64,000 nucleotides of DNA from contig SVIT01000002.1 in NCBI GenBank assembly GCA_015069365.1, forward strand, positions 1,235 through 65,234. The letters are read 5' to 3'. Under the pieces are notes generated by a model that ran no database searches, was not told the DNA's origin, and worked only from the letters and a program-made list of their open reading frames with translations. Position numbers and translations under genes: made by a program. Below, piece after piece: positions 1 through 64,000 of the stretch (position 1 is the first letter of the stretch; each line of letters opens with the position of its first letter). This DNA is from Clostridiales bacterium (GTDB lineage Bacteria > Bacillota > Clostridia > Christensenellales > Borkfalkiaceae).

Positions 1-224
1 ATCACGGTTGAAATCGCGTAAACTCCGAAACGTAGATTGACTATTGACGGGTAAAAAATGCCACTTTTGCGGACGTGGGTTCGAGATAGTTGGTTCAAAA
101 CGAGTTTTGAGCGAAGTTAAAAAACAAGGCAAAAATGCCCCAAAAGCCCCGATTTTTAAGAAAAATGATGGGTTTTGATGGTGGCGTAAGAGTGTGCGCT
201 TCCGCTACCTTACGGCGCACCAGG

Positions 225-257
225 AAAAAGCTCATCGCTAGTAGCGGTGGGCTTTTT
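225..257 (+). terminator. Rho-independent terminator-like hairpin, ending an upstream transcript or 3' UTR
   Basis: GCTCATCGCT (230-239) pairs with AGCGGTGGGC (243-252): 10 bp including 2 G-U pairs, 3-nt loop. A5 lies before it and T5 (253-257) after it. Confidence 0.45.
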
Positions 258-340
258 CCTTTGATTCCGCGAGGTTCTCACTCGCCGAGGTTCTGTAACA
301 ATGTTATATAATCATTAATTGCTTTCTTTTAGTAAAAGAA

Positions 341-370
341 TTGACATAGATAACGAGATTGTGATAAAAT
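341..370 (+). promoter_or_regulatory. Sigma-A type promoter with extended -10
   Basis: TTGACA at 341-346, 18-nt spacer, TGaTAAAAT at 362-370. It lies about 50 nt upstream of the LRR gene start. Confidence 0.6.
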
Positions 371-421
371 GATATTATATATCATTTTTCGCAAAAGAAG
401 CCATCTTCTTTGGAGGTTGTT

Positions 422-2329
422 GTGTTAAGCAGATGTTTGAAAAGTATATTTAAAATCATACTCGTGCTTGTTGCATGCTTTGCGCTTGCACTGGGCGTGA
501 ACGCTTTAAGAAACCATATCACGGACAAGAGAATTGCCCGCGGTAACGATGGATTGATTTATGAGTTGTCTAATAACGATTATACCTATACCGTAATCGG
601 TTTAGAAAATTCTACCGACGAAACCATTGTCATTCCTGAAACGTTCGAGGGGGTGACGGTGCGTTCAATCGGAGAAGGCGCATTTCAAGGCTGCAACACA
701 ATCACCAGAGTCAAAATCCCTGACAGCGTGACCTCTATAGAGAATTTTGCATTTGCAAATTGTTCCTCGTTGGAAGAAATCGTTATCCCCGACAGCGTCA
801 AAACAATAGGCAAAAATGCGTTTGCCGATTGCGACGGAATGAAAGCTGCAATCGTAGGAGATGGACTCACGTCCTTAGGCGCAGGGGTATTTTTGGATTG
901 TAATTCGTTGAAAACCGTTCGTCTTGGCTATTCGCTCACGTCGATCGGGGCAGATGCATTCAGCGGTTGTTCTAATTTGACAACGTTGACGATCCCCGCA
1001 AACGTTACCTATTTGGGGAAAGGTGTGCTGAATGGTTGTGACAGTTTGGAGTATAACGAATACCAAGGCGCATATTATTTTAGCCAAGAGAATAATCCGT
1101 ATGCGATCATGCTTGCGCTCAAATCGAATGACGCACTTTCTTGTGTCGTTCACAACGATACGAAAGTGATTAGCGCTGGAATATTTGACGAATGTGATAA
1201 TCTAACGGATTTTAGTACACCGCTTTCCTTGATATCGTCTCTGCCGCAGGGGAAAGTACGCAGATTGACGTTGACGGCTGGGGAGATTATCACGTCAGAC
1301 GCATTTAACGGTTTTAGTAACTTGCAAAGTTTAGATATCGGTGACAGTGTGACTTCGATTGAGTACGAGGCTTTCAAACATTGTTCTGCCTTGTTGAACG
1401 TGACCATTGGCAAAAATGTACAATATATAGGCTGGGAGGCGTTTTATCATTGTTATCGGTTGGTAGAAGTTGTCAACAAATCCCAGTATTTATATATATG
1501 GCGCGATTCGTCCTCGGACGGTTGTGTCGGGTATTATGCATTAGACGTTTATAATTCGGGTATTGTGTTTGCAGGGACAAAACTTTCTAATGAAAACGGA
1601 TACATAATCTATACCGACGAGGGTGAAAGAATTTTGGTCGGCTATACGGGGACGGAGAACGAGCTTGTTTTACCTTCCAATATTACGAAGATCAATCGCA
1701 ATGCATTCTATAATTACGGACGATTGACGAGCATTACAATCCCCGATAACGTGACCGAGATCGGGGAGAACGCTTTTGAGGGTTGCTCGATCACAGAAGC
1801 AACCATGCCCGCGTTGGCGATTCAATACATTCCGAAAGAAAATCTGCAAAAGGCAGTTATTACCTCTGGAGAAACGATTCCTTCGTCGGGGTTCGAGTAT
1901 TCTCCTCAATTAACAAGTGTGACGATTGCGGACAGAGTGACCTCGATCGAGTATGGTGCATTCTTTAATTGCACTCGTTTGACAGAGGTTAATATTGGGG
2001 CTGGCGTTACCTCAATCGGTTCTTCAGCGTTCTATGGTTGCCGTGCCTTGACGAGTGTGGTAATCGGCAAGGGGGTAACGGCTATCAACTATTCCGCATT
2101 TACTGGATGCAGTGTTTTGACGAATGTATATTATAAAGGTACGGAAAGCGACTGGGCAAACATTTCTATGGGGGGCAATAACAAATATTTGACCGATGCA
2201 ACGCGCTATCTTTATAAGGAAACGGAGCCCGCTTTAAACGCTGACGGTACAGCGTACGACGGTAATTATTGGCACTATGACGACAATGATCAACCTGTTG
2301 CTTGGGTGTTTGTCGGCTCTGAAGAATAA
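422..2329 (+). CDS. BspA-type leucine-rich-repeat cell-surface protein with N-terminal membrane anchor or signal
   Basis: Track ORF is 410..2329. GGAGG at 412-416 favours GTG 422 as the start. A hydrophobic N-terminus (IILVLVACFALALGV) is followed by many ~23-aa units of the form IPxSVxxIGxxAFxxCxxLxxV, typical of BspA/LRR_5 repeats. Confidence 0.8.
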   Translation: MLSRCLKSIFKIILVLVACFALALGVNALRNHITDKRIARGNDGLIYELSNNDYTYTVIGLENSTDETIVIPETFEGVTVRSIGEGAFQGCNTITRVKIPDSVTSIENFAFANCSSLEEIVIPDSVKTIGKNAFADCDGMKAAIVGDGLTSLGAGVFLDCNSLKTVRLGYSLTSIGADAFSGCSNLTTLTIPANVTYLGKGVLNGCDSLEYNEYQGAYYFSQENNPYAIMLALKSNDALSCVVHNDTKVISAGIFDECDNLTDFSTPLSLISSLPQGKVRRLTLTAGEIITSDAFNGFSNLQSLDIGDSVTSIEYEAFKHCSALLNVTIGKNVQYIGWEAFYHCYRLVEVVNKSQYLYIWRDSSSDGCVGYYALDVYNSGIVFAGTKLSNENGYIIYTDEGERILVGYTGTENELVLPSNITKINRNAFYNYGRLTSITIPDNVTEIGENAFEGCSITEATMPALAIQYIPKENLQKAVITSGETIPSSGFEYSPQLTSVTIADRVTSIEYGAFFNCTRLTEVNIGAGVTSIGSSAFYGCRALTSVVIGKGVTAINYSAFTGCSVLTNVYYKGTESDWANISMGGNNKYLTDATRYLYKETEPALNADGTAYDGNYWHYDDNDQPVAWVFVGSEE

Positions 2330-2344
2330 AATAAATCAAAGGAC

Positions 2345-2379
2345 AAAAAAACGGCGCGGTAGCGAAAGCTACCGCGCTG
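2345..2379 (-). terminator. Rho-independent terminator of the XRE gene (hairpin may also stop the convergent LRR gene)
   Basis: 10-bp GC-rich stem (2354-2363 / 2368-2377) with a GAAA tetraloop. A7 at 2345-2351 gives a U7 tail on the minus strand. There is no T-tract on the plus side. Confidence 0.7.
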
Positions 2380-2411
2380 TATCTATTCAAGTCAATCAAC
2401 TTCAGTCGTTA
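2349..2411. repeat. 63-nt direct repeat, copy 1 (62/63 identical to 3313..3375)
   Basis: AAACGGCGCGGTAGCGAAAGCTACCGCGCTGTATCTATTCAAGTCAATCAACTTCAGTCGTTA. The only mismatch to copy 2 is at 2378 versus 3342. Confidence 0.95.
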
Positions 2412-3185
2412 TCGGTTTCTTTTGATGGCAATCGGGAGTGGTTCGACGTTGATTGCGCATTCTTTTTCATAACCTACCCCCTCGAGAGTATGGAAAAGGA
2501 TAAAATTGGATAATTTTAGGGTTGTGATGTTCTCGTTTTGCGGACGTATATATACAAAGCAACTGAATCGTCTCATAAATCCATTGTCACATTCAATCCA
2601 CCTGGAAGAAAGTATATTTAAGTACATATTATCAAAGTTTTCAAATTGTGGATGAAAGGTATACCAATTCTGAAAAAGTCGGTCGTCTGCCTCAATTTCA
2701 AAATACACTTTTGTCCATTTTTCAAAATTCAATACGTAATGGCCTTCTTCCATGGGCACGGTTTCTTCTATGTTTGTATATGGGTGGTCAAAGGACAGCT
2801 TGGTGATTGTAGGGACAAAGGTTTTTAAAAGTGCTGTTTCTTGTTGCTTACTTCTAATTTGAATAGTATTATAAATCTGTAATGACGAAAAAATCGCGAT
2901 AACTATGACCAATGCAGAGATGAGGATTGCAATAACTCGTTTATGGTGCTTAATCTTTACATTTTTTTTAACGAGTAATTCTTCCGTTTGCGTATCCCCA
3001 AAAAGGTCGCAACGTTCAACGCTGAAATATTGGCAGAGGGCAATAATAGAATCTTCATTCGGTAATCCAAGCCCAGCTTCCCATTTTGCAATAGCGGAAC
3101 GGCTAATATGAATATCATTCCCTAACGCTTCTTGGGTTATTCCTTTTTCTTTTCTTAATGATTTTAATCGGTCTCTAAATTCCAT
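2409..3185 (-). CDS. Membrane-tethered XRE-family helix-turn-helix regulator
   Basis: Start moved to ATG 3185, with AAGGAGA 5 nt upstream. The N-terminus LKSLRKEKGITQEALGNDIHISRSAIAKWEAG is a Cro/XRE HTH. It is followed by one TM helix (VIAILISALVIVIAIFSSL) and about 130 aa of unknown C-terminal domain. Confidence 0.8.
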   Translation of the reverse strand: MEFRDRLKSLRKEKGITQEALGNDIHISRSAIAKWEAGLGLPNEDSIIALCQYFSVERCDLFGDTQTEELLVKKNVKIKHHKRVIAILISALVIVIAIFSSLQIYNTIQIRSKQQETALLKTFVPTITKLSFDHPYTNIEETVPMEEGHYVLNFEKWTKVYFEIEADDRLFQNWYTFHPQFENFDNMYLNILSSRWIECDNGFMRRFSCFVYIRPQNENITTLKLSNFILFHTLEGVGYEKECAINVEPLPIAIKRNR

Positions 3186-3312
3186 ATAATTCTCCTTACC
3201 TAAAAATGTTAGCTTTATTATAAACTGTAAGGATAAAAAAATCACCTGATTTTATATAAAATCTCTGTTACTCTTTGTTACTTTTAAGGATTATTAAACA
3301 ATAAGGCATATT

Positions 3313-3375
3313 AAACGGCGCGGTAGCGAAAGCTACCGCGCCGTATCTATTCAAGTCAATCAACTTCAGTCGTTA
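3313..3375. repeat. 63-nt direct repeat, copy 2 (orphan copy)
   Basis: Same sequence as 2349..2411, including the GAAA-loop hairpin. No ORF ends at its TAA-equivalent position. Confidence 0.95.
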
Positions 3376-3425
3376 ACAGGGCATTCGGTTAAAAGCAGAA
3401 GAAGTGTTGTAAAACAGCGATAAAA

Positions 3426-3458
3426 AAACCGTTCTTAATATTTATGAGAACGGTTTTT
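3426..3458. terminator. Orphan bidirectional terminator-like hairpin
   Basis: AAACCGTTC (3426-3434) pairs with GAACGGTTT (3448-3456), 13-nt loop. It is flanked by an A-run and a T-run. No gene reads into it on either strand. Confidence 0.4.
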
Positions 3459-3500
3459 GGTCAATATATAGTTGGCAAAGAAAAATTTTTCCAAAAGGTA

Positions 3501-3529
3501 TTGATTTTTTTCGAAAGTTATCGTATAAT
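3501..3529 (+). promoter_or_regulatory. Sigma-A type promoter
   Basis: TTGATT at 3501-3506, 17-nt spacer, TATAAT at 3524-3529. Confidence 0.6.
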
Positions 3530-3549
3530 AACAAAGTAACCGCACAAAG

Positions 3550-3596
3550 GCAACTTTCCGTACTTTCTGTATCAAATACGGCAGGTTGCTTTTTTT
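3550..3596 (+). terminator. Terminator-like hairpin inside the 5' leader (possible attenuator)
   Basis: GCAAC (3550-3554) pairs with GTTGC (3585-3589), and CCGTA (3558-3562) pairs with TACGG (3577-3581). T7 follows at 3590-3596. It lies between the promoter and the SD/ATG at 3628. Confidence 0.4.
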
Positions 3597-3627
3597 GGAT
3601 TTGCCAAATCGGCAAAAGGAGGGAAGT

Positions 3628-4746
3628 ATGCATAGAAAGTTTCGGTTATCCACCGCGCTGGATATTGACGACGTTTTGATGGAATGTACTGCGTATGCGG
3701 TAAAGCTCGCGAATGAGAAATATAAATTCGATCCGCCTCTTTCCATCTATGAAATCAAACAATGGGGCAGGCAGGGGACGCGCTCGGACGCTATTTTCGA
3801 GTTCTTCAATGACCCCGATTTTTACCGCACACAACCTGTGATGGAGGGCGCGAAAGAGTTTGTTAAAAAACTGTCCACCATGACGGAAGTGTTTGTGTCT
3901 ACGGCGATTCCGCCCGAATTTATGGGGATTAGGGCAAAGCGTATCATGGAAGAATTCCCCGAGATTTCTGCCGACCATATTTATATGGGCGCGCGCAAGG
4001 ATAAGATCAAGGTGGATATTCTTTTCGACGACGGTATGCACAACGTGTTGCGTTCCAGTGCGCAATACCCCATTTTACGGCGCTGGCCTTGGAATCAAGC
4101 GGCGACGGGGGTGTTGGCGGTCAACACGTATGACGAATTTTTAAAGATGGTCGAGGTGATTTCGGATAGTTACAGTGTGCGCGAACAGCCTGATATTTTA
4201 AGTGAACCGAGCATTGTGGTATTTGTCGGCGCGTCGGGCAGCGGAAAATCCAAGATCGCGAAAAAGGTTTTAGAAAAAACGGACAAATTCGAGAAACTGA
4301 CCAGTTACACGACCAACGATCCCACGGCTGTGGAGATCAATACTTGGTATAATTACGTATCCGTGGACGAATTTATTCGTATGCGTGAAAGCGGGGAAAT
4401 GTTTCAATCAACAATGTACGCGGGGCACGGTTACGGTTCTTGTAAGCCCGACGTAGAGGCGATTCTTCAGAAAGGCAAGCACGTGCTCACGACGATGGAT
4501 ATTTGCGGCGCAATGTCTCTAAAAACGAATTTCCGCAACGTAATCACAATCTATATCAAGCGTGACAAGAAAGCGCTTCTTGGGGCGATTTTACGCAAAA
4601 ACTCGTCGATAGAGGACAAGGTAAACCGCATTGTAGCGATTGAAGCGGAAGACCAAACGGCGGACATCTGCGATTATATCGTGAAGTTTGATACTTACGA
4701 TGAGGCAGTAGATAAGATATGTAAAATTCTAAAAATTGACGAATAA
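3628..4746 (+). CDS. Fusion protein: HAD-type 5'(3')-deoxyribonucleotidase (NT5C-like) N-domain plus degenerate guanylate-kinase-like P-loop C-domain
   Basis: Start moved to ATG 3628, with AGGAGGG 5 nt upstream. The N-domain has a DIDDVL (DxDxV) HAD motif near the N-terminus and a later FDD motif. The C-domain has a Walker A (GASGSGKS) and a Gmk-like YVSVDEF...YGS core, but the TTRxPRxGE motif is replaced by TTNDPTAVE. Confidence 0.7.
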   Translation: MHRKFRLSTALDIDDVLMECTAYAVKLANEKYKFDPPLSIYEIKQWGRQGTRSDAIFEFFNDPDFYRTQPVMEGAKEFVKKLSTMTEVFVSTAIPPEFMGIRAKRIMEEFPEISADHIYMGARKDKIKVDILFDDGMHNVLRSSAQYPILRRWPWNQAATGVLAVNTYDEFLKMVEVISDSYSVREQPDILSEPSIVVFVGASGSGKSKIAKKVLEKTDKFEKLTSYTTNDPTAVEINTWYNYVSVDEFIRMRESGEMFQSTMYAGHGYGSCKPDVEAILQKGKHVLTTMDICGAMSLKTNFRNVITIYIKRDKKALLGAILRKNSSIEDKVNRIVAIEAEDQTADICDYIVKFDTYDEAVDKICKILKIDE

Positions 4747-4872
4747 GCCTACCATGTACGAGCTGAACCCCATACGGTTGCGCTGTACACCGCTTTGCGG
4801 TGTGGAACCGCCCCTCAACCTCCCCGACAAGGGAGCACGTCCCTTGACCCTTTGCAGGGGAGAACAATACAT

Positions 4873-4908
4873 AAAAAACCTCGAAACCGCTTGGTTTCGA
4901 GGTTTTAT
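4873..4908. terminator. Bidirectional rho-independent terminator shared by convergent genes
   Basis: CCTCGAAAC (4879-4887) pairs with GTTTCGAGG (4894-4902). A6 lies upstream and T4 downstream. It sits between the stop at 4746 (+) and the rpsR stop at 4919 (-). Confidence 0.8.
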
Positions 4909-4918
4909 GTTTCACTAA

Positions 4919-5167
4919 TTACTCACCTTTGAAGGGGAGAAGAGCCGTGATTCTTGCACGCTTGATAGCCGTTGCAAGCAATCTCTGGTGCGCTGCGCAC
5001 GTACCGCTCATTCTGCGAGGAAGGATTTTACCGCCTTCCGTGATAAATTTCTTCAAACGATTAACGTCCTTGTAATCGATTGCGTCAAGTTTTTCTTGGC
5101 AGAACATGCATACCTTTTTACGGGGCGCTTTTTTATATACCTTTTTAACAGGTGCTTTTTCTTCCAT
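4919..5167 (-). CDS. rpsR: 30S ribosomal protein S18
   Basis: 82 aa. [43 protein letters not shown] is the characteristic S18 core. Gene order is rpsF-ssb-rpsR. Confidence 0.95.
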
Positions 5168-5206
5168 GATCCGTTAACTCCTTTTGTTTTTTTGGCTCCG
5201 CCCTAA

Positions 5207-5626
5207 TTAGAACGGAATGTCGCTGTCATCGTCCATCGCCTGAAGCGTAGGCTTCTTTTTAGGCGCGGGCGCGCGAGGGGCGTCGAGGTCGTCAAACGAT
5301 TCGCCGTTTTCTCTCGGGGACAGGAATTCGCAATCCTGTACAATGATGTCCACAGCGGTGCGTCTTGCGCCTTGGTTGTCTTCGTAGTTACGGAGCTGAA
5401 TACTTCCGCTTACGGCAACCTTTTTGCCCTTTTTGGTGTAACGCGCAATCGTTTCGCCTAATCCGCGCCATGCGGTACAGTCAAAAAAGTCCGTCTGGCG
5501 TTCGCCGTCTTGAGACGAATAAGGTCTCTGTACGGCGATGGAAAAGCGACACATGGAAACGCCCGAAGGGGTTTCTCTGATTTCAGGGTCGCGCGTTAAG
5601 TTTCCGATTAAAAATACTTTGTTCAT
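5207..5626 (-). CDS. ssb: Single-stranded DNA-binding protein
   Basis: MNKVFLIGNLTRDPEIR OB-fold N-terminus and an acidic C-terminal tip DDDSDIPF. Confidence 0.95.
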   Translation of the reverse strand: MNKVFLIGNLTRDPEIRETPSGVSMCRFSIAVQRPYSSQDGERQTDFFDCTAWRGLGETIARYTKKGKKVAVSGSIQLRNYEDNQGARRTAVDIIVQDCEFLSPRENGESFDDLDAPRAPAPKKKPTLQAMDDDSDIPF

Positions 5627-5643
5627 AGTGTTTTTCCTTACGA

Positions 5644-5928
5644 TTAGTTAAGCTTCGTGATCAAGCGTCTTACTACGTCTGCGTCGATAAGCGCAATACG
5701 CTTCAGCTCTTCCACGACTTTGCCGTCTGCTTCAAACGTCATAAGAACATAATACGCTTCGTTCTTAAACTTGATAGGGTAAGCGGTTTTTTTCGTACCC
5801 CACTTGTCCGAAGAAACAACGTTGCCGCCCATCGAAGTTACTACGTTTTCGAACTTCGCAACTTTGGCGTCTTTCGCTTCGTCGGTCAAATCATTGTTGA
5901 GCAAATAAAGCATTTCGTATTTAGCCAT
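5644..5928 (-). CDS. rpsF: 30S ribosomal protein S6
   Basis: Start moved to ATG 5928, with AGGAGG 8 nt upstream. MAKYEMLYLL... is a typical S6 N-terminus. Confidence 0.9.
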   Translation of the reverse strand: MAKYEMLYLLNNDLTDEAKDAKVAKFENVVTSMGGNVVSSDKWGTKKTAYPIKFKNEAYYVLMTFEADGKVVEELKRIALIDADVVRRLITKLN

Positions 5929-6009
5929 ATTTTTCACCTCCTGGTCTTATTCGGCGTATCTGCCCCGATACGCAAGGTTGGTACGGCACTTTTTCAGCCA
6001 TACATTGTT

Positions 6010-6038
6010 ATTATAGACTATTTTTTGGAAATAGTCAA
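6010..6038 (-). promoter_or_regulatory. Sigma-A type promoter of rpsF-ssb-rpsR
   Basis: On the minus strand: TTGACT (6038-6033), 17-nt spacer, TATAAT (6015-6010). This leaves a leader of about 75 nt. Confidence 0.65.
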
Positions 6039-6082
6039 TCAATTTTTATTGCTTTTTGATAGAATTAGGGTTTATTTTGTCG

Positions 6083-6117
6083 AAAAAATAAAGGAAGGCA
6101 TGTGTGCCTTCCTTTTT
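6083..6117 (-). terminator. Rho-independent terminator of the 792-aa gene
   Basis: AAGGAAGGCA (6091-6100) pairs with TGCCTTCCTT (6105-6114), 4-nt loop. The U-rich tail on the minus strand comes from the A-run at 6083-6090. Confidence 0.8.
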
Positions 6118-6122
6118 AGGTT

Positions 6123-8501
6123 TTAATGGGTTGCTTCCAGGAATTCCATTACAACAAGTACTGCGGCGACGTAGTCTAACAATTCAGCTGCTGTACAATC
6201 GCCAAGTTTCGTCTTATCTGTAGGGAAATTGGTCGGAACGAGGGAAATATCCATAAATTCTTTACGGATAGGTGTATTCAACGTTTCCTGATTAAAGCTA
6301 ATCATGCCGTCGTCGGTCAATTCTTGCATGGTTGCCTGGGTTATATTGTTTGTCATATTCGACAACAACTTGCCCATATCGGAGGCAACCTTGTAATCTT
6401 CATCAATTTCTCCTTGGTCGTTGCGGAGCAGGTATTTCCATTCGCCTTTAACCACGCGGTTTTCTTCTGTGACGTAATTACCTTCTTGATCTGTATAATC
6501 GCCGTGTTTTACGGTTACGCCGTTTGCGTCTACGTACGTTTCCGCTTCGTCTTCAGGGAGATATTTATAATAAATGTCATTTTCGAATACTTCGCCAAAG
6601 GTCAGTTCGGCAATAGCGTCAGGCAGGTTTGTGATAGTAGAGTCGGCAACGTGTTTGAATAAGAAGTTGTCTTTTGTAGACTCTTCGCCTAAAATTTCAC
6701 CTATCGTCAAACGTCTGTCCATATAGGAGATAAGATGTTCTTCACCGGAGAGGTCGGCAAGGGTGTGCTTTTTGAATTTGACGGGTTTCGTACGAGCTTC
6801 ATCTTCAAAGAGATAATAGATTTTTCCAGGGCCCTGCTCGGTAGGAATGGTAGCCTCGGGATCAGCCGCTTTGTAGTAATAGGTGACGCCGTGGCTGTCG
6901 ATATAGGTTTGTTTTGTTTCGTCGAGCATGTAACCGTCCGAAGTCATGTCGTAAGTACCGTCTGGATTCTTGGCTTTTTCCTGTAAGAATTCGCCGTATG
7001 CGTTGTAAACGTGCGTTTCCCCGAAGAAATCACGGAGCGCAATGAACTGTTGCTTCATGCGGACAACATCGTTATCGTCAATCTCGAAGTGGATATCTTC
7101 TTTACCGTAGAGCAGATACATAATAACCGCATCGTCATGGGATTCTTCCATGAAGTCCGAGATGAATACGTTGTTGATTAGCGAGTTGCTGTCGTTTCTA
7201 AGATCGCCGATCGTACGAGGAGCGCCATTGAGCATTTTTATTTCTCGTTTACCATCTGCGTTTACGATAATTTCGTAATCGACGTCTTTTTCGCCGTACG
7301 CAAGACCAAACAAGATTGCATGGGGGTCTTGTTCGGGGTCGAAAGGATTGGGTTCGATATGCAATGCGTCTTTGAGGTAGATGTTGTTGATCAAGCTTTG
7401 CGAATCGTCCTGCAAATCCATGACCTTATTCTTTTTGAAAAGGGCGGGTTCGGCTCCTGCTTTAGGTTCTTTATAAGCGTAATAGGTACCTGTGCCGTCG
7501 TCCTTTACGTAATATACGTGTTTTACGATACGGTTGCCGTTGCTATCGAGAACGGGTTCGGACGCAGCATCAGCGCGGTATTGTACAACCTTGATAAATC
7601 CGTCGTCAAGAGTAGTAAGGTCAGCGAGAATGGGTTGACCGTTATAATCGACAAATTTTCCGTCCTCGTTTTTCGTGAGGAATAACTGGTGCATGTAGAC
7701 GGTATCTTTACCTGTTGCATCGGGCGCGATATAAAACGTTACGTCTTCTTTACCGTAGCATACGGAAAGCAATAAGGGGTCATTGGTCGAAGGATGCGCA
7801 ACCGACGCAACGGAAATTTTCCCAAGGAAAGCGGTTGGTTCACCGCTCAACGTTTCAATTGTTGCGGGGGTAATGCCTTCTGTGAGGACGATGTTGCCGT
7901 TAGCGTCATACGTATAATCTTCACCTTCTTCCCCATAGCAAATCTCCAACAGAACGGGCTCAAGGCTCTTATCTCCATTGGTTGCGTCGAGAATGTTTGC
8001 GAGAGGAGTCGTTTTAACTGTATCAAAAAGATAAGGGGCAAGATCCGTAAACGGGGTTTCCAATAACGTTTGCGTTTCGAACTTGATACCAAAGCTATTT
8101 TCCGCGTCTCCCGAAATGTCATCGATAAAATTGCCGATAAAGGGGAAGATTGCGTTTAAGCCCGACAATTTTTTCGCGCCTGCAGCGCTTGCCGTTGCTT
8201 TTGCAATTTCCAGAATCGTTTTATCTCCGTATTTTTCGGAAAGGATCTTATCTTTTACCTTTGCTTCATAATCGACATTCGCCAAGGACAAAACTGATTG
8301 AACGGGGGAGCTGATTGCGTAATAAACACCTCCGACGCATGCACCGATACCGATCACGACGCCTAAAACGAGGGCAAGAATTCTGCCAAGCCAACCGCCT
8401 TTTTTCTTTACAATAACTTTTTCTTCTTTTTCAGGAGGAAAAGTGGGATCAGGCGGTAAAGCTTCTTCTTCAAGGCCGTATTCTTCATAAAAATCAGACA
8501 T
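6123..8501 (-). CDS. Membrane-anchored repeat protein of unknown function
   Basis: Start moved to ATG 8501, with AAGGAG 8 nt upstream. It has an acidic, Pro-rich cytoplasmic N-terminus and one TM helix (ILALVLGVVIGIGACVGGVYYAI). The remaining ~700 aa contain four copies of a hydrophobic-x-YG-(K/E)-ED module and two DSxSLINN motifs. Confidence 0.65.
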   Translation of the reverse strand: MSDFYEEYGLEEEALPPDPTFPPEKEEKVIVKKKGGWLGRILALVLGVVIGIGACVGGVYYAISSPVQSVLSLANVDYEAKVKDKILSEKYGDKTILEIAKATASAAGAKKLSGLNAIFPFIGNFIDDISGDAENSFGIKFETQTLLETPFTDLAPYLFDTVKTTPLANILDATNGDKSLEPVLLEICYGEEGEDYTYDANGNIVLTEGITPATIETLSGEPTAFLGKISVASVAHPSTNDPLLLSVCYGKEDVTFYIAPDATGKDTVYMHQLFLTKNEDGKFVDYNGQPILADLTTLDDGFIKVVQYRADAASEPVLDSNGNRIVKHVYYVKDDGTGTYYAYKEPKAGAEPALFKKNKVMDLQDDSQSLINNIYLKDALHIEPNPFDPEQDPHAILFGLAYGEKDVDYEIIVNADGKREIKMLNGAPRTIGDLRNDSNSLINNVFISDFMEESHDDAVIMYLLYGKEDIHFEIDDNDVVRMKQQFIALRDFFGETHVYNAYGEFLQEKAKNPDGTYDMTSDGYMLDETKQTYIDSHGVTYYYKAADPEATIPTEQGPGKIYYLFEDEARTKPVKFKKHTLADLSGEEHLISYMDRRLTIGEILGEESTKDNFLFKHVADSTITNLPDAIAELTFGEVFENDIYYKYLPEDEAETYVDANGVTVKHGDYTDQEGNYVTEENRVVKGEWKYLLRNDQGEIDEDYKVASDMGKLLSNMTNNITQATMQELTDDGMISFNQETLNTPIRKEFMDISLVPTNFPTDKTKLGDCTAAELLDYVAAVLVVMEFLEATH

Positions 8502-8597
8502 ACTAAGTACTCCTTTTTTAGTTTTTTCCGCTAACGAACAGCGGCTTGTGTTTCTATGATACTGCTTTTTGTTATAATAAGCCAATTATTATATTAC

Positions 8598-8626
8598 ATT
8601 ATAAATGATAGAAAGCAAAAATGCAA
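8598..8626 (-). promoter_or_regulatory. Sigma-A type promoter
   Basis: On the minus strand: TTGCAT (8626-8621), 17-nt spacer, TATAAT (8603-8598). Confidence 0.55.
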
Positions 8627-8633
8627 GTGTTTT

Positions 8634-8675
8634 CAAGAAAAAAAGAGGGGCAGAAACAAGAAAATGTTTCTGCCC
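8634..8675 (-). terminator. Rho-independent terminator of the phosphoribosyltransferase gene
   Basis: GGGCAGAAAC (8648-8657) pairs with GTTTCTGCCC (8666-8675). The A-rich run at 8634-8644 gives a U-tail on the minus strand. Confidence 0.75.
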
Positions 8676-8711
8676 GAGGGGATAATTTCCAAATTGGTAA
8701 ACCAAGAAGTA

Positions 8712-9251
8712 TTATTTGAAGATGGGAATGGTCGCAAGGAAGATGACGTCTTCGCGCTTTGCAGCATCGCCTTCTGCTAAAACGAACGCTTTTTTATGGA
8801 TAATACCGCCTGCTTTTTCAACCAACGCTTCCAAACCGTCCAAGGATGCGCCCGTAGAAACGACGTCATCGACAATACCGACTTTTTTTCCTTTGATAAG
8901 GTCCGTATCGTGTCTGGAAAGGTACAGCTTTTGCGGGGTACCAGTCGTGATGGAGGATTCGATCGTGATCTCAATCCCGTCCTGCATGTACAGCTTTTTA
9001 GATTTTCTCGCTACTGCATAATATCTTTGACCCAGTTCTCTTGCAACGCAATGCGCCAACTGCAAGCCCTTAGATTCTGCCGTGATGATAACTTCGCAAT
9101 CCTGCAGCTTTTCAGCCAATTTTTTTCCGCAATGTTCGGTCATTTCGCTGTCGCCGTGAAGATTGAAAAAAGCAATCCCAATACCGCTGGGAAGGGTAAG
9201 TATAGGTAATTCTGCGTGGAAACCGTCTAAATCAACGGGGTAAACTTTCAT
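8712..9251 (-). CDS. Type I phosphoribosyltransferase family protein (Apt / PurR-C-terminal like)
   Basis: PRPP-binding loop KKVGIVDDVVSTGAS. Size is 179 aa. Confidence 0.75.
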   Translation of the reverse strand: MKVYPVDLDGFHAELPILTLPSGIGIAFFNLHGDSEMTEHCGKKLAEKLQDCEVIITAESKGLQLAHCVARELGQRYYAVARKSKKLYMQDGIEITIESSITTGTPQKLYLSRHDTDLIKGKKVGIVDDVVSTGASLDGLEALVEKAGGIIHKKAFVLAEGDAAKREDVIFLATIPIFK

Positions 9252-9280
9252 AATAAAGTCTCCTTGTATATATTGTCAAT

Positions 9281-9309
9281 ATTATATCATATTCTTTTGA
9301 AAAAGTAAA
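9281..9309 (-). promoter_or_regulatory. Sigma-A type promoter with extended -10
   Basis: On the minus strand: TTTACT (9309-9304), 17-nt spacer, TGaTATAAT ending at 9281. Confidence 0.55.
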
Positions 9310-9374
9310 CGGTATGCGGAAAAAATATTATTTTTTCGTGAAAAAACTTCTTTATCTTCGTCATTCTAACGGTA

Positions 9375-9403
9375 TTGACTTTTTTTCGTATTCATGCTAA
9401 AAT
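9375..9403 (+). promoter_or_regulatory. Sigma-A type promoter with extended -10
   Basis: TTGACT at 9375-9380, 17-nt spacer, TGcTAAAAT at 9395-9403. Confidence 0.6.
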
Positions 9404-9422
9404 AATGGAATAGGAGATGTTT

Positions 9423-10046
9423 ATGAACGAGATCACAGCGATTACGCCGCAGGTGAAAGATAAACGGCGTTGCAATATCTACGTTGACGGGCGGTTTTGC
9501 TGCGGTTTGACCTTGGAGACGACGGTGAAACACCGTTTGAAAGTGGGACAAATCGTCACGGAAGAACGCCTTGCCGAGATTCAGCTCGAAAGCGAGAAAA
9601 ATGCTGCGCTGGATAAAGCGCTGACTCATCTGTCCGCAACCAGAAAAACGGAAAAACAGATTCGGGAATACCTGACGGGGAAAGGATATCTTTCCGCGGT
9701 GGTGGATTATGCCGTGGAAAAGCTGTATTCGTATAATTTCCTCAATGACGGAGATTACGCTGATGCGTACGTAGAGAGCGTTGGGAAGAAAAAAGGCGGT
9801 CGGTTGATTCGTATGGAACTGCGGGGAAAGGGAATTTCCGACGCGGAGATAGACGAGGCTCTTTTTGCGAGAGAAGAGGGGGCGGAAGAGGCTGCTGCAA
9901 AAGAGCTTTTGGCGAAATATATGCGGAACAAAGAAGCGGATAAAACCACCCTGCAAAAGGCGTACAGATACCTTTTAGGAAAAGGGTTTGAACATGACGC
10001 TGTAAAAGCTGCGTTGTCGGGTTTTGAAATGGATGAAGAGGACTAA
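9423..10046 (+). CDS. recX: Recombination regulator RecX
   Basis: The second ATG is preferred because AGGAG at 9412-9416 is 6 nt upstream of it. The layout is RecX-like: N-terminal RCNIYVDGRF, then repeated three-helix modules (KALTHLSATRKTEKQIREYL..., DGDYADAYV...). Confidence 0.8.
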   Translation: MNEITAITPQVKDKRRCNIYVDGRFCCGLTLETTVKHRLKVGQIVTEERLAEIQLESEKNAALDKALTHLSATRKTEKQIREYLTGKGYLSAVVDYAVEKLYSYNFLNDGDYADAYVESVGKKKGGRLIRMELRGKGISDAEIDEALFAREEGAEEAAAKELLAKYMRNKEADKTTLQKAYRYLLGKGFEHDAVKAALSGFEMDEED

Positions 10047-10065
10047 CGATGGGGGCATGTACGAG

Positions 10066-10758
10066 ATGAATGAAATAAATCGGGCGCATTTCGAGTGCTT
10101 ACCGTCTACTCAGGATTACGCAAAATCTCGCCGCGGCGAAGGAAAAGACCTGATTGTAACGGCTGGGGAACAGACGGGCGGAAAAGGTACGAAAGGGAGA
10201 GCGTTTGTCTCTTCCAAAGGCGGTGTGTATTTAACGCGGTTAAAATTTTACGAAAACTTCCCTGCAAGAGATGCGTTTTTGGTGATGGCGAGCGCTGCGG
10301 TCGCAGTGTGTGAAACTTTACGCGAGTACGGCGTTACTCCCATGATTAAATGGGCGAATGACGTGTACGTGAACGATAAAAAAATCTGCGGTATTTTGAT
10401 TGAGAATGTTTTCCGCGGGAATGAGATCGCTTCCTCATTGACGGGGATAGGACTCAACGTTTGCAACCGTCTCCCGAAAGAACTGTCTGGAATTGCAACG
10501 ACTTTGGAAGAAGCGACTGGTAAAATTTTCGACGTGGAAGAGGTAACGACGCGGCTGATAAAAGAACTCTCTATCCCTAGGACTATGCAAGAATATCTTT
10601 CTTACGTGGGGTATATGGGGAGAGAGGCGACGTTGATTTTTGGCGATAGATCAATACATGGTACCCTCCTTTCAGTGGATGAGGAGGGGGGATTGTCGGT
10701 GAAGACGGACGAGGGCGTGCTTCGGGTCACGGCGGCGGAAGTATCCGTCAGATTTTAG
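10066..10758 (+). CDS. birA: Biotin--[acetyl-CoA-carboxylase] ligase, class I (no HTH domain)
   Basis: FECLPSTQDYAK..., the GGKGTKGRAF (GxGRxGR-like) biotin-binding loop, and KWANDVYVNDKKICGILIE. The start is ambiguous (10057 or 10066); the upstream part of track ORF 10024 overlaps recX. Confidence 0.8.
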   Translation: MNEINRAHFECLPSTQDYAKSRRGEGKDLIVTAGEQTGGKGTKGRAFVSSKGGVYLTRLKFYENFPARDAFLVMASAAVAVCETLREYGVTPMIKWANDVYVNDKKICGILIENVFRGNEIASSLTGIGLNVCNRLPKELSGIATTLEEATGKIFDVEEVTTRLIKELSIPRTMQEYLSYVGYMGREATLIFGDRSIHGTLLSVDEEGGLSVKTDEGVLRVTAAEVSVRF

Positions 10759-10767
10759 GAGAGGAAC

Positions 10768-12267
10768 ATGTACGTTTTGACGAACAAACAAATGCGCGCT
10801 GCAGACGAATACACCATAAAAGGGCTGGGTATTCCCTCCCTTACACTGATGGAACGCGCGGGGATAGCGCTTGCTGACGAGGCGGAGGAGATGTCTCCAT
10901 TTGGGAAGATTGTCTGTGTTTGCGGCGGCGGTAACAACGGTGGCGACGGGTTTGTCTGCGCGCGGATTTTGCGCGAACGCGGAAGAACGGTCGAGGTGGT
11001 ATTTTATGCCGAGAAACAATCGTCGGATTGTAAGGTCAACATGGAGAAATGGTTGGCACAGGGCGGTTTGATTACCCCTCGTTTGTTGGGAGAATATAAT
11101 TTGATTGTGGACTGTCTGTATGGGACGGGTTTTCACGGTGCTTTGTCGGAGAAAGACGTGCGAACGGTGGAAGAGATGAATGCCCGCCGCGGCCGCATAA
11201 AAATATTATCGGCGGATATTCCGTCGGGGGTATGCGGTGAGAATGGATTGGCGGACGGTGTTGCAGTGTGTGCGGATAGGACGCTGTGTATCGGTGAGAT
11301 CAAGGCGGGGGTGTTGCTTGGAGACGGGCGGGATTTTGCAGGTGAGATCAAGCGCGCTGATATCGGGATTACGTTGCCTGAGACGGAGCAAACTTATGCA
11401 CGGTTAATGACAAAAGAAGAGTGTGCGGCTATGTTGCCGAAACGAAAAAAGAATTCCCATAAAGGAACCTACGGTCGCGCGGCGATCGTTGCCGGAAGTG
11501 AACAGTACACGGGCGCGGCATACTTGTCTGCGGCGGCGTGTTTGCGGTCGGGGGCAGGGTATACGGCTCTGTTTGTGCCCAAAGGAATATTGCCTTGGTA
11601 TGTATTAAAATTGCCTGAAGCCTTGTTGAAACCGTTAAACGGTGGGGGCATGTACGAGTTTAATGCCAAAACCATGGAAGAATTGTTACCGTATGACAGT
11701 GTTGCATACGGTATGGGTATGGGCGTGTCCAAGGCGGTGGCCGAGGGCGCGGCTTGGTTGATGGAACACTATTCGGGCAAGCTGATTTTGGATGCGGATG
11801 GATTGAATAGTTTGGCCGTTTATAAAAAGGACGAATTACAAAAACTCTTTAAAAATAAAAAGTGCGACGTTTTGTTGACGCCGCACGTCAAAGAGTTTTC
11901 CCGATTAACGGGTATGGAGATAGAGGAGATACTGGCGGGTGGATTGACCGTCGCAAAGGAGTTTGCAAAATCGCATGGTGTCAGCGTACTGTTAAAGGGC
12001 GCGGTCAGCACGGTTACGGACGGAGATAAAATCGCCGTGATTTCGACGGGGAACTCTGGTCAAGCCAAAGGCGGTAGCGGAGACGTGCTCTCGGGTGTGA
12101 TTGCAGGACTTTGCGCGATGGGCGCGTCTGCCTATGACGGCGGTGCGCTCGGCGGTTATATCGCAGGGCGGGCGGCGGAGCTTGCGGCGGTGGAATACGG
12201 GGAATATTCTTTACTCGCTACGGACGTCATCGCATACCTGGGTGGGACGTTTTTGGAAATTCAATAA
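10768..12267 (+). CDS. nnr: Bifunctional NAD(P)H-hydrate repair enzyme (epimerase / ADP-dependent dehydratase)
   Basis: YjeF-N motif CGGGNNGGDG, and a YjeF-C ribokinase-like C-terminal half (HKGTYGRAAIVAGS...GNSGQAKGGSGDVLSG). Confidence 0.9.
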   Translation: MYVLTNKQMRAADEYTIKGLGIPSLTLMERAGIALADEAEEMSPFGKIVCVCGGGNNGGDGFVCARILRERGRTVEVVFYAEKQSSDCKVNMEKWLAQGGLITPRLLGEYNLIVDCLYGTGFHGALSEKDVRTVEEMNARRGRIKILSADIPSGVCGENGLADGVAVCADRTLCIGEIKAGVLLGDGRDFAGEIKRADIGITLPETEQTYARLMTKEECAAMLPKRKKNSHKGTYGRAAIVAGSEQYTGAAYLSAAACLRSGAGYTALFVPKGILPWYVLKLPEALLKPLNGGGMYEFNAKTMEELLPYDSVAYGMGMGVSKAVAEGAAWLMEHYSGKLILDADGLNSLAVYKKDELQKLFKNKKCDVLLTPHVKEFSRLTGMEIEEILAGGLTVAKEFAKSHGVSVLLKGAVSTVTDGDKIAVISTGNSGQAKGGSGDVLSGVIAGLCAMGASAYDGGALGGYIAGRAAELAAVEYGEYSLLATDVIAYLGGTFLEIQ

Positions 12268-12275
12268 ATATAAGC

Positions 12276-13028
12276 TTATTCGTAGCCAAATATTCTCACG
12301 AAGATTGCGGATAAGACCAAAATGCAACCGAATACAAGATAATAATAAGGATAGGGGCTGATAAGGGCAGTCAGCAGAATCAATCCACCCCCGACGAGAA
12401 AACTCTTGGCGTTGGCGCGTGAAAACCAAAGACGGAAACGATGATGTTTTTTATCAGAAGACGTTTCTTCCCCAAGGTACTGGGTGGGAAGAGCGTTTTT
12501 CTCTTTTAAAAGGAAATACACCTTTTCTCCGTCAAAACACTTGATGTTCAGTTTTTCGCAAAGACGGAGAGCTTCATCTTCCAGATGATTGCAAAGAAGA
12601 ATTTTTTTCTTGCTCGTTTTTAATCTAGAAAAGACGAGGATATCGTCGGTGGATACGGGCGCGAGATGAAAGCGCAAAAGATAGAAAGCTTCGTCGGTGC
12701 AGATGCGTAATTTCCCAAAACGCCGTACACCGTTTTCTTTATCAGACAGCCGTTCCAAGAAGAAGCGGGTTTTCCCCTCGTCGCTAAGCATTGCAAGATG
12801 CAACATTAATTTCCCTTTCAACGTTTCGTCTGACTTTTTAAGAAAGAATATTTTGCGCTTGCTTTGTTTTGCGGCGGCGAAAGAGGCGGCGGCGAGCAGT
12901 CCGCATATTCCTGCCAGTAGGTTTGCCATAATCACACTGACTTTCAAAAAACGGAAAAGGACCAGCGTGCATAAAAAGGAAGTAAAAAAAGTAAAAATAA
13001 TATCAGATATAAATGCAGAACGTTTCAT
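12276..13028 (-). CDS. Hypothetical membrane protein (2 N-terminal and 2 C-terminal TM helices around a cytoplasmic domain)
   Basis: Open frame 12276..13076. ATG 13028 is preferred over the TTG at 13076, but there is no clear SD. No family recognised. Confidence 0.5.
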   Translation of the reverse strand: MKRSAFISDIIFTFFTSFLCTLVLFRFLKVSVIMANLLAGICGLLAAASFAAAKQSKRKIFFLKKSDETLKGKLMLHLAMLSDEGKTRFFLERLSDKENGVRRFGKLRICTDEAFYLLRFHLAPVSTDDILVFSRLKTSKKKILLCNHLEDEALRLCEKLNIKCFDGEKVYFLLKEKNALPTQYLGEETSSDKKHHRFRLWFSRANAKSFLVGGGLILLTALISPYPYYYLVFGCILVLSAIFVRIFGYE

Positions 13029-13063
13029 ATTATTATTTTTGACGGATTTTCTGTGTTTTACAC

Positions 13064-13092
13064 TTGAAAAACGCAAAAAAATATAGTATAAT
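13064..13092 (+). promoter_or_regulatory. Sigma-A type promoter
   Basis: TTGAAA at 13064-13069, 17-nt spacer, TATAAT at 13087-13092. Confidence 0.6.
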
Positions 13093-13119
13093 AGAAAAAA
13101 TCACGAAAGGGGAGTGAAT

Positions 13120-14301
13120 ATGCGGATCGGTATTTTCGGGGGCTCGTTTGATCCCGTTCATAACGAACACGTCCGTCTTGCGCGAGAGACGATTGAATGC
13201 CTGCAGTTGGACAGGCTGTTTATCATGCCTGCGCATACGCCTCCTCATAAACCTGACCGTGTACTTTCTTCCAATCAAGATCGGTTGGAGATGTGCCGTT
13301 TGGGGTTTGCCAATGTGAATGGTGCAGTTGTATGCGATTACGAGATCAATAACGGCGGTACCAGTTACACTTATCTTACCTGTCGGTATTTTCGTGAGCT
13401 TTATCCCAATGCGGAGATTTTTTGGCTGGTTGGGACGGATATGTTGCGTGATTTTCCTACATGGAAAAACCCGACTTCGATCTTAAACGACGTGACTCTT
13501 GCCGTTTGCGGACGGAACGAAAAAGAGGGGTGGTGGGAGAAAGAAGAGGAAGATTTTTATCGAATTTTTGGGAAAAAGTTCGTGAGGGTCGATTGTAACG
13601 GCGCGGACGTATCTTCTACCAAAATCCGCGTTTTGGCGGGGGCAGGTATGAGTTTAACCGATTTTATCGACAAAAAAGTAGTGGAATATATCGAGAAAAA
13701 CGGGCTTTATAATATACCGAATGCGAAAGAGGCGCTATCTTTAGAAAAACAATCACGCAGAGAACATAGTGCGCGGGTTGCCTGGATGGCGGCGGCGAGA
13801 GCGTCCAAATTGAAAATATCCGAACGCAAAGCGATTACGTCGGCGCTGTTTCACGATTGCGCTAAAAATTTGTCCCCCGATAGTCCGTACTTAAAAGGTT
13901 TTATTCTTCCAACGGAATGGGGGGAAGTGCCTGCGTCTGTTTGGCATCAGTTTGCAGGGGCGTACGTGGCGGAGCATTCGTTTGGGGTAGAGGATGAGGA
14001 TATCCTCAATGCGATCCGTTATCATACGAGTGGCAGACCGAACATGAGCGCGTTGGAAAAATTGATTTTTCTTGCCGATATGTTGGAAGAAGCGCGTTCT
14101 TACGATTGTGTGGACTTGCTGAGGGGGTTATTCCATAAGGGTAAGGACTTGAATGAGTGTCTGGAAGTGGCGTTGTACGAAACTTTGAGATTTTTGAAAG
14201 AAAAAAACGCGGACGTTTATCCGTTAACGGAACAAGCGTACGCATATATAAAAGAAGAAAACGAAAATATGGGAGATAATTATGGCACAGGTAACCAGTA
14301 A
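13120..14301 (+). CDS. nadD: Nicotinate-nucleotide adenylyltransferase fused to YqeK-type HD-domain hydrolase
   Basis: Start at ATG 13120, with GGGGAG upstream. The N-domain has GIFGGSFDPVHNEH (the (H/T)xGH nucleotidyltransferase motif). The C-terminal half has REHSARVA...ALFHDCAK, an HD domain of YqeK type. Confidence 0.9.
   Translation: MRIGIFGGSFDPVHNEHVRLARETIECLQLDRLFIMPAHTPPHKPDRVLSSNQDRLEMCRLGFANVNGAVVCDYEINNGGTSYTYLTCRYFRELYPNAEIFWLVGTDMLRDFPTWKNPTSILNDVTLAVCGRNEKEGWWEKEEEDFYRIFGKKFVRVDCNGADVSSTKIRVLAGAGMSLTDFIDKKVVEYIEKNGLYNIPNAKEALSLEKQSRREHSARVAWMAAARASKLKISERKAITSALFHDCAKNLSPDSPYLKGFILPTEWGEVPASVWHQFAGAYVAEHSFGVEDEDILNAIRYHTSGRPNMSALEKLIFLADMLEEARSYDCVDLLRGLFHKGKDLNECLEVALYETLRFLKEKNADVYPLTEQAYAYIKEENENMGDNYGTGNQ
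13639..13650 (+). repeat. GGGGCAGGTATG motif copy (inside nadD-yqeK, read as G-A-G-M)
   Basis: Exact 12-mer. The extended copy GGGGGCAGGTATGAGTTTAAC resembles the 11644 copy GGGGGCATGTACGAGTTTAAT. Confidence 0.9.
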
Positions 14302-14668
14302 AGAATTGGCGGTAGCAGTATGTAAGGCATTGGCGGACAAGCGCGGTAAAGATATCGTCGCATTATACGTAAGAGAGAAAACCGACCTTTGCGATTATTT
14401 TATTATCGCGAGCGGTAGCAATGCTCCTCAGATTCGCGCGATGGGAGAAAGAGTGGAAGAGTTGATCGAGAGGGATCTTGGTATCGTGCCTTCCCGTACG
14501 GAAGGGGTGCGCGACGGACGTTGGGCGGTTGTGGACTACGGCGACGTTATCGTGCATATTTTCAATGACGAAACGAGATTGTTCTATCATTTAGAACGCC
14601 TTTGGGCAGACGGGGCAAACCTCGAAAAATACGATGAGGAAAAAGAAGATTTGGTCAGCGGTTCTTAA
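14282..14668 (+). CDS. rsfS: Ribosome silencing factor RsfS
   Basis: DYFIIASGSNAPQIRAM...WAVVDYGDVIVHIFNDETRLFYHLERLW is the RsfS/YbeB signature. It overlaps nadD by 20 nt. Confidence 0.9.
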   Translation: MAQVTSKELAVAVCKALADKRGKDIVALYVREKTDLCDYFIIASGSNAPQIRAMGERVEELIERDLGIVPSRTEGVRDGRWAVVDYGDVIVHIFNDETRLFYHLERLWADGANLEKYDEEKEDLVSGS

Positions 14669-14686
14669 TCGTACTCAAAAATGATA

Positions 14687-14707
14687 GGGGCAGGTATGCG
14701 TTGAATG
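14687..14707 (+). repeat. GGGGCAGGTATGCGTTGAATG motif copy (intergenic, after rsfS)
   Basis: Exact 12-mer plus CGTTGAATG. It creates an SD-N5-ATG-CGT-TGA two-codon ORF. Confidence 0.9.
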
Positions 14708-14709
14708 GG

Positions 14710-15039
14710 TTATTCTGCGGATTTGAAGCGGATTTCTTTTGGCTCGCCGTAAGAGGGTTTTGAGCGGCGCTGCTTTCTTTCCACAATATAATAGATCGGC
14801 TCTTGCGAGGGTTTCTCGGCAGGGGTCGGTTTTTCTTTTTCTTCCTTTTTAGGCACGTTTTTTTGTTTTTGCTGTGCGCGGTATTCCATACCCAACTGTG
14901 CGAGTATGGTAAAATGTACGCCGAATAGACAAAGGGCAAAAAGTAAAATACTCCAAAGCAAGCCTTGCAGGGGCATTGATAATAATAAATGGTTCAAAAA
15001 AGTGTTCATAAGGAGAGTATATATCTTTTGTTCTGTCAT
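14710..15039 (-). CDS. Small hypothetical membrane protein with Lys/Glu-rich tail
   Basis: One clear TM segment (LLWSILLFALCLFGVHFTILAQL) followed by a charged tail. No SD and the start is uncertain. It is the only minus-strand frame here with protein-like composition. Confidence 0.35.
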   Translation of the reverse strand: MTEQKIYTLLMNTFLNHLLLSMPLQGLLWSILLFALCLFGVHFTILAQLGMEYRAQQKQKNVPKKEEKEKPTPAEKPSQEPIYYIVERKQRRSKPSYGEPKEIRFKSAE

Positions 15040-15066
15040 AAAATGGAAAAAAAAGGGTTAGAAAAG

Positions 15067-16050
15067 ATGGTTTTGTCGCATACTCATGATATGGAAAATA
15101 CCGAAAATAAAACAAATTGCAACGACGCATCTACCAAAGAGAACGGTTTATTTCTTTCCCCGACCGACGCGATGGAATATCGCGCGTATAAAAAGCAGAA
15201 GAAGATAGGGGAAATATCCCTGGCGATGTCCCGTTCTTGTACTCCGATCAGACTTGGAGAGGACGCGCAGCGCATCTGTGAACGCGCCGTGCGGATCCGT
15301 CAAGCGGCTGTAAAAGCCCCTTTGACTTCGTTGCTGTCGGTGAAAGAGTACCTCACCCGCAACAAAATGAGAATGGACTGCGTGATCGGCGGTAACGGTG
15401 AGCATTTGACAAAAGTCAAAGCGTATGAGATAAAGCTGGCGAGGAAAAACGGGGTGGCGGAAGTAACGGTCGCGATTACTCCGTCACTGATGTCTGCATG
15501 CAGATATACCGAAATCAAGCGTGAGCTTAAAAAACTCAGACGAGCGGCGAAAAACATGTCGTTAAAGGTTTGGGTGGACAAAAAACATTCTTTTCCTGCG
15601 ATTGCGCGCGTGGCGAGGATTTGTTGCGAGGTAGGTGCGCAATACGTATGTGTGCCTCATTTTGACGGTTGCGAACGGTTACGGTACGACCTTACGCGTG
15701 GTTGTCTTTTAGAGGTTTCCGAGGTTAATACGCTGGAAGAATATAAGCGTTTGGCGGGGGCAGGTGTGGGACGAATTGTCGTTACCCGACCTTGGGATAT
15801 CTATAACGAGTGGTTGAAAGAGGCGGAAAAAATTGAAATAGGAAAGGTTTCTTCAGCTTCGCAAAACGCGCAAAAAACAGAAAAAGTAGAAGATAAAATG
15901 CCGCAAATAGCGGGGGAAAAACCGATAACGGCACAAACAAAGGAGGTAAAACCCGTTTTACCGCCAAAACCTGCTCTGCCAGCCTTGAAAACGGATGGGG
16001 AAACGAATTACCGTTGCCGTTTGGAAGGAACGGAATTGAAATTTTTATAA
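15067..16050 (+). CDS. DeoC (deoxyribose-phosphate aldolase)-like TIM-barrel protein, apparently degenerate, with Pro/Lys-rich C-terminal tail
   Basis: CVIGGNGEHLTKVKAYEIKLARKNGVAEVTVAI aligns to DeoC VIGFPLG..TK..E...A...GA.E.D.V. LKVWVD aligns to LKVIIE (Schiff-base Lys), but the KTSTG motif is replaced by VCVPHFDG. The start is ambiguous (TTG 15028, ATG 15043 or 15067). Confidence 0.5.
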   Translation: MVLSHTHDMENTENKTNCNDASTKENGLFLSPTDAMEYRAYKKQKKIGEISLAMSRSCTPIRLGEDAQRICERAVRIRQAAVKAPLTSLLSVKEYLTRNKMRMDCVIGGNGEHLTKVKAYEIKLARKNGVAEVTVAITPSLMSACRYTEIKRELKKLRRAAKNMSLKVWVDKKHSFPAIARVARICCEVGAQYVCVPHFDGCERLRYDLTRGCLLEVSEVNTLEEYKRLAGAGVGRIVVTRPWDIYNEWLKEAEKIEIGKVSSASQNAQKTEKVEDKMPQIAGEKPITAQTKEVKPVLPPKPALPALKTDGETNYRCRLEGTELKFL

Positions 16051-16106
16051 CGACAGCGTATTCGGCGTGAAAAGATCCTCTCATATAGGGGATTTTTTCT
16101 TTTAGA

Positions 16107-16127
16107 GGGGGCAGGTATGCGTTGAAT
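16107..16127 (+). repeat. GGGGGCAGGTATGCGTTGAATG motif copy (intergenic, 75 nt upstream of cwlD)
   Basis: Identical over 21 nt to the 14687 copy, with the same ATG-CGT-TGA mini-ORF. Confidence 0.9.
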
Positions 16128-16198
16128 GCGAGATTACAGTGCAAACTGCGACTATATTAATCGGCATAAAAAGCACCGTGTGCGCATAGGATAAAGGT

Positions 16199-16906
16199 AT
16201 GAAAAAGGTGTTATTTGCGGTATCAATGGCGGTAGTGGTCGTATTTACGGCGGCGGTGGGTTTATGTATGAGCGTGCTGACTGGTGCGCAGGCGGTAGCC
16301 GATTTTTCGGACGGCGGAATACGGATTGTGTTGGATGCAGGACACGGTGGGATTGACGGCGGCGTCGTCGGGAAATCTACGGGGATAAAGGAAAGCGATC
16401 TCAATCTTGCAATCACCTATGAGGTAAAGAATGCGTTGGAAGCGTTGGGGTTTGAAACTGTGTTGACTAGAAGGACTGAGGCGGGGCTGTATGGAACTGC
16501 GGCGAAAGGGTTCAAAAAGCGGGATATGCAAAAGCGAAAAGAGCTCATCGAAGAGGCGGAGCCTGATTTGCTCTTGTCGATACATCAAAATTATTATCCC
16601 TCAAAATCTGTTCGCGGAGCGCAGGTTTTTTATAACAAAACCAACCAGAGGGGGAGAAAGCTCGCAACCAGTCTGCAGAAGAAACTCAATGGGTTGTACA
16701 AAGAGGAAAAAGTGCGCAAGAGAACTGCAACCTCAGGGGATTATTTCCTTTTGAATTGTAGCGATTGTCCCTCTGTGATCGTAGAATGCGGTTTTTTATC
16801 CAGTCCTGAAGACGAAAAATTGTTGATTGACGAGGCTTGGCAAAAAAAACTCGCGGACACGATTGCCTCGGGCGTGCTGGCGTATTTTGCGGACGTATCG
16901 GCATAG
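16199..16906 (+). CDS. cwlD: Germination-specific N-acetylmuramoyl-L-alanine amidase (CwlD type, Amidase_3)
   Basis: Signal anchor, IVLDAGHGGIDGG, ESDLNL, LLLSIHQN, and a VIVECGFLSSPEDEKLL C-terminal motif. Size is 235 aa, as for CwlD. Confidence 0.85.
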   Translation: MKKVLFAVSMAVVVVFTAAVGLCMSVLTGAQAVADFSDGGIRIVLDAGHGGIDGGVVGKSTGIKESDLNLAITYEVKNALEALGFETVLTRRTEAGLYGTAAKGFKKRDMQKRKELIEEAEPDLLLSIHQNYYPSKSVRGAQVFYNKTNQRGRKLATSLQKKLNGLYKEEKVRKRTATSGDYFLLNCSDCPSVIVECGFLSSPEDEKLLIDEAWQKKLADTIASGVLAYFADVSA

Positions 16907-16962
16907 CGGGAAGCTAAGGGGCGTAAAATCATAACGTGGAGTGAAAAAATCTTGCTAATCGC

Positions 16963-16991
16963 TTGTCATTTCCAAGAAACTGTGCTATAAT
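16963..16991 (+). promoter_or_regulatory. Sigma-A type promoter with extended -10
   Basis: TTGTCA at 16963-16968, 17-nt spacer, TGcTATAAT at 16983-16991. Confidence 0.6.
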
Positions 16992-17022
16992 GTAACGTGC
17001 AGTATAATAAGGAAGTGAAAAC

Positions 17023-17469
17023 ATGCTGACGGAGAGAGAAATATTGACGGTAAAAGAAGCGTTGCAGATAAACCCCGTGACCTTGGCGTTTGTGGGGGAT
17101 ACCGTCTATTCTCTATACGTTAGAGAACGTTTGGCGCTGTCTGGCTGCGGTAAAGTAGGGCAGTTGCAAAAGGTGGCGGCGCAGGTTGTATCTGCGAAGG
17201 GACAAAGCGAGTTTTTGGATAAGGTTTTGCCCATGTTTACAGAGGAAGAGGCGGACGTTTTCCGTCGTGCGAAAAATGCGAAAAAAGCCACGAAAAGCAA
17301 GAGCGCGACTTCTTTGGAATACAGCCGATCCACGGGTTTTGAAGCGGTGCTCGGATACCTGTATTTGACGGGCAGGGAAGAACGGATTAAAGAGCTTCTC
17401 TCCGCGAGTGATGGAGCGGCTTTTGAGATCAAAGAAAACGTGACGGTGTTCAAACCGATCAGAAGATAA
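17023..17469 (+). CDS. mrnC: Mini-ribonuclease III
   Basis: LAFVGDTVYSLYVRERL is the RNase III-like catalytic motif. Size is 148 aa. Conserved mrnC-rlmB-sigH neighbourhood. Confidence 0.9.
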   Translation: MLTEREILTVKEALQINPVTLAFVGDTVYSLYVRERLALSGCGKVGQLQKVAAQVVSAKGQSEFLDKVLPMFTEEEADVFRRAKNAKKATKSKSATSLEYSRSTGFEAVLGYLYLTGREERIKELLSASDGAAFEIKENVTVFKPIRR

Positions 17470-17487
17470 GAAGATAAGAGGCGTATT

Positions 17488-18204
17488 GTGAAAACAGAAG
17501 GAAGAAACGCGGTCATTGAGCTGCTGAAAACGGACAAAAACATTGATAAAATTTTACTGGAAAAGGGCGCTCAAGGTTCGCTTGGACTTATTTTTGCGCA
17601 GGCGCGCAAGAAGAATATCCGCGTTCAGTTCGTGGACAAGCAGGTGTTGGAAAAGGAGAGCGAAACCCACCGTCATCAGGGTGTAATCGCTTTTACGACG
17701 GAATACGAATATTATGATTTGGACGAAATCATTGCGGGGAAAAAGAGCGAAAAGGGTGGTTTTGTCGTGCTTTGCGACGGAATTGAGGACGTGCATAACC
17801 TTGGCAGTATTCTCCGTGTGGCAGAATGCGCAGGCGCGGACGGCGTAGTGATCCCCAAATCTGGCAGTGCGTCCGTAACGGAGAGCGTTATTCGCATTTC
17901 CGCAGGTGCTGCGGAACATATCAAGGTCGCAAAAGTACCCAATCTCAATCAAGCGGTAGAGGCGCTGCAAAAGGCGGGATACTGGGTGTACGCTTTGGAA
18001 GCGGGCGGCGAAGATATCTATAAAGAGAATTTTTCGGGGAACGTGGCGTTGATTGTAGGCGGCGAGGATAGCGGCGTAAAACGCCTGACGAAAGAGAAAT
18101 GCGATAAGATTTTGTCCATTCCTTTGCAGGGGAAAGTCAATTCGTTAAACGCGTCGGTGGCACTGGGTATCGCGGCGTACGAGGTCGTACGCAATAGGTT
18201 ATAA
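17488..18204 (+). CDS. rlmB: SpoU/TrmH-family 23S rRNA 2'-O-methyltransferase (RlmB-like)
   Basis: GTG start, with AAGAGG 6 nt upstream. SpoU motifs HNLGSILR, LIVGGEDSGV and IPLQGKVNSLNASVA. Confidence 0.85.
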   Translation: MKTEGRNAVIELLKTDKNIDKILLEKGAQGSLGLIFAQARKKNIRVQFVDKQVLEKESETHRHQGVIAFTTEYEYYDLDEIIAGKKSEKGGFVVLCDGIEDVHNLGSILRVAECAGADGVVIPKSGSASVTESVIRISAGAAEHIKVAKVPNLNQAVEALQKAGYWVYALEAGGEDIYKENFSGNVALIVGGEDSGVKRLTKEKCDKILSIPLQGKVNSLNASVALGIAAYEVVRNRL

Positions 18205-18206
18205 GA

Positions 18207-18776
18207 ATGGCAAACGAAAGGCAAACGGACGAACAATTAGTCGAGCTGGCGCAAAGCGGCGATCAAAAGGCAACGGAGACGCTGCTTTTGAAACATGCGG
18301 GCTTGGTGCGCGGTTGCGCTCGAGGGTTTTTCCTGGCAGGCGGTGAGACGGAAGATTTAATTCAAGAGGGAATGATCGGGCTGTATAAAGCGATCGCCGA
18401 TTATCGACAAAAAGAGAACGGTTTGAGTTTTAAGAACTTTGCCTATCTCTGTGTATCCAGGCGGATTATAGATGCTGTAAAGACCTCGTTGCGTAAGAAA
18501 AATATACCTGCGGTATATTACGGCTCGTTTACGGACGAGGAGTTGCTTTCCTCCGACCTTAATCCCGAGGATATGCTGATTATGCGGGACGATAGGCGGG
18601 AATTCCGTCAAAAGATCAGTGGCGTACTGTCCGATTTCGAGTTCAAGGTAACGACGATGTATATCGACGGAATGACCTGCGCGGAGATTTGTACGGCGAC
18701 GGGGAAAACGGCGAAAAGCGTGGATAATGCGCTCCAGCGCAGTAAGAAGAAATTACAAGTAGTTTTTAAGAAATAG
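18207..18776 (+). CDS. sigH: RNA polymerase sporulation sigma factor SigH
   Basis: ETEDLIQEGMIGLYKAIADY...SFKNFAYLCVSRRIIDAVKT...SVDNALQRSKKKL parallels Bacillus SigH regions 2 and 4. Position after rlmB is conserved. Confidence 0.85.
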   Translation: MANERQTDEQLVELAQSGDQKATETLLLKHAGLVRGCARGFFLAGGETEDLIQEGMIGLYKAIADYRQKENGLSFKNFAYLCVSRRIIDAVKTSLRKKNIPAVYYGSFTDEELLSSDLNPEDMLIMRDDRREFRQKISGVLSDFEFKVTTMYIDGMTCAEICTATGKTAKSVDNALQRSKKKLQVVFKK

Positions 18777-18777
18777 A

Positions 18778-18790
18778 GGGGGCAGGTATG
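18778..18790 (+). repeat. GGGGGCAGGTATG motif copy supplying the SD and start codon of dnaX
   Basis: Exact 12-mer. Its ATG (18788) is the dnaX start. Confidence 0.9.
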
Positions 18791-20539
18791 GCTTATTTGG
18801 CTTTGTACCGTATGTTTCGCCCGACAACGTTAAGCGACGTAGTGCGGCAGGAACATATCGTAACGGTATTAAAAAATCAAATCGAAGGAAACAAGGTAGG
18901 ACATGCCTATCTGTTTTGCGGCCCTCGCGGAACGGGGAAGACGAGTATCGCGAAAATTTTTGCGGCGGCGATTAATTGTGATTCGCCTGTGGACGGTTCG
19001 CCCTGCGGAAAGTGCGCCCGTTGTAAGGCTCTGTCCGACCCGTCCAACCTCGATATCACCGAAATTGACGCGGCGTCGAATAACGGCGTTGACGAAATGC
19101 GCGATCTTCGCGAAAAAGTACAATATCCTCCCGTGGCAGGGAAGTATAAAGTCTTCATCATCGACGAAGTACACATGCTATCTCCAGGGGCGTTTAACGC
19201 GCTGTTGAAGACGTTGGAAGAACCGCCCGCACATGCGGTGTTTATTCTCGCGACGACCGAATCGCAAAAGATTCCCGCGACTATTCTTTCCCGCTGTATG
19301 CGGTTTGATTTCAAGCTGATTCCGCAGGAGGATTTGGAGCAACGTCTACGCCATGTCTTTGATGAAATCGGGAAAAAGTATGATAATGAAGCAATCGCGG
19401 CAATTGCGCGCGCGGGCGCAGGTAGTGTGCGCGATATGCTTTCGGTGGCAGATACCTGCGTATCCTATTCGAGCGGTAAACTCACCTATGCAGACGTAAC
19501 GGCGGTGCTTGGCAACGCGGATTTTTCGGCGATTGCAGGGCTGTGTAAGGCGATTTTGCAGGCGAATGCAGGTGACGCGTTTGGACGGACTTCGGCGTTC
19601 CTTTCCGCGGGGAAGAGTGTTGGAATGCTGTTAAAAGACGTGATGAATTTCCTCAACGCTTGCGCTGTGGCGAAGACTTGTCGGGACGGAAAGGCAATCT
19701 TGGCGTTCCCCGACGATATGTATGCGGAAGTTTTGGCGATTGCCAAAGAAACGGACGGCCACCGTCTGTTGCGTGTGACGGAAATTTTTGCGAACGTGGA
19801 GACGGAACTCAAATATTCCACCTCGCCGCATATCCTTTTCGAGACGGCGGTATTGAAGGCGAGTATGCCGCAGGCGGATTATGATATCGAGGCGTTGATA
19901 GCACGTATCGCGACGTTGGAAAAACGTCTTGCGGAGGGGGATTTTACCGTAAAGAGTGAGGGCAGGTACGAGATGAATACGCCCGTGCCCCAGCCTATTG
20001 TGGGAAAGAAAGTAGAAGAAAAACAGCAGGAACAGCCTGCGGAAGAGGATTTATTTGCAGGAGTATGCGCGCCTCCCGACGAGGACGAAACGGGCGGAAA
20101 CGCGTACTTTGACGGCTTTGCTCCGCAACCTGCCAAGACGGTGAAAAAGGAAGAGCAGACCACTCCCAAAGAAGCGCCTAAGGTTGAGGAGAAACCTCGC
20201 GTGTCTAAGATGGCAACGGGGGATGCGAAATCGACGTTCGGGTCTTTCTTGCGCTGCATGCGAAAGATCGCGAGAAACGGAGTGCTGTTGACGCTGTGTA
20301 TGGATTTGGACGGTGTATATGAGGACGGGACGTTCGTATTGTATACGACCAGCGACACGATTTTCCGTTCGCTGACGAAACCAGAACACGCCTCGTTGAT
20401 TGCTCAGGCGTTTGGCGAACTGGGTTTTGGCGGAGGCGAATATGATATTCGGCTGCGCGGAAAACAGTCGGACGATTTTCAAAAGAGCCTGAACGCGATC
20501 AAGGAAACGTTTGAGGGCGTGAAAGTCGAGATAAAGTAA
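18788..20539 (+). CDS. dnaX: DNA polymerase III subunit gamma/tau
   Basis: YRMFRPTTLSDVVRQEHI, Walker A GPRGTGKT, a Zn module (CGKCARC), Walker B IIDEVHML, and the SRC motif. Confidence 0.95.
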   Translation: MAYLALYRMFRPTTLSDVVRQEHIVTVLKNQIEGNKVGHAYLFCGPRGTGKTSIAKIFAAAINCDSPVDGSPCGKCARCKALSDPSNLDITEIDAASNNGVDEMRDLREKVQYPPVAGKYKVFIIDEVHMLSPGAFNALLKTLEEPPAHAVFILATTESQKIPATILSRCMRFDFKLIPQEDLEQRLRHVFDEIGKKYDNEAIAAIARAGAGSVRDMLSVADTCVSYSSGKLTYADVTAVLGNADFSAIAGLCKAILQANAGDAFGRTSAFLSAGKSVGMLLKDVMNFLNACAVAKTCRDGKAILAFPDDMYAEVLAIAKETDGHRLLRVTEIFANVETELKYSTSPHILFETAVLKASMPQADYDIEALIARIATLEKRLAEGDFTVKSEGRYEMNTPVPQPIVGKKVEEKQQEQPAEEDLFAGVCAPPDEDETGGNAYFDGFAPQPAKTVKKEEQTTPKEAPKVEEKPRVSKMATGDAKSTFGSFLRCMRKIARNGVLLTLCMDLDGVYEDGTFVLYTTSDTIFRSLTKPEHASLIAQAFGELGFGGGEYDIRLRGKQSDDFQKSLNAIKETFEGVKVEIK

Positions 20540-20577
20540 TAAATAAAAATTAAGGATATAGATGGAGGAAAACTGAA

Positions 20578-20910
20578 ATGGCAGGATTTAAAGGTGGCAA
20601 TAACAATATGCAGAACTTGATGCGTCAAGCGCAGAAGATGCAGGAAGAGATGGAAAAGACAGCGGAATTGTTGGACGATTGGGAAATCGTTGGTACGGCG
20701 GCAGGCGAAGCGGTTGTCGTATACATGAACGCGAAGAAGATTATCAACGGTATCGAGCTGGACGAAAGTATTGTCGACCCTACGGACGTAGAAATGTTGG
20801 AAGATTTGATTATGGCTGCGATCAACGACGGATATGCAAAGGCGGATAAAGTCTATGAAGAAAAGATGGGCAGATACGGCGATATGGGCGCGTTGGGAGG
20901 AATGATTTAA
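20578..20910 (+). CDS. ybaB: YbaB/EbfC nucleoid-associated protein
   Basis: 110 aa. MQNLMRQAQKMQEEMEK N-terminus. Conserved dnaX-ybaB-recR order. Confidence 0.9.
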   Translation: MAGFKGGNNNMQNLMRQAQKMQEEMEKTAELLDDWEIVGTAAGEAVVVYMNAKKIINGIELDESIVDPTDVEMLEDLIMAAINDGYAKADKVYEEKMGRYGDMGALGGMI

Positions 20911-20913
20911 CCG

Positions 20914-21504
20914 ATGGAGATTTTTATCGAGCCGATCGGGAGATTGATCAACGAGTTTTCGAAGCTTCCCGGGGTCGGTAAGAAGACGGCGCAGCGTTAT
21001 GCGTATAAGATCATCGATATGCCCGAAGCGGAAGCGCGCGCTTTTGCAGAGGCGATTTTGGGGGTAAAGCGTAAGGTGAAATATTGCAAGATTTGCGGTA
21101 ATTTCACCGAAGAGGAAGAATGCGCTATCTGCCGTGCGCGCGATAAGAGCGTGATCTGCGTAGTAAAAGAGCCCAAAGACGTCGCGGCGATTGAGAAACT
21201 GCACGAATTTAAAGGGGTTTATCACGTTTTGCACGGCGTAATCGATCCTTTGGCAGGAGTTGGTCCTAACGATATCCGCATCAGAGAATTGTTGGCGAGA
21301 TTGTCCAGTGACGTGAAAGAGGTAATCGTTGCGACAAACCCCGACGTTTCGGGGGACGCGACGGCAATGTATATTGCGAAGCTGATTAAACCGTTCGATA
21401 TTCCCGTTACCCGTTTGGCGCATGGTATTCCCATCGGGTCGGAAATCGAATATACCGACGACGTGACTCTTGCAAGAGCATTCGTGGAAAGGAACCGCTT
21501 GTAG
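20914..21504 (+). CDS. recR: Recombination protein RecR
   Basis: [11 protein letters not shown] helix-hairpin-helix, a C4 zinc finger (CKICGNF...CAIC), and a Toprim segment ([10 protein letters not shown]...). Confidence 0.95.
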
Positions 21505-21583
21505 TCAGGGTCGAAGAGGCTTGCTTAGGGCTGGTTCCATTCGTTTCAAAAGACTAAAAAAGCAAAAAATAGAGGAAAAAAGT

Positions 21584-22564
21584 ATGAAAGTATCTGTACT
21601 TGGTTGCGGACGTTGGGGTTCGTTTATCGCTTGGTATTTGTGTAATCATGGTCACGACGTTTATTCGTGGGGACCTGAGGAAGACTACTCGTATCAAGTA
21701 TTGAAAGAAACTGGTAAAAACGAGTACGTGAAGTTGGACGAGCGTATCACGCTGACTTGTAATTTGGAGGCGGCGGTTTCGCATGCGGAGACGGTTATTA
21801 TCTCCATCTCGTCGCAGGGCTTACGCGGGTTTATGAAACGTATCACTGCGTATGACGTTTCGGATAAAAATTTCGTTCTGTGCATGAAAGGGATTGAGGT
21901 GGACACGGGTTGCAGACTCTCCGAAGTATTGACCCAGAGCGGTATCGACCCTCAAAGAATAGCCGTTTGGGTAGGCCCTGGCCACATCCAAGCCTTTACG
22001 CAGGGGATCCCCAACTGCATGGTGATTGATTCGGCAAACGCGGCGTTGAAAGTGCGTCTTGCAAACGAGTTCAAGAGCGATTTGATTCGTTTCTATTATG
22101 GGGAAGATTTGGTCGGTACGGAGCTTGGCGCGGCGGCAAAGAACGTAATGGGGATTGTGGCTGGCGTCTTGGACGGCTGCGGTTACGATGCTTTGAAAGG
22201 CTCGCTTATGACGCGCGGAGCGCGTGAAGTGGCGCGTCTTATCAAAGCGATGGGCGGTAACGAGCTGTCTGCTTACGGTCTGGCGCATTTGGGAGATTAC
22301 GAGGCGACTTTGTTCAGTCCGTTCTCCCACAATCGCAAATACGGCGAAATGCTGGTGAAAGGGGAGAAATTCTCCAAACTGGCAGAGGGAGTTCCGACGG
22401 CGGCGGCGATGAAAGCGCTTGGGGAAAAATACGGCGTGGATTTGCCTTTGACGAATGTCGTGTACGAGATTTGTTACGGCGAAGGGGAAGATTATCGCGC
22501 GCGTTGCGAAAAGATGCTCGCAAAACTCTTCTCCCGTGACACGAAATCGGAGTTTTACAATTAA
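21584..22564 (+). CDS. gpsA: NAD(P)H-dependent glycerol-3-phosphate dehydrogenase
   Basis: Start moved to ATG 21584, with GAGGAAAA upstream. VSVLGCGRWGS Rossmann motif and the GAAAKNVMGI motif. Confidence 0.85.
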   Translation: MKVSVLGCGRWGSFIAWYLCNHGHDVYSWGPEEDYSYQVLKETGKNEYVKLDERITLTCNLEAAVSHAETVIISISSQGLRGFMKRITAYDVSDKNFVLCMKGIEVDTGCRLSEVLTQSGIDPQRIAVWVGPGHIQAFTQGIPNCMVIDSANAALKVRLANEFKSDLIRFYYGEDLVGTELGAAAKNVMGIVAGVLDGCGYDALKGSLMTRGAREVARLIKAMGGNELSAYGLAHLGDYEATLFSPFSHNRKYGEMLVKGEKFSKLAEGVPTAAAMKALGEKYGVDLPLTNVVYEICYGEGEDYRARCEKMLAKLFSRDTKSEFYN

Positions 22565-22578
22565 GGATGAAATTCAGT

Positions 22579-22611
22579 CCGCTCTTGGTAGATTAGCCAA
22601 GGGCGGTTTTT
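22579..22611 (+). terminator. Rho-independent terminator of gpsA
   Basis: CCGCTCTTGG (22579-22588) pairs with CCAAGGGCGG (22597-22606). T5 at 22607-22611. Confidence 0.8.
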
Positions 22612-22619
22612 CTTTGCGT

Positions 22620-22649
22620 GTATAAAAATGCGGTCGAATTCCCACACTG
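22620..22649 (+). promoter_or_regulatory. Possible forespore (sigma-G/F type) promoter for spoVAC
   Basis: GTATA (22620-22624), 18-nt spacer, CACACTG (22643-22649), compared with the sigma-G consensus GHATR-18-CATXHTA (5/5 and 5/7 matches). Confidence 0.3.
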
Positions 22650-22745
22650 ACGGTATGAAACGGATCAAAGTTTACGAGGTGGAGGGAAAGACGCGCGACG
22701 AGAGGGAAACATTCGCGCCGAACACAGTTCCAAACAATGAAACGA

Positions 22746-22764
22746 GGGGGGCAGGTATGTAATG
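22746..22764 (+). repeat. GGGGGGCAGGTATGTAATG motif copy at the spoVAC start (ATG-TAA start-stop overlapping the real ATG)
   Basis: Exact 12-mer. ATG 22757 is followed directly by TAA, whose last A is the first base of the spoVAC ATG at 22762. Confidence 0.9.
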
Positions 22765-23214
22765 ACGGGGAAAAATAGGGATAATTATAATAAGAATTAT
22801 ATTGCGTACGTCAACTCGTTTAATCCCCCTACGCAGCATTTTAAAAACTGTTTCCGTGCCTTTATCGTGGGCGGCGGAATTTGCTGTATCGGTCAGTTTT
22901 TACGGGGGATATTTGAAAGCGCGTTTGGGCTATATGGGGACGAGCTTGCGGCGGCGGTCAGTATCGGTTTGATTTTCCTAGGAACTCTTTTGACTGGGCT
23001 TGGAGTATATGATAGAATCGGTCGGTATGCAGGCGCAGGGTCGATCGTTCCGATTACAGGCTTTGCCAACAGCGTTGCTTCTCCTGCAATCGAGTTTAAG
23101 ACGGAGGGTTTAGTCTACGGTTTGGCGGCGAAAATGTTTATCGTGGCAGGTCCGATTATCGTGTATGGGGTGCTGGCAGGGACGATTGTTGGTATGATTT
23201 ATCTATTGTTATAA
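22762..23214 (+). CDS. spoVAC: Stage V sporulation protein AC
   Basis: 150 aa. FIVGGGICCIGQ...GAGSIVPITGFANSVASPAIEFKTEGLV...GP is the SpoVAC/SpoVAEB family signature. Confidence 0.9.
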   Translation: MTGKNRDNYNKNYIAYVNSFNPPTQHFKNCFRAFIVGGGICCIGQFLRGIFESAFGLYGDELAAAVSIGLIFLGTLLTGLGVYDRIGRYAGAGSIVPITGFANSVASPAIEFKTEGLVYGLAAKMFIVAGPIIVYGVLAGTIVGMIYLLL

Positions 23215-23228
23215 AAATATTTTAAAAG

Positions 23229-23252
23229 CAGGGAGTCTCTCCCTGTTTTTTT
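23229..23252 (+). terminator. Rho-independent terminator of spoVAC
   Basis: CAGGGAG (23229-23235) pairs with CTCCCTG (23239-23245). T7 follows. Confidence 0.8.
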
Positions 23253-23267
23253 ATGAAATACGGACAA

Positions 23268-23281
23268 GGGGGGCAGGTATG
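23268..23281 (+). repeat. GGGGGGCAGGTATG motif copy (intergenic, between the spoVAC terminator and the Na/Pi transporter promoter)
   Basis: Exact 12-mer. Its ATG opens a 30-codon ORF (MRSSYFFIVFLHISRRGYQKDGANKLFSYD) of doubtful significance. Confidence 0.9.
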
Positions 23282-23367
23282 CGATCAAGCTATTTTTTTA
23301 TCGTTTTTTTGCATATTTCTCGCAGGGGTTATCAAAAAGATGGTGCCAATAAATTGTTTTCATATGA

Positions 23368-23397
23368 TTGACGGGTGAAAAAAGAATATGTTATAAT
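23368..23397 (+). promoter_or_regulatory. Sigma-A type promoter with extended -10
   Basis: TTGACG at 23368-23373, 18-nt spacer, TGtTATAAT at 23389-23397. Confidence 0.6.
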
Positions 23398-23477
23398 GGT
23401 TATACTGGGGAAAATCGAGAATAACGAAAAATTAAGCGTATTTCAATATTTTATATTTTTACATAAGGAGAGTAGTT

Positions 23478-25145
23478 ATGGAACTAGTGCAAAGCCTAAT
23501 TTGGCTGTTGGCAGGCGTAGGGGTGTTCATCGTTGGTATGAACTTTATGAGCGCCGCTTTGGAGAAGAGTGCCGGGGCAGGCATGAAGAAATTGCTCGGC
23601 AAAATCAGTAACAACCGTTTTTCGGGCGTAGCGATCGGTGCGGGGGTTACGGCGATTATTCAAAGCTCGTCCGCGACTTCGGTCATGGTAATCGGTCTCG
23701 TAAACGCTGGGGTTATGACCTTAACGCAGGCGATTCCAATCGTCATGGGCGCGAAGATCGGTACGACGATCACGGGTATTCTCGTTTCGCTGAAAAACGA
23801 TTATTTCAACATGGTCATGTATTTCCTTGCATTCGCAGGGGTCATGATGGGATTTTTCAAGAAAGAGAAGATAAAAACTTTCGGTAGTCTGTTCTGCGGC
23901 TTGGGGCTGATTTTCGTCGGCTTGGAAGTAATGGGCAGTGAACAAGCATTCGGCAGTCCCTTAGTAGAAGAAATGTTCATAGGGATATTTGAAAAGATTG
24001 AATTCCCCTTGTTGTTGGTCTTTATCGGTATCGTGTTTACCGCGCTTATCCAAAGCTCGTCTGCGGCGACTGGTGTTGTTATTACCATGGTCGGCGGTGG
24101 GGTTTTGCCCTTGGATTTGGCGTTGTTCATTATTATCGGCGCAAACCTCGGTACTTGTGTTACGGCGCTGTTGGCGTCGTTGGGCGCAAACGTGAATGCA
24201 AAGAGAGTTGTATTCAGTTATTTTACCGTCAATACCATCGGTGTTGTGATGTTTACAGCCCTTATTTGGATATTCCGCGGACCTGTCGTTGACGCCTTGG
24301 TGTCCGTATTCCCTCACAGTGACCCTATGTCCTTGCAAATGCGCGTATCTTTATTCCACGTTATCTTCAACGTAACCACAACGGCGATGTTGTTGCCGTT
24401 TGTAAAACATCTTGTAAAATTATCGCAGATGGTTATTAAGGACAAGGCGAAAGATGAGGAAGAAAACCGCCTTGCGTTGAAATTTGTCGACGATAGATTG
24501 TTGACCACCCCTGCAGTTGCTTTGATGCAGGTTAAAAAGGAAATGGATTATATGCTTTCCTTGGTAGAAGAGAATATGTCTGATTCGTTCAATGCAATTA
24601 AAGGCGATGCGGCAACGTACGGCGATACCATTATTGAAAAGGAAAAAGTAATCAACTTCACCAACAATGCGTTGACCAAGTTCTTGATCAAGCTTTCCGC
24701 GGTCGTAGAAGTCAGCGACGAAAAGAAGATCGGTGCGTATTTCCACGTATTGAACGACTTAGAGCGTATCGGCGACCATGCGGAGAACTTCTACGAAATC
24801 GGTGAGGAAATGCAGGCAAAGAGCCTTACATTCTCTGACGTGGCAAAGGAAGAGCTCGCGCAGATGTACGGTAAAGTTATGGACATGTTTGCGATTTCCA
24901 AGACGACGTTTGAAAGTTTGAAGAAGAATGAACTGCCTCGCTTGACTGAGTTGGAAAACGAAGTCGACGGCATGAAGAAAGAATTGATTGCAGGGCACTT
25001 TGCACGTCTTGCGGAAGGGAATTGCCGCATGGAGCTCAGCCCGTACTATTCTTCGATGGTTGCTGGGTTAGAGCGTGTTGCGGACCACCTTATCAACGTA
25101 GGTTACAGTATCGTCAATCCGACGGGTTCTGAAACGCAAGCGTAA
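23478..25145 (+). CDS. Na+/phosphate cotransporter family protein (NptA/YjbB type) with PhoU-like C-terminal domain
   Basis: Duplicated transporter motifs (GVTAIIQSSSATSVMVIGL and FTALIQSSSAATGVVITMV) and a C-terminal pair of PhoU-like helices with ERIGDHAEN / ERVADHLIN. Confidence 0.85.
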   Translation: MELVQSLIWLLAGVGVFIVGMNFMSAALEKSAGAGMKKLLGKISNNRFSGVAIGAGVTAIIQSSSATSVMVIGLVNAGVMTLTQAIPIVMGAKIGTTITGILVSLKNDYFNMVMYFLAFAGVMMGFFKKEKIKTFGSLFCGLGLIFVGLEVMGSEQAFGSPLVEEMFIGIFEKIEFPLLLVFIGIVFTALIQSSSAATGVVITMVGGGVLPLDLALFIIIGANLGTCVTALLASLGANVNAKRVVFSYFTVNTIGVVMFTALIWIFRGPVVDALVSVFPHSDPMSLQMRVSLFHVIFNVTTTAMLLPFVKHLVKLSQMVIKDKAKDEEENRLALKFVDDRLLTTPAVALMQVKKEMDYMLSLVEENMSDSFNAIKGDAATYGDTIIEKEKVINFTNNALTKFLIKLSAVVEVSDEKKIGAYFHVLNDLERIGDHAENFYEIGEEMQAKSLTFSDVAKEELAQMYGKVMDMFAISKTTFESLKKNELPRLTELENEVDGMKKELIAGHFARLAEGNCRMELSPYYSSMVAGLERVADHLINVGYSIVNPTGSETQA

Positions 25146-25165
25146 TATAGCGATATAAAAAAATA

Positions 25166-25205
25166 AATCGAGCGTGTTTTTCGAATAGAAACCGCTCGAT
25201 TTTTT
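25166..25205 (+). terminator. Rho-independent terminator of the Na/Pi transporter gene
   Basis: AATCGAGCG (25166-25174) pairs with CGCTCGATT (25193-25201). T-run at 25200-25205. Confidence 0.7.
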
Positions 25206-25212
25206 CATACTG
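25183..25212 (+). promoter_or_regulatory. Possible forespore (sigma-G/F type) promoter placed for a leaderless spoVAD mRNA
   Basis: GAATA (25183-25187), 18-nt spacer, CATACTG (25206-25212): 5/5 and 6/7 matches to GHATR-18-CATXHTA. The ATG at 25221 begins 8 nt after the -10 element, and there is no SD. Confidence 0.35.
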
Positions 25213-25220
25213 TTTACAAG

Positions 25221-26228
25221 ATGCAGACGATTTTTTTCAAGAATAAACCGAGAATGATAGCAACGGGGTCGATTGCGGGACCGAAAGAGTGCGAAGGGGT
25301 AGTCGGTAAATACGTCGACAAGACCCTGTTAGATGATATGTTTGGGGAGAGTACGTATGAAAAAGCCGAGTGTAAAATGCTGACTTACGCCATATCCAAG
25401 ACAATCGAAAATGCAGGTATGGACGAAAAGCAGGTCGATATGTTGATATCGGGCGATCTTCTCAATCAAATTATTTCTGCCTCTTTTGCGGCGCGGGATT
25501 TTGATTTTCCGTTTTTAGGGGTATACGGAGCGTGTTCGACCCTTGCGGAAAGTTACGCTTTGGCGGCGACTTTGGTGGATGGCGGATACGCGAAAAAAGT
25601 GGTTGCGGCAACGGGCAGCCATTTCTCCTCGGCAGAACGCCAGTATCGGTATCCCTTGGAACTGGGCAACACTCGTCCACCGCAAGCTCAGTGGACGGTG
25701 ACGGGGGCTGGAGGAGCGTTCATCGCAGACATGGGTAGCGTCAACGACGGTCAAAACTACCCTGCGATCACCTGCGCAACCATCGGAAAAGTGGTGGACT
25801 TTGGGGTTACGGACGTCAATAATATGGGGGCGGCAATGGCGCCTGCGGCGGCGGATACGATCCTCAATCACTTGCGTGATACAGGCAGGAAAGCCGATTA
25901 CTACGATTTGATTATCACGGGGGATTTGGGCGCGCTGGGTAGTAGAATATTAAAAGATTTGACGTGGGAAAAAGGGGTGGAGATCAGAGAAAATCACGTG
26001 GATTGCGGGGAAATTGTCTACAACGTAATAGAGGACGAGTTCCAAGGCGGCAGCGGCGCAGGTTGCAGCGCAGTGGTCTTTAATTCTTATATCTACGATA
26101 AATTAAGAAAGCGAGAGCTGAACAAAGTGTTGTTGTGCGCGACGGGTGCGCTCCTATCCACGGTATCCAGCGGGCAGGGGGAGAGTATCCCCTGCATCTG
26201 CCACGCCGTGGCAATAGAAAATAGCTAA
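25221..26228 (+). CDS. spoVAD: Stage V sporulation protein AD (thiolase-fold)
   Basis: TGSIAGPKE..., GDLLNQ, FLGVYGACST, SSHFSSAERQYRYPLE, MGAAMAPAAADT, ITGDLG and VLLCATGALLS are collinear with Bacillus SpoVAD. Confidence 0.9.
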   Translation: MQTIFFKNKPRMIATGSIAGPKECEGVVGKYVDKTLLDDMFGESTYEKAECKMLTYAISKTIENAGMDEKQVDMLISGDLLNQIISASFAARDFDFPFLGVYGACSTLAESYALAATLVDGGYAKKVVAATGSHFSSAERQYRYPLELGNTRPPQAQWTVTGAGGAFIADMGSVNDGQNYPAITCATIGKVVDFGVTDVNNMGAAMAPAAADTILNHLRDTGRKADYYDLIITGDLGALGSRILKDLTWEKGVEIRENHVDCGEIVYNVIEDEFQGGSGAGCSAVVFNSYIYDKLRKRELNKVLLCATGALLSTVSSGQGESIPCICHAVAIENS

Positions 26229-26246
26229 ACAGCATATAAGTAAAAG

Positions 26247-26272
26247 AACGCAGTGTGATAGCTGCGTTTTTT
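26247..26272 (+). terminator. Rho-independent terminator of spoVAD
   Basis: ACGCAG (26248-26253) pairs with CTGCGT (26262-26267). T6 follows. Confidence 0.7.
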
Positions 26273-26446
26273 ATTTGCAAACAGTGTGATTTTTTCTGGA
26301 CTTCCATAATATTTTATATTACGCGTGCGTAAGTGAATCGTGATTTAGGGGACAAGAATTAAAAAAAATCAACCAAGAACGGTCTACAATCGAATTTTCG
26401 AATTGTTTCTATTTGTTTTTTCCATAGATTTCAATATAGAAATTGA

Positions 26447-26476
26447 TTGACTTTTGTTAAAAAGCAATGATATAAT
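26447..26476 (+). promoter_or_regulatory. Sigma-A type promoter with extended -10 for the 2846-aa gene
   Basis: TTGACT at 26447-26452, 18-nt spacer, TGaTATAAT at 26468-26476. The leader is about 105 nt with TAGGAGG before ATG 26589. Confidence 0.7.
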
Positions 26477-26588
26477 ATGTAAAATTTGATAATAGCACGT
26501 AAAATCCCGTATTCTACCCGGTTTATAGCACGGGAAAAACGCAGAGATGTGCGTGAAATTATAAGAAAACATTTAGGAGGTAGCTTTT

Positions 26589-29500
26589 ATGAAAGCTAAG
26601 AAAGTTTCCAAAAACAAGAAACGGTTTCTTTCGCTGAGTATGGCTATGGTTGCAGCGCTGTCCTTTGGTTCCATTATGGCAGCTTGTAGTGATGATGAAG
26701 ATTCTTCGTCTGTACCTCAGTCATCGTCATCTGTCGAAGTAACTACGTATACGGTTTCGTTTAACGTAGGCGATACTTCTGTTTCGACTGAAACAGTAAA
26801 TAGCGGCGAAAAAGTGACCAAACCCACTGACCCGACGAAAGAAGGGGAAGTTTTTATTGGTTGGTATAAAGATCCTGCGTTTAAAAACCTTTACAACTTT
26901 GATGAAGCGGTAAAAGGTGATCTTGCGCTGTATGCAAGATTTGCAACGCCTAGCGCAACCGAATACAAGGCAACGTTGATTGTCGATGGTGAAACGGTTG
27001 GTGAAGCGAGCACGGTAGGCGGAGTATTCTACGAAGCCTTGCTTCCGAAGCCTACGAAAGAAGGCGCAACGTTTGCAGGTTGGTGGACGAGTGATTACGA
27101 AGACGCAACCAAGTTGACGGAAAAATATACGGGATTTGCAGTAGAAGAACCCGTTAAGTTGTATGCAGTATGGGAGAGTGACGCACCGCTTGTATCGGTA
27201 AATTCGAACGCTATCAACTGGACGATGGATGAAAATGCGCAAGTTTCTTTGAAAATTACGTGTGATGAAACGGAAGTTCTTACCAAAGTGGTAAACGGTA
27301 CTTCATATGAATATAACTTCAGCGCACAGCCCGCAGGCAACTATGTGGTTGAAGTTACGGTAGGCGGTGTAACAGGTAAAGCGTATTATCAAAATAAAGC
27401 GTTGGCAAAAGTAAGTGCGTTTAGTTATGATGGCACGACTTTGTCTTGGAAACCGGTACAAAATGTGACCAAATACCTTGTCAGCGTACAATGCGGTGAC
27501 GCAACCCATACGCACGTTGATGAAAAAGTAACAGAGCCCACGTATAATTTCGCTAACTGTGCGATGAAGACGGACGGTATCAAATTTACCGTAAAAGCAG
27601 TAGCGGAAGGATATTTGACGAGTGTTTCCGACGTATATACCGTTGTTAAGAATTTGGACGCGGTAAGCAACGTTGCTTACGACGCGGCGACGGCGAAACT
27701 TACTTGGGATGCAGTTGAAAACGCAACGAGCTATAAAGTTGTAGTAAACAACCAAGAATACACGGTAAATGAGAACGCGTTGGCGGTAGAAGGCCTTGAT
27801 ATGGGTGATTTGTCCGTATCAGTAATGCCCGTGGCATTTGGTTTCAATTCGCCCGAAGCAGTTACAGCAACGGTAGCTAAGAGTAATTTAGCTACCCCTA
27901 AAAACATTTCCTTAACAGGTACTGTATTATCGTGGGACGAAGTGACATCGGCGACTGGTTACGTTGTAAAGGTGAATGGTACAGAATATCAAGCATCCAC
28001 AAATTCCTTCGATTTGGCAACGGCAGGAGACAATGCTTCGTCGTATTATGAGGTTACGGTAAAGGCGGTCGGAGCAACGGCAGCTGTATCTTCGAAACCT
28101 TCCACAAAGATGACGATTGGTGTTGGGGTAGTTGCAGATACTCTTACATATAATAAGGGTAAAGTTGCTTGGGATCCTGTAATCAACGCAAAGAAATTTG
28201 AGGTACGTATAAACGAAAGTGCGCCCATAGAAGTGGCAGCGACCGAGACTTCCAAAGATGTTGCTTTGACGAAAAAAGGTACGAACAAAATCGAAGTGAG
28301 ATGTTATAACCAAGAGGACGTAGCGTCCGAATGGGTAAGCGTTGACGTAGAAATTTATGAAATTACCTTTAATTACGGCGTAGCAGGTAACACCAGGCCC
28401 GCAGAATACAAAGCGGCTGGCGATACCTTTACCATTCCCGATGATCCTGCAACCCCCGGTTATGATTTCCAGGGCTGGTTCAACGCGGCAACGAACGGTA
28501 GAGAATATACCTCTAACGAAGTAACATTTGATCCTGCAAACGGTACGGAAGTACATGCGGTTTGGAAGGCAAGAAAATACAACCTTACCTATATTGTTAA
28601 GGTTGGCGGTGAAGAATTGTCTAAAACGACGGTTGAGATCACCTATGACCAAGAATTTGACTTGCCCGTACCCGATGTTGAAGGCACGTTCGGCGGTTGG
28701 TGGACGGAATTAAACGGCCAAGGCACCCAGATTGCAGACAATATGGGTAAGAGTGTTGGCGGTTGGAAGTTCACGGAAGACCAAACGGTATATGCAAACA
28801 CGTCTGAAATTTTCGAATACGTAGAAGTTACGTCGGTAGCAACCGGTAAACCCGGTTGGTCGGTAAAAGCAGGCTCGGATATCGGTATGGTAACGGAAAT
28901 CAAGATTCCTGCAATGTACAACGGCTTGCCTGTTATCGGTATTGAACAAATGGGCTTTGCAAACTGCGGCCATTTGACCAAGATCGCTATGCCCGACACG
29001 ATGGAAACCATCTTCCTCGGCATGGACGGTCCTTACTATGGTACTGGTTCGGCATTGTATCATTGTACAGCATTGCAAGAAATGGAAGTATACGAAGTAG
29101 AAGGCAACCACCAGAGATTCTATAAATCTGTCGACGGTGCGCTTCTTCGTATGACCGATTATAATGGTGTAGAGCTTGTATACGTTCCTTACGGTTGGGT
29201 TCTTGACGAATACAGAGTTCCCGACGAAGTTACCACGATCGCGACCAACCTCTTCAGATATTACAAGACGTTGAAGAAGATCATCATTCCCAACACGGTA
29301 ACGAGAATTGACTCGGGTGCGTTCAATAGCTGTAAGATGGAAGAACTCGTATTCGAGGCAGGCGGTGACGACCCCCTGATCATCGGTGACGGCGCATTCA
29401 AATATTGCGATTTCAAGAGCCTTACTCTTCCTGCACGTATGGGTGCAATTGAAGATAAGTTAGGCTTGGGTAACGTCTTCCAGTTCTGTTCTTACCTCGA

Positions 29501-32500
29501 AAAAATCATAGTGGAAGACGGCAACGAAGCGTATACCTCTAAAGAAGGTTTCCTTTACAATGAGGCAGGCGATACGTTGTTGTACGCTCCTAGAGGCATG
29601 AGAGGGGAAGTTACCATTCCTGCAGGTACGGTAACGATCGGCGCAGAATCCTTCTCGGCATATTTGAACTCTACTACGGACTCTTGCGGAATGATCACCA
29701 AGATTATCATTCCCGTAGGTGTAGAAGAAATCGGCGCGAAAGCGTTCAAGGCCTGTGCTTCGCTTGCATCGGTTGAATTCCGCGGCGGCGAAAACGACGC
29801 GAAAATCAACATCGGCGAAGAAGCGTTCTACAGCACCATTTTGGCAGGTCTTACTCTTCCTGCAAACACGGGCAAGATTGCAGCGCGTGCATTCGGTAAC
29901 ATTAAGACGCTTGGTTCGGTAAGAATTGAAGCGGGCGAAGGTTTCGAAGTAGAAACGGGCGCATTCGGCGATACGAGCAACGTATACTATGTAACCTACG
30001 TTTACTTGGATAAGAACGTACGCGTATTCGACGTAAACGGCGCATTCGGTCCCACCAAGCTTTCCACGATCGAAATTCACTCTGATAACAACTATTTGGC
30101 AATGAAAGAGGGTGTTCTTTTCGATAAAGACATGACGCAAATCGTGTACTATCCCGCATCCAAGACGGGCAACTACACCATTCCTTCCACGATTGAAGTA
30201 ATCGGCGGTAACGTATTCAACGGCAAGAGCCTTGAAGAAGTTGAAATTCCGTTCACGGTAAAAGAAATCGGCGGCGCGGCGTTTGCGAACTGTTCCAGAT
30301 TGACGAAGGTTACCTTCTTGGCAGGCGAACAGGGCGCAGTACATCCTGGTTTGAAGATCAATGCACAAGCGTTCCAGAACTGTGAAAACTTGGTTGACTT
30401 CACGCTTCCTTCTTACACCACGGAAATCGGCAAGCAGGCGTTTGAATCCTGTTCTTCGATTGTTGGTGCAATCAACGTTCCTGAAGGCGTTACCACGATT
30501 GGCGACGCAGCATTCAGATACATGTCTGGTATCACGTCCATCTCCTTGCCTAAGACCTTGGAAACCATTGCTGTGGGTACGGATGCATCTAATGGAGTAG
30601 CTTCGTCGTACTATCCCGAATATTACAGAACGTTTATCGGTTGCGACGCGCTCACGGCAATCACCGTAGCAGACGGCAACGAAACGTTCGTAACCAAAGA
30701 CGGCATTCTTTATAAACATGAAGGCGGTGTGGTAAAAGAACTCATGACCTGTCCTTCGGGTTATGCAATCAACGAAGGTAAAGCGGTTATCCCCGGTACC
30801 GTTCGTAAGATTTGGGCGTATGCATTCTACAAGAACGCTGCTATGGCCGAGCTTTCGTTTGCAACACTTGTATTAGGTGAAAACGAAACGGTGGCTACCG
30901 TAAACATTGAAATCGGTAGATCCGCATTCGAAGAAGCAACGGCATTGGTAAGAGCAACGCTCGGCACGGGTGTAACGAAGATCAGTGACAGAATGTTCTA
31001 TAAGTGTTCTGCACTTGAATACGTATCCATCCCTAACACGGTATCTACGATCGAATACAGCTCGCCGTTTACCCAGTGTTATGCACTGAGAGAGATTCAC
31101 TTCGAAGAAGGCAACGAATCCAACGAGCTTATCATTAAGGGTAGCAACGGTCCCGATAACGCATATACGGGTTCCTCGGCATTCTATAGGCTGACGGCGT
31201 TGGAACGCATGGTCTTCCCTAAGAGAACGAAAGAAATCGGTAACATGGCGCTCGTAGACTGTACGAACCTTCAATACGTATACGTTCCCAACACCGTTAC
31301 GAAATTCGGTAACTGGTTATTCGGTTATGGTAACAACACGAAGTATACTACGGGTTGTCCTAACCTTACGACGGTAGAATTTGAAGAAGGTAACGACGAA
31401 GTGCCTCTTACCATCGGTAAGCGTGCATTTGAAGGCTCTGCTATCACGAACGTTACCCTTCCTGCAAGAACTAAGCAGATTCTCGAATATGCATTTGCAG
31501 GCAGTAAGATTACGTCGATCAGCATTCCCGAGGGAGTGGAATCGATCGGTAACTATGCATTCCAGTACTGTGAAAACTTGACGGAAGTCACCTTGCAAGG
31601 TACGAGTAAGATCAAGACGATCGGTCAGTATGCATTCGCGTCCTGTCCTATCAAGACGTTTACAGTTCCTGCAACGGTAGAAACCATTGATACGTATGCG
31701 TTTGCATATACCGAAGAAATGGAAACCATCAAGTTTGCAGAAGGCAGTGCATTAAAGGAAATCAAAGATTATGCATTCCGTCAGTCGGGCATCTCCAAGT
31801 TGGAATTGCCTGAAAGCACGAACACCATCAAGTTGGGCTTGGATTTGTTCCAGTATTGTCCTAATCTTGAAGAAGTTTACGTATCCTCGACGGTAGCAAC
31901 GATCGGCGATACGTTCGGTCACTGCGGTGCATTGAAGCGCGTAATTGTTTCTCCTAACAACGTGAACTTCAAGGTAGAAGGTAACGCGTTGTACAATGCA
32001 AACGGCACGGCTATCCAGTATCTCTTCGCATCGGCTCCTGTCGACGGTGAAGGCGTATACCGTATCCCTGACAACGTTACGGAAATCGGCGAGGCGGCAT
32101 TCAGAGGCCAAATCAACATCAAGAAACTTATTATCCCTGCATCTGTTGTGAAGATCGGTAAATCGGCGTTCCGTTATTGCGTGAACCTTGAAGAGATTGA
32201 ATTCGACTTGGCAAATTCGCAGCTTACGGAAATTGCAGAATCTGCATTCGAAGGTTGTGAAAAACTTAAGAGCGTAAACCTTCCCGTATCCGTGAAGACG
32301 CTTGGTAAGTATGCATTTAACGGCTGTACGTCTCTTACAGAAGCGAACATCAGCGGTGTAACAACGCTTAGCGGTTATACGTTCATGAATTGTACTGCGC
32401 TTAAGAATATCGACTTGTCGTCGGTAACGAAGACTGGTCAGCAAGACTTCTCTTACTCTGGTTTGACTAGCGCAACGATTCCTGCAGGCATGACGATGGG

Positions 32501-35129
32501 TACGTATATGTTCTATAAGTGCCCTGATCTTGCAGAAGTTACTCTTTCCGACGGTTTAACGGCTATCGGTGACTACTCTTTCCGCGGCTGTACGAAACTT
32601 ACACAGGTCAACGTTCCCGCATCTGTAATCAAGCTTGGTGGCTATGCATTTGCTGACAGTGGCTTGACCAGCTTCGAGTTCACCAATCCCGCAGCTTCGA
32701 CGGGTAATTACTTGTTCTATGGTTGTGCAAACTTGAAGACGGTTAAGATGATTGAAGGTATGACGACGTTGACCACTGGTATGTTCTACAATTGTACCAG
32801 TCTCGGCGCTGACGTTGACGAAAACACCTCGGCAATCGACTTGCCTTCCACGATCAATGCAGTACACGGCACCGTATTCTACGGCTGTACGAGCATGAAG
32901 ATGCTTAAATTCCCTGCAGGTACGTTAGACTTCGGTACTTCGTCTAAGTGGAGTTCGTCTACAACGTCCAGCCTCTTCTATGGCTGTACGAGTCTTAAGA
33001 AAGTAGTTCTTCCTTCGACGCTTGAAAGAATCGGCGGTCAGGCATTCTACGGCTGTACCAGCTTGAAAGAAGTAGAAAACCTGGGTGGTGTGAAATTCGT
33101 AGGTGCGTCCGTATTCAGAAATACTGGCCTCGAATCGATCACGTTGCCTTCCGTAACCGAACTTAAGAGCTATGCATTTGCAGAATGTGCACTGCTTAAG
33201 AACGTAATTTTGAACGACAACCTTGCTGGTATTGAATACTATGCGTTTAAAGATTGTATCGCACTTGAAGAAATCACGCTTCCTTCGATGTTGACGCTTC
33301 TTGGTTCGACGAGCTCGACTGGTTCGGGCGGCGTATTCCAAGGCTGTACCTCGCTTAAGAAGATTACGCTTCCCGTAGGTATCTCTGGGGTTAGAAAGTA
33401 TACGTTTGAGGGCTGTACTTCGCTTACGGAAGTAAACTTCGAAGGTCAAGTGCTTGCTGTGAACGAGTATGCGTTTGCAAATTGTACATCTTTGTCTGAA
33501 TTCGGTTGGACTGATTTCTTGTTGGAGATTGGTAATTATGCATTTGCAAACAGCGGTATCAAGAAAGTTGAACTTGCTGCGGCTACCAGCTCGGTAAGTG
33601 CAACGGCGTTTAACGGCTGTCCTATCGAAGAAATTCAAGTTCACGCTGATAACGTTTACTACAAGGTTGTAGGCAACGTACTCGTAAACTATGACACAGA
33701 CGAATGGATGCTTGTTCTTCCCGACTACATGCCTACTGACGGCAAGTTGGTAATCGACAGCACCACGCCTTTGACGTTTAGTGAATTGGCAACTCCGTTC
33801 GCAGGTAATACCACGATTAAGGAAATCGAAATCAAAGCTGACGTAAATTGGACGGAAGTTCCCGCGAACTTGTTCTACGGTATGGAAAACCTTGAAAAGG
33901 TAACCTTGCCTGAAGGTCTTGAAAGCATCGGCGATTACGCATTCGAAGCTTGTCCTAAGCTTACGAGCGTGAATTTGCCCGCTTCGTTGAAGTATATCGG
34001 CGAATATGCATTCTATAACTGTGAAGGTATGACGCAAGTTACCCTTCCTGCGGCTCTTGAAGAGATCGGCGAAGGTGCGTTTATGGGCACCAAGCTCACC
34101 TCGATCGAGATCCCTGCAAGCGTGAAGACTATTAATACTTATGCATTCAACGCTATCGAAAGTTTGGCGACCATCAAGTTGAACGAAGGTCTTGAAACTG
34201 TTGGCGCGTATGCATTTGCAGGCGCAGGTATCACCGAAGTAGTCATTCCTGCAAGCGTACAGAAGTTCGGCTCGAGCGTATCGGTAAGCGATAGCAGCGG
34301 TGCTAAAAACGCAATTTCGTCTAGCCAAGTTCGTTCCTTCGTATTTGCGGATTGTACCGCTCTTACTAGCGTAACCTTCCTTGGCAACGCAATTGAATTG
34401 ACGGGTAGAACCTTCCTCAACTGTACGGCGCTTACCACGGTGAACTTGCCTGCAGGCTTGAAGATGATTGAAAACTACATGTTCTACGGCTGTACGTCGC
34501 TCACCAGCGTAACAATTCCTGACACGGTAGAAACGATCGGCGGTTATGCATTTGCGAACAGCGGTATCACCTCGATTGAGATTCCTGCAAACGTGAAGTG
34601 CGTAGGTCAGGAAACGCTTATGACCGATCCTTATCAGACGGGTTCGACGACTGGTCAGGGTTCGGCATCGCAAGGAACCCTTGGTGCATACTACGAATTC
34701 GCATATCCTAACGGTCACGTATTCATGGGTTGTACGAGTTTGACGAACGTTACCTTCAAGGGCAACGTAGAACAGATCGGTTGGTATGCATTCGAAGGCT
34801 GTACGGCTCTTGAAACGATCACCCTTCCTAACTCTGTAGAGATTATCGGTGACTATGCATTTGCGAACTGTACGAACCTTAAGACGCTCAACGTTCCTAC
34901 GTCGGCGATGTTCATCGGTAACTATGCATTTGCGAACACGGCAATCCAGAGCGTAGTCATTCCTTCCACGGCGGTTGTTTATAACAACGCGTTCGAAGGT
35001 TGGACGGCTGCACAGACGGTTAACGTAGAATTGTCCGCATACAAGGCATGGTCTATCTGGAACTTGGCTTGGAGCAAGGGCAGCGCAGCTACGTATGTTT
35101 GGGAATATGCTCCCGCAGCGCAAGCTTAA
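26589..35129 (+). CDS. Giant (2846 aa) surface lipoprotein: InlB-B/Listeria-Bacteroides repeats, Fn3-like modules and a ~1900-aa BspA-type LRR array
   Basis: Lipobox SIMAAC|S. It has GWYKD/GWWTS-type Listeria-Bacteroides repeats and five W(D/K)xVxNAxxYxV Fn3-like modules. From about residue 750 to the end it is an almost uninterrupted run of IPxxVxxIGxxAFxxCxxLxxV repeats. Confidence 0.85.
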   Translation: MKAKKVSKNKKRFLSLSMAMVAALSFGSIMAACSDDEDSSSVPQSSSSVEVTTYTVSFNVGDTSVSTETVNSGEKVTKPTDPTKEGEVFIGWYKDPAFKNLYNFDEAVKGDLALYARFATPSATEYKATLIVDGETVGEASTVGGVFYEALLPKPTKEGATFAGWWTSDYEDATKLTEKYTGFAVEEPVKLYAVWESDAPLVSVNSNAINWTMDENAQVSLKITCDETEVLTKVVNGTSYEYNFSAQPAGNYVVEVTVGGVTGKAYYQNKALAKVSAFSYDGTTLSWKPVQNVTKYLVSVQCGDATHTHVDEKVTEPTYNFANCAMKTDGIKFTVKAVAEGYLTSVSDVYTVVKNLDAVSNVAYDAATAKLTWDAVENATSYKVVVNNQEYTVNENALAVEGLDMGDLSVSVMPVAFGFNSPEAVTATVAKSNLATPKNISLTGTVLSWDEVTSATGYVVKVNGTEYQASTNSFDLATAGDNASSYYEVTVKAVGATAAVSSKPSTKMTIGVGVVADTLTYNKGKVAWDPVINAKKFEVRINESAPIEVAATETSKDVALTKKGTNKIEVRCYNQEDVASEWVSVDVEIYEITFNYGVAGNTRPAEYKAAGDTFTIPDDPATPGYDFQGWFNAATNGREYTSNEVTFDPANGTEVHAVWKARKYNLTYIVKVGGEELSKTTVEITYDQEFDLPVPDVEGTFGGWWTELNGQGTQIADNMGKSVGGWKFTEDQTVYANTSEIFEYVEVTSVATGKPGWSVKAGSDIGMVTEIKIPAMYNGLPVIGIEQMGFANCGHLTKIAMPDTMETIFLGMDGPYYGTGSALYHCTALQEMEVYEVEGNHQRFYKSVDGALLRMTDYNGVELVYVPYGWVLDEYRVPDEVTTIATNLFRYYKTLKKIIIPNTVTRIDSGAFNSCKMEELVFEAGGDDPLIIGDGAFKYCDFKSLTLPARMGAIEDKLGLGNVFQFCSYLEKIIVEDGNEAYTSKEGFLYNEAGDTLLYAPRGMRGEVTIPAGTVTIGAESFSAYLNSTTDSCGMITKIIIPVGVEEIGAKAFKACASLASVEFRGGENDAKINIGEEAFYSTILAGLTLPANTGKIAARAFGNIKTLGSVRIEAGEGFEVETGAFGDTSNVYYVTYVYLDKNVRVFDVNGAFGPTKLSTIEIHSDNNYLAMKEGVLFDKDMTQIVYYPASKTGNYTIPSTIEVIGGNVFNGKSLEEVEIPFTVKEIGGAAFANCSRLTKVTFLAGEQGAVHPGLKINAQAFQNCENLVDFTLPSYTTEIGKQAFESCSSIVGAINVPEGVTTIGDAAFRYMSGITSISLPKTLETIAVGTDASNGVASSYYPEYYRTFIGCDALTAITVADGNETFVTKDGILYKHEGGVVKELMTCPSGYAINEGKAVIPGTVRKIWAYAFYKNAAMAELSFATLVLGENETVATVNIEIGRSAFEEATALVRATLGTGVTKISDRMFYKCSALEYVSIPNTVSTIEYSSPFTQCYALREIHFEEGNESNELIIKGSNGPDNAYTGSSAFYRLTALERMVFPKRTKEIGNMALVDCTNLQYVYVPNTVTKFGNWLFGYGNNTKYTTGCPNLTTVEFEEGNDEVPLTIGKRAFEGSAITNVTLPARTKQILEYAFAGSKITSISIPEGVESIGNYAFQYCENLTEVTLQGTSKIKTIGQYAFASCPIKTFTVPATVETIDTYAFAYTEEMETIKFAEGSALKEIKDYAFRQSGISKLELPESTNTIKLGLDLFQYCPNLEEVYVSSTVATIGDTFGHCGALKRVIVSPNNVNFKVEGNALYNANGTAIQYLFASAPVDGEGVYRIPDNVTEIGEAAFRGQINIKKLIIPASVVKIGKSAFRYCVNLEEIEFDLANSQLTEIAESAFEGCEKLKSVNLPVSVKTLGKYAFNGCTSLTEANISGVTTLSGYTFMNCTALKNIDLSSVTKTGQQDFSYSGLTSATIPAGMTMGTYMFYKCPDLAEVTLSDGLTAIGDYSFRGCTKLTQVNVPASVIKLGGYAFADSGLTSFEFTNPAASTGNYLFYGCANLKTVKMIEGMTTLTTGMFYNCTSLGADVDENTSAIDLPSTINAVHGTVFYGCTSMKMLKFPAGTLDFGTSSKWSSSTTSSLFYGCTSLKKVVLPSTLERIGGQAFYGCTSLKEVENLGGVKFVGASVFRNTGLESITLPSVTELKSYAFAECALLKNVILNDNLAGIEYYAFKDCIALEEITLPSMLTLLGSTSSTGSGGVFQGCTSLKKITLPVGISGVRKYTFEGCTSLTEVNFEGQVLAVNEYAFANCTSLSEFGWTDFLLEIGNYAFANSGIKKVELAAATSSVSATAFNGCPIEEIQVHADNVYYKVVGNVLVNYDTDEWMLVLPDYMPTDGKLVIDSTTPLTFSELATPFAGNTTIKEIEIKADVNWTEVPANLFYGMENLEKVTLPEGLESIGDYAFEACPKLTSVNLPASLKYIGEYAFYNCEGMTQVTLPAALEEIGEGAFMGTKLTSIEIPASVKTINTYAFNAIESLATIKLNEGLETVGAYAFAGAGITEVVIPASVQKFGSSVSVSDSSGAKNAISSSQVRSFVFADCTALTSVTFLGNAIELTGRTFLNCTALTTVNLPAGLKMIENYMFYGCTSLTSVTIPDTVETIGGYAFANSGITSIEIPANVKCVGQETLMTDPYQTGSTTGQGSASQGTLGAYYEFAYPNGHVFMGCTSLTNVTFKGNVEQIGWYAFEGCTALETITLPNSVEIIGDYAFANCTNLKTLNVPTSAMFIGNYAFANTAIQSVVIPSTAVVYNNAFEGWTAAQTVNVELSAYKAWSIWNLAWSKGSAATYVWEYAPAAQA

Positions 35130-35172
35130 GCAAACCTTTCAATCGCATGATTGAAAAAACTAAATAAAAAGT

Positions 35173-35204
35173 CCGCCGCGAGGTTTCTCGCGGCGGTTCT
35201 TTTT
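35173..35204 (+). terminator. Strong rho-independent terminator
   Basis: CCGCCGCGAG (35173-35182) pairs with CTCGCGGCGG (35187-35196), 4-nt loop, followed by TTCTTTTT. Confidence 0.9.
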
Positions 35205-35487
35205 ATCAAAAGTCCGTTTTAAAAAAAAGGGGGACAATGAAGGTATTTTGTGACAAGAAAAATTGTCCTTTAAAATCGCTTTTTTCGATTAAGTTTATCA
35301 AAAAAACGAATGGTTGTAACGTTCAAAAAGATGTGTATTTTTGTGAAAAAATAACGCTTTTTAATCGTTTGTAACAAAGTGCATTTTTGCTTGGAAAATA
35401 AAGGGAAAGAGGACAATTCTTTTCGCCGTTTTTTGTGAAAATTTTGAGGAAATTGATTGTTTTTTTTGGATTTGCAGGCAAATTGCA

Positions 35488-35516
35488 TTTACTTTTTCGA
35501 TTATATATGATATAAT
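35488..35516 (+). promoter_or_regulatory. Extended -10 promoter (weak -35) for the MoxR operon
   Basis: TGaTATAAT at 35508-35516, with TTTACT at 35488-35493 (17-nt spacer). Confidence 0.5.
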
Positions 35517-35582
35517 TATGCTTACTGAAAAATGGTATTATTATAATCAGCCGTGTCTTCGAATACGGCAAAGGAGTATTAA

Positions 35583-36653
35583 ATGGCAGGTGAATTATTT
35601 AAAAAGTATTATTCGCGCCTGGCACGGGAAGGGATCATCAAATCCGCTTTGGTCGGTATGATTGTCGGATTCTCTACGCTCTTTTTGACATCTATAGTTT
35701 TGTGGTTGATAAATGAGGATCTTTTCTGGCTCGCGTTTATCAGCGGCGCAGCGGCTGGTGCGGTGGTAGCACCGGTGCTCTACTACAAGAAGTTTAAGCC
35801 CACCACAAAAGAGATCGCTCGCAGAGTTGACGAACTGGGGCTTGAAGAACGTGTGCTTACGATGACGGAGCTTGAAAACGATCAATCGTACATCGCGTTG
35901 CGTCAAAGAGAGGATACGGTTGCTGCGTTGCAAACGGTAAACGCAGGACTTCTGTCCATCGTGGTATCCATACCTTTGATCGTCTCTACTTGTGTAACGG
36001 GTGTGTTCGGGGTTGGTATGTCGGTCGTTACGGCGCTCAGCTCGGCAGGCGTTATTGAGAGCGGACGCGAGATAATCGAAGAAGCAATGAAACCTTTGCC
36101 TGAATATTTCGATATCGAATACGAAGTATCGGGAGAGGGCGGTAGAATCCTCAACTTCGAGACGGAAGAGGAAATTCCTTTCCAAGCTGTTGAGAAAGGC
36201 AAGAATGCGATTCCCGTCATTGCAGTGCCCGACGAAGGATACATATTCGTAGGTTGGTCGGATCAGTTTGAAGATCCTTACCGTGAAGATGAGAACATAA
36301 CCCAGCACATGACGTTGATCGCTGAGTTTGCAGAGCTCATGGACGGAGGGGATATGCCTGGCGGTGAAGACGGCTTCCCTGGTGACTTACCTGGTGATTT
36401 AGCAGGAGATCAAGGGAACGGCAAGCCAGGACAGGGCCCTGGCGCAGGCGGCGAGTTCATACCTACCAATCAGATCATCGACGGTGAGACGTTCTACGGA
36501 CATGAATATGAAGCGGCGTTTGAAGACGTACTTAACGTACTTGCTCAGAACGCAGAAATGTCCGATAGATTAAAGCAGTTGATTTCCAACTATTTCGAAA
36601 CGATCAAGACGACGACTTCGGATGATGGAACTTCAGGCAGCAATAGCAATTAA
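35583..36653 (+). CDS. Polytopic membrane protein with an extracytoplasmic InlB-B-like repeat and a Gly/Pro/Asp-rich segment
   Basis: AAGGAG SD. It has 2 N-terminal TM helices, a further hydrophobic pair (LLSIVVSIPLIVSTCVTGVFGVGMSVVTAL), then GYIFVGWSDQFEDPY...LIAEF (Listeria-Bacteroides repeat) and GGDMPGGEDGFPGDLPGDLAGDQGNGKPGQGPGAGG. Confidence 0.6.
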   Translation: MAGELFKKYYSRLAREGIIKSALVGMIVGFSTLFLTSIVLWLINEDLFWLAFISGAAAGAVVAPVLYYKKFKPTTKEIARRVDELGLEERVLTMTELENDQSYIALRQREDTVAALQTVNAGLLSIVVSIPLIVSTCVTGVFGVGMSVVTALSSAGVIESGREIIEEAMKPLPEYFDIEYEVSGEGGRILNFETEEEIPFQAVEKGKNAIPVIAVPDEGYIFVGWSDQFEDPYREDENITQHMTLIAEFAELMDGGDMPGGEDGFPGDLPGDLAGDQGNGKPGQGPGAGGEFIPTNQIIDGETFYGHEYEAAFEDVLNVLAQNAEMSDRLKQLISNYFETIKTTTSDDGTSGSNSN

Positions 36654-36698
36654 AACAAAAGTAAAAAAATAAAAAAAATTAAAAGAAGGGAAATAATT

Positions 36699-37727
36699 AT
36701 GAATGAAAAAGATGTAAACGTAACTGTTGGACAAAACGATATTGATATGTTCTGTAAACAATGTGCAGATATTTTCGAGCAGGTTGGCCGTGACGTTATC
36801 GGTCAGAAAGAAGTTGTAGAAGGTACGATCGTTGCGATGATCGCTGGCGGTAACGTATTGCTTGAAGGTGTGCCTGGGGTTGGTAAAACCCGTCTTGTAA
36901 GATCGTTGGGTAGAGTATTCGACCTTCCTTTCGCGCGTATCCAGTTTACGCCCGACTTGATGCCTGCCGACGTTACGGGTACCAACATCATCGTAAAAGA
37001 TGAAAACGGCAACTCCAGCTTCAAGTTTCAGCCTGGTCCTATTTTCAGCAATATTATTCTTGCCGACGAAATCAACCGTGCAACGCCGAAAACGCAGTCC
37101 GCGCTTCTCGAAGCCATGCAGGAACACACGGTTACCGTAATGGGTACGTCGAGAAAGTTGGAAGAACCTTTCTTCGTACTTGCAACGCAGAACCCTATCG
37201 AACAAGACGGTACGTATCCTTTGCCTGAAGCGCAGATGGACCGTTTCATGTTCAAACTCATCGTTCCCAACCCCAGCCTTGACGAACTTATGCAGATCGT
37301 TGACATGACGCAGAAGACGATGGCGGAAGTTGCAGAGAGCGTATGTAACGGCGAACAGCTCCTTCGCATGCGTGCGACGGCTAACCAGATCCCCGTTGCA
37401 GAAGAAGTGCTTCGTTATGCAATGATCATGACGAGTGCAACCCATCCCGACAGCGAATGCGCAAGCGAAGCCGCAAAGAAATATATCCGTAACGGTGCCA
37501 GCCCCCGTGCAGGTCAGGCTTTGATCTCCGCAGCGAAGGTAAAGGCGCTTATCAAGGGTAGATTCAACGTAGCGTTCTCGGATATCGAAGAACTTGCATA
37601 CCCCGTACTTCGTCACCGTATCAAACTCAACTTCGAGGCGATTGCAGAACGTGTAACGGCAGACGACGTAATCAAAATGATTGTTGAAGAAGTAAGCAAG
37701 AATCCTAAATATAAGAAAGTAAAATAA
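36699..37727 (+). CDS. MoxR-family AAA+ ATPase (AAA_3)
   Basis: Walker A LLEGVPGVGKT, the FARIQFTPDLMPADVTG signature, Walker B IILADEINRA, and the LLEAMQE and ATQNP motifs. Confidence 0.9.
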   Translation: MNEKDVNVTVGQNDIDMFCKQCADIFEQVGRDVIGQKEVVEGTIVAMIAGGNVLLEGVPGVGKTRLVRSLGRVFDLPFARIQFTPDLMPADVTGTNIIVKDENGNSSFKFQPGPIFSNIILADEINRATPKTQSALLEAMQEHTVTVMGTSRKLEEPFFVLATQNPIEQDGTYPLPEAQMDRFMFKLIVPNPSLDELMQIVDMTQKTMAEVAESVCNGEQLLRMRATANQIPVAEEVLRYAMIMTSATHPDSECASEAAKKYIRNGASPRAGQALISAAKVKALIKGRFNVAFSDIEELAYPVLRHRIKLNFEAIAERVTADDVIKMIVEEVSKNPKYKKVK

Positions 37728-37760
37728 TCATTAGTGTAGAGAACACAGGGAGGAAGTAGG

Positions 37761-38663
37761 ATGGCAGAATCTTTCTACTTAAACGATAAATTTTTCAGCC
37801 GATTGGAAACGTTGGCGTTAAATTTAAGAACCAGCCTTGCGGGATATTTCGGTGGTAAACACCTCGTAAGTACATACGGACAAACGGTGGAATTTTCCGA
37901 CTTTAGAGAATATCAACTTGGCGACGATATCCGTAGAATCGACTGGAACTTGTACAGCCGATTTGAGAAATATTTCCTGAAACTGTTCACCGACGAAAGA
38001 CAGATGCAGGTACAGATCTTTTTGGATTGTTCGGCGTCTATGGGTAAGGATAATCCGAAAAAATCTTCCTATGCAATCGCGGCAGCGGCGGCGCTCGGGT
38101 TCTTGGCGGTACATAATATGGATAAACTTTCCTTCCATCTTATGCGCGGCAACCGTGCGGACAATCCTTTCGGTACGATGATCGGTAAGAAAGCATTTTT
38201 CCGAGCAATGGGTACGTTCAACGATCTTGAATTTACCGATGACGCCGATATCGAGGCTTGCGTAACCAGCACCCCCGATACCAGCGTAAACAACGGCTTA
38301 ACGATTATTATTTCCGACTTTTTCACCGAGAGTAATTGGAAAAAAGCGGTAGATTATTTATGCTATAAAAAGCGTCAGGTACTTTTAATCCAAGTAATGA
38401 CGCCCGATGAATACGACCCGAATTACGATGGGCGAGTAAATCTGATCGACTCCGAAGCGGAGGATGTGTCTGACTTTAGAAACATGAAAGTGAAGATCAC
38501 GCGCAGTATGCAAAAAGCATATGAGGAAGCGATGGCAGATTTCAAACAAGACATTAAAGATTTTTGTTCTAGACGCGGAGTAGATTTTATCTCCGTATCC
38601 ACAGATACTCCTATTGAAAGAGTATTGTTTGGCGAATTGTTAAAAGTAGGTATTATGGCATGA
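37761..38663 (+). CDS. DUF58-family protein (vWA-like, MoxR partner)
   Basis: FSDFREYQLGDDIRRIDWNLYSR is the DUF58 signature. A MIDAS-like DCSASMG motif follows. Confidence 0.85.
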   Translation: MAESFYLNDKFFSRLETLALNLRTSLAGYFGGKHLVSTYGQTVEFSDFREYQLGDDIRRIDWNLYSRFEKYFLKLFTDERQMQVQIFLDCSASMGKDNPKKSSYAIAAAAALGFLAVHNMDKLSFHLMRGNRADNPFGTMIGKKAFFRAMGTFNDLEFTDDADIEACVTSTPDTSVNNGLTIIISDFFTESNWKKAVDYLCYKKRQVLLIQVMTPDEYDPNYDGRVNLIDSEAEDVSDFRNMKVKITRSMQKAYEEAMADFKQDIKDFCSRRGVDFISVSTDTPIERVLFGELLKVGIMA

Positions 38664-40666
38664 CATTATTAACACCTTTAGGGCTGTTGGGTTTAATAGG
38701 TATAATCGTCTTGATTATCATCTACATAATCAAGCCCAACTACCAACAAAAAGTAATTTCCAGTACGTACGTTTGGAAATTAAGTTTAAAATATAGAAAG
38801 AAAAAAATTCCCGTAAACAAACTTCGGAATTTCTTGATCATTCTCTGTCAGATCCTTATTTTGACGGCGGCGGCATTGATTTTGGCTGAGCCCGTACAAG
38901 TAATCAAACAAAAGGCGGATCACAGAGAGGTTATTGCGATCATTGATTCTTCTGCAAGTATGCGCACGGAAACGGGCGGTGAAACTCGTTTCGAAAGAGC
39001 GGTAAATCTTGTTTCCGAACTGACTGACGACGTTATGGGCAATTCGGGTACGGTTTCGGTTATTTTAGCGAATGAAAACCCGAGTTTCCTTGCGGAAAGA
39101 TACAATGGCGACAACCGCGCGGTTTTGCTCGATGAACTTTCCTTGCTTGTTGATGACGACGTATGTTCTTACGGCGTCTCCAATATCGAAAGCGCGATCG
39201 TGCTTTGCGAAGACATCTTGGAAGACAATCCCGAGGCAGAGGTACATCTTTTCACGGATACGACGTATAAATACGTTCCTAAGAAGAAAAATGGGGATTC
39301 CGTAATCAACGTAGTCAACGTATCGGACGAAGAGGAATACAACGTTGCGATTTTGGACGCATATTCGGTATATGAAGACAACTTCTACACCTTCTACATC
39401 GACGTTGCTTGCTACGGTCAAGAGAAAAACGTAACGGTAAACGTTTCGATCACTGGTGCAAACGGTGACGGTGAATTCCAAGGCACGGAAAAAGATTATT
39501 CGCACAGCGTACTCTTGTCCCGTGATAAAACGAAGAGAATCGTATTTATCAACAAAGACTTGTATCAAGATATGGAAAGCGAACAGGAAGACGTGGAATA
39601 CTATCCGTTAGAATATGATGAAAGAGTATTCTCCTATAAAGAAGTTTTCGTTTACATCGTAGAAGACGATTCTTTCCAAGACGATAACAACTTCTTGATT
39701 TACGATGGCGGAAAGGAAGTCGTCAAGATTATGTACAAGAGTCCGATTCCCAACCAGTTCTTCCCTGCGGTTATACAAAACTTGCGTTCTATTTACAAGG
39801 ATAAATGGGATTTCTGGATTACAGAAATCAAGGTAGGTACGGAAGAACCCGACCAGGGCTATTCAGGGTTCGATTTCTATTTCTTTGAGCATGAAATGCC
39901 CAAGAAAATGCCTACGGACGGTATCGTATTCCTTTGCGACCCCGATCCCAACCGTGCACCGCCTCCTCAAAAAGCGGATTTCCGTGTGGAAGGTCAGTAT
40001 CACTGGAACGGAAACAGCGTGTATTTGCAAGCGGAAGACGATAAGCACCCGCTGTTGAACTTTATCAATCCGTCCACGATTTCGATCAGTATGTATAACC
40101 GTATTACTTACGGTTCGAGCTACACCCCGTTGTTGCTCACGCCCGACGGAAAACCTGTATTGGCGGTATGCGACGAACCCGATGCAAAGATCGTTGTGCT
40201 CGGTTTCAGCGTTCACTATTCCAACTTAGCGATCAATGAAGGTATTGCTGTATTGCTGTATAACGTGTTCGAATACTTTATGCCTTCGACTGTTAGCAGC
40301 AACTCTTTTGAAATCAACGAACAAATCACGTTGAATGCACGTGGTAGAGAACTTTACGTTTCCAATGAATACGACGCGGAAGACCTCATGGTATTTGAGA
40401 CGTTCCCCGCATCGTTCACGGCGACTATGCCTGGTACTTATACACTTTCGCAAACGACGTTTGCAGGAAAGCCGATCGAGGAAAAGATCTTCGTAAGAAT
40501 TCCCGCATCGGAAAGTAACATTTGGGATACGGAAGACGCTTTGGGTAATCCGTTTAAGGAAATCGAAGCGATTGACTACTTCAACGATTTGATGAAATTC
40601 GTCGCGTTAGCGATGGTAATTATATTATTCATCGAATGGTGGTTGCATAATCGTGAGAATGGGTAA
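38660..40666 (+). CDS. BatA-like membrane protein with N-terminal double TM, one vWA domain and a C-terminal TM
   Basis: ATGA start/stop overlap with the DUF58 gene. The N-terminus LLTPLGLLGLIGIIVLIIIYIIKP is of the aerotolerance-regulator (BatA_N) type. MIDAS motif DSSAS. C-terminal TM FVALAMVIILFIEWW. Confidence 0.75.
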   Translation: MTLLTPLGLLGLIGIIVLIIIYIIKPNYQQKVISSTYVWKLSLKYRKKKIPVNKLRNFLIILCQILILTAAALILAEPVQVIKQKADHREVIAIIDSSASMRTETGGETRFERAVNLVSELTDDVMGNSGTVSVILANENPSFLAERYNGDNRAVLLDELSLLVDDDVCSYGVSNIESAIVLCEDILEDNPEAEVHLFTDTTYKYVPKKKNGDSVINVVNVSDEEEYNVAILDAYSVYEDNFYTFYIDVACYGQEKNVTVNVSITGANGDGEFQGTEKDYSHSVLLSRDKTKRIVFINKDLYQDMESEQEDVEYYPLEYDERVFSYKEVFVYIVEDDSFQDDNNFLIYDGGKEVVKIMYKSPIPNQFFPAVIQNLRSIYKDKWDFWITEIKVGTEEPDQGYSGFDFYFFEHEMPKKMPTDGIVFLCDPDPNRAPPPQKADFRVEGQYHWNGNSVYLQAEDDKHPLLNFINPSTISISMYNRITYGSSYTPLLLTPDGKPVLAVCDEPDAKIVVLGFSVHYSNLAINEGIAVLLYNVFEYFMPSTVSSNSFEINEQITLNARGRELYVSNEYDAEDLMVFETFPASFTATMPGTYTLSQTTFAGKPIEEKIFVRIPASESNIWDTEDALGNPFKEIEAIDYFNDLMKFVALAMVIILFIEWWLHNRENG

Positions 40667-40681
40667 AGGAGAAGTAAAATT

Positions 40682-43492
40682 ATGAAAAATTTCCATATTT
40701 ATTTTGCTTATCCTTGGGCATTGTTGGCGCTTGTATTAGCGGTTGTGCTCACGTTGATACCTTATTTCAGATTATCCAAAAGATACAGAAAAACGCGTAA
40801 CCGTATCACTTCCATTGTATTGCATTTGATTGTAATGACTTTGGCGATCGTTACGTTGGCAGGAATAGAATTCCGTTATCAAATTCCCAACGAAAACAAT
40901 GAGATTATCTTACTTGTCGACGTGTCGGATACCGAAGAAACGGTGGTGGACGAAAGAGACGCTTTCGTCAGATACGTGATCGAGGATGCAAAACATGATA
41001 ATTTCAGGGTAGGTATCGTAACGTTTGGGTACGACTACGAATACGCTGTACCTTTGACTAATGAGTTGGACGGGATATACGATCAGTACTTGAATGCGGC
41101 AAGTCCCGACACCACGGCAACGAACGTTGCGGGTGCACTTGAATATGCGAAAACGTTATTCAACAATCCCGAAACGAGCAAGATCGTTCTCATCACCGAT
41201 GGTAGAGAAACGGACAGAGAAATGACCAACGTTGTGCGCGCGATTTCTGCGCAAGGCACGAAAGTTGACGTGGCGCATATCGGCGAAGGATTCGACAATG
41301 CTGACGTACAGTTGATGGGAGTGGAAATGCCTTCCCACCATATTGCACAGAACGAAGAATGTACCGTTATGCTCAATGTACAAAGTACCGTGGCGACTTC
41401 GGTCAGCATCAGGCTTACCGATAACGGCGAGACGGCGAATGAAGTGACCGTGGATTTGAACAATTCTGGTATGCAAACCGTTCCGTTTGCACACACCTTC
41501 ATCAAAAAAGGATTGCATGAATTGAAGTTCGAAGTCACGCAAATTGCTTTTGACGGCTTGGAACAAAACAACGCATACACCACCTATTTTTCGTTGGAAG
41601 TATTCAATAAGATATTAGTTCTTGAATCGGTTCAAGGTACTTCTGAGGCCTTGATTACCATGCTCAATGAAGGCAACGAAACGCCTTACGAAGTGACGAC
41701 GATGAGTATTCAAGACGAGGAACTTCCCGAATCGGCTGCACAGCTTTGCGCATATGATCAGGTTGTTTTGAACAATATTGCAAACAAAGATCTCCCTGAG
41801 AATTTTGCAGAAGTATTAAAATCCTACGTTTCTGAATACGGCGGCGGTTTGTTCACCGCAGGCGGTGATAAAGCTTATGACCGTTCGGATATGTATGGTA
41901 CTCTTTATCAAGAAATGTTGCCCGTGCAGGCAATCAACTATACACCTCCCGTTGCCGTAATGATCGTACTCGATACCTCTGGGTCTATGAGTACGGAAGA
42001 TAACTACGGCGCAAACAAGCTCGACTGGGCAAAAGCGGGTGCGGCGTCCTGTTTGAACAGCTTGACCGAACGCGACTACGTAGGTATTATGACCCTTGAA
42101 TCGGTCGAATCGACCATTCTCGACTTGACGCCTCGTACGCAGGAATCTCGTATTCTCGCGGCGATCAACTCACTTGAAGAAGCAAACGGCGGTACGATTT
42201 GGACGGGTGCTATCGATCGTGCGGGGAAATCTCTCCGTACTATGAAAGACGTAGCAAAACGTCATATTATCGTCATCACCGACGGTGCAATCGGCGAAGA
42301 TCCCTCAAACTACGAAGGTATCATCAAAGAGTATTATGAAAACGATGGCACGACGCTTTCCGTTGTCGGGGTAGATATGGCGACTGGCGGTAAAGAATAC
42401 GATGAAATGTTGCAAGCAACGCAATGGGGCGGCGGTCAGCTTTACGTTACCTCTGCCGATCAGTTGATCAACAAACTTCGTGACGATTTGACGGCACCTG
42501 CTATTAAACAAGTCAACTACGGCACGTTTAAGCCCATGGCGTACAATATGGCGTCTCCTCTTTTGAAGGGGGTAGGTATGGGCGAAGGCGGTGAAGCGAA
42601 CCGTATCAATGCTACCTTGGAAGGTTTCTACGGTGTAAAAGTGCGTACGGATGCAGAACTCGTTTTGACGGGTGATTACAACGTACCCATCTATGCACAG
42701 TGGGCGTATGGCGAAGGTATGGTCGGCAGCTTCATGTGCGACTTGCAGGCAAGTACTTGGTCTAGCGGCTTTATGGCAGACGCAAACGGTAGAAAGTTCT
42801 TGAGAAATGCAATCAATAACTTGATGCCCAGTGAAGATATTCGTCCTAGCCAGATTGCATATGAAATGACTGAAGACAACTATACCAATCAGTTGAGCGT
42901 ATTCTCCGAATTGAAAGACGGCGAATATATCAAAGGCGAAATCGTCGAATATATCGACGGTGCTGAAGGGGATAGAATTTCTCTGAATGAAATCACACCG
43001 GGCAACGCACAAGCGCTTCGTGAAGCGGACGTTTACGTGACTCTGCCCATGTCTTCGGCAAACGGGTACAGCCGTTGCGACTTTGTTGTAAGAAAGAATG
43101 GCACGTATAAGATCGTGTTGACGAAATACAACAAGGACGGAAAAATTGTTAAGAATGCAAGCGGTGAAGATGTTGTCACGGAAGTATACAAATCGTTTGC
43201 ATACTCTGAAGAATACGACGTATATTCGGAAGACACTGCGGAAGTGATCAGCAAGAAGCTGGCAACGGTTGCAGAACGCGGTCAAGGCGCAGTGATTGAA
43301 GACCTGAACAATCCTTCGGAAGTATTCAACGGATTTGTAACGGCAATTGATAAATCGTTTGATCCCAGATTCTTGTTTATGATCATCGCAATCGTATTGT
43401 TCCTTGGGGATATTGCGGTTCGTAAGTTCAAATTCAAGTGGCCTCACGAGATCATTCGCGACTACAAACAAAAGAAAAACTTAAAGAAATAA
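40682..43492 (+). CDS. Membrane protein with BatA-like N-terminus, two vWA domains and a C-terminal TM
   Basis: AAGGAG SD. N-terminus FAYPWALLALVLAVVLTLIPYF. First vWA has LLVDVSDTE (DxSxT). Second vWA has IVLDTSGSMS (DxSxS). C-terminal TM FLFMIIAIVLFLGDIAV. Confidence 0.75.
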   Translation: MKNFHIYFAYPWALLALVLAVVLTLIPYFRLSKRYRKTRNRITSIVLHLIVMTLAIVTLAGIEFRYQIPNENNEIILLVDVSDTEETVVDERDAFVRYVIEDAKHDNFRVGIVTFGYDYEYAVPLTNELDGIYDQYLNAASPDTTATNVAGALEYAKTLFNNPETSKIVLITDGRETDREMTNVVRAISAQGTKVDVAHIGEGFDNADVQLMGVEMPSHHIAQNEECTVMLNVQSTVATSVSIRLTDNGETANEVTVDLNNSGMQTVPFAHTFIKKGLHELKFEVTQIAFDGLEQNNAYTTYFSLEVFNKILVLESVQGTSEALITMLNEGNETPYEVTTMSIQDEELPESAAQLCAYDQVVLNNIANKDLPENFAEVLKSYVSEYGGGLFTAGGDKAYDRSDMYGTLYQEMLPVQAINYTPPVAVMIVLDTSGSMSTEDNYGANKLDWAKAGAASCLNSLTERDYVGIMTLESVESTILDLTPRTQESRILAAINSLEEANGGTIWTGAIDRAGKSLRTMKDVAKRHIIVITDGAIGEDPSNYEGIIKEYYENDGTTLSVVGVDMATGGKEYDEMLQATQWGGGQLYVTSADQLINKLRDDLTAPAIKQVNYGTFKPMAYNMASPLLKGVGMGEGGEANRINATLEGFYGVKVRTDAELVLTGDYNVPIYAQWAYGEGMVGSFMCDLQASTWSSGFMADANGRKFLRNAINNLMPSEDIRPSQIAYEMTEDNYTNQLSVFSELKDGEYIKGEIVEYIDGAEGDRISLNEITPGNAQALREADVYVTLPMSSANGYSRCDFVVRKNGTYKIVLTKYNKDGKIVKNASGEDVVTEVYKSFAYSEEYDVYSEDTAEVISKKLATVAERGQGAVIEDLNNPSEVFNGFVTAIDKSFDPRFLFMIIAIVLFLGDIAVRKFKFKWPHEIIRDYKQKKNLKK

Positions 43493-43514
43493 AATACGGA
43501 AAGAAATGTACACC

Positions 43515-43545
43515 TCGCGACCATAGGGAGCACCCATGGTCGCGA
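43515..43545 (+). other. 13-bp stem hairpin without T-tract (not a canonical terminator)
   Basis: TCGCGACCATaGGG pairs with CCCATGGTCGCGA, with one bulged A and an AGCA loop. It is followed by non-U-rich sequence. It lies between the vWA gene and the next LRR gene, which has no recognisable promoter of its own. Confidence 0.6.
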
Positions 43546-43596
43546 TGAAACAGAAAATTCGGCAGACGTTCAAGATTTAAGGAGGACGTAGACTAT

Positions 43597-46446
43597 ATGA
43601 AAAAGCTGAAATTTTTCGTTGCGGTCTTATTATCCGTATGCACGTGTTTGGCAATGTGTTTATTTGTCGGGTGTAAAGACTTTGAGCTTTCCACTCCCAC
43701 GAACGTTCAGGTGGATTTGAATCATAAATTGACCTGGGACGAGGTGGAAGACGCGCGCAGTTACGTGGTAGAAATCAAAGACGAAAACGGCGAATTAGTG
43801 GACAATAAAAAAGAGAAGAGAGAATATTCCTCCCTCAAGAACCTGGCGGTGGGGAAATACCTCATCCGCGTTAAGGCGGTAGGTTCTCAAGATGGGGCAG
43901 AATCCGATTGGTCCGCGGCGTTCGAGTTTGACCGCCCTTATGAAACGGGTTGCGTCTATACGCTCGTAAACAATACGGAATATCACATTACGGGGGCAGG
44001 GTCTGCTTCTGGTGACATCGTTATTGAAGATTTTTACAGAAACAAGCCTGTCACGGCGATTGCGGAGAATGCATTTAAAGGCAACGGCCGCGTTACGAGC
44101 GTCGTGCTTGGCAATCAAATCAAAACCATTGGTAAAAACGCTTTTTACAGATGTGAAAATCTTACCTCTATTACGATTCCTGACAGCGTGACGACAATCG
44201 GTCCGCAAGCGTTCCAGCGCTGCGTATCTTTGACGGAAATTTCCATCCCTGACAGCGTGACGATTATCGATGAATATATGTTTGCATATTGCCGTGCGTT
44301 GACGAAAGTGAAATTCAGTCAAAATCTGCAATACATCGGCGAAGGCGCCTTTACCGACTGTTCGGGGATAACCTCTTACGAGCTTCCTGCCTCGTTGATG
44401 CTGATCGGGCCGTATGCTTTCGCTGCAAACACCAAACTCGAATCGGTTAAAATCGGTAAAAACGTGCAGCAGATCGGAGATTTTGCATTCCAGCTTTGTG
44501 CGGCGCTTAATAAGGTCGAATTTGCGGCAGACAGCAACTTATCGTATATCGGCCAACGTACTTTCTACAACGACGCTGAACTGAAGAGTATCACGATTCC
44601 TGGAAAAGTTACCAAAATCGACAATCAGGCATTCTTGAACTGCAGCAAGCTCGAGACGGTGAATTTGCCCGCAAGTTTGTCCTCTCTCGGCAGCGACGTA
44701 TTCAGGTCAACCGCAATTGTGGGTAAACAGGAAGAAGCAAAAGCAGAGGTTTACTACGTAGGGAATTGGATCGTCGGTTGCGACGCGCAAAATCTTTACG
44801 ATAAGATCGACGTCATTGCAACGGAAGAAAACGAGTCTTATGATAAGACGTTGATCATCAGCCCGAATACGGTGGGTATTGCGGCTTATGCATTCCGCGC
44901 GTTTGAAAAATTGACGTTGGTGAATATGCCTACCTCGGTTAAGTATATCGGTGCTTACGCATTTGCACAGTGTGAAAATCTTTCGAGTGTAACCGTACCT
45001 GGGTGCAAGGTAATTGATGATTACGCGTTTGTATTATGTCCCGTTTTGGCGACGTTTGCACAATGCTCCAACCTTGAAGAGATCGGGGATTATGCATTCT
45101 ATGGCTGTTCGCGTATGAGCCGTTTTAACAACAATGCGGATCTTCCCAACTTAAGATCGATCGGTATGTTCGCGTTCAATAGAACGGCAATTTGGAACAA
45201 TACAACGGAAGCAACGAACAACGTGGTCTACGTTGGTAATTGGATAGTAGGCGCAACGACAGGTATTACCGAGTTGCAGATTGATCCGAAAACGGTCGGG
45301 ATTGCGGATTTCGCATTTTACCAGAACGTGAGATTGAATACGGCAAACCTCGCTGGTCTTAACCTGAAATATATCGGAACGGGTGCGTTCTATGAATGTA
45401 TTTCGCTCATGAACGTACAGTTCGGCGCAAACTTGACTACGATTGAAGATTACACCTTCTACAATTGTCTGAAGTTGAGTTTCCTCGGTGGATATCTGAA
45501 CAATTTGAAGACGATCGGCAGATCTGCTTTCTACAATTGTGCGAGCTTGTTAGAGTTGGATTTGAGCATCGCAACGAATTTTGAATCGGTTGGCCAGTAT
45601 GCATTCTACGGCTGTACTTCGCTTGAGAAAGTGAATTTGGGGAACACAGTTAAAACCTTGAATAACTACGCGTTCTATCGCTGTGAAGGATTAAAGGAAA
45701 TCGTATTCCCCGATTCTTTACAAGCGATCGGCAACAGAGCGTTTTACAAGAATATTGCACTGGAAAACGTGACGTTTGGAAACGGATTGGTTTCCATTGG
45801 CCAGTATGCGTTCTCTGGTTGTGAATCACTCAAGGCAATCAATCTTCCCGACAGCTTACGTTATATTGACGCTAGCGCTTTCTACAAGTGTGTTGCGGTG
45901 GAAAACGTAGAATTTGGGAGCAGCTTACAATATATCGGTTCTTATGCATTCTACGGCATTCCCAGCGTAGAGAAGTTGCAGCTTCCCGAAACGGTGGAAT
46001 ACATCGGTTCTTATGCGTTTAAGGGTTGGAACGGACTGCAGTCCATTCTCATTAGCGGCGATATCGATTTCATCGGCGATCACGTTTTCTATGGCTGTAA
46101 ACAAGCGACCGTTTATACATCCGCAACGAAGCCTAATGACGATAAGGCGGAAGGCGCAGCGCTTTGGAGTCCGAAGTTCAATTCTTCGCACCGTCCCATC
46201 GTTTGGGGCTGTACCTTGTCGGAAGACGAATCCTACGTGGAGAGCGTTACGATTACCAAAGAAACCTTTGAAAACGATAAGGCAAACGGAGGTTTTACAG
46301 CACCTGAAAGAGAGGGGTATACCTTCAAAGGTTGGGCGATAGCGAAAGGCGGCAGCGTGGTATTTTCCGCGGCGGATATCCAAAAAGCTGGCGTAGGGGC
46401 TACCCTCTATGCGGTATGGGAAATCGCGGAGCCTGTGGTTGAGTAA
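43597..46446 (+). CDS. 949-aa surface lipoprotein: Fn3-like module, BspA-type LRR array and a C-terminal Listeria-Bacteroides repeat
   Basis: AAGGAGG SD. Lipobox LFVGC|K. LTWDEVEDARSYVVEI Fn3-like unit, then about 30 LRR units, then a C-terminal GYTFKGWAIAKGG...LYAVWE. Confidence 0.85.
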   Translation: MKKLKFFVAVLLSVCTCLAMCLFVGCKDFELSTPTNVQVDLNHKLTWDEVEDARSYVVEIKDENGELVDNKKEKREYSSLKNLAVGKYLIRVKAVGSQDGAESDWSAAFEFDRPYETGCVYTLVNNTEYHITGAGSASGDIVIEDFYRNKPVTAIAENAFKGNGRVTSVVLGNQIKTIGKNAFYRCENLTSITIPDSVTTIGPQAFQRCVSLTEISIPDSVTIIDEYMFAYCRALTKVKFSQNLQYIGEGAFTDCSGITSYELPASLMLIGPYAFAANTKLESVKIGKNVQQIGDFAFQLCAALNKVEFAADSNLSYIGQRTFYNDAELKSITIPGKVTKIDNQAFLNCSKLETVNLPASLSSLGSDVFRSTAIVGKQEEAKAEVYYVGNWIVGCDAQNLYDKIDVIATEENESYDKTLIISPNTVGIAAYAFRAFEKLTLVNMPTSVKYIGAYAFAQCENLSSVTVPGCKVIDDYAFVLCPVLATFAQCSNLEEIGDYAFYGCSRMSRFNNNADLPNLRSIGMFAFNRTAIWNNTTEATNNVVYVGNWIVGATTGITELQIDPKTVGIADFAFYQNVRLNTANLAGLNLKYIGTGAFYECISLMNVQFGANLTTIEDYTFYNCLKLSFLGGYLNNLKTIGRSAFYNCASLLELDLSIATNFESVGQYAFYGCTSLEKVNLGNTVKTLNNYAFYRCEGLKEIVFPDSLQAIGNRAFYKNIALENVTFGNGLVSIGQYAFSGCESLKAINLPDSLRYIDASAFYKCVAVENVEFGSSLQYIGSYAFYGIPSVEKLQLPETVEYIGSYAFKGWNGLQSILISGDIDFIGDHVFYGCKQATVYTSATKPNDDKAEGAALWSPKFNSSHRPIVWGCTLSEDESYVESVTITKETFENDKANGGFTAPEREGYTFKGWAIAKGGSVVFSAADIQKAGVGATLYAVWEIAEPVVE

Positions 46447-46496
46447 TCAGCTGTATAATCTAAATTCAAGATTTTTTAAAAACGAATGAAATTCAT

Positions 46497-46526
46497 TTTA
46501 CAAATGAATACAAAAAATGTTATAAT
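46497..46526 (+). promoter_or_regulatory. Sigma-A type promoter with extended -10
   Basis: TTTACA at 46497-46502, 18-nt spacer, TGtTATAAT at 46518-46526. The leader to ATG 46638 is about 105 nt. Confidence 0.65.
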
Positions 46527-46637
46527 AGTATGATGGGTAAAATGGTTATTTCAAGATAAATGAGTAGGCGGTGCCGTAGCGAAAGCTGCGGCTACGGAAC
46601 TCCTCCGATCGCCTCTCATCTCATCAAGGAGAGTCAT

Positions 46638-49600
46638 ATGAAAGGACAAAAAATTAACGTAACAGAAAAAGAAACTGTTTTAAAGAAGAGTAAGAGCAAA
46701 TTGCTTGCATCGGTTGCAAGCGGTTTGTTCGGCGCGGCGCTTATTGCAGGTTCGTTATTTGCAGTGGGTTGTAGCGACGATTCTTCGGATAAAGTTAAAT
46801 ACGTGTTTAATACGATGGGCGGCGCGTCCATTTCCGATGTGGAAGTGGATCTCGGCGCAGAATACACTCTTCCCATTCCCGAACAGAGAGAAGGATTCTT
46901 ATTCGAGGGTTGGTACACGACGGAAACGTTCGACGGTTTCCCCGTAACCACGGTAGAGGCGCAGGCAAATCAGACGTATTATGCAAAATGGACGCAGCTT
47001 TCTCAAATTACTTTGGAGTTGGACGGCGGTACGCTTGCACAGACGAAGCTGTATTTGAAAGCTGGCGAAAATTTGTATGCGTTTATGCAGGACTATCAGC
47101 CCACGAAAGAGGGTTTGACTTTCGGCGGTTGGTTCAACGGTAACAATGCTTTGACGGCTACTACGAAAATGCCTCAAGACGGCATTACCCTTACTGCGAA
47201 GTATAAGGTAAGCTATACCGTAGAAGTCTACATGCAGGATTTGGAAAATTCGGCTACATATTCGCTCAGCGAAAAATATACGGTGACTGGCAGTGATTTT
47301 GTTGGTAAAACCGTTGTATCCGAAAAGCCTGAAGTGGAAGGTTGCGAGGAAAACGCAACGCACGCGGACAGAGTGGTTACCAAAACGCTTAGCGCAACTT
47401 CCAGTGAAAACGTATTCAAATATTATTTTGACAGACGCGTATGCAACGTTACGTTTGTTGTCCGTTATCCCGACGGTACGAGCGGTGAGGAAATCACCGT
47501 TACGAAAAAGTATGGGGAATACATCAAAGACGCACCCGATACGTATACGGCAGAAGGATACTGCTTGATCGGTTGGGGGGAACTTGGTGCGGAAGTACCG
47601 ACGTATGAAGTATATGCGGTGGACAAAGCGCTCCAAAACGGCGACGGCACGCAAAGAGCTCCTCAAGAATTCACGCCGACAGGCGATATCGTTTTGTACA
47701 GTGTATGGGCAAAAGGGTATACCGATATGTTCAGCGGGGACGATTACCTGTTCTTCCTTGACAAGGCTGAAGACGGGGAGTTGGATAAAACGACCATTTA
47801 TTTGTCCCGCGGTAATCAATTCTTCAAAGGAAAATATTTTGAGAATATGAACGTGTTCTTCTTCTATGACACGGAAGATACGACGAAGATCATTCTCAAC
47901 GGTAAGCTGTATGACAATAACAAGTTTGCGTATACCAGCACCAAGAGAAGCCAGAAAACTGCGTTCATGTACACGATGGGCGTCGGAACGGACGAAAGCA
48001 TCTTCCTCAAGTTTGACGAAACCAACGGTATCACCTACGTGAACAACGGTGATGAAACGAAGGGTACGCAGCAGATGAACGAAGACGGCGAATACGTTGC
48101 AGACTTTACGGGGGCAACGGAGGGCATGCTGAAAGGTCAAAAGCTTACATTCCTGCTCGGTACGTTTAACGATAAACCCGCGTTTATTCCTTTAAATAAA
48201 GAAGAAGTGGACTATGGTACGTTGAAGAGATTCTACTTCAACGACGAAGAAAAGAAATTGGAAACGTATGCTAACGGTTTTGGCGATATCACGCTTGACG
48301 GTTACGGCAATGCAACGTATAACAACGGTTCGCAGCTTGCGCCATATTATTATACTCGTGAAGGAGACGTTATCACGCTGACGTCGCAATACGGCGGCTT
48401 GTTCGGTAAAGCAATCCTTACGGAGAATAAGGGTGTAAAGGGCTACGTGTTATATACCCAGTGGCAGGACAGAGAATTCCAGATCGACGGCGCGAAACTG
48501 GTGCTTGACGGCGGTATCAAAGCGACCTATACGGCTGCTGATGGTACGACGGTAGACGGTTACTACAAAGCAGTAGAATCCCTTTTTGAGGGGTACGTAA
48601 TCGAAGTTGATACCAACGACGATCAAAAATTCACCTTTATCATTAAAAATATTCAGTTCAACGACGACGGCACGTTAAAGGATTTTGATGTTAAAAAAGT
48701 TCTGAATTCCTATGCGGAATACCGTTATCTTGCCGATGGCAGAGTGTACAACGCAGCTGCAATCGTTATCGATGAAACGAAAGAGGGTTGGCTGTCGCTC
48801 TACGGATTCAATTCCCGTTTGAACGAATTTGTAAAAGTTTCCGAAGGTCCTTACCGTAAGGATTCGACGAGCGAAAAAGATCCCTATTATTATTATGAAG
48901 TAGAAAATGCTGCAAGCGGTGTAGAAGGTATTATTTCCTTGCCTGGGCATGAAAACAAGGTAACGCCTGCGGATATTCAATCCTTCGTGTTCGCATTGGA
49001 CAGCGAAACGACGGCGTACAGCCTTTTCTATTGGAAATCTTCCGTAATGACAGGCAACGTCAACAAGGAATACGTTGAAGAATATACTTGTGAATGCGAC
49101 AAGGCGGACTGTGAAGCTTCGTTGAAATTGGTGGGCGGGTTTGCTTACTACACGACACAAGACGGTGTGTCCGTATCCGGTGCATACGGTACGTTTGAAG
49201 ACGCAACGTATATCGTGATTCTTACGAGCAGTATCGCGGGTAACGTAAATTACTACGTAGATCTCGATCAGGACAACAAAACGTTTATTCCTCTGGAATA
49301 CCAACCTTACACGGCGTATTTGTATGATGAATTCGGCGATTTCAGTGTCGAAGAAGACGCTGTAAAATTGATCTTCGACGGTAAGGGCAACGCAACCTAC
49401 GTGGATCAGAACGGCAATCCTGTGCCTGGTAAGGTACGCGTGACCGATAACAAGACGGGCAACGTAAGCATTTCTGAATTTAAGGCGGACGATAATTCGA
49501 TCACCTTTAATTATATCGGCGGATTGAGTGTAGGCGGCAACAGCGCGTTCCTCCTTTACAACGAGAGCGTTAACGGCGAATACGAATATAAGAAGGATAA

Positions 49601-51917
49601 CGTTAAAATCGGTAGCTTAACGCTTGATGGTTACGGATATTTGGCAAAATATCTCGACAACGACGGTGAGTTGCACGAAGGGATGTACTTAATTACCGAA
49701 GATGGCGCGATTGCAGTGCAAGACGCCGAATGCGGTAAAACGTGGTATTTCGATATCAATGAAAGAGCGTTTACCGTTCGCGCAGAAGAATACGGCGAAT
49801 ATCTCTGGGTGAAGAACCGCGGTTGGCAGCAAGAAACCTATTTTGAACTTAACGGCTACGGCAAACTTTCCGTATACACGAAGACGGAGAACGTAGACGA
49901 CGGAACGGATGAAGTTACCTACACCAAGAATTATATTACGCAAGTCGGTACGTATGACAAGATCGGCGACATGTTCGTGCTTTCTTACAAGGTAAACGAA
50001 GATCAAGACCCGATTACGTTGTACGGTGAACTTGGTGCGTTTGGTTCTTCCAAGGCATTCTTGGAAAAATTGGAAGATGACGATCCCGTTATCGGCGTTT
50101 ACGTAAACGCAGATGATTGGTCGGTGCTTATTCTTGACGAAGTCGGCAATGCAATTAAATACGTTGGTAAAGAAGACAAAACGCTGGATTACGGTCAAAA
50201 GCAGGTAGGTTACTACACGCTGATTACTGAAGATCTCTTGTATTTCGTGAATGCAAGCAACACGGACGCTTGCTTGTACGAATACGATAGTGAACACAAA
50301 ACGGCAACCCAAGTAAAGAGTTTGGACGTATATACGAGATATTTCTCGCAGGATATGGAGCTGTTGACTTTCTATCAGTACGGCTACTTTACCATCACCG
50401 AGCAAGACGGCACGACGGAGCGTTATTTCTATCGTGAAAAATACGAAATGGATAACGGCGTGCAGACGGTTGTAGGATTGACGATGTACGAATCGAATCC
50501 CGATGATAAAGACGCTAGCCCTTACGGCTTCGTTTCGACCGAATTGCCTAACGGCTACGGCGACATGTTCGAATTCCAGGATAAGACTTTCTATAAAAAC
50601 GATAATGAAATCGTGTTTATCAACAGAGACACGACTGACGTATACGAGGCAGACAAACTCACCTATGCCCTTAACGGCCAAGATTTCGGTATGTTGGATT
50701 TCGATATTCCCGAAACTTTGGAATTTGAAGAAACGGGCAGAATCGTTGTCGGCGGAGCTGAAAGCAGTTGCCGTGTTGTGCGCGAGAAGGACGAAAACGA
50801 ACAGTTGATCACCTACGTAGAATTCCAGAACTACCGTATTTACGTGGAATTTGATTATCAAGGTGTTGATAAATCAAACACGACGAAGAGTACGTATAAG
50901 ATCACGGGTATGGAATTCCATCAGCAGTCGTATGCAAGAAACTATTTGGATAACTATGCATACTATGCAGGCTTTGGTTACAAGATCGACAATACGCTCG
51001 GAGAAATCACCATTCACGGTACGTACAATGCTGACGGAAGCGCGGAAAACGTAGTAGTTGACGCGACGTTCTTGGAAAATTCTTCCGTGAAAGATATGAA
51101 CGGTAACTTGATCGTCTTTGAAAATGCAGAATATATCGACCACGGCGTAAACGCAAGCTACGGTCAGCATTACGAAGCGGTATTCACGGCTGAAGACGGA
51201 CAGACGTACAGCTTGCACTTCATCGTTTCGCAGCACACGAGCGTTCGTGCATACGCATTCAACGTTCTCGCGCTCACTCGTCATCAAGACTTTACGGGCT
51301 TGGAAAATGGGTATGCGATTGAGACGGAAAGAGTTATGTACTCCGAATACTCAACCTACGAAAAGGGCGATTTGTTTGATGTCAAGCTTTTGAAAGACGG
51401 CAGTGAGATTGAGGGTGAACTCGTTACACGCCGCAACAATATCATTCAGGTTATCGACGGCAGCGTTATTTTCGTGGCAAGAGAAAAGGATCAGACGGAT
51501 AAATACACGTCGGCTACCTATTATATGGTAGAATTGATTTCCGATCCTTTAATCGAAAATACCGACGGTAGTGTGGAAATTCCTTTCTATACCTCTGGTA
51601 AAGTTGCGGGAACGCAAATGGTAGACAGCATTCTGTATGCAAACAACAACAAGTATTTCGTAGAATTCATCGGTGGCAATCCCACGTTGCTCTGTATGGC
51701 AAACGAAACGTTTGTTGTAAAAACGGCTAAGACGCTCAGCCAAGCAGAAATTGAGGCGTTGGACGCGACCTATTTGCCTACTGACGGCTCGACAATTAAA
51801 GCGGCTTATGAAATCACGTCGCCGACAAGCGTCAATAAGTATATGGTTCAAATCCGTGAAATCGAGGTAGACGGCGTAACGACTACCTACGTATCCGTAG
51901 CGGAAATGTTCCAGTAA
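46638..51917 (+). CDS. 1759-aa surface lipoprotein: N-terminal Listeria-Bacteroides repeats plus ~1400 aa of unrecognised Tyr/Asp/Gly/Thr-rich repeat modules
   Basis: Start moved to ATG 46638, with AAGGAGAG 5 nt upstream. Lipobox LFAVGC|S. It has GWYTTE / GGWFNG / GWGELG type repeats, followed by five recurring (L/F)x(L/F)(D/N)G(Y/K/G)G..A.Y motifs. Confidence 0.8.
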   Translation: MKGQKINVTEKETVLKKSKSKLLASVASGLFGAALIAGSLFAVGCSDDSSDKVKYVFNTMGGASISDVEVDLGAEYTLPIPEQREGFLFEGWYTTETFDGFPVTTVEAQANQTYYAKWTQLSQITLELDGGTLAQTKLYLKAGENLYAFMQDYQPTKEGLTFGGWFNGNNALTATTKMPQDGITLTAKYKVSYTVEVYMQDLENSATYSLSEKYTVTGSDFVGKTVVSEKPEVEGCEENATHADRVVTKTLSATSSENVFKYYFDRRVCNVTFVVRYPDGTSGEEITVTKKYGEYIKDAPDTYTAEGYCLIGWGELGAEVPTYEVYAVDKALQNGDGTQRAPQEFTPTGDIVLYSVWAKGYTDMFSGDDYLFFLDKAEDGELDKTTIYLSRGNQFFKGKYFENMNVFFFYDTEDTTKIILNGKLYDNNKFAYTSTKRSQKTAFMYTMGVGTDESIFLKFDETNGITYVNNGDETKGTQQMNEDGEYVADFTGATEGMLKGQKLTFLLGTFNDKPAFIPLNKEEVDYGTLKRFYFNDEEKKLETYANGFGDITLDGYGNATYNNGSQLAPYYYTREGDVITLTSQYGGLFGKAILTENKGVKGYVLYTQWQDREFQIDGAKLVLDGGIKATYTAADGTTVDGYYKAVESLFEGYVIEVDTNDDQKFTFIIKNIQFNDDGTLKDFDVKKVLNSYAEYRYLADGRVYNAAAIVIDETKEGWLSLYGFNSRLNEFVKVSEGPYRKDSTSEKDPYYYYEVENAASGVEGIISLPGHENKVTPADIQSFVFALDSETTAYSLFYWKSSVMTGNVNKEYVEEYTCECDKADCEASLKLVGGFAYYTTQDGVSVSGAYGTFEDATYIVILTSSIAGNVNYYVDLDQDNKTFIPLEYQPYTAYLYDEFGDFSVEEDAVKLIFDGKGNATYVDQNGNPVPGKVRVTDNKTGNVSISEFKADDNSITFNYIGGLSVGGNSAFLLYNESVNGEYEYKKDNVKIGSLTLDGYGYLAKYLDNDGELHEGMYLITEDGAIAVQDAECGKTWYFDINERAFTVRAEEYGEYLWVKNRGWQQETYFELNGYGKLSVYTKTENVDDGTDEVTYTKNYITQVGTYDKIGDMFVLSYKVNEDQDPITLYGELGAFGSSKAFLEKLEDDDPVIGVYVNADDWSVLILDEVGNAIKYVGKEDKTLDYGQKQVGYYTLITEDLLYFVNASNTDACLYEYDSEHKTATQVKSLDVYTRYFSQDMELLTFYQYGYFTITEQDGTTERYFYREKYEMDNGVQTVVGLTMYESNPDDKDASPYGFVSTELPNGYGDMFEFQDKTFYKNDNEIVFINRDTTDVYEADKLTYALNGQDFGMLDFDIPETLEFEETGRIVVGGAESSCRVVREKDENEQLITYVEFQNYRIYVEFDYQGVDKSNTTKSTYKITGMEFHQQSYARNYLDNYAYYAGFGYKIDNTLGEITIHGTYNADGSAENVVVDATFLENSSVKDMNGNLIVFENAEYIDHGVNASYGQHYEAVFTAEDGQTYSLHFIVSQHTSVRAYAFNVLALTRHQDFTGLENGYAIETERVMYSEYSTYEKGDLFDVKLLKDGSEIEGELVTRRNNIIQVIDGSVIFVAREKDQTDKYTSATYYMVELISDPLIENTDGSVEIPFYTSGKVAGTQMVDSILYANNNKYFVEFIGGNPTLLCMANETFVVKTAKTLSQAEIEALDATYLPTDGSTIKAAYEITSPTSVNKYMVQIREIEVDGVTTTYVSVAEMFQ

Positions 51918-51942
51918 CAATATGAATAATTAACAATCGTTG

Positions 51943-51982
51943 CAAATTCCGTATGGACTCGTAAGGGACCATATGGAATTTG
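51943..51982 (+). other. 14-bp stem hairpin after the 1759-aa gene (weak or no U-tail)
   Basis: CAAATTCCGTATGG (51943-51956) pairs with CCATATGGAATTTG (51969-51982), with one G-U pair. A second small hairpin with a T4 tail is at 52007-52027. I found no promoter before ATG 52042. Confidence 0.5.
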
Positions 51983-52041
51983 TGCGGAAATAAAAACTTT
52001 CAAAAACCGATGGAAAAATCGGATTTTAGAGGTAAGAAGAT

Positions 52042-55000
52042 ATGAAGAAATTCAAAAAACAAATGATCAGGATACTCTCGCTGTGCAGCGCAACCTGTTT
52101 TGTACTGGGTGCGTGTGCGGAGAGTGCGAAAACTGCCCAAAACAACGTGTTAAACGAAGGCGCGGGTACATACACTGAAAAAACAAACGGTTCGATCAAG
52201 ACCAATCAGGAAAATTTCTATGACGAAAACGTGATTTATCAGTTGCCCGACAGCGTTGCTTTGAACACGGATATTTCCGTCATCGTTACGATGAGTACAA
52301 AGTCTTTGGTTAAGACTTATTTAAGCACGGAAAAGGAAGATACGGTTTCCGATTTCATCAAATCGAAAGAGGGTAAAGAAACGTCTAAAGAAATTGAGAC
52401 GGAACGCAAAAACCTGATTAAAAAGTTGAAAAAATCTGGGGTAGATTATACACTTGGCGAGCAGTACGACACCGTATTGAGCGGTTTTGAAATCACCATC
52501 AAAGCGAAAGATTTCGATACCGTAAGCGAGTTGTTTAAAAACGACGCGCAGTTGATCGTCGGCGAAGTATACGAACCTGCGATTACGGAAGTCGTTACCA
52601 ACGAAGTAGACGTTTATGACACGGGTATTTTCACTGGTTTGGACGACTACAAGGGGGACGGCGTTGTCGTTGCGGTACTCGATACCGGTCTTGACTATAC
52701 GCACTCTGCGTTCTTACCTGAAAATTTCCCTGAAATGGGTATTAAAGAGGACGTAGCGTTTGAGCTTGACGATATCAAAGGCATCTTGGCAGACAAGAAG
52801 ATGGTTGCAGAAACGACTACTTCTGGGTTGACTGCAAACGACGTGTACTTGAACAAGAAAGTGCCTTATATGTATGACTACGCGGATAAAGATCCCGATG
52901 TAATGCCTATTAACTCCGAACACGGTACCCACGTTGCAGGTATTATCGCAGGTCAGGACAATACTATTACGGGTGTTGCTCCCAACGCGCAGCTTGCAAT
53001 CATGAAAGTATTCTCCGATACGCAAACGGGCGCAAAGACCTCTTGGATCTTGGCGGCGCTGGAAGACTGCGTAAACCTCGGGGTAGACGTTATCAACATG
53101 TCGCTCGGTTCGGGTTGCGGTTTCGCAAGAGAATCGGACGACGACGTGAGCACGACTTACGATAAGACGATCAACCAAGTATACGATTCCGTTCGTGACG
53201 CAGGTATTTCCTTGATCGCGGCGGCAGGTAATGATTATACGTCTACGATGAACTCTGAAAAGAACGGTAGCTTGTCGTTGACCTCCAACCCTGACTTTGG
53301 TACGGTAGGTTCGCCTTCGACGTATGCGGCGGCTTTGTCCGTTGCATCGGTTGACGGTGTACAGACCCCGTATATCAAATACGGCGACGAAATCATCTAC
53401 TTCAACGAAGCTTCCACTTCGGACGGGAAACCGAGAAACTTTGTAGATGGGTTGCTTAATAATTACGAAGCGCAGACGGGGATTAAGACCGACACCCAAG
53501 AATTCGAATATATCACCATTCCTGGTATTGGTCGTGAATCCGATTATATGTCGGATATTGACTATACTGGCAAAATTGTACTCGTTAAACGCGGAACCAC
53601 GACGTTCGAAGAAAAGGTAAGAATCGCCTTAAAAGTTATGGGCGCAACGGGTATTATTATCTATAACAACGTATCGGGTATGATCTCGATGGCAGTCGGT
53701 GATAACGTAGGTCCCGTATGTTCGATCGCACAGGATGAAGGTGAAATGCTGGCGGCGAACCCCACGGGTACAATCGTGATCAGCCGTAACAACACGGCAG
53801 GGCCTTTCATGTCGGAGTTCTCTGGTTGGGGACCCACGTCCGACCTTCAAATCAAGCCTGAGATCACGGCGCACGGCGGTGAAATTTTGTCTGCAATGCC
53901 TGGTAACGGCTATGAAAGAATGTCTGGTACGTCCATGGCAGCGCCTAACCAAGCGGGTGCAACGGCGTTGATCCGTCAGTACGTAAGATACAGCGGACAA
54001 TTCGGCGATAACTATGAAGAATTGACCACGAGCGAAGCTTGTGAAGTTACGGCAATCGTCAACCAGTTGATGATGTCTACAGCGGATATCTTAAGCAACA
54101 AAAACGGTTTGCCGTATGCAGTTAGAAAGCAGGGCGCAGGCCTTATCAATCTTCGAAAAGCAACCACGACGGAAGCGTATTTGACGACGTTCGATAAGAC
54201 GGGTGCTTTGATGGATAAAGCGAAGATTGAACTTGGTGATGATAAGACGAAATCGGGCGCGTACACGATGGAGTTGGCTATCAACAACATCAGCGCATCG
54301 ACGGTATCCTATAACGTAGATTCGATCATGCTCACGGAAGGCGTTGCAAAGACGTATACCGGTCACGACGAACAAACGGTTACGCAAGAGGGTTACATTT
54401 TGAATTCAACCACGACGGTAAAGGAAGTGGGCGGTGTAGCGGCAACCTCGAACACGGTCACCGTAGGCGCAAAACAAACGGTAAAGATTAAGGTCGAAAT
54501 TGTGCTTTCCGCAGAGGATAAAGCATATTTGGACGAATCGTTTGCAAACGGTATGTACGTAGAAGGCTTTATCAAATTGGAAGCGCAAGGCGACACAAAG
54601 GTAAACTTGAGTGTGCCTGTGCTCGCATTCTACGGCGATTGGACGAAAGCGCCCATCTTCGACGAAGAATACTACGATACGCACAAAGACGAACTCAACG
54701 AAGGTTTGAATCACGAAGATAAAGTAATGGCGGACGCGTACGCAACGAGAGTACTCGGCGGCTTGTACAGCGACTATATCACCACACTCGGTACCTATTA
54801 TTTCAAACAGGATCCGAAAGCGACGCCGATCGCGGCGAATAAAGAGCATATCGCCATTTCCAACCAGTACGACGATACGGATGAAGAAGACAAAGGTAAC
54901 CTTTCAACGGTTAACTCGATCCATTCTATCTATGCAGGTTTGCTTAGAAACTGTAGAGAAGTGAATATTTCCATCGTGGAAGATTCGACTGGTGAAGAAG

Positions 55001-58000
55001 TCTTCTATCGCAGTGAAAAGAAAATGAGAAAATCTGCGTATCGCGGCGGCGGTATCGGCCCGTCTGCAATCGACGTAGAATTCTCTTCAATTGAACACAA
55101 CCTTAAAAACAATACAAAATACACGGTTACGGTTACGGCGTATATTGATTACGGTGACAATGCCGATCAAAAGAACGAACGCAATACCTTTACGTTCCCT
55201 CTTTATATCGATTTCCAGGCACCTGCAGTCACCGACGTAAGATACCGTAGCGAATACGACAGAACGACGAAGAAAACCAAGCTTTTTGCAGATATCGACG
55301 TATACGATAACCATTATGCAATGGCAATGCAGCTCGGTCAAATCATCGAGGCGGACGAGAATTCTGAATATACGTATGAAATGGATACGTTTGGCAAGTA
55401 TTTCACGCCGATCTATTCCTCGTACAATTCTACCTCGACAGTAACGGTTGAATTGACCGATTACGTGGATCGTCTGAAGAAGTCTGTCGGCTCTGCGTAT
55501 GACGAAGAAGGCAAAAATCAAGTTGTATACAACAATAACTCGTTTATTGCGATTTGTTACGACTATGCAATGAACGCAGCTACCTACGAAATTCGTTTGC
55601 CCGATGAAATTCTCACCGCGGCATTCACGGAAGAGGAAATTCAGCTGACGGTAGGCAGAACGAAGGATCTTACCAGCATTATGTCTATATATCCTTCGGA
55701 AAGTTGGGTACAGACGTTGGATTTCGTATCGGAAAATCCTGCGATTGCAAGCGTTGTAAACAACGTTGTCGTTGGTAAAGGCGAAGGCGAAACGGTGATC
55801 AACGCCGTTAAGAAAGACGCAAACAACAACGAGAGAATCGTAGCGAGCATTCCTATCACCGTAGCACCTGGCAGCGGCTTTGGTTCTATGGAAGTAGTCA
55901 ACAAATTTGAACTGACTGGGTACTACACGAACAAAGCGTATTACAGTGTATCGAGCGACGAAAGGGAAATCGGTGAAACGGATTCGACCAACGCGTTCGG
56001 TAAAGACGGCGCTATACTTTCGATGTATCCCTCGGAAAGCGTAACGATCGAATATACCTTGGATTCTTATTATCCTGACGAAACGAAAGTTGTGATGGAA
56101 TCGATGAACGAGGATATTGCGATCATTCGCGAAATGAAAGACGAAGATGGCAACCCGCTCATTGATCCCAAGACAGGGGAAGTCAAACTGGAAATCGTTG
56201 CACAGGCAGAGGGCAGAACGGATATCAGTATTGACGTATATCAGTTTGTCGACGGCGAATGGGAAATGACGATGACGTCGGAATCTGTATCTATCGAGGT
56301 CAAAGATCCTTTCACAGTATCAGGTATGTACCTGATGAGTTATAAAGGGCTTGGCGGCGTAGTTGAAATTCCTTCGGATAGAGGTATCACGGCGATTTAT
56401 CAGTACGCGTTCTCTAATTACGAATACATTCCTAAAGACGAAAACGACGAAATCAACGAAGAAGATCCTTTCTATATCAAGCCCTGGTATATCGGTGAAG
56501 ATACAATTACCAAGGTTATTATCCCTGAAGGTGTTACGGCAATCGAATCGTATGCATTTGCGAACTTGACCGCGCTTGAGGAAGTGGTACTTCCCAAATC
56601 CCTCGTGCGTATCGGTGTGGGCGCATTTACGGGTTGTGTCAAGCTCAAGAAGATCAATCTTGATTATGCGAAATTCATCAACGAAGAAGCGTTTAAGGAT
56701 TGTCCTTTGACGTCGGTGAAATTGGATTCTGCAGTTTCCATCGGTAACTATACGTTCCAAAACACGAAGATTAGTGCGTTGACATTGCCTGTGTCGTCGC
56801 AATCGCTCGGTATCGGCGCGTTTGCAGACAACGCGGAATTGAGAACGCTTAACTTCGCAGCACCGAAGATGAAGATCGGTTCTTATGCGTTCTCAAACTG
56901 CCCGAATCTGAACAACGTAGTTATCAATGCTTCGGTTATTGCATCGTATGCGTTCTACGACTGCGTCAAGCTCGAAAACGTAACGATCGGTAAGGACGTA
57001 GCCGTTATCGGTGAATTCGCCTTCACGGGTACGAACGTATCGCAATTTAAGGTAGAAGACGGCGGTGTGATTTCGGTAGACGAAGAAAACAGCGCAAACC
57101 TTTTGAAAAATAACGAGCTTATTCTCGTTGCTCCTAAGGGCGCGACGATGGATTACGTGATCGGTAATAACGTAACCTCGATTGCAGCGGGTGCATTTGC
57201 TGGTAACACCAAGATTCAAAACGTTACCGCATTGGACGTAGAAGTTGTCGGTGAATATGCATTTGCAGAATGTTTGAACTTGAAATCGGTTAATATGCCC
57301 AAAGTAAAAACGGTAGGCAACTATGCGTTTGCAGGCACGTCGTTGACGGCAATGCCTGATTCGGAAGTGCTTACTGAGATCGGCGATTACGCGTTCGCAG
57401 GGACACTCTTGACAGAGGTTACCATTATGCCTGACGCAAACGTCGGTGCATACGCGTTCGGCGGATTCGTGGTTATGGAAAGCGGTCAAAGAGTAAACCG
57501 CTACACCACGGAAACGTTGGTGAAAGTTACCGTAGGTAACGGCGCGACAATCGGCGAAGGCGCGTTCAACGCTCCCATTTATATGGCGACGTATGAAAAT
57601 ATCGAAAGCTTGTACTACTATAAGCCGTACACCTATTATCTCCAGGATAAAGACGGCAACTATATTAGTGAAGACGGCGAAATCGTAGCAAACAAGGCAG
57701 ATGCAAAACAATACACCTACTATACGTATGATTTCAGCAAAGCAGGCGCGGGCATTGCTCCGTCCATACTGAAAGAAGTATACATCGGTGAAGAAGTTAC
57801 GATTGGAAGAAATTCCTTCTCTGGTAACGCAAAACTGCAAACGCTTGAATTTGGCAATGGTACGACGGTTGGCGATTACGCGTTCATGAACTCTGCGTTC
57901 TATGACGAAAACGTATTGCAAGAAGTTGACCTTTCCGGCGTTGTATCGATCGGGGAATATGCGTTCTCTGGTACGAGCTTGTACGATTATCAAGTAATCG

Positions 58001-59688
58001 AAACGGAATCGAAGACGGAAGAAGCTCCAAAAGAATTTATTGTAAACGCGTATAAATACGTGTACGTTCACGGTGAAGACGGCGAAGAAGGCGAGGAAAG
58101 AATCACTCATTATCAAACGACGAAGTTTGCGCCTATCTTCAAGAAAGCGGATGTTTCGGGTGCGACGTATATCGGTGAAGGTGCGTTTGCATACAACGAA
58201 AAGCTGGAAGAAGTAATCTTCAGCGAGCAGTTGGAAGAAATTCCCGCATATGCGTTTGCGCTTTGCTCCTCGCTTGCAAAAGCGGATTTAACGGCAAGCA
58301 TCAAGACGGTTAACGAATATGCGTTCTATCTCACGGCGTTCAGCGGTGAAAGCGTAGATCTTAAAAACGTAGAAACGATTGGCGAAGCTGCGTTTGCAAG
58401 CAGTAAGATCACCAAGGTAACGTTTAAAGACGGCGCGACAATCGGCGAAAGCGCGTTTAAGGATTGTGAACTTCTTACGGGTGTTGACGTATCAAAGGTA
58501 AAAGAAATCGGTGCGGAAGCGTTCTATGGTACTTCGCTCACGTTTGCGGATTTGACGAGTGCTACGAAGGTTGGTGATTTTGCATTTGGCGAATCCAAGG
58601 TAACGGGCGTCAAACTTGGTTCGAACCTTGAAGATCTGGGCGAAAATCCTTTCTATGCTTGCGCGATTGAAACCTACGGCACAACCGAAGACGTTTACTT
58701 CAACAACGAAAAGTTAGAATCGAAACTTGTTGAAACGTATAACGTAAACGATAAAGTACTCGTTATCAACGGCGTACTGTATCAGAAGGTAAAAGCAGGT
58801 CTTGAACTGATCTCCTATCCTATGAACAAAGTAGGAAAGGCTTATGCAGTAGAAGAAGGCACGACGAGAATCACTGCAAGAGCGTTGGCAGGTTCGATGT
58901 TGGAAGACGTTACGTTCCCCACCACGTTGATGGCGGTTGGTGACAAAGCGTTGTACGATTGTAAGAACTTGTCTGTAGTAGTATTCAAGAGCTACTTTGC
59001 TCCTGTTTTGGAAGAGGACTATGATCAGTCGAGAATTTCCTACGACAACCTTGCAATGACGGGTCAGATCGGGGAATACGTAGGCCTTGGTATCGTGAAG
59101 TATTATATGTGGAATTCTACTTCGCATTATACGAACTTCTACTTCGGTGCAAACTTTGTAGACTTCATCGGTGATATTGACAAACACGTCGTTATGGTAA
59201 AACCTGCGAACGGAAGAAACTATAGCACGTTTATCTTCAGTCAGTATTTCAACACGGTCGTAGAGGGCAGCAATGCGGCGATGGAAGAAACCATTTCGGT
59301 TATTTCCTTGATCAATTCGTTGCCTGAAGAAATCAGCCTGAGCGACGAAGCTGCTATCTTGGCGGCGCGTGCGGCATACGATAAGATTATGACGCTCGAA
59401 CAGAAATCGCTCGTTGGCAACTATAACAAACTTACGAGTGCGGAATCCACGCTTGAATATTTGAAATCTCGTGTGGAAACGCCTGATGACCCTGAAACAC
59501 CTCCGGCTGAAACACCGGACGATCCTGAAACACCTCCCACCGAAGAGCCGAAAGACGGTAATACGGGGTATGTAATCGCAATCGTTGCATTGTCGGTTGC
59601 ACTTGTAGGCGTAGCAGGATATTTCGTGTGCGATAAGTTCATCTTCTCGAAGAAAACTAAGAAAAACAACGAGAAGTCGGAAGAATAA
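52042..59688 (+). CDS. 2548-aa cell-envelope S8 subtilase (PA-domain insert, Fn3-like and Big_2-like modules) fused to a ~1000-aa BspA-type LRR array; N-terminal lipobox and C-terminal TM anchor
   Basis: Lipobox VLGAC|A. Catalytic triad motifs are VAVLDTGLD (Asp codon 52681-52683), HGTHVAGI (His codon 52921-52923) and SGTSMAAPNQAG (Ser codon 53932-53934). A PA-like segment (GKIVLVKRGTTTFEEKV...GIIIYNN) lies between His and Ser. C-terminal end has ETPDDPETPP x2, then GYVIAIVALSVALVGVAGYFV and a K-rich tail. Confidence 0.85.
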   Translation: MKKFKKQMIRILSLCSATCFVLGACAESAKTAQNNVLNEGAGTYTEKTNGSIKTNQENFYDENVIYQLPDSVALNTDISVIVTMSTKSLVKTYLSTEKEDTVSDFIKSKEGKETSKEIETERKNLIKKLKKSGVDYTLGEQYDTVLSGFEITIKAKDFDTVSELFKNDAQLIVGEVYEPAITEVVTNEVDVYDTGIFTGLDDYKGDGVVVAVLDTGLDYTHSAFLPENFPEMGIKEDVAFELDDIKGILADKKMVAETTTSGLTANDVYLNKKVPYMYDYADKDPDVMPINSEHGTHVAGIIAGQDNTITGVAPNAQLAIMKVFSDTQTGAKTSWILAALEDCVNLGVDVINMSLGSGCGFARESDDDVSTTYDKTINQVYDSVRDAGISLIAAAGNDYTSTMNSEKNGSLSLTSNPDFGTVGSPSTYAAALSVASVDGVQTPYIKYGDEIIYFNEASTSDGKPRNFVDGLLNNYEAQTGIKTDTQEFEYITIPGIGRESDYMSDIDYTGKIVLVKRGTTTFEEKVRIALKVMGATGIIIYNNVSGMISMAVGDNVGPVCSIAQDEGEMLAANPTGTIVISRNNTAGPFMSEFSGWGPTSDLQIKPEITAHGGEILSAMPGNGYERMSGTSMAAPNQAGATALIRQYVRYSGQFGDNYEELTTSEACEVTAIVNQLMMSTADILSNKNGLPYAVRKQGAGLINLRKATTTEAYLTTFDKTGALMDKAKIELGDDKTKSGAYTMELAINNISASTVSYNVDSIMLTEGVAKTYTGHDEQTVTQEGYILNSTTTVKEVGGVAATSNTVTVGAKQTVKIKVEIVLSAEDKAYLDESFANGMYVEGFIKLEAQGDTKVNLSVPVLAFYGDWTKAPIFDEEYYDTHKDELNEGLNHEDKVMADAYATRVLGGLYSDYITTLGTYYFKQDPKATPIAANKEHIAISNQYDDTDEEDKGNLSTVNSIHSIYAGLLRNCREVNISIVEDSTGEEVFYRSEKKMRKSAYRGGGIGPSAIDVEFSSIEHNLKNNTKYTVTVTAYIDYGDNADQKNERNTFTFPLYIDFQAPAVTDVRYRSEYDRTTKKTKLFADIDVYDNHYAMAMQLGQIIEADENSEYTYEMDTFGKYFTPIYSSYNSTSTVTVELTDYVDRLKKSVGSAYDEEGKNQVVYNNNSFIAICYDYAMNAATYEIRLPDEILTAAFTEEEIQLTVGRTKDLTSIMSIYPSESWVQTLDFVSENPAIASVVNNVVVGKGEGETVINAVKKDANNNERIVASIPITVAPGSGFGSMEVVNKFELTGYYTNKAYYSVSSDEREIGETDSTNAFGKDGAILSMYPSESVTIEYTLDSYYPDETKVVMESMNEDIAIIREMKDEDGNPLIDPKTGEVKLEIVAQAEGRTDISIDVYQFVDGEWEMTMTSESVSIEVKDPFTVSGMYLMSYKGLGGVVEIPSDRGITAIYQYAFSNYEYIPKDENDEINEEDPFYIKPWYIGEDTITKVIIPEGVTAIESYAFANLTALEEVVLPKSLVRIGVGAFTGCVKLKKINLDYAKFINEEAFKDCPLTSVKLDSAVSIGNYTFQNTKISALTLPVSSQSLGIGAFADNAELRTLNFAAPKMKIGSYAFSNCPNLNNVVINASVIASYAFYDCVKLENVTIGKDVAVIGEFAFTGTNVSQFKVEDGGVISVDEENSANLLKNNELILVAPKGATMDYVIGNNVTSIAAGAFAGNTKIQNVTALDVEVVGEYAFAECLNLKSVNMPKVKTVGNYAFAGTSLTAMPDSEVLTEIGDYAFAGTLLTEVTIMPDANVGAYAFGGFVVMESGQRVNRYTTETLVKVTVGNGATIGEGAFNAPIYMATYENIESLYYYKPYTYYLQDKDGNYISEDGEIVANKADAKQYTYYTYDFSKAGAGIAPSILKEVYIGEEVTIGRNSFSGNAKLQTLEFGNGTTVGDYAFMNSAFYDENVLQEVDLSGVVSIGEYAFSGTSLYDYQVIETESKTEEAPKEFIVNAYKYVYVHGEDGEEGEERITHYQTTKFAPIFKKADVSGATYIGEGAFAYNEKLEEVIFSEQLEEIPAYAFALCSSLAKADLTASIKTVNEYAFYLTAFSGESVDLKNVETIGEAAFASSKITKVTFKDGATIGESAFKDCELLTGVDVSKVKEIGAEAFYGTSLTFADLTSATKVGDFAFGESKVTGVKLGSNLEDLGENPFYACAIETYGTTEDVYFNNEKLESKLVETYNVNDKVLVINGVLYQKVKAGLELISYPMNKVGKAYAVEEGTTRITARALAGSMLEDVTFPTTLMAVGDKALYDCKNLSVVVFKSYFAPVLEEDYDQSRISYDNLAMTGQIGEYVGLGIVKYYMWNSTSHYTNFYFGANFVDFIGDIDKHVVMVKPANGRNYSTFIFSQYFNTVVEGSNAAMEETISVISLINSLPEEISLSDEAAILAARAAYDKIMTLEQKSLVGNYNKLTSAESTLEYLKSRVETPDDPETPPAETPDDPETPPTEEPKDGNTGYVIAIVALSVALVGVAGYFVCDKFIFSKKTKKNNEKSEE
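59476..59541 (+). repeat. Imperfect 33-nt x2 in-frame tandem repeat (ETPDDPETPPA/T) in the stalk before the C-terminal anchor
   Basis: GAAACGCCTGATGACCCTGAAACACCTCCGGCT followed by GAAACACCGGACGATCCTGAAACACCTCCCACC. Confidence 0.85.
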
Positions 59689-59709
59689 CAGTGTAAAAAA
59701 GAGGATTTT

Positions 59710-61323
59710 ATGAAAAAGAAATTCGGATTGATTTCCGTGCTTGCTTGTCTGGGAATCGTTTGCCTTGCTGCAGGTTGCAGAGCTGACAACGAGCTGGAAG
59801 AATATCAACAAAAAGGTTACAATATTTCCGTCACGTATGATCCCAACGGCGGTTTGTTCACGGGGCGTACGGGGGTTTCGGTGATGGACTTATTCAATCC
59901 TTCAAAGAAAACGCCTGACGTAGACGGTAACGTACGTTTTCAATTGGTCGAACCTACCGATCCCAGCCGCCAAGCGGCTGGGTCGGAAGTGTCGCTGACA
60001 ATGTCGGGACATTTCTTTGCAGGGTGGTATCATACCCGTCATCTTGTGAAAGACGGCGATGGAAATCCTGTCGACGCGTCGGGAAAAGTGCTGGAAGAAA
60101 AAGACGGAAAGTATTATTACCTCGGCACTAGCGACGTTGCTGTACCTGCGTATACCTACGAAGGGTACTGGGATTTCGAGAAAGACTTGATTTATTCCAC
60201 GACGGAAGGCGCGCTTGATTGGGAATTTGAGGACGACCTTGTATACACCAACGACGACGGTATGTACAATCTTACGCTGTACGCTGGTTGGGTTCCCAAT
60301 TATATGTTTGAATATTATTATCAGGAAGAAGGCGGATCGGATTGGACGCTTCTTAGCACCTCGACGTTTAACTACAAGGCGACGAACGCGGAAAATTCTG
60401 CAACGCACGACTGGGATACGATTTGGCTGCCTGATTGGAAGGACGGGGCGATGAATCATACGTTCCGTTATGAAAACAAGGAAATCTATGAGTTCCCGAA
60501 GATCGACGGATATACGTTCGATAAAGCATATACCGATCAAGAATGTACGCAGGAAATCACGGGGACCACGTTCACGCATACAGGTTCTTTAGACGTGGAA
60601 CACGGCGTAGCGGTTAATCCCGTGCAGAAGATTTATATCGTTGCGAAGAAAGGGGATTATTATAAGATTTCTAAAGCGGAAGAGCTGAGCAATAATCCTA
60701 ATCTGAAAGGTATTTATGAAATTACCGCTGATTTGGATTTCCAAAACGGAGCGATTAAATGGCCCGCAGCATTCACCGCAGGTGAATTCACTGGAAAATT
60801 CGTTTCCACGGCAGGCAACACTTTTAAGATTAAAAACGTAGTGGCAACGTTTGCGTCTACGCAGGCAACGGCAGGCGGCTTGTTCGGCAAGATCGGCGCG
60901 AGTGCAGTTGTGGAGAACGTAGTGTTTGAAAACGCAACGTTGAACCTGAACGGCGTATTCTATTCCAAGTCAGGCTTAGACGACGTTAATTACGGATTGT
61001 TTGCAGGCTGGATTGATGACAATGCTGCAATCGCGAACATCACGATCGGCGGCGCGATCCGTATCGGCGCGGCAAGCACTTGGAGAGACACCTATCGGTT
61101 GAGCCTTAGCGCAAACGGAAACGTGGATGGTCTTACGAAAACCGCGGTAAAGATATACGTCTACGGCGAATATCTTTGGGAAGAAGACGGCGTTGAATAC
61201 TACGACTATGCAGTAGACGAATCGACGGTAGTGGTAGAAAACGGCTACGTAAATTTTGCGTTGGTACCCAACTTGGATGCGGGTGAAAAGACGCAGGCGG
61301 AGTTCTATAAAGGCGAATATTAA
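59710..61323 (+). CDS. 537-aa lipoprotein with Listeria-Bacteroides-like repeats and a possible GLUG-type C-terminal domain
   Basis: AGAGGA SD, 21 nt after the subtilase stop. Lipobox LAAGC|R. YNISVTYDPNGG...GWYHT repeat. C-terminal GGLFGKIG...VVFENATLNL resembles the GLUG motif (low certainty). Confidence 0.65.
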   Translation: MKKKFGLISVLACLGIVCLAAGCRADNELEEYQQKGYNISVTYDPNGGLFTGRTGVSVMDLFNPSKKTPDVDGNVRFQLVEPTDPSRQAAGSEVSLTMSGHFFAGWYHTRHLVKDGDGNPVDASGKVLEEKDGKYYYLGTSDVAVPAYTYEGYWDFEKDLIYSTTEGALDWEFEDDLVYTNDDGMYNLTLYAGWVPNYMFEYYYQEEGGSDWTLLSTSTFNYKATNAENSATHDWDTIWLPDWKDGAMNHTFRYENKEIYEFPKIDGYTFDKAYTDQECTQEITGTTFTHTGSLDVEHGVAVNPVQKIYIVAKKGDYYKISKAEELSNNPNLKGIYEITADLDFQNGAIKWPAAFTAGEFTGKFVSTAGNTFKIKNVVATFASTQATAGGLFGKIGASAVVENVVFENATLNLNGVFYSKSGLDDVNYGLFAGWIDDNAAIANITIGGAIRIGAASTWRDTYRLSLSANGNVDGLTKTAVKIYVYGEYLWEEDGVEYYDYAVDESTVVVENGYVNFALVPNLDAGEKTQAEFYKGEY

Positions 61324-61350
61324 AAAATATATATAAACGGAGGCAGTAAA

Positions 61351-64000
61351 ATGAACAAGAAGAAGATCACCAGATTTTTCAACGTATTGCTGAGCGTGTT
61401 CATGTCCAGTTCCATTGTACTGGCAAGCGGATGTAGCGACGATAGTGATTCGAGCAGCGGCAACAATCCTGGTGGCAACACGACGAAAAAAGACAGTATC
61501 GTAATTATGACGGAAGAATTGAGCGGTTTGTTCAACCCGTTCTATGCAACTTCGGGTGCGGATATGGACGTTGTCGGCATGACGCAGATCGGCATGCTTG
61601 CTACGGATAGAGACGGTAACCCCGTTGCAGGTGAAGAGGAATCGACGGTTGTTCTTGATTTCGATTACGAAATTCAGAACGAAAACACGAACAACGCAAA
61701 GACGGTATATACGTTTGTCCTTAAAAACGGTTTGAAGTTCTCCGACGGCAAACCTTTGACGATGAATGACGTTATGTTCAACATCTACGAATATCTCGAT
61801 CCCGTATACACTGGTTCTTCCACTATGTACTCTATCGATATCGACGGTTTGTACGAATATAGATATCAGACGGAAAAGAGCGATCTTACCGACGCTAGCG
61901 AAGATATCTCCAAGAACGCGGCAACCTATGCAAACAACAGAATCCGCGAACTTAGACGTATTTACGAAACGGAAGGTAAAAAGAACACGGGTAGCGATTC
62001 TGCATTTAGCGCTACTGAAGAACAGATGAAAGCGGCGATTGCTGCAGTAACCAGCGTATCTTCCGGTTACAAGAGAGCTGTATCTGCAGAAACGCTTACG
62101 CTTGAAGAATACAAGGCGAAGTTGGCGGAAGATTATCAGTTCACCCTTGATACGTTCAAGAAAGAATTGCAGGCAGACTTCAAGGCTGCAAAAGAATCTT
62201 TTGACGTAACGACCGCGCCTTATAACGAATGGAAAGATTTGCTTGAAAACGACGTATTCAAGTTCTTCCTCTATGAAGGCCGTATCACGCCTAAATATGA
62301 GAAAGAAGAAGGTTCGGAAAGAGATAACAAGCTGAAGATCTTGGATTTCTACAATAAAGATCTTGCAAACAAGTACACTGAAGAAACGGCGATCGATCTT
62401 ATCTATAGAGATACGATTAAAACGGAATTTGACAGAGTACTTACGCAGTGGGGTACGGCAGGTACGCTCCTTACGCAATATACGGCAGACGCAACCTCCA
62501 TCCTTTTGCATAAGCAGGTTGGTTCCAACGGTATGGCATTCCCCTATATCAGAGGTGTAAAATCGCTTGGTCAACCCTATAACAATTCGGGTGAAGCGGC
62601 TCGTACCAAGGTTACGGTAAACGGTAAAGAATATAAAGTTGCAAACGAATACAATGCAGACGGTACGGTTAAGAACGAAAACGAATATGCAGTTCTTGAA
62701 ATCACGGTAAACGGTACCGATCCGAAAGCTATTTACAACTTCGGTTTCACCGTTGCTCCCGCACACTACTATACGGCAGACGAGGCTAATCCCAACGGTA
62801 GAGTAGTAGATATCGAAAATTGCAAATTCGGTGTAGAATGGTCGGACAGCACCTTCCAGAGCAAGACCATTCAATCTCAAAAACACGTAGAAGTTCCCGT
62901 GGGCGCAGGTCCTTTCATGGCAACCGACGACGATAATAATACCAATCCCGCAGGTAACAAGTTCTGGAACAGTAACATCGTATATTACAAGAGAAACGAT
63001 CACTTCATGTTCCCTGTAAAAGCGGCGAAGCTTCGTTTGCAAGTAGTTAGTTCAACGAATGCGCTCGACAAGCTTGAAAAGGGTGAAGTTGACTACGTAA
63101 CCCCTCAGTTCACGAAAGAAAACTCGAAGAAATTGAACGCAATGGAATCGAAAGGCTTTAAGGCTCTTGATTCTTGGCAGCTCGGTTACGGTTATATCGG
63201 TATCAACGCAGGTAAGGTAGAAAACGTATGGATTCGCCGTGCAATTATGGCGGCAATGCAGACGGAGCTTGCTTGCGACTACTATGAACCCAACACCTGT
63301 CAGCAGATTGACTGGCCTATGTCTTTGGTAAGCTGGGGCTATCCTAGAGAACAAGACGGTGAAACGCCGAAGGGAAGTCCTGTTGCTTGGACGCAATGGA
63401 CTGGCGTAGAAGCTGCGAAGACTAAGATTAATCAGTACGTTGCAAATGCGGCGCAGGAACTCGGCGGAACGCCTAACTTGAAGTACACCTTCACGATTGC
63501 AGGCGCATCCATCACTGAACACCCCACGTATGCAGTATTTAAGCAGGCGGCGGAAATCCTCAACTCTTGCGGTTGGGACGTAGAAGTAAAAGCTGACTCT
63601 CAGGCACTTACCAAGCTTTCGACCGGTGCTTTGCAAGTTTGGGCAGCGGCTTGGGGTTCAACCATCGATCCCGATATGTATCAGGTATATCACAAAGATT
63701 CTAAGGCAACCTCCGTATATGCATGGGGTTACCGTGAAATCAAGGCGGATACGACCAAGTATTCTTATGAATACGATCTTATCAGCAAAGAATTGAGCCC
63801 GTTGATCGACGATGCACGCTCAATCATGGATCAGGCAACGAGAAAGCCTATGTACGAACAGGCAATGAAGCACGTGTTGAACTTGGCTATCGAAATGCCC
63901 GTATATCAGAGAAAGACGTTGTATGCTTACAATCAGAACACGTTGAAAGGCTTGAACGACAACGTTAACCCTTACTCTTCGCCTCTTGAAAAGCTTTGGG
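61351..64000 (+). CDS. Family-5 (OppA/DppA-like) ABC transporter solute-binding lipoprotein, 3'-truncated by the window end
   Basis: Absent from the ORF track because no stop is reached. ACGGAGG SD, ATG 61351. My translation is MNKKKITRFFNVLLSVFMSSSIVLASGC|SDDSDSS..., followed by LFNPFYATSGADMDVVGMTQIGML and FVLKNGLKFSDGKPLTMNDVMFNI, typical of SBP_bac_5. The frame stays open to position 64000. Confidence 0.75.
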   Translation, partial: MNKKKITRFFNVLLSVFMSSSIVLASGCSDDSDSSSGNNPGGNTTKKDSIVIMTEELSGLFNPFYATSGADMDVVGMTQIGMLATDRDGNPVAGEEESTVVLDFDYEIQNENTNNAKTVYTFVLKNGLKFSDGKPLTMNDVMFNIYEYLDPVYTGSSTMYSIDIDGLYEYRYQTEKSDLTDASEDISKNAATYANNRIRELRRIYETEGKKNTGSDSAFSATEEQMKAAIAAVTSVSSGYKRAVSAETLTLEEYKAKLAEDYQFTLDTFKKELQADFKAAKESFDVTTAPYNEWKDLLENDVFKFFLYEGRITPKYEKEEGSERDNKLKILDFYNKDLANKYTEETAIDLIYRDTIKTEFDRVLTQWGTAGTLLTQYTADATSILLHKQVGSNGMAFPYIRGVKSLGQPYNNSGEAARTKVTVNGKEYKVANEYNADGTVKNENEYAVLEITVNGTDPKAIYNFGFTVAPAHYYTADEANPNGRVVDIENCKFGVEWSDSTFQSKTIQSQKHVEVPVGAGPFMATDDDNNTNPAGNKFWNSNIVYYKRNDHFMFPVKAAKLRLQVVSSTNALDKLEKGEVDYVTPQFTKENSKKLNAMESKGFKALDSWQLGYGYIGINAGKVENVWIRRAIMAAMQTELACDYYEPNTCQQIDWPMSLVSWGYPREQDGETPKGSPVAWTQWTGVEAAKTKINQYVANAAQELGGTPNLKYTFTIAGASITEHPTYAVFKQAAEILNSCGWDVEVKADSQALTKLSTGALQVWAAAWGSTIDPDMYQVYHKDSKATSVYAWGYREIKADTTKYSYEYDLISKELSPLIDDARSIMDQATRKPMYEQAMKHVLNLAIEMPVYQRKTLYAYNQNTLKGLNDNVNPYSSPLEKLW

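Follow-up and report, generated by a model that had tools for sequence, protein, structure and literature searches.

The 37-kb block at positions 26447 to 64000 of the window (the whole 64,000-nucleotide stretch of DNA that was analyzed) is resolved, by comparison with more than 80 related loci, into two separable conserved modules. In the reading that we favor, to which we assign a probability of roughly 0.55, module A would be a Bat-like MoxR/vWA complex that assembles or holds giant surface lipoproteins, and module B would be an operon for proteolysis and peptide uptake. This reading builds on which genes and domains are present, on predicted topology and synteny, on conserved MIDAS motifs and on a catalytic triad that is intact. 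The protein families involved are known and their conserved association is undescribed; as an earlier note on this DNA had supposed, no characterized, named system matches the block, and a literature search found no paper naming both MoxR and BspA. The host is an uncultured, spore-forming, Christensenellales-like gut Clostridium, with SpoVAC and SpoVAD encoded upstream of the block, in agreement with the spore-forming Firmicute that had been proposed.

Module A (positions 26589–51917) comprises, in order, P1, G2, a MoxR-type AAA+ ATPase, a DUF58 protein, a BatA-like protein, VWA2, P2 and P3, an order that is kept in uncultured Christensenellales-like gut Clostridia down to ∼41% identity. A promoter-like site lies 5′ of P1 (26447–26476, + strand; TTGACT, an 18-nt spacer and TATAAT with a TG extension, 11 of 12 matches, intergenic, a consensus match only), an intrinsic-terminator-like hairpin lies 3′ of it (35173–35206, +; 10 bp, 9 of them GC, then a T-run), and two further promoter-like sites precede the G2/MoxR operon (35488–35516, +; 10/12 matches, TG extension) and P3 (46497–46526, +; 11/12 matches, TG extension). 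These three intergenic sites are the top + strand promoter-like matches in a scan whose total shows no excess over shuffled expectation, and the hairpin is the only strong terminator in the terminator scan. Together the scans suggest three or more transcription units (P1 by itself, G2 through P2, and everything from P3 on), so co-regulation of module A does not follow. The six lipobox ORFs that the earlier note had reported, all on the + strand, were recovered at the positions it gave, as were their lipobox matches, the three promoter-like sites and the strong terminator.

The + strand holds almost every real gene from ∼10 kb on, and co-orientation is not peculiar to the block; GC skew is positive over the whole window. 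Composition is flat, with no compositional sign of an island, and the window contains no mobile genes. For these reasons, and given the conserved chromosomal locus, we rejected a recent island. The LRR arrays contain no tandem repeats at the DNA level; the tandem-repeat scan returned a single short repeat of 69 bp, and recent repeat expansion or phase variation was rejected on that basis.

Lipobox signals were tested with the PROSITE PS51257 core pattern [LVI][ASTVI][GAS]C together with a K/R n-region and a hydrophobic core. All 6/6 N-termini match the core pattern, each with a K/R-rich n-region and a hydrophobic core. Across the window's 106 ORFs of at least 100 aa, the pattern was found in five block genes and one antisense ORF, and in no ORF among the upstream 26 kb. 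The remaining block gene, P3, was missed there because it is listed from a start at 46560, which places its Cys beyond the 50-aa test window, and it matches when read from 46638. We rejected the ATG at 46560 since it lacks a ribosome-binding site and the orthologues begin with a short n-region; the ATG at 46638 has a ribosome-binding site, and the Cys at residue 45 implies a long n-region. The lipobox Cys is kept in 72/72 P2 orthologues and at least 90% of P3 orthologues, is invariant in P5, and is also kept in P1 and P6 orthologues. The six proteins had been described as consecutive; the six matches stand, but P1 and P2 are separated by five genes that do not encode lipoproteins, and the P4 lipobox occurs in 0/5 orthologues checked. 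A C-terminal TM was found in 5/5 of these, and we take the conserved anchor of P4 to be this predicted helix, not the lipobox. The block's lipoproteins are predicted to be surface-anchored and to carry binding modules (LRR_5 and InlB B-repeats).

P1, P2, P3 and P4 together amount to 8102 aa, or 24.3 kb. P1 (26589–35129, +), the first gene of module A, encodes a predicted lipoprotein of 2846 aa (Cys33) with Flg_new repeats, Fn3-like modules and an LRR_5 solenoid of ∼2,000 aa, and P2 (43597–46446, +) encodes one of 949 aa (Cys26) with an Fn3-like module, LRR_5 over residues 155–840 and a C-terminal Flg_new repeat. Pfam LRR_5 (PF13306) matches P1 in 18 stretches (E = 0), P2 (2e-152) and P4 (4e-100), and has no match in P3, P5 or P6. 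An iterated HMM places LRR_5 across residues 785–2828 of P1, almost unbroken over 1027–2828, which bears out the array of ∼1900 aa that had been described. The recurring domain grammar claimed for these proteins holds only in part: Flg_new is found in P1, P2 and P3 (with Flg_new_2 in G2) and LRR_5 in P1, P2 and P4, but P3 lacks LRR units, and the Fn3-like WxxVxNAxxY motif visible in P1 and P2 is not matched by the Pfam fn3 models. InlB-type repeats are common to G2, P2 and P3.

P3 (46638–51917, +), the last gene of module A, encodes a predicted lipoprotein of 1759 aa (Cys45) with two Flg_new repeats and, after them, ∼1,570 aa of orphan all-beta repeats, making it a member of an orphan all-beta family and not an LRR protein. 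Its core has 207 representatives among 1.84 billion proteins, nearly all of them colinear, and its AlphaFold2 model is confident (pLDDT 85.9). Searching the PDB with the sequences of P3, P5 and P6 returned nothing useful. When P3, the P4 stalk and the ectodomains of BatA and VWA2 were cut into tiles and run against Pfam at E ≤ 1, nothing reliable emerged, and neither P3 nor P5 has a structural or sequence relative pointing to function in the PDB, Foldseek or Pfam searches. Over dozens of species P1, P2 and P3 occur as 1:1 orthologues of fixed length (2803–3235 aa for the P1 orthologues, which bear a lipobox and lie upstream of G2; 919–1043 aa for P2; 1636–1761 aa for P3), a pattern unlike that of fast-changing adhesins.

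Between these giants lies the MoxR/vWA core. G2 (35583–36653, +), which always opens the operon in the compared loci, encodes a 356-aa protein with four TM helices, an InlB B-repeat of divergent sequence (Flg_new_2) and a tail that is acidic and rich in Gly and Pro; its family is an orphan one, with all 278 homologues annotated as hypothetical. The cytoplasmic MoxR ATPase (36699–37727, +) carries AAA_3 (PF07726, 3e-62) and AAA_lid_2, and its orthologues are 73–94% identical. Directly 3′ of it, after a 33-bp gap, the DUF58 protein (37761–38663, +; PF01882, 4.8e-32) lacks TM helices and carries a conserved DxSxS motif. The BatA-like protein (38660–40666, +; PF07584 and VWA_2, TIGR02226) has an N-terminal double TM (residues 6–24 and 60–78), a third TM at 638–656 and an ectodomain of ∼560 aa with a MIDAS vWA domain (D96-S98-S100). 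The second TM-vWA protein follows it: VWA2 (40682–43492, +; 936 aa) has TM helices at 8–26, 44–62 and 895–913 and an ectodomain of ∼830 aa with two vWA domains and conserved MIDAS motifs. Faint GATase1_like/ThuA signals appear between these two vWA domains in the Pfam tiles at E ≤ 1. The MIDAS DxSxS/T motif is kept in 60–75 of 75 orthologues. In both proteins the K/R-rich loop and tail would lie inside, which by predicted topology puts the ectodomains outside.

What the widespread MoxR-DUF58-vWA (Bat) operons do has been unclear since their first description, even in model species. Bat operons such as B. fragilis batA-E, Borrelia BB0170-BB0176 and Leptospira bat resemble module A in having a MoxR AAA_3 protein, a DUF58 protein, a BatA-type protein and a second TM-vWA protein, in order, and deletion of the Leptospira bat genes gave no phenotype. 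In Borrelia BB0173, experiments have mapped three TM helices and an extracytoplasmic vWA domain (PMC5700661), the same topology as predicted for the BatA-like protein here, though with an ectodomain of ∼230 aa compared with 560 and 830 aa in module A. Unlike Bat operons, module A has no BatC, BatD or BatE (TPR or SH3) partners, with no TPR, BatD or SH3 Pfam match in any block gene. It adds, upstream, a 4-TM protein of an orphan family with an InlB repeat, as well as three giant lipoproteins in fixed positions (two with LRR_5, one an orphan beta-repeat protein), and its host is a Gram-positive-type spore former.

To compare gene neighborhoods, we searched genome contigs, found 218 VWA2 relatives and fetched 80 loci with 10-kb flanks, all of them from uncultured gut or rumen Clostridia MAGs at 41–62% identity. 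A P2 orthologue lies directly 3′ of VWA2 in 65/67 loci, a P3 orthologue is next after P2 in 50/55, and an LRR giant is found upstream of G2 in 35/35. For P2, G2 and BatA, gene order and length persist down to 26–43% identity with both flanks changing: upstream, SpoVAD in the window is replaced by glutamate dehydrogenase in locus L093, and diverse housekeeping genes lie 3′ of P3 in ∼32/54 loci. Only 20/54 loci have modules A and B side by side. This is the related-genome comparison that the earlier note had proposed, and with gene order conserved and the block resolved in two, the MoxR-vWA operon that the note saw as embedded is indeed present, not as an accidental insertion but as the conserved core of module A. 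MoxR-DUF58 is missing between G2 and BatA in four loci. In one of them (L029) the pair has moved to just 3′ of P3 and so is still within the cluster, and in another (L053) it does not adjoin P3 either, meaning that the ATPase may not be strictly required in cis.

Since all of the loci come from one lineage, part of this synteny could be inherited gene order. If it were so throughout, gene order would be kept without functional coupling, and independent operons (the LRR giant, a Bat-like envelope-homeostasis operon, the lipoproteins, and the protease with Opp) would be adjacent by shared ancestry. The separate promoter-like sites and the strong terminator 3′ of P1 fit such an arrangement, as do the demonstrable separability of module B, the single clade behind all 80 loci and the occurrence of Bat operons elsewhere with no LRR partners. 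We nevertheless consider it unlikely, given that order and lengths of P2, G2 and BatA persist at such low identity while the flanks change, that the MoxR-DUF58 move in L029 stays inside the cluster, and that G2, P2 and P3 have InlB-type repeats in common. Both P3 and G2 are moreover orphan families, the P3 core is nearly always colinear, and all 50 P3 orthologues seen in context come after P2.

Module B (52042 to beyond the window) comprises P4, P5, P6 and OppBCDF, and it also occurs alone in the loci compared. P4 (52042–59688, +), its first gene, encodes a 2548-aa cell-envelope proteinase with a signal/lipobox, a propeptide-like region, an S8 domain with a PA insert (PF02225), fn3_5 (PF06280), LRR_5 (1484–2335), a helical region, a Pro/Glu/Thr spacer, a TM helix (2511–2529) and a Lys-rich tail, and its orthologues, of 2444–2508 aa, have an identical Pfam order. 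It matches C5a peptidase, SpyCEP and PrtA at E = 6e-57 to 4e-51 (residues 201–880 match 7edd at E = 6e-57), and its triad (D214, H294, S631) and oxyanion N397 are intact. P5 (59710–61323, +) encodes an orphan predicted lipoprotein of 537 aa (Cys23), predicted to be mainly beta, whose AlphaFold2 model is confident (pLDDT 86.5) and sheet-rich; Foldseek against the PDB gave no match below E = 0.06, with weak pectate-lyase-like matches. P6 (61351–64000, +, running past the window end) encodes an OppA-like predicted lipoprotein (Cys28) with SBP_bac_5 (1.5e-21) and a weak Opp4A match. The permease genes lie beyond the window, and OppB and OppC are found downstream of P6 in a contig of the same species (L001). 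The order P4, P5, SBP, OppB, OppC, OppD, OppF recurs around P5 homologues in 5/5 contexts, in one of them with module A absent.

The closest parallels to module B are PrtP/PrtM with Opp in lactic acid bacteria and the streptococcal proteases ScpA/C5a peptidase, SpyCEP and PrtA, which share the S8 domain with PA insert, fn3_5, propeptide-like and helical regions, a Pro-rich spacer and an anchor (PMC3587842, PMC7783315). The proteolytic system of lactic acid bacteria likewise has an OppA-type lipoprotein and OppBCDF. Module B differs from these systems in placing protease and importer in one operon. Compared with PrtP and ScpA, P4 has an LRR_5 array of ∼850 aa in its stalk and is anchored by its C-terminal TM helix and Lys-rich tail, with no LPXTG sortase anchor. 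A PrsA/PrtM-type maturase is lacking; in its position stands P5, in which Pfam finds neither a rotamase domain nor anything else. P6, at 889 aa in same-species contigs, carries an insert of ∼270 aa.

The earlier note had read the whole 37 kb as one dedicated surface-display locus for adhesion or ligand capture, in which the MoxR-vWA operon lay embedded. Predicted anchoring and binding modules remain from that proposal: LRR_5, Flg_new and vWA belong to the classical adhesion modules, lipoboxes are present, LRR lipoprotein adhesins such as Slr are known in streptococci (PMC3105044), which is also the precedent for lipid-anchored LRR proteins, and an upstream ORF matches the HupY/LrrG model. P1 and P2 share with the BspA family (Tannerella BspA, Treponema LrrA), streptococcal Slr and HupY/LrrG the 22–23-aa LRR_5 repeats, the IGxxAFxxC signature and surface anchoring, but differ from them in array length (∼1,800–2,000 aa per chain in P1), in 1:1 orthology and length, and in synteny with a MoxR-vWA operon. 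What the note missed is that there are two modules, one of them with an intact S8 protease and a peptide ABC importer, and that these stand apart in many genomes. As P1–P3 are also of fixed length, 1:1 and free of DNA tandem repeats, unlike variable adhesins, and no compositional island is seen, we regard a single adhesin locus as quite improbable.

A further possibility is a defense role. Kaur, Burroughs, Iyer and Aravind reportedly described MoxR-vWA-beta-propeller ternary conflict systems in 2020, and module A could be taken for one, with P3 as its beta-rich third component, since bpMoxR (PF20030) matches the ATPase (1.2e-9) and the best Foldseek matches of the P3 core model in the PDB are multi-propeller proteins (DDB1, CPSF160); yet these reach TM-scores of only 0.08–0.10, AAA_3 scores far above bpMoxR (208.7 versus 38 bits), the DUF58 and BatA N-terminal domains mark a MoxR operon of the classical Bat type, predictions put the vWA domains and P3 outside the cytoplasm, and no effector or toxin domain is among the Pfam matches, making this reading very improbable indeed.

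Returning to the Bat-like complex coupled to giant lipoproteins, we suggest how the two modules may work. The vWA proteins of module A would be held in the membrane at both ends, with their MIDAS-vWA ectodomains displayed outside, where they may dock or organize P1–P3 into a stable surface binding structure reaching past the wall; we infer this physical association, as we do the ligands. From inside, the cytoplasmic MoxR AAA+ ATPase and DUF58 would assemble or remodel the complex. Module B would operate in the manner of PrtP/Opp proteolysis in lactic acid bacteria: P4, LRR-bearing and tethered by its C-terminal helix, would cut captured proteins, and the OppA-like P6 would hand the resulting peptides to OppBCDF. 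Any coupling between the modules is conjectural. A bolder version, which we offer tentatively and think unlikely, is that module A is an unrecognized envelope apparatus in which MoxR/DUF58, acting through the MIDAS-vWA proteins, assembles, holds or switches the three giant lipoproteins by integrin-like inside-out control, and that it forms with module B a Gram-positive counterpart of a 'protein utilization locus' (capture, cut, import). A related pairing is found in the bifidobacterial PFNA cluster, which consists of a Pkb2 kinase, an FN3 protein, a MoxR AAA-ATPase, DUF58 and a transglutaminase; there the MoxR-DUF58 pair accompanies a surface protein with binding modules proposed to recognize host factors (PMC8430577), as module A pairs it with surface proteins. 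The block differs in having no Ser/Thr kinase or transglutaminase domain in Pfam, and its partners are TM-vWA proteins and giant LRR lipoproteins.

Three orphan families, those of G2, the P3 core and P5, are defined by the locus and are confined to this lineage. It also provides a single-operon protease and peptide importer in abundant uncultured gut and rumen Clostridia, which bears on how they may feed on dietary or host protein. A Bat-type operon locked in synteny with three exported partners across species yields a testable hypothesis on its targets, and if module A is the envelope apparatus tentatively proposed above, Bat-type MoxR-vWA operons would gain their first defined extracellular clients.

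The block of lipoprotein genes that the earlier note had taken for one single adhesin locus consists instead, by comparative genomics, of two modules, the second of which holds a protease and a peptide importer. Module A (26589–51917) comprises P1, a giant leucine-rich repeat (LRR) lipoprotein starting at 26589, the multi-transmembrane (TM) protein G2 (35583), MoxR, DUF58, a BatA-like protein, the two-vWA protein VWA2 (40682), P2 (43597) and P3 (46638), while module B (52042 to beyond the window) comprises the protease P4, the orphan lipoprotein P5 (59710), the OppA-like P6 and OppBCDF. Since module B can stand alone and the flanks of P3 vary, we regard the two as separate modules that are adjacent here.

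Most of what had been read from the sequence held up on recomputation. The ORFs are present on the + strand as described. In all six lipoproteins, a K/R-rich n-region and then a hydrophobic stretch lead up to a match to the PROSITE lipobox core. When the window's 106 ORFs of 100 aa or more were scanned, the lipobox pattern appeared in five block genes and one antisense ORF, with P3 scored from a start at 46560 and matching only from 46638; the same scan found no such pattern among the ORFs of the 26 kb upstream of the block. On the + strand, no intergenic sites match better than the three promoter-like ones at 26447, 35488 and 46497, and the hairpin at 35173 is the sole strong terminator. InlB-type B-repeats recur in P1, P2, P3 and G2 (Pfam), and the long LRR array of P1 covers residues 785–2828, nearly unbroken from 1027 to 2828 by iterated HMM. 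Two points need qualification. By Pfam, LRR_5 is present in P1 (E = 0, 18 stretches), P2 and P4, but P3 is without LRRs. Likewise, all block genes do share the + strand, but the same orientation extends well upstream, so that it is not block-specific and looks like ordinary strand bias. Neither DNA tandem repeats in the LRR arrays nor a compositional anomaly across the block was detected.

By Pfam, the middle genes of module A encode MoxR (AAA_3), DUF58 and two vWA proteins, one of BatA type and one carrying a pair of vWA domains. A genome scan with this last protein yielded 218 relatives, of which 80 loci were fetched, their ORFs called and labelled by phmmer against the window proteins. All derive from metagenome-assembled genomes (MAGs) of uncultured gut or rumen Clostridia (41–62% identity), with labels including Christensenellaceae, Ca. 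Borkfalkiaceae, Ca. Scatosoma and Ca. Neoclostridium. The usual order is LRR giant, G2, MoxR, DUF58, BatA, VWA2, P2, P3: in each of 35 loci G2 comes after an LRR giant, a P2 orthologue (919–1043 aa) directly follows VWA2 in 65 of 67, and a P3 orthologue (1636–1761 aa) comes next in 50 of 55. Full-length P1 orthologues measure 2803, 2979 and 3235 aa, and the two whose N-terminus was read (2803 and 2979 aa) both carry a lipobox. Outside this core the neighbours change, with glutamate dehydrogenase upstream of P1 in locus L093 and SpoVAD in the window, and downstream of P3, where 54 loci were compared, about 32 have unrelated housekeeping genes and 20 have P4. MoxR–DUF58 is missing between G2 and BatA in four loci (L018, L020, L029 and L053); in L029 the pair lies directly after P3, where L053 has a glutamine-synthetase-like gene. 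The most distant loci (L081, L083, L085 and L086; 41–43% identity) carry after P2 a 1055–1115-aa lipoprotein with no phmmer match to P3; in these loci the third lipoprotein may have been shortened or replaced. Among the records, L015 and L016 agree in gene layout and in ORF lengths but are deposited as 'Anaeroplasma bactoclasticum' and 'Prevotella sp.', and L047 and L055 are labelled 'Parasutterella excrementihominis' and 'Acidiphilium sp.'; these four labels look like binning or labelling errors in public MAG records.

Module B was compared through P5 homologues from five distant genomes (38–46% identity), and its order is the same in all five: an S8-PA-fn3_5-LRR_5 protease (2444–2508 aa), P5, an SBP_bac_5 protein (865–922 aa), OppB, OppC, OppD and OppF. 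A small conserved ORF of 82–86 aa closes the module after OppF in four (L089 18656–18904, L091 19023–19271, L096 18790–19050 and L097 18915–19169), the fifth locus reaching its contig end. This ORF, which here would lie beyond the end of the window, starts with a Lys-rich segment, carries a 'YYDDGS..DMS' motif and ends in a TM helix. P3 lies upstream of module B in four of the five loci, and in L096 the module stands alone after NMO, FabA, DegV and UPRTase.

P4 (52042–59688) is a cell-envelope subtilase, with a Peptidase_S8 domain bearing a PA insert and fn3_5 (Pfam), homologous to C5a peptidase, SpyCEP and PrtA (E = 6e-57 to 4e-51) and with residues D214, H294, N397 and S631 intact. Beyond the catalytic region comes LRR_5 (1484–2335), then a helical segment and a Pro/Glu/Thr spacer; a TM helix with a Lys-rich tail forms the C-terminus. 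The P4 of the window carries two anchors, an N-terminal lipobox (52042–52116) and the C-terminal TM helix with its tail (59572–59688). Because none of five orthologues has the lipobox, ordinary signal peptides standing in its place, and all five keep the TM helix and basic tail, the conserved anchor is the C-terminal one. The lipobox may have arisen in this species alone, by alteration of a normal signal peptide (…LGAC|AESAKTAQ here versus …GGVFA|ESIKTAQ), and in any case the N-terminal lipid anchor would be lost if the propeptide-like region (~27–200) were cleaved off, as happens in other cell-envelope proteinases. P6 belongs to the family-5 solute-binding lipoproteins; in same-species metagenome contigs it is 889 aa long and followed by OppB and OppC. 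In the window (61351–64000, +) its N-terminal and main SBP_bac_5 matches are separated by an insert of about 270 aa (residues ~162–437) that is mostly helical, and the enlarged size (865–922 aa) is kept in orthologues.

Three families are orphans. Past its two B-repeats, P3 has about 1,570 aa without any Pfam match even at E ≤ 1; some 80 full-length homologues in a 90% database are named only 'InlB B-repeat-containing protein', and a search of 1.84 billion proteins gives 207 representatives of its core, almost all colinear and 1630–1860 aa long. Profile self-comparison reveals internal repeats at offsets of ~170–190 and 360 aa, and the AlphaFold2 model of residues 361–1460 is confident (pLDDT 85.9, pTM 0.52) and all-beta, with Foldseek returning DDB1 and CPSF160 at TM-scores of 0.08–0.10, too low to assign a fold class. 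P5 has 141 homologues and G2 278, each annotated hypothetical. The P5 model (pLDDT 86.5, pTM 0.77) has no PDB match below E = 0.06; faint signs point to an InlB B-repeat and to a pectate-lyase-like beta-helix.

Elsewhere in the window, another BspA-type LRR_5 protein (410–2329, +; 639 aa; PF13306 3.1e-91, weak HupY/LrrG match) lies 24 kb upstream of the block, with an N-terminal hydrophobic anchor, no lipobox and an uncertain TTG start codon. The largest unexplained gene outside the block is an 820-aa ORF (6123–8585, −) with no Pfam or NCBIfam match. NadD (nicotinate-nucleotide adenylyltransferase) and a YqeK HD-domain Ap4A hydrolase share one 395-aa ORF (13114–14301, +) matching the fused PRK07152 model. 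An unusual break in the spoVA genes separates spoVAC (22762–23214, +) from spoVAD (25221–26228, +) by a 555-aa Na/Pi cotransporter fused to a PhoU-like domain (23478–25145, +).

Within module A, the median identity of orthologues to the window protein decreases along the series MoxR (83%), DUF58 (71%), VWA2 (48%), BatA (43%), and G2 and P2 (both 39%), a gradient consistent with conservation of the cytoplasmic parts and faster evolution of the exposed ones. The MIDAS motif DxSxS/T is kept in the BatA vWA domain, both VWA2 vWA domains and DUF58, and the lipobox Cys in P2 (72/72), P3 (at least 90% of 52) and P5 (59/59), as well as in P1 and P6 orthologues. BatA (helices 6–24, 60–78 and 638–656) and VWA2 (8–26, 44–62 and 895–913) have predicted three-helix layouts like that of Borrelia BB0173 (7–25, 57–77 and 310–328), for which experiments placed the vWA domain on the periplasmic side (PMC5700661). 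Both have a K/R-rich loop between the first two helices and a K/R-rich C-terminal tail, so that the positive-inside rule predicts their large vWA-bearing domains to be outside the cell. No TM helix was found in MoxR or DUF58; in G2, two clear helices lie at the N-terminus, in addition to a hydrophobic stretch of 36 residues.

Every domain family is already known. In the searched literature we found neither the conserved association, the three orphan families and the single-operon protease–importer layout, nor any paper naming both MoxR and BspA; the papers it yielded on Borkfalkiaceae deal with taxonomy or ecology. The locus is restricted to one uncultured lineage.

Module A is a Bat-type operon in which G2 and the three giant lipoproteins P1, P2 and P3 take the place of the TPR and SH3 partners usually found. 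Bat operons have no settled function, and deletion of all bat genes in Leptospira had no phenotype. Mycobacterial MoxR1 is reported as a chaperone of the secreted hydrolase RipA, and bifidobacterial PFNA clusters set MoxR–DUF58 alongside a surface FN3 protein that binds cytokines (PMC8430577). On these grounds, we infer that P1–P3 would be docked or organised by the external MIDAS-vWA domains, with MoxR/DUF58 assembling or remodelling the complex from the cell interior. The fixed lengths and 1:1 orthology of P1–P3 argue for a conserved surface structure rather than variable adhesins. The LRR solenoid of ~78 units would span tens of nanometres, as estimated from typical LRR geometry. Module B, by analogy, would work like the proteolytic system of lactic acid bacteria, in which a cell-envelope proteinase is followed by OppA and OppBCDF (PMC3587842, PMC7783315).

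Follow-up and report, generated by a model that had tools for sequence, protein, structure and literature searches.

A MoxR/DUF58/vWA gene run fixed among genes for LRR and putative beta-propeller lipoproteins in Clostridia

The window analysed here, a stretch of 64,000 nucleotides from a Clostridiales bacterium, carries a close series of genes, all on the + strand. The first, g0 (26589-35129), encodes a 2,846-aa lipoprotein recognised by Pfam and its lipobox. It is followed by six genes identified from open reading frames and Pfam: g1 (35583-36653; 356 aa, a 3-TM membrane protein), g2 (36699-37727; 342 aa, a MoxR-type AAA+ ATPase), g3 (37761-38663; 300 aa, a DUF58 protein), g4 (38660-40666; 668 aa, BatA_N and one vWA domain), g5 (40682-43492; 936 aa, two vWA domains), and g6 (43597-46446; 949 aa, an LRR_5 lipoprotein). 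The product of g7 (46635-51917) is a lipoprotein of about 1,760 aa, as judged from Pfam, lipobox, AF2, and Foldseek; the program opened its ORF at 46560, and the ATG at 46635 is the likely start. From g1 to g5 the intergenic gaps are 45, 33, -4, and 15 nt, the -4 being an ATGA in which the start of g4 lies on the stop of g3. The motifs GVPGVGKT, FTPDLMPADVTG, RRIDWNLYSR, DCSAS, DSSAS, DVSDT, and DTSGS were all found in the translations. The genes g1-g6, the gaps, and the motifs, together with the hairpin and SD sequence between g5 and g6 described below, had been listed in a sequence-only reading of the same DNA, and ORF calls, Pfam, translation, and folding confirmed them all. SpoVA genes in the window indicate that the host is a spore-former of Clostridia. 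LRR_5 genes are common in the source genome, and a further one lies at 410-2329.

The MoxR/DUF58 pair is well preserved. The g2 product matched AAA_3 (3e-62) and AAA_lid_2 in Pfam and PDB entry 2R44 at 2e-74, and it has Walker A (GVPGVGKT), Walker B (ILADEINR), and the AAA lid domain. The g3 product matched DUF58 (5e-32) and carries RRIDWNLYSR and the MIDAS-like DCSAS; as it contains no TM segment, it is predicted to be cytoplasmic. The Walker A/B and lid motifs of g2 are invariant in 54 orthologues, the DUF58 motifs are likewise invariant, and the median identity among orthologues is 85% for g2 and 72% for g3. With its motifs intact, this engine looks active.

Three membrane proteins accompany the pair. 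In g1, with three predicted TM helices, Pfam found a divergent InlB B-repeat, Flg_new_2, at 25.9 bits (cutoff 23.6). Its best-conserved part is a predicted cytoplasmic loop (aa 79-111; D-x2-GLEER-x2-TM...S..A..QR.D), and the rest is predicted to consist of a domain outside the cell with the InlB B-repeat, a linker of disordered G/P/D sequence, and a helical hairpin at the C terminus. The AF2 model of g1 (pLDDT 73) gave no fold match in the PDB, and the g1 family comprises 278 proteins, all hypothetical. In g4 (BatA_N and VWA_2 in Pfam), a BatA_N double-TM anchor is followed by the vWA domain (DSSAS), an unassigned ectodomain of about 430 aa, and a C-terminal TM helix; a PDB search with its sequence gave no match. 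In g5 (two VWA stretches in Pfam), a double-TM anchor is followed by vWA1 (DVSDT) and, after a middle domain, by vWA2 (DTSGS...T505...D534); a C-terminal TM helix and a near-invariant cytoplasmic tail, RKFKFKWPHE, complete the protein. vWA2 resembles the BatB structures 4jdu and 3ibs, and MIDAS residues are conserved. The loop within the predicted N-terminal TM pair is strongly basic in both g4 and g5. The vWA domains of g4 and g5 are predicted to face outward from hydropathy and the positive-inside rule, and from a single homologue with experimental data, the BatA-type protein BB0173, for which experiment gave three TM helices and an outward vWA domain (PMC5700661).

The candidate partners g0, g6, and g7 are all lipoproteins, and all have Flg_new domains. 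As the sequence-only reading had proposed, the repeat type of g1 recurs in the neighbouring giants: Pfam found the InlB B-repeat (Flg_new) in g0, g1, g6, and g7. In g0, the lipobox IMAAC and N-terminal Flg_new repeats are followed by 17 LRR_5 stretches, and its counterparts in loci L087-L089 and L085 have 2,803-3,235 aa. In g6, the lipobox is FVGC, a conserved N-terminal domain (aa 27-125) stands at the same position in 77/77 loci, and six LRR_5 stretches (2e-152) precede a C-terminal Flg_new domain; in NCBIfam, g6 also matched the adhesin model HupY/LrrG (3.5e-58), far under the equivalog cutoff. The g7 product has the lipobox FAVGC with an invariant Cys, N-terminal Flg_new repeats, and then an all-beta region of about 1,400 aa, predicted to form tandem beta-propellers (AF2 pLDDT 83.6). 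The Foldseek matches of g7 were DDB1 and CPSF160 with a probability of about 1 and TM scores of only about 0.1; thus, 'beta-propellers' is a domain-level reading.

Position 35488, formerly taken as the start of the gene run, is instead where a promoter-like site upstream of g1 has its -35 hexamer (35488-35516; TTTACT-17-TATAAT with an extended -10 TG, 10/12, a consensus match only), and the g1 ORF opens at 35583. An intrinsic terminator (35173-35196; a 10-bp stem with nine GC pairs, then a T-run) lies 3' of g0, and a strong promoter-like site (46497-46526; TTTACA-18-TATAAT with TG, 11/12, likewise a consensus match only) lies 5' of g7. The g5-g6 spacer contains a 13-bp hairpin (43515-43545) in which a single A is bulged and the loop reads AGCA; it lacks a U-tract because TGAAACAGAAAATT comes next. 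The spacer folds at -30.2 kcal/mol (z = -4.2 against shuffles), and an 85%-identical relative keeps the hairpin with one compensatory and one wobble change. Many loci with a long spacer carry GC hairpins non-homologous to this one. AAGGAGG is placed about 8 nt upstream of the g6 ATG, and no promoter-like site was found within 43493-43596, in agreement with the earlier account, in which no promoter had been found for g6. We infer that g1-g6 form an operon from the promoter-like site at 35488 with g6 as the last cistron, in which the stable hairpin could attenuate read-through; g0 and g7 adjoin it obligatorily, each with a control region of its own.

For comparison among genomes, we used g5, with its two vWA domains, as the forward anchor in 80 species-level genomes of related gut Clostridia (g5 identity 43-62%), and g6 was counted over the 77 loci having sequence downstream of g5. 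An orthologous LRR lipoprotein of about 950 aa follows g5 directly on the same strand in 77/77 loci, with a median gap of 28 nt, and in 27 of the 77 g6 overlaps the g5 stop codon by 4-8 nt. The next gene is g7 (about 1,700 aa) in all 68 loci with enough sequence (median gap 72 nt); it is linked as tightly as g6, and the earlier account had omitted it. The giant LRR lipoprotein g0 (about 2,800-3,200 aa) is found directly upstream of g1 wherever upstream sequence exists. With g7 as a reverse anchor in metagenomes, the same block was recovered in 27/27 loci. Co-occurrence of MoxR-DUF58-vWA with LRR genes, which the sequence-only reading had set as a test, thus held in both directions, and the comparative sequence evidence strongly supports the view that the LRR lipoprotein g6 belongs with the MoxR/DUF58/vWA genes.

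No foreign ORFs were found inside the block. The flanks beyond g0-g7 vary between species (LuxE/C, GlnA, DHOase, and flavodiiron protein genes among those downstream; upstream, one locus has GDH and the window SpoVAD), so selection acts on the block of about 25 kb as a unit. The core is therefore a fixed eight-gene locus, g0-g7 (26589-51917 in the window), rather than an operon set within an 'adhesin island' of variable content, as it had been framed. Where one genome has paralogous blocks, g4, g5, g6, and g7 have concordant nearest neighbours; such blocks are inherited whole. In four loci MoxR-DUF58 is absent between g1 and g4. In L030 the pair is relocated 3' of g7, still inside the block, and in L060 it was found neither between g1 and g4 nor up to 2 kb downstream; thus, the surface genes may tolerate the engine in trans, or none. 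Conservation is far higher in the cytoplasmic parts (MoxR, DUF58, and the g5 tail) than in the ectodomains (31-46% identity); within g5, the mean column identity is 0.93 for the tail, 0.82 for the cytoplasmic loop, and 0.57 for the ectodomain.

Our literature search found no paper describing a MoxR/vWA-LRR/propeller locus. The order of MoxR (MRP-type AAA_3), DUF58, and BatA_N double-TM/MIDAS vWA membrane proteins is that of Bat-like operons, named after Bacteroides aerotolerance. However, the present locus has no TPR (BatC), BatD, or SH3 (BatE) gene. Its vWA proteins far exceed theirs in size, with 668 aa in g4 and 936 aa in g5, which has two vWA domains, and carry a C-terminal TM helix and a conserved cytoplasmic tail. 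The novel 3-TM InlB-repeat protein g1 opens the MoxR gene run, and in every case the run stands beside genes for two LRR_5 lipoproteins and a predicted multi-propeller lipoprotein; the host belongs to the spore-forming Clostridia and is no diderm. BspA-type surface proteins such as HupY/LrrG share LRR_5 with g0, g6, and the downstream g8, but the proteins of this locus are lipoproteins, combine an InlB B-repeat with an N-terminal domain specific to the block, and are genetically fixed to MoxR/vWA. In Borrelia burgdorferi, BB0172 and BB0173, near the MoxR gene BB0176, are likewise vWA/MIDAS membrane proteins of a MoxR cluster, and BB0172 was reported to bind integrin alpha3beta1 (PMC5700661), which gives a precedent for adhesion by a MoxR/vWA module. 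There the vWA protein itself is the adhesin, whereas here the candidate binders are separate LRR/propeller lipoproteins. In RavA-ViaA, CbbQ-CbbO, NorQ-NorD, and midasin, a MoxR-type AAA+ protein and its vWA/MIDAS cofactor remodel or assemble a client complex (PMC7159879); those clients are cytoplasmic or membrane enzymes, whereas the candidate clients here are extracellular lipoproteins across the membrane. Inside-out activation of the integrin I-domain offers an analogy only: the MIDAS vWA domain is extracellular and binding could be controlled from cytoplasmic tails, but the vWA fold is all that is homologous, and that an AAA+ ATPase exerts such control here is a hypothesis.

We consider, with a probability of about 0.55, that g0-g7 encode one cell-envelope apparatus of Christensenellales-like gut Clostridia, in which MoxR/DUF58 works via three membrane proteins on a surface LRR/propeller complex. 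Clustering that is conserved demonstrates common selection but not that the products touch one another; which proteins make contact, in which direction the system acts, and what it binds are inferred, as follows. A hexamer of the MoxR protein g2 would remain in the cytoplasm together with the DUF58 protein g3 as a vWA-like adaptor, and both would engage the conserved basic cytoplasmic parts, namely the loops of g1 (GLEER...), g4, and g5 and the g5 tail RKFKFKWPHE. Outside the membrane, three MIDAS-type vWA domains of g4 and g5 and the InlB B-repeat of g1 would bind membrane-tethered g6 (LRR_5), g7 (beta-propellers), and g0 (giant LRR_5), and ATP hydrolysis would drive assembly or a conformational switch of a surface complex that binds in a metal-dependent manner. 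The protease g8, g9, and a peptide-binding lipoprotein may extend it in about half of the species. The topology and conservation patterns are consistent with roles in maturation, gating, and metal-dependent adhesion. The surface lipoproteins are concrete candidate partners for the MoxR ATPase family, which is poorly understood.

Co-regulation without contact, in which a generic Bat-like module for envelope maintenance or stress lies beside independent LRR/propeller adhesins for joint expression, is a possible but rather unlikely explanation. It would fit the Bat-like operons of Bacteroides, Leptospira, Borrelia, and Riemerella, which have stress/envelope phenotypes and no reported LRR partners, as well as the separate promoter-like and terminator signals of g0 and g7 and the lack of a local MoxR-DUF58 in L060. 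However, co-regulation alone rarely keeps an eight-gene order at 31-46% protein identity while both flanks decay, and the frequent g5-g6 stop/start overlap, the shared Flg_new module, and the g1 and g7 families, known only from this block, also argue against it.

The genes downstream of g7 suggest a more specific version of the apparatus model, namely that the LRR/propeller lipoproteins capture protein or glycoprotein, g8 degrades it, and SBP_bac_5 collects the peptides, with MoxR/vWA as organiser. The accessory genes, also on the + strand, are g8 (52042-59688), identified by Pfam as encoding a 2,548-aa lipoprotein that combines S8 subtilase, PA, and Fn3_5 domains, as in cell-envelope proteinases, with LRR_5 repeats and, at its C terminus, a TM helix; g9 (59710-61323), a 537-aa lipoprotein with no Pfam match; and a partial SBP_bac_5 lipoprotein gene of the oligopeptide-binding type (61351-64000), cut by the window end. 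The order g7, S8+PA+Fn3_5+LRR_5 protease, g9, SBP_bac_5, with 20-30 nt spacing, recurs in the window, L090, L091, and L100-L122, and it resembles the lactococcal PrtP/Opp logic. g9 adjoins g8 wherever g8 occurs, and its orthologues in L090 and L091, where SBP_bac_5 is again the next gene, are 45-46% identical. However, g8 follows g7 in only roughly half of the loci, the others having unrelated housekeeping genes in place of g8-g9; thus, proteolysis is not the core function, and we regard this version as doubtful.

An outside-in sensor, in which a ligand from the host or from microbes is recognised by the LRR/propeller ectodomains and the vWA proteins signal inward to MoxR/DUF58, seems improbable. 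LRR domains serve as receptors in many systems, and conserved cytoplasmic loops and tails combined with fast-evolving ectodomains in g1, g4, and g5 would suit it; but kinase, DNA-binding, and cyclase domains that could serve as output are all absent from the block, and to our knowledge MoxR proteins are described as remodelling ATPases, not signal outputs.

We also compared the block with the ternary conflict systems of Kaur, Burroughs, Iyer, and Aravind (2020), which likewise combine MoxR with vWA and, in one class, with a beta-propeller. Although MoxR, vWA, and a predicted propeller protein are all present and g2 passes the Pfam bpMoxR cutoff (38 bits against 27), g2 scores 209 bits with AAA_3, and its P-loop is the canonical GVPGVGKT rather than the GXXXTAKS variant frequent in two of the conflict systems. 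Systems of the Kaur type are cytoplasmic, contain effectors, and are enriched in multicellular bacteria, whereas VMAP, iSTAND, FtsH, effector, and EAD domains, their third components and effectors, are all absent from the block, its propeller protein g7 is an exported lipoprotein, and PADLOC gave only weak AAA similarity. A defence function is thus very improbable. Finally, chance adjacency of a variable adhesin island and an unrelated operon, with meaningless read-through, might be suspected from the abundance of LRR_5 genes in the source genome (e.g., 410-2329), but it is refuted by the 77/77 forward and 27/27 reverse linkage and the orthologous architecture of g6.

The genes for three lipoproteins, g0, g6, and g7, share one fixed order with a MoxR operon, and we consider it very probable (about 0.9) that these lipoproteins are functionally part of the MoxR module. 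In the window, six ORFs (g1 to g6) were found on the plus strand where the sequence-only reading had placed them, with gaps of 45, 33, -4, and 15 nt between successive genes from g1 to g5. All the motifs quoted in that reading were present in the translations, and Pfam searches bore out each of its domain assignments: a divergent InlB B-repeat in the membrane protein g1 (35583-36653), AAA_3 (3e-62) and an AAA lid in the MoxR protein g2 (36699-37727), DUF58 (5e-32) in g3 (37761-38663), BatA_N and VWA_2 in g4 (38660-40666), two vWA domains in g5 (40682-43492), and LRR_5 (2e-152) with a C-terminal Flg_new in g6 (43597-46446). The preceding gene, g0, encodes an LRR_5 and Flg_new protein of 2,846 residues with the lipobox IMAAC; the lipobox of g6 is LFVGC. 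The following gene, g7, encodes Flg_new repeats and the lipobox FAVGC. The ATG at 46635 was preferred as the start of g7, since it is this codon that the signal peptide and invariant lipobox Cys follow, and the mechanical ORF starting at 46560 (beginning MSRRCRSESCGYG) was set aside. Its 5' extension (46560-46634) overlaps the region right after a strong promoter-like site (46497-46526). All of the large plus-strand genes from 26589 onward encode exported proteins. Three long minus-strand ORFs (36633-37616, 42305-43471, and 60976-63042, the last with no Pfam match) overlie conserved plus-strand genes and were regarded as shadow ORFs.

The upstream part of the window contains housekeeping and sporulation genes (dnaX, recR, gpsA, spoVAC, a Na/Pi transporter, and spoVAD); thus, the source is the chromosome of a spore-forming member of the Clostridia. 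An extra LRR_5 protein (639 aa) is encoded on the plus strand at the start of the window (410-2329), distant from the g0-g7 block, and an 820-aa ORF without a Pfam match lies on the minus strand at 6123-8585.

To examine the conservation of the block, we used the g5 family, which comprises 1,072 clusters at E <= 1e-10. Their sole annotation is 'VWA domain-containing protein', and they derive from uncultured Clostridia, Neoclostridium, and Borkfalkiaceae (placed as Christensenellaceae by NCBI). Scanning one genome of each GTDB species with a profile gave 316 relatives. The best 80 of the 316, with g5 sequences 43-62% identical to that of the window, were taken with 10-kb flanks, and the window proteins were compared with all ORFs of these loci by BLASTP. 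The same order recurred on one strand: the LRR giant, g1, MoxR, DUF58, g4, g5, an LRR protein of about 950 residues, and g7 of about 1,700 residues. The sequence-only reading had proposed phylogenetic linkage as a test of its interpretation, and the linkage was found: an LRR lipoprotein gene directly follows g5 in all 77 loci with downstream sequence. The N-terminal domain of g6 (aa 27-125) was found at the same position in 77/77 loci, and the C-terminal Flg_new in 69/77; therefore, the downstream LRR genes are true g6 orthologues. A lipobox is present in 72 of these 77 orthologues. The g7 gene follows g6 in every locus with enough sequence (68/68; median gap, 72 nt). An ORF search in all the loci found no unrelated ORF inside g0-g7.

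The linkage was also found in the reverse direction. A g7 profile was compared with metagenome contigs and gave 31 full-length relatives, 27 of which had upstream sequence; in all 27, an LRR gene lies directly 5' of g7. This LRR gene is preceded by g5 wherever the contig is long enough, and by g4, g3, and g2 wherever the flank extends to them. Full-length relatives are scarce for g7 (about 74) and for g1 (278 matches, all hypothetical proteins). These tests cover the lineage carrying the g5 and g7 families, and all the relatives are metagenome-assembled. The records of L011, L012, L051, and L062 have the implausible titles Anaeroplasma bactoclasticum, Prevotella sp., Parasutterella excrementihominis, and Acidiphilium sp., respectively, and are probably mislabelled or contaminated bins.

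The earlier framing of the region as a variable adhesin island did not stand, since the order of g0-g7 is fixed and only g8-g9 vary. The gene upstream of g0 is that for glutamate dehydrogenase in L087, whereas it is spoVAD in the window, and g0 is 2,803-3,235 residues long in other lineages. After g7, an S8-LRR gene is present in about half of the loci; the others have LuxE/LuxC, beta-eliminating lyase, metallophosphoesterase, dihydroorotase, flavodiiron protein, glutamine synthetase, or recombinase genes. In each of three genomes, the block is present twice, as diverged copies (L007/L054, L030/L059, and L060/L074). For g4, g5, g6, and g7 alike, each copy is nearer to the blocks of other species than to its own paralogue. 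These concordant relationships indicate that the block duplicates and is passed on as a unit, and that the duplication is old and involved the whole block.

The arrangement of g1 to g6 is that expected of a single operon: the genes lie on one strand with short or overlapping junctions and no intrinsic terminator, and their adjacency is kept across species. At the 5' side, the g0-g1 spacer (35130-35582; 453 nt) is AT-rich and contains several T/A runs, a strong intrinsic terminator that ends g0 (35173-35196), and, downstream of it, a promoter-like site (TTTACT-17-TATAAT with TG) whose -35 element is at 35488. This spacer is longer than the other junctions also across the loci (median, about 210 nt), consistent with a promoter region of its own. 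No Rfam family matched the g0-g1 spacer, and a scan of the whole window gave no matches; thus, no known riboswitch or leader was found 5' of g1 or g6.

At the g5-g6 junction, the features described from the sequence were all confirmed, namely a 13-bp hairpin without a U-tract (43515-43545), the Shine-Dalgarno sequence AAGGAGG 5' of g6, and, in a promoter scan, no promoter-like site in the spacer. The fold of the spacer has an energy of -30.2 kcal/mol (z = -4.2). In a relative at 85% identity, the hairpin persists with two altered pairs, one by a compensatory change (C-G to U-A) and the other by a wobble change; in a relative at 62% identity, another GC hairpin occupies this place. Many loci with spacers of at least 50 nt have strong, non-homologous hairpins without U-tracts, and none was found where the genes overlap. 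GC-rich hairpins were seen in the spacers of L001, L004, L007, L013, L017, L022, L025, L028, L041, L050, L071, and L078, as in the window (43515-43545); that of L041 consists of a tandem repeat of about 45 nt with a structure of -59 kcal/mol. With the g6 starts adjusted to the signal peptide and lipobox, g6 overlaps the g5 stop by 4-8 nt in 27 of the 77 loci; the gap has a median of 28 nt and is larger than 100 nt in just three of the 77. At the sequence level, g6 is translationally coupled to g5 in a third of the species. We rejected the hairpin as a full terminator, because it has no U-tract and the overlapping junctions in 27/77 orthologous loci leave no space for it. Such hairpins could be attenuators, RNase barriers, or REP-like elements; we infer that the hairpin is an optional intercistronic element (an attenuator or RNA-stability determinant) that would tune g6 relative to g1-g5, and not an operon boundary.

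The two genes g2 and g3, here called the engine, encode proteins without a TM segment. With scores of 208.7 bits for AAA_3 (Pfam cutoff, 27) and 62.9 bits for AAA_lid_2, g2 is a MoxR of the MRP/AAA_3 type, and its closest solved relative is MoxR 2R44 (2.3e-74). The Walker A (GVPGVGKT) and Walker B (ILADEINR) motifs are intact and invariant in 54 orthologues. The MoxR lid region and the DUF58 RRIDWN and DxSxS motifs are also invariant. The MoxR and DUF58 genes lie 33 nt apart on the same strand, and the pair occupies this position in 76 of the 80 loci. It is missing between g1 and g4 in L015, L018, L030, and L060. In the case of L030, the pair is located after g7 (20723-22681); thus, it moved yet stayed inside the block. 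In the case of L060, glutamine synthetase follows g7 and no MoxR was seen, and the second block of the same genome (L074) has MoxR-DUF58; the engine may be shared in trans between blocks. Compared with the window, MoxR has a median identity of 85%, DUF58 of 72%, g5 of 46%, g4 of 42%, g1 of 37%, and g7 of 31%. By this measure, conservation of the engine contrasts with fast evolution of the surface.

Both g4 and g5 have an N-terminal TM pair with a strongly basic loop between the helices, a large middle part, and a C-terminal TM segment. From this loop, the vWA domains are predicted to face outward according to the positive-inside rule, and the prediction agrees with the topology mapped by experiment for the homologue BB0173, namely three TM helices and a vWA domain in the periplasm (PMC5700661). 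The g4 protein scores 38 bits for BatA, 45.6 bits for VWA_2, and 20 bits for TIGR02226, the last being under its cutoff of 23; a PDB sequence search with g4 gave nothing. The DxSxS motifs are conserved, and the conserved MIDAS residues are D96/S98/S100 in g4 and D80/S82/T84 and D431/S433/S435/T505/D534 in g5. In g5, the mean column identity is 0.93 in the tail RKFKFKWPHE (tail peptide VRKFKFKWPHEII), 0.82 in the cytoplasmic loop, and 0.57 in the ectodomain. The most conserved segment of g1 is likewise its cytoplasmic loop (D83-x2-GLEER-x2-TM...S102...QR.D). Cytoplasmic elements are the most constrained parts of g1, g4, and g5. The AF2 model of g1 (pLDDT 73) has three TM helices, a small cytoplasmic helical unit, a helical hairpin, a disordered G/P/D linker, and an extracellular beta domain (the B-repeat). 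This model had no Foldseek match at E <= 0.001 and no solved structural relative.

The gene set is fixed, and g0, g6, and g7 are obligatory lipoproteins, all with the InlB B-repeat that g1 also has. A mechanism for which we see somewhat better than even odds is that MoxR/DUF58 would act on the cytoplasmic loops and tails of g1, g4, and g5, that the vWA ectodomains would bind g0, g6, and g7 via MIDAS, and that ATP would be spent on assembling or switching a surface binding complex. A stronger version, which we regard as unlikely, would make the block an adhesion machine of gut Clostridia, powered by ATP and controlled 'inside-out' in the manner of integrins. In it, a pull by cytoplasmic MoxR/DUF58 on the invariant tails of the vWA membrane proteins, or a remodelling of these tails, would open or close the extracellular MIDAS sites of these proteins, whereby the giant LRR and beta-propeller lipoproteins would be loaded, released, or activated. 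If true, this would be the first defined client set of a Bat-type MoxR and a new bacterial control of surface binding. In a more extreme form, the block could drive surface movement.

The block has MoxR, DUF58, and BatA_N-vWA in common with the Bat-like operon. However, domain searches found BatC (TPR), BatD, and BatE (SH3) in no gene of the block, which in turn adds g1, the two-vWA protein g5, g6, g7, and g0. The nearest precedent is Borrelia BB0172/BB0173. A MoxR-vWA(-beta-propeller) ternary conflict system was also considered and rejected, in which the third component is VMAP, iSTAND, FtsH, or a cytoplasmic propeller with effector or EAD domains (PMC7159879). The block contains no VMAP, iSTAND, FtsH, effector, or EAD domains, and its propeller candidate, g7, is an exported lipoprotein, not a cytoplasmic propeller. 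The MoxR of the conflict system is of the bpMoxR type, often with the P-loop GXXXTAKS, whereas g2 scores 38 bits for bpMoxR against 209 for AAA_3 and has the canonical P-loop GVPGVGKT. A defence system in general was dropped, as PADLOC gave only weak AAA similarity.

To our knowledge, the MRP-type MoxR/DUF58/vWA (Bat-like) operons are widespread, and their clients are still essentially unknown. Full-text literature searches returned no article that connects LRR or BspA proteins to MoxR or DUF58, and none that connects Christensenellales to LRR proteins. The invariant coupling names the extracellular lipoproteins g0, g6, and g7 and the novel membrane protein g1 as candidate partners, and clear targets for mutation exist in the Walker B motif, the aspartates of the MIDAS sites, and the tail RKFKFKWPHE. 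The locus spans about 25-35 kb and is duplicated in some species, and the genomes carrying it are expected to be small. The relatives derive from human, ruminant, rabbit, and chicken gut assemblies. The size, duplication, and gut occurrence suggest that the block is probably a major surface structure of an abundant, poorly studied commensal group.

Of the lipoproteins, g6 is of the BspA-type LRR_5 surface class (LRR_5, 500 bits; signal peptide; lipobox). It also matched the HupY/LrrG adhesin model (3.5e-58) and the NCBIfam model for Gli349, the gliding leg protein of Mycoplasma mobile (8.7e-23, model positions about 2688-2748, far under the cutoff), probably through shared LRR_5-like repeats. 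Past its N-terminal Flg_new repeats, g7 has no Pfam domain; a PDB sequence search matched the InlB B-repeat only, and no short, regular repeat period emerged from a simple motif search. The AF2 model of residues 300-1400 is all-beta and confident (pLDDT 83.6). Its top Foldseek matches are the multi-propeller scaffolds CPSF160, DDB1, LRP2, teneurin, and PorZ, with a probability of about 1 and a TM score of only about 0.1; the likeness is thus at the domain level, and the propeller assignment is predicted.

A second lipoprotein run after g7 was observed in only about half of the related loci (window, 52042-64000; L090, 14976-24947; L091, 15028-25001), with genes 20-30 nt apart. It comprises an S8 subtilase/PA/Fn3_5/LRR_5 protein of the cell-envelope proteinase type (g8 in the window, with a lipobox and a C-terminal TM segment), a 505-537-aa protein without a Pfam match (g9; 537 aa, with a lipobox), and an SBP_bac_5 lipoprotein of about 870 residues (partial in the window, from 61351 to its end). 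This run looks like a proteolysis and peptide-capture module, a hint that in some species the complex may feed a route of proteolysis and peptide uptake.
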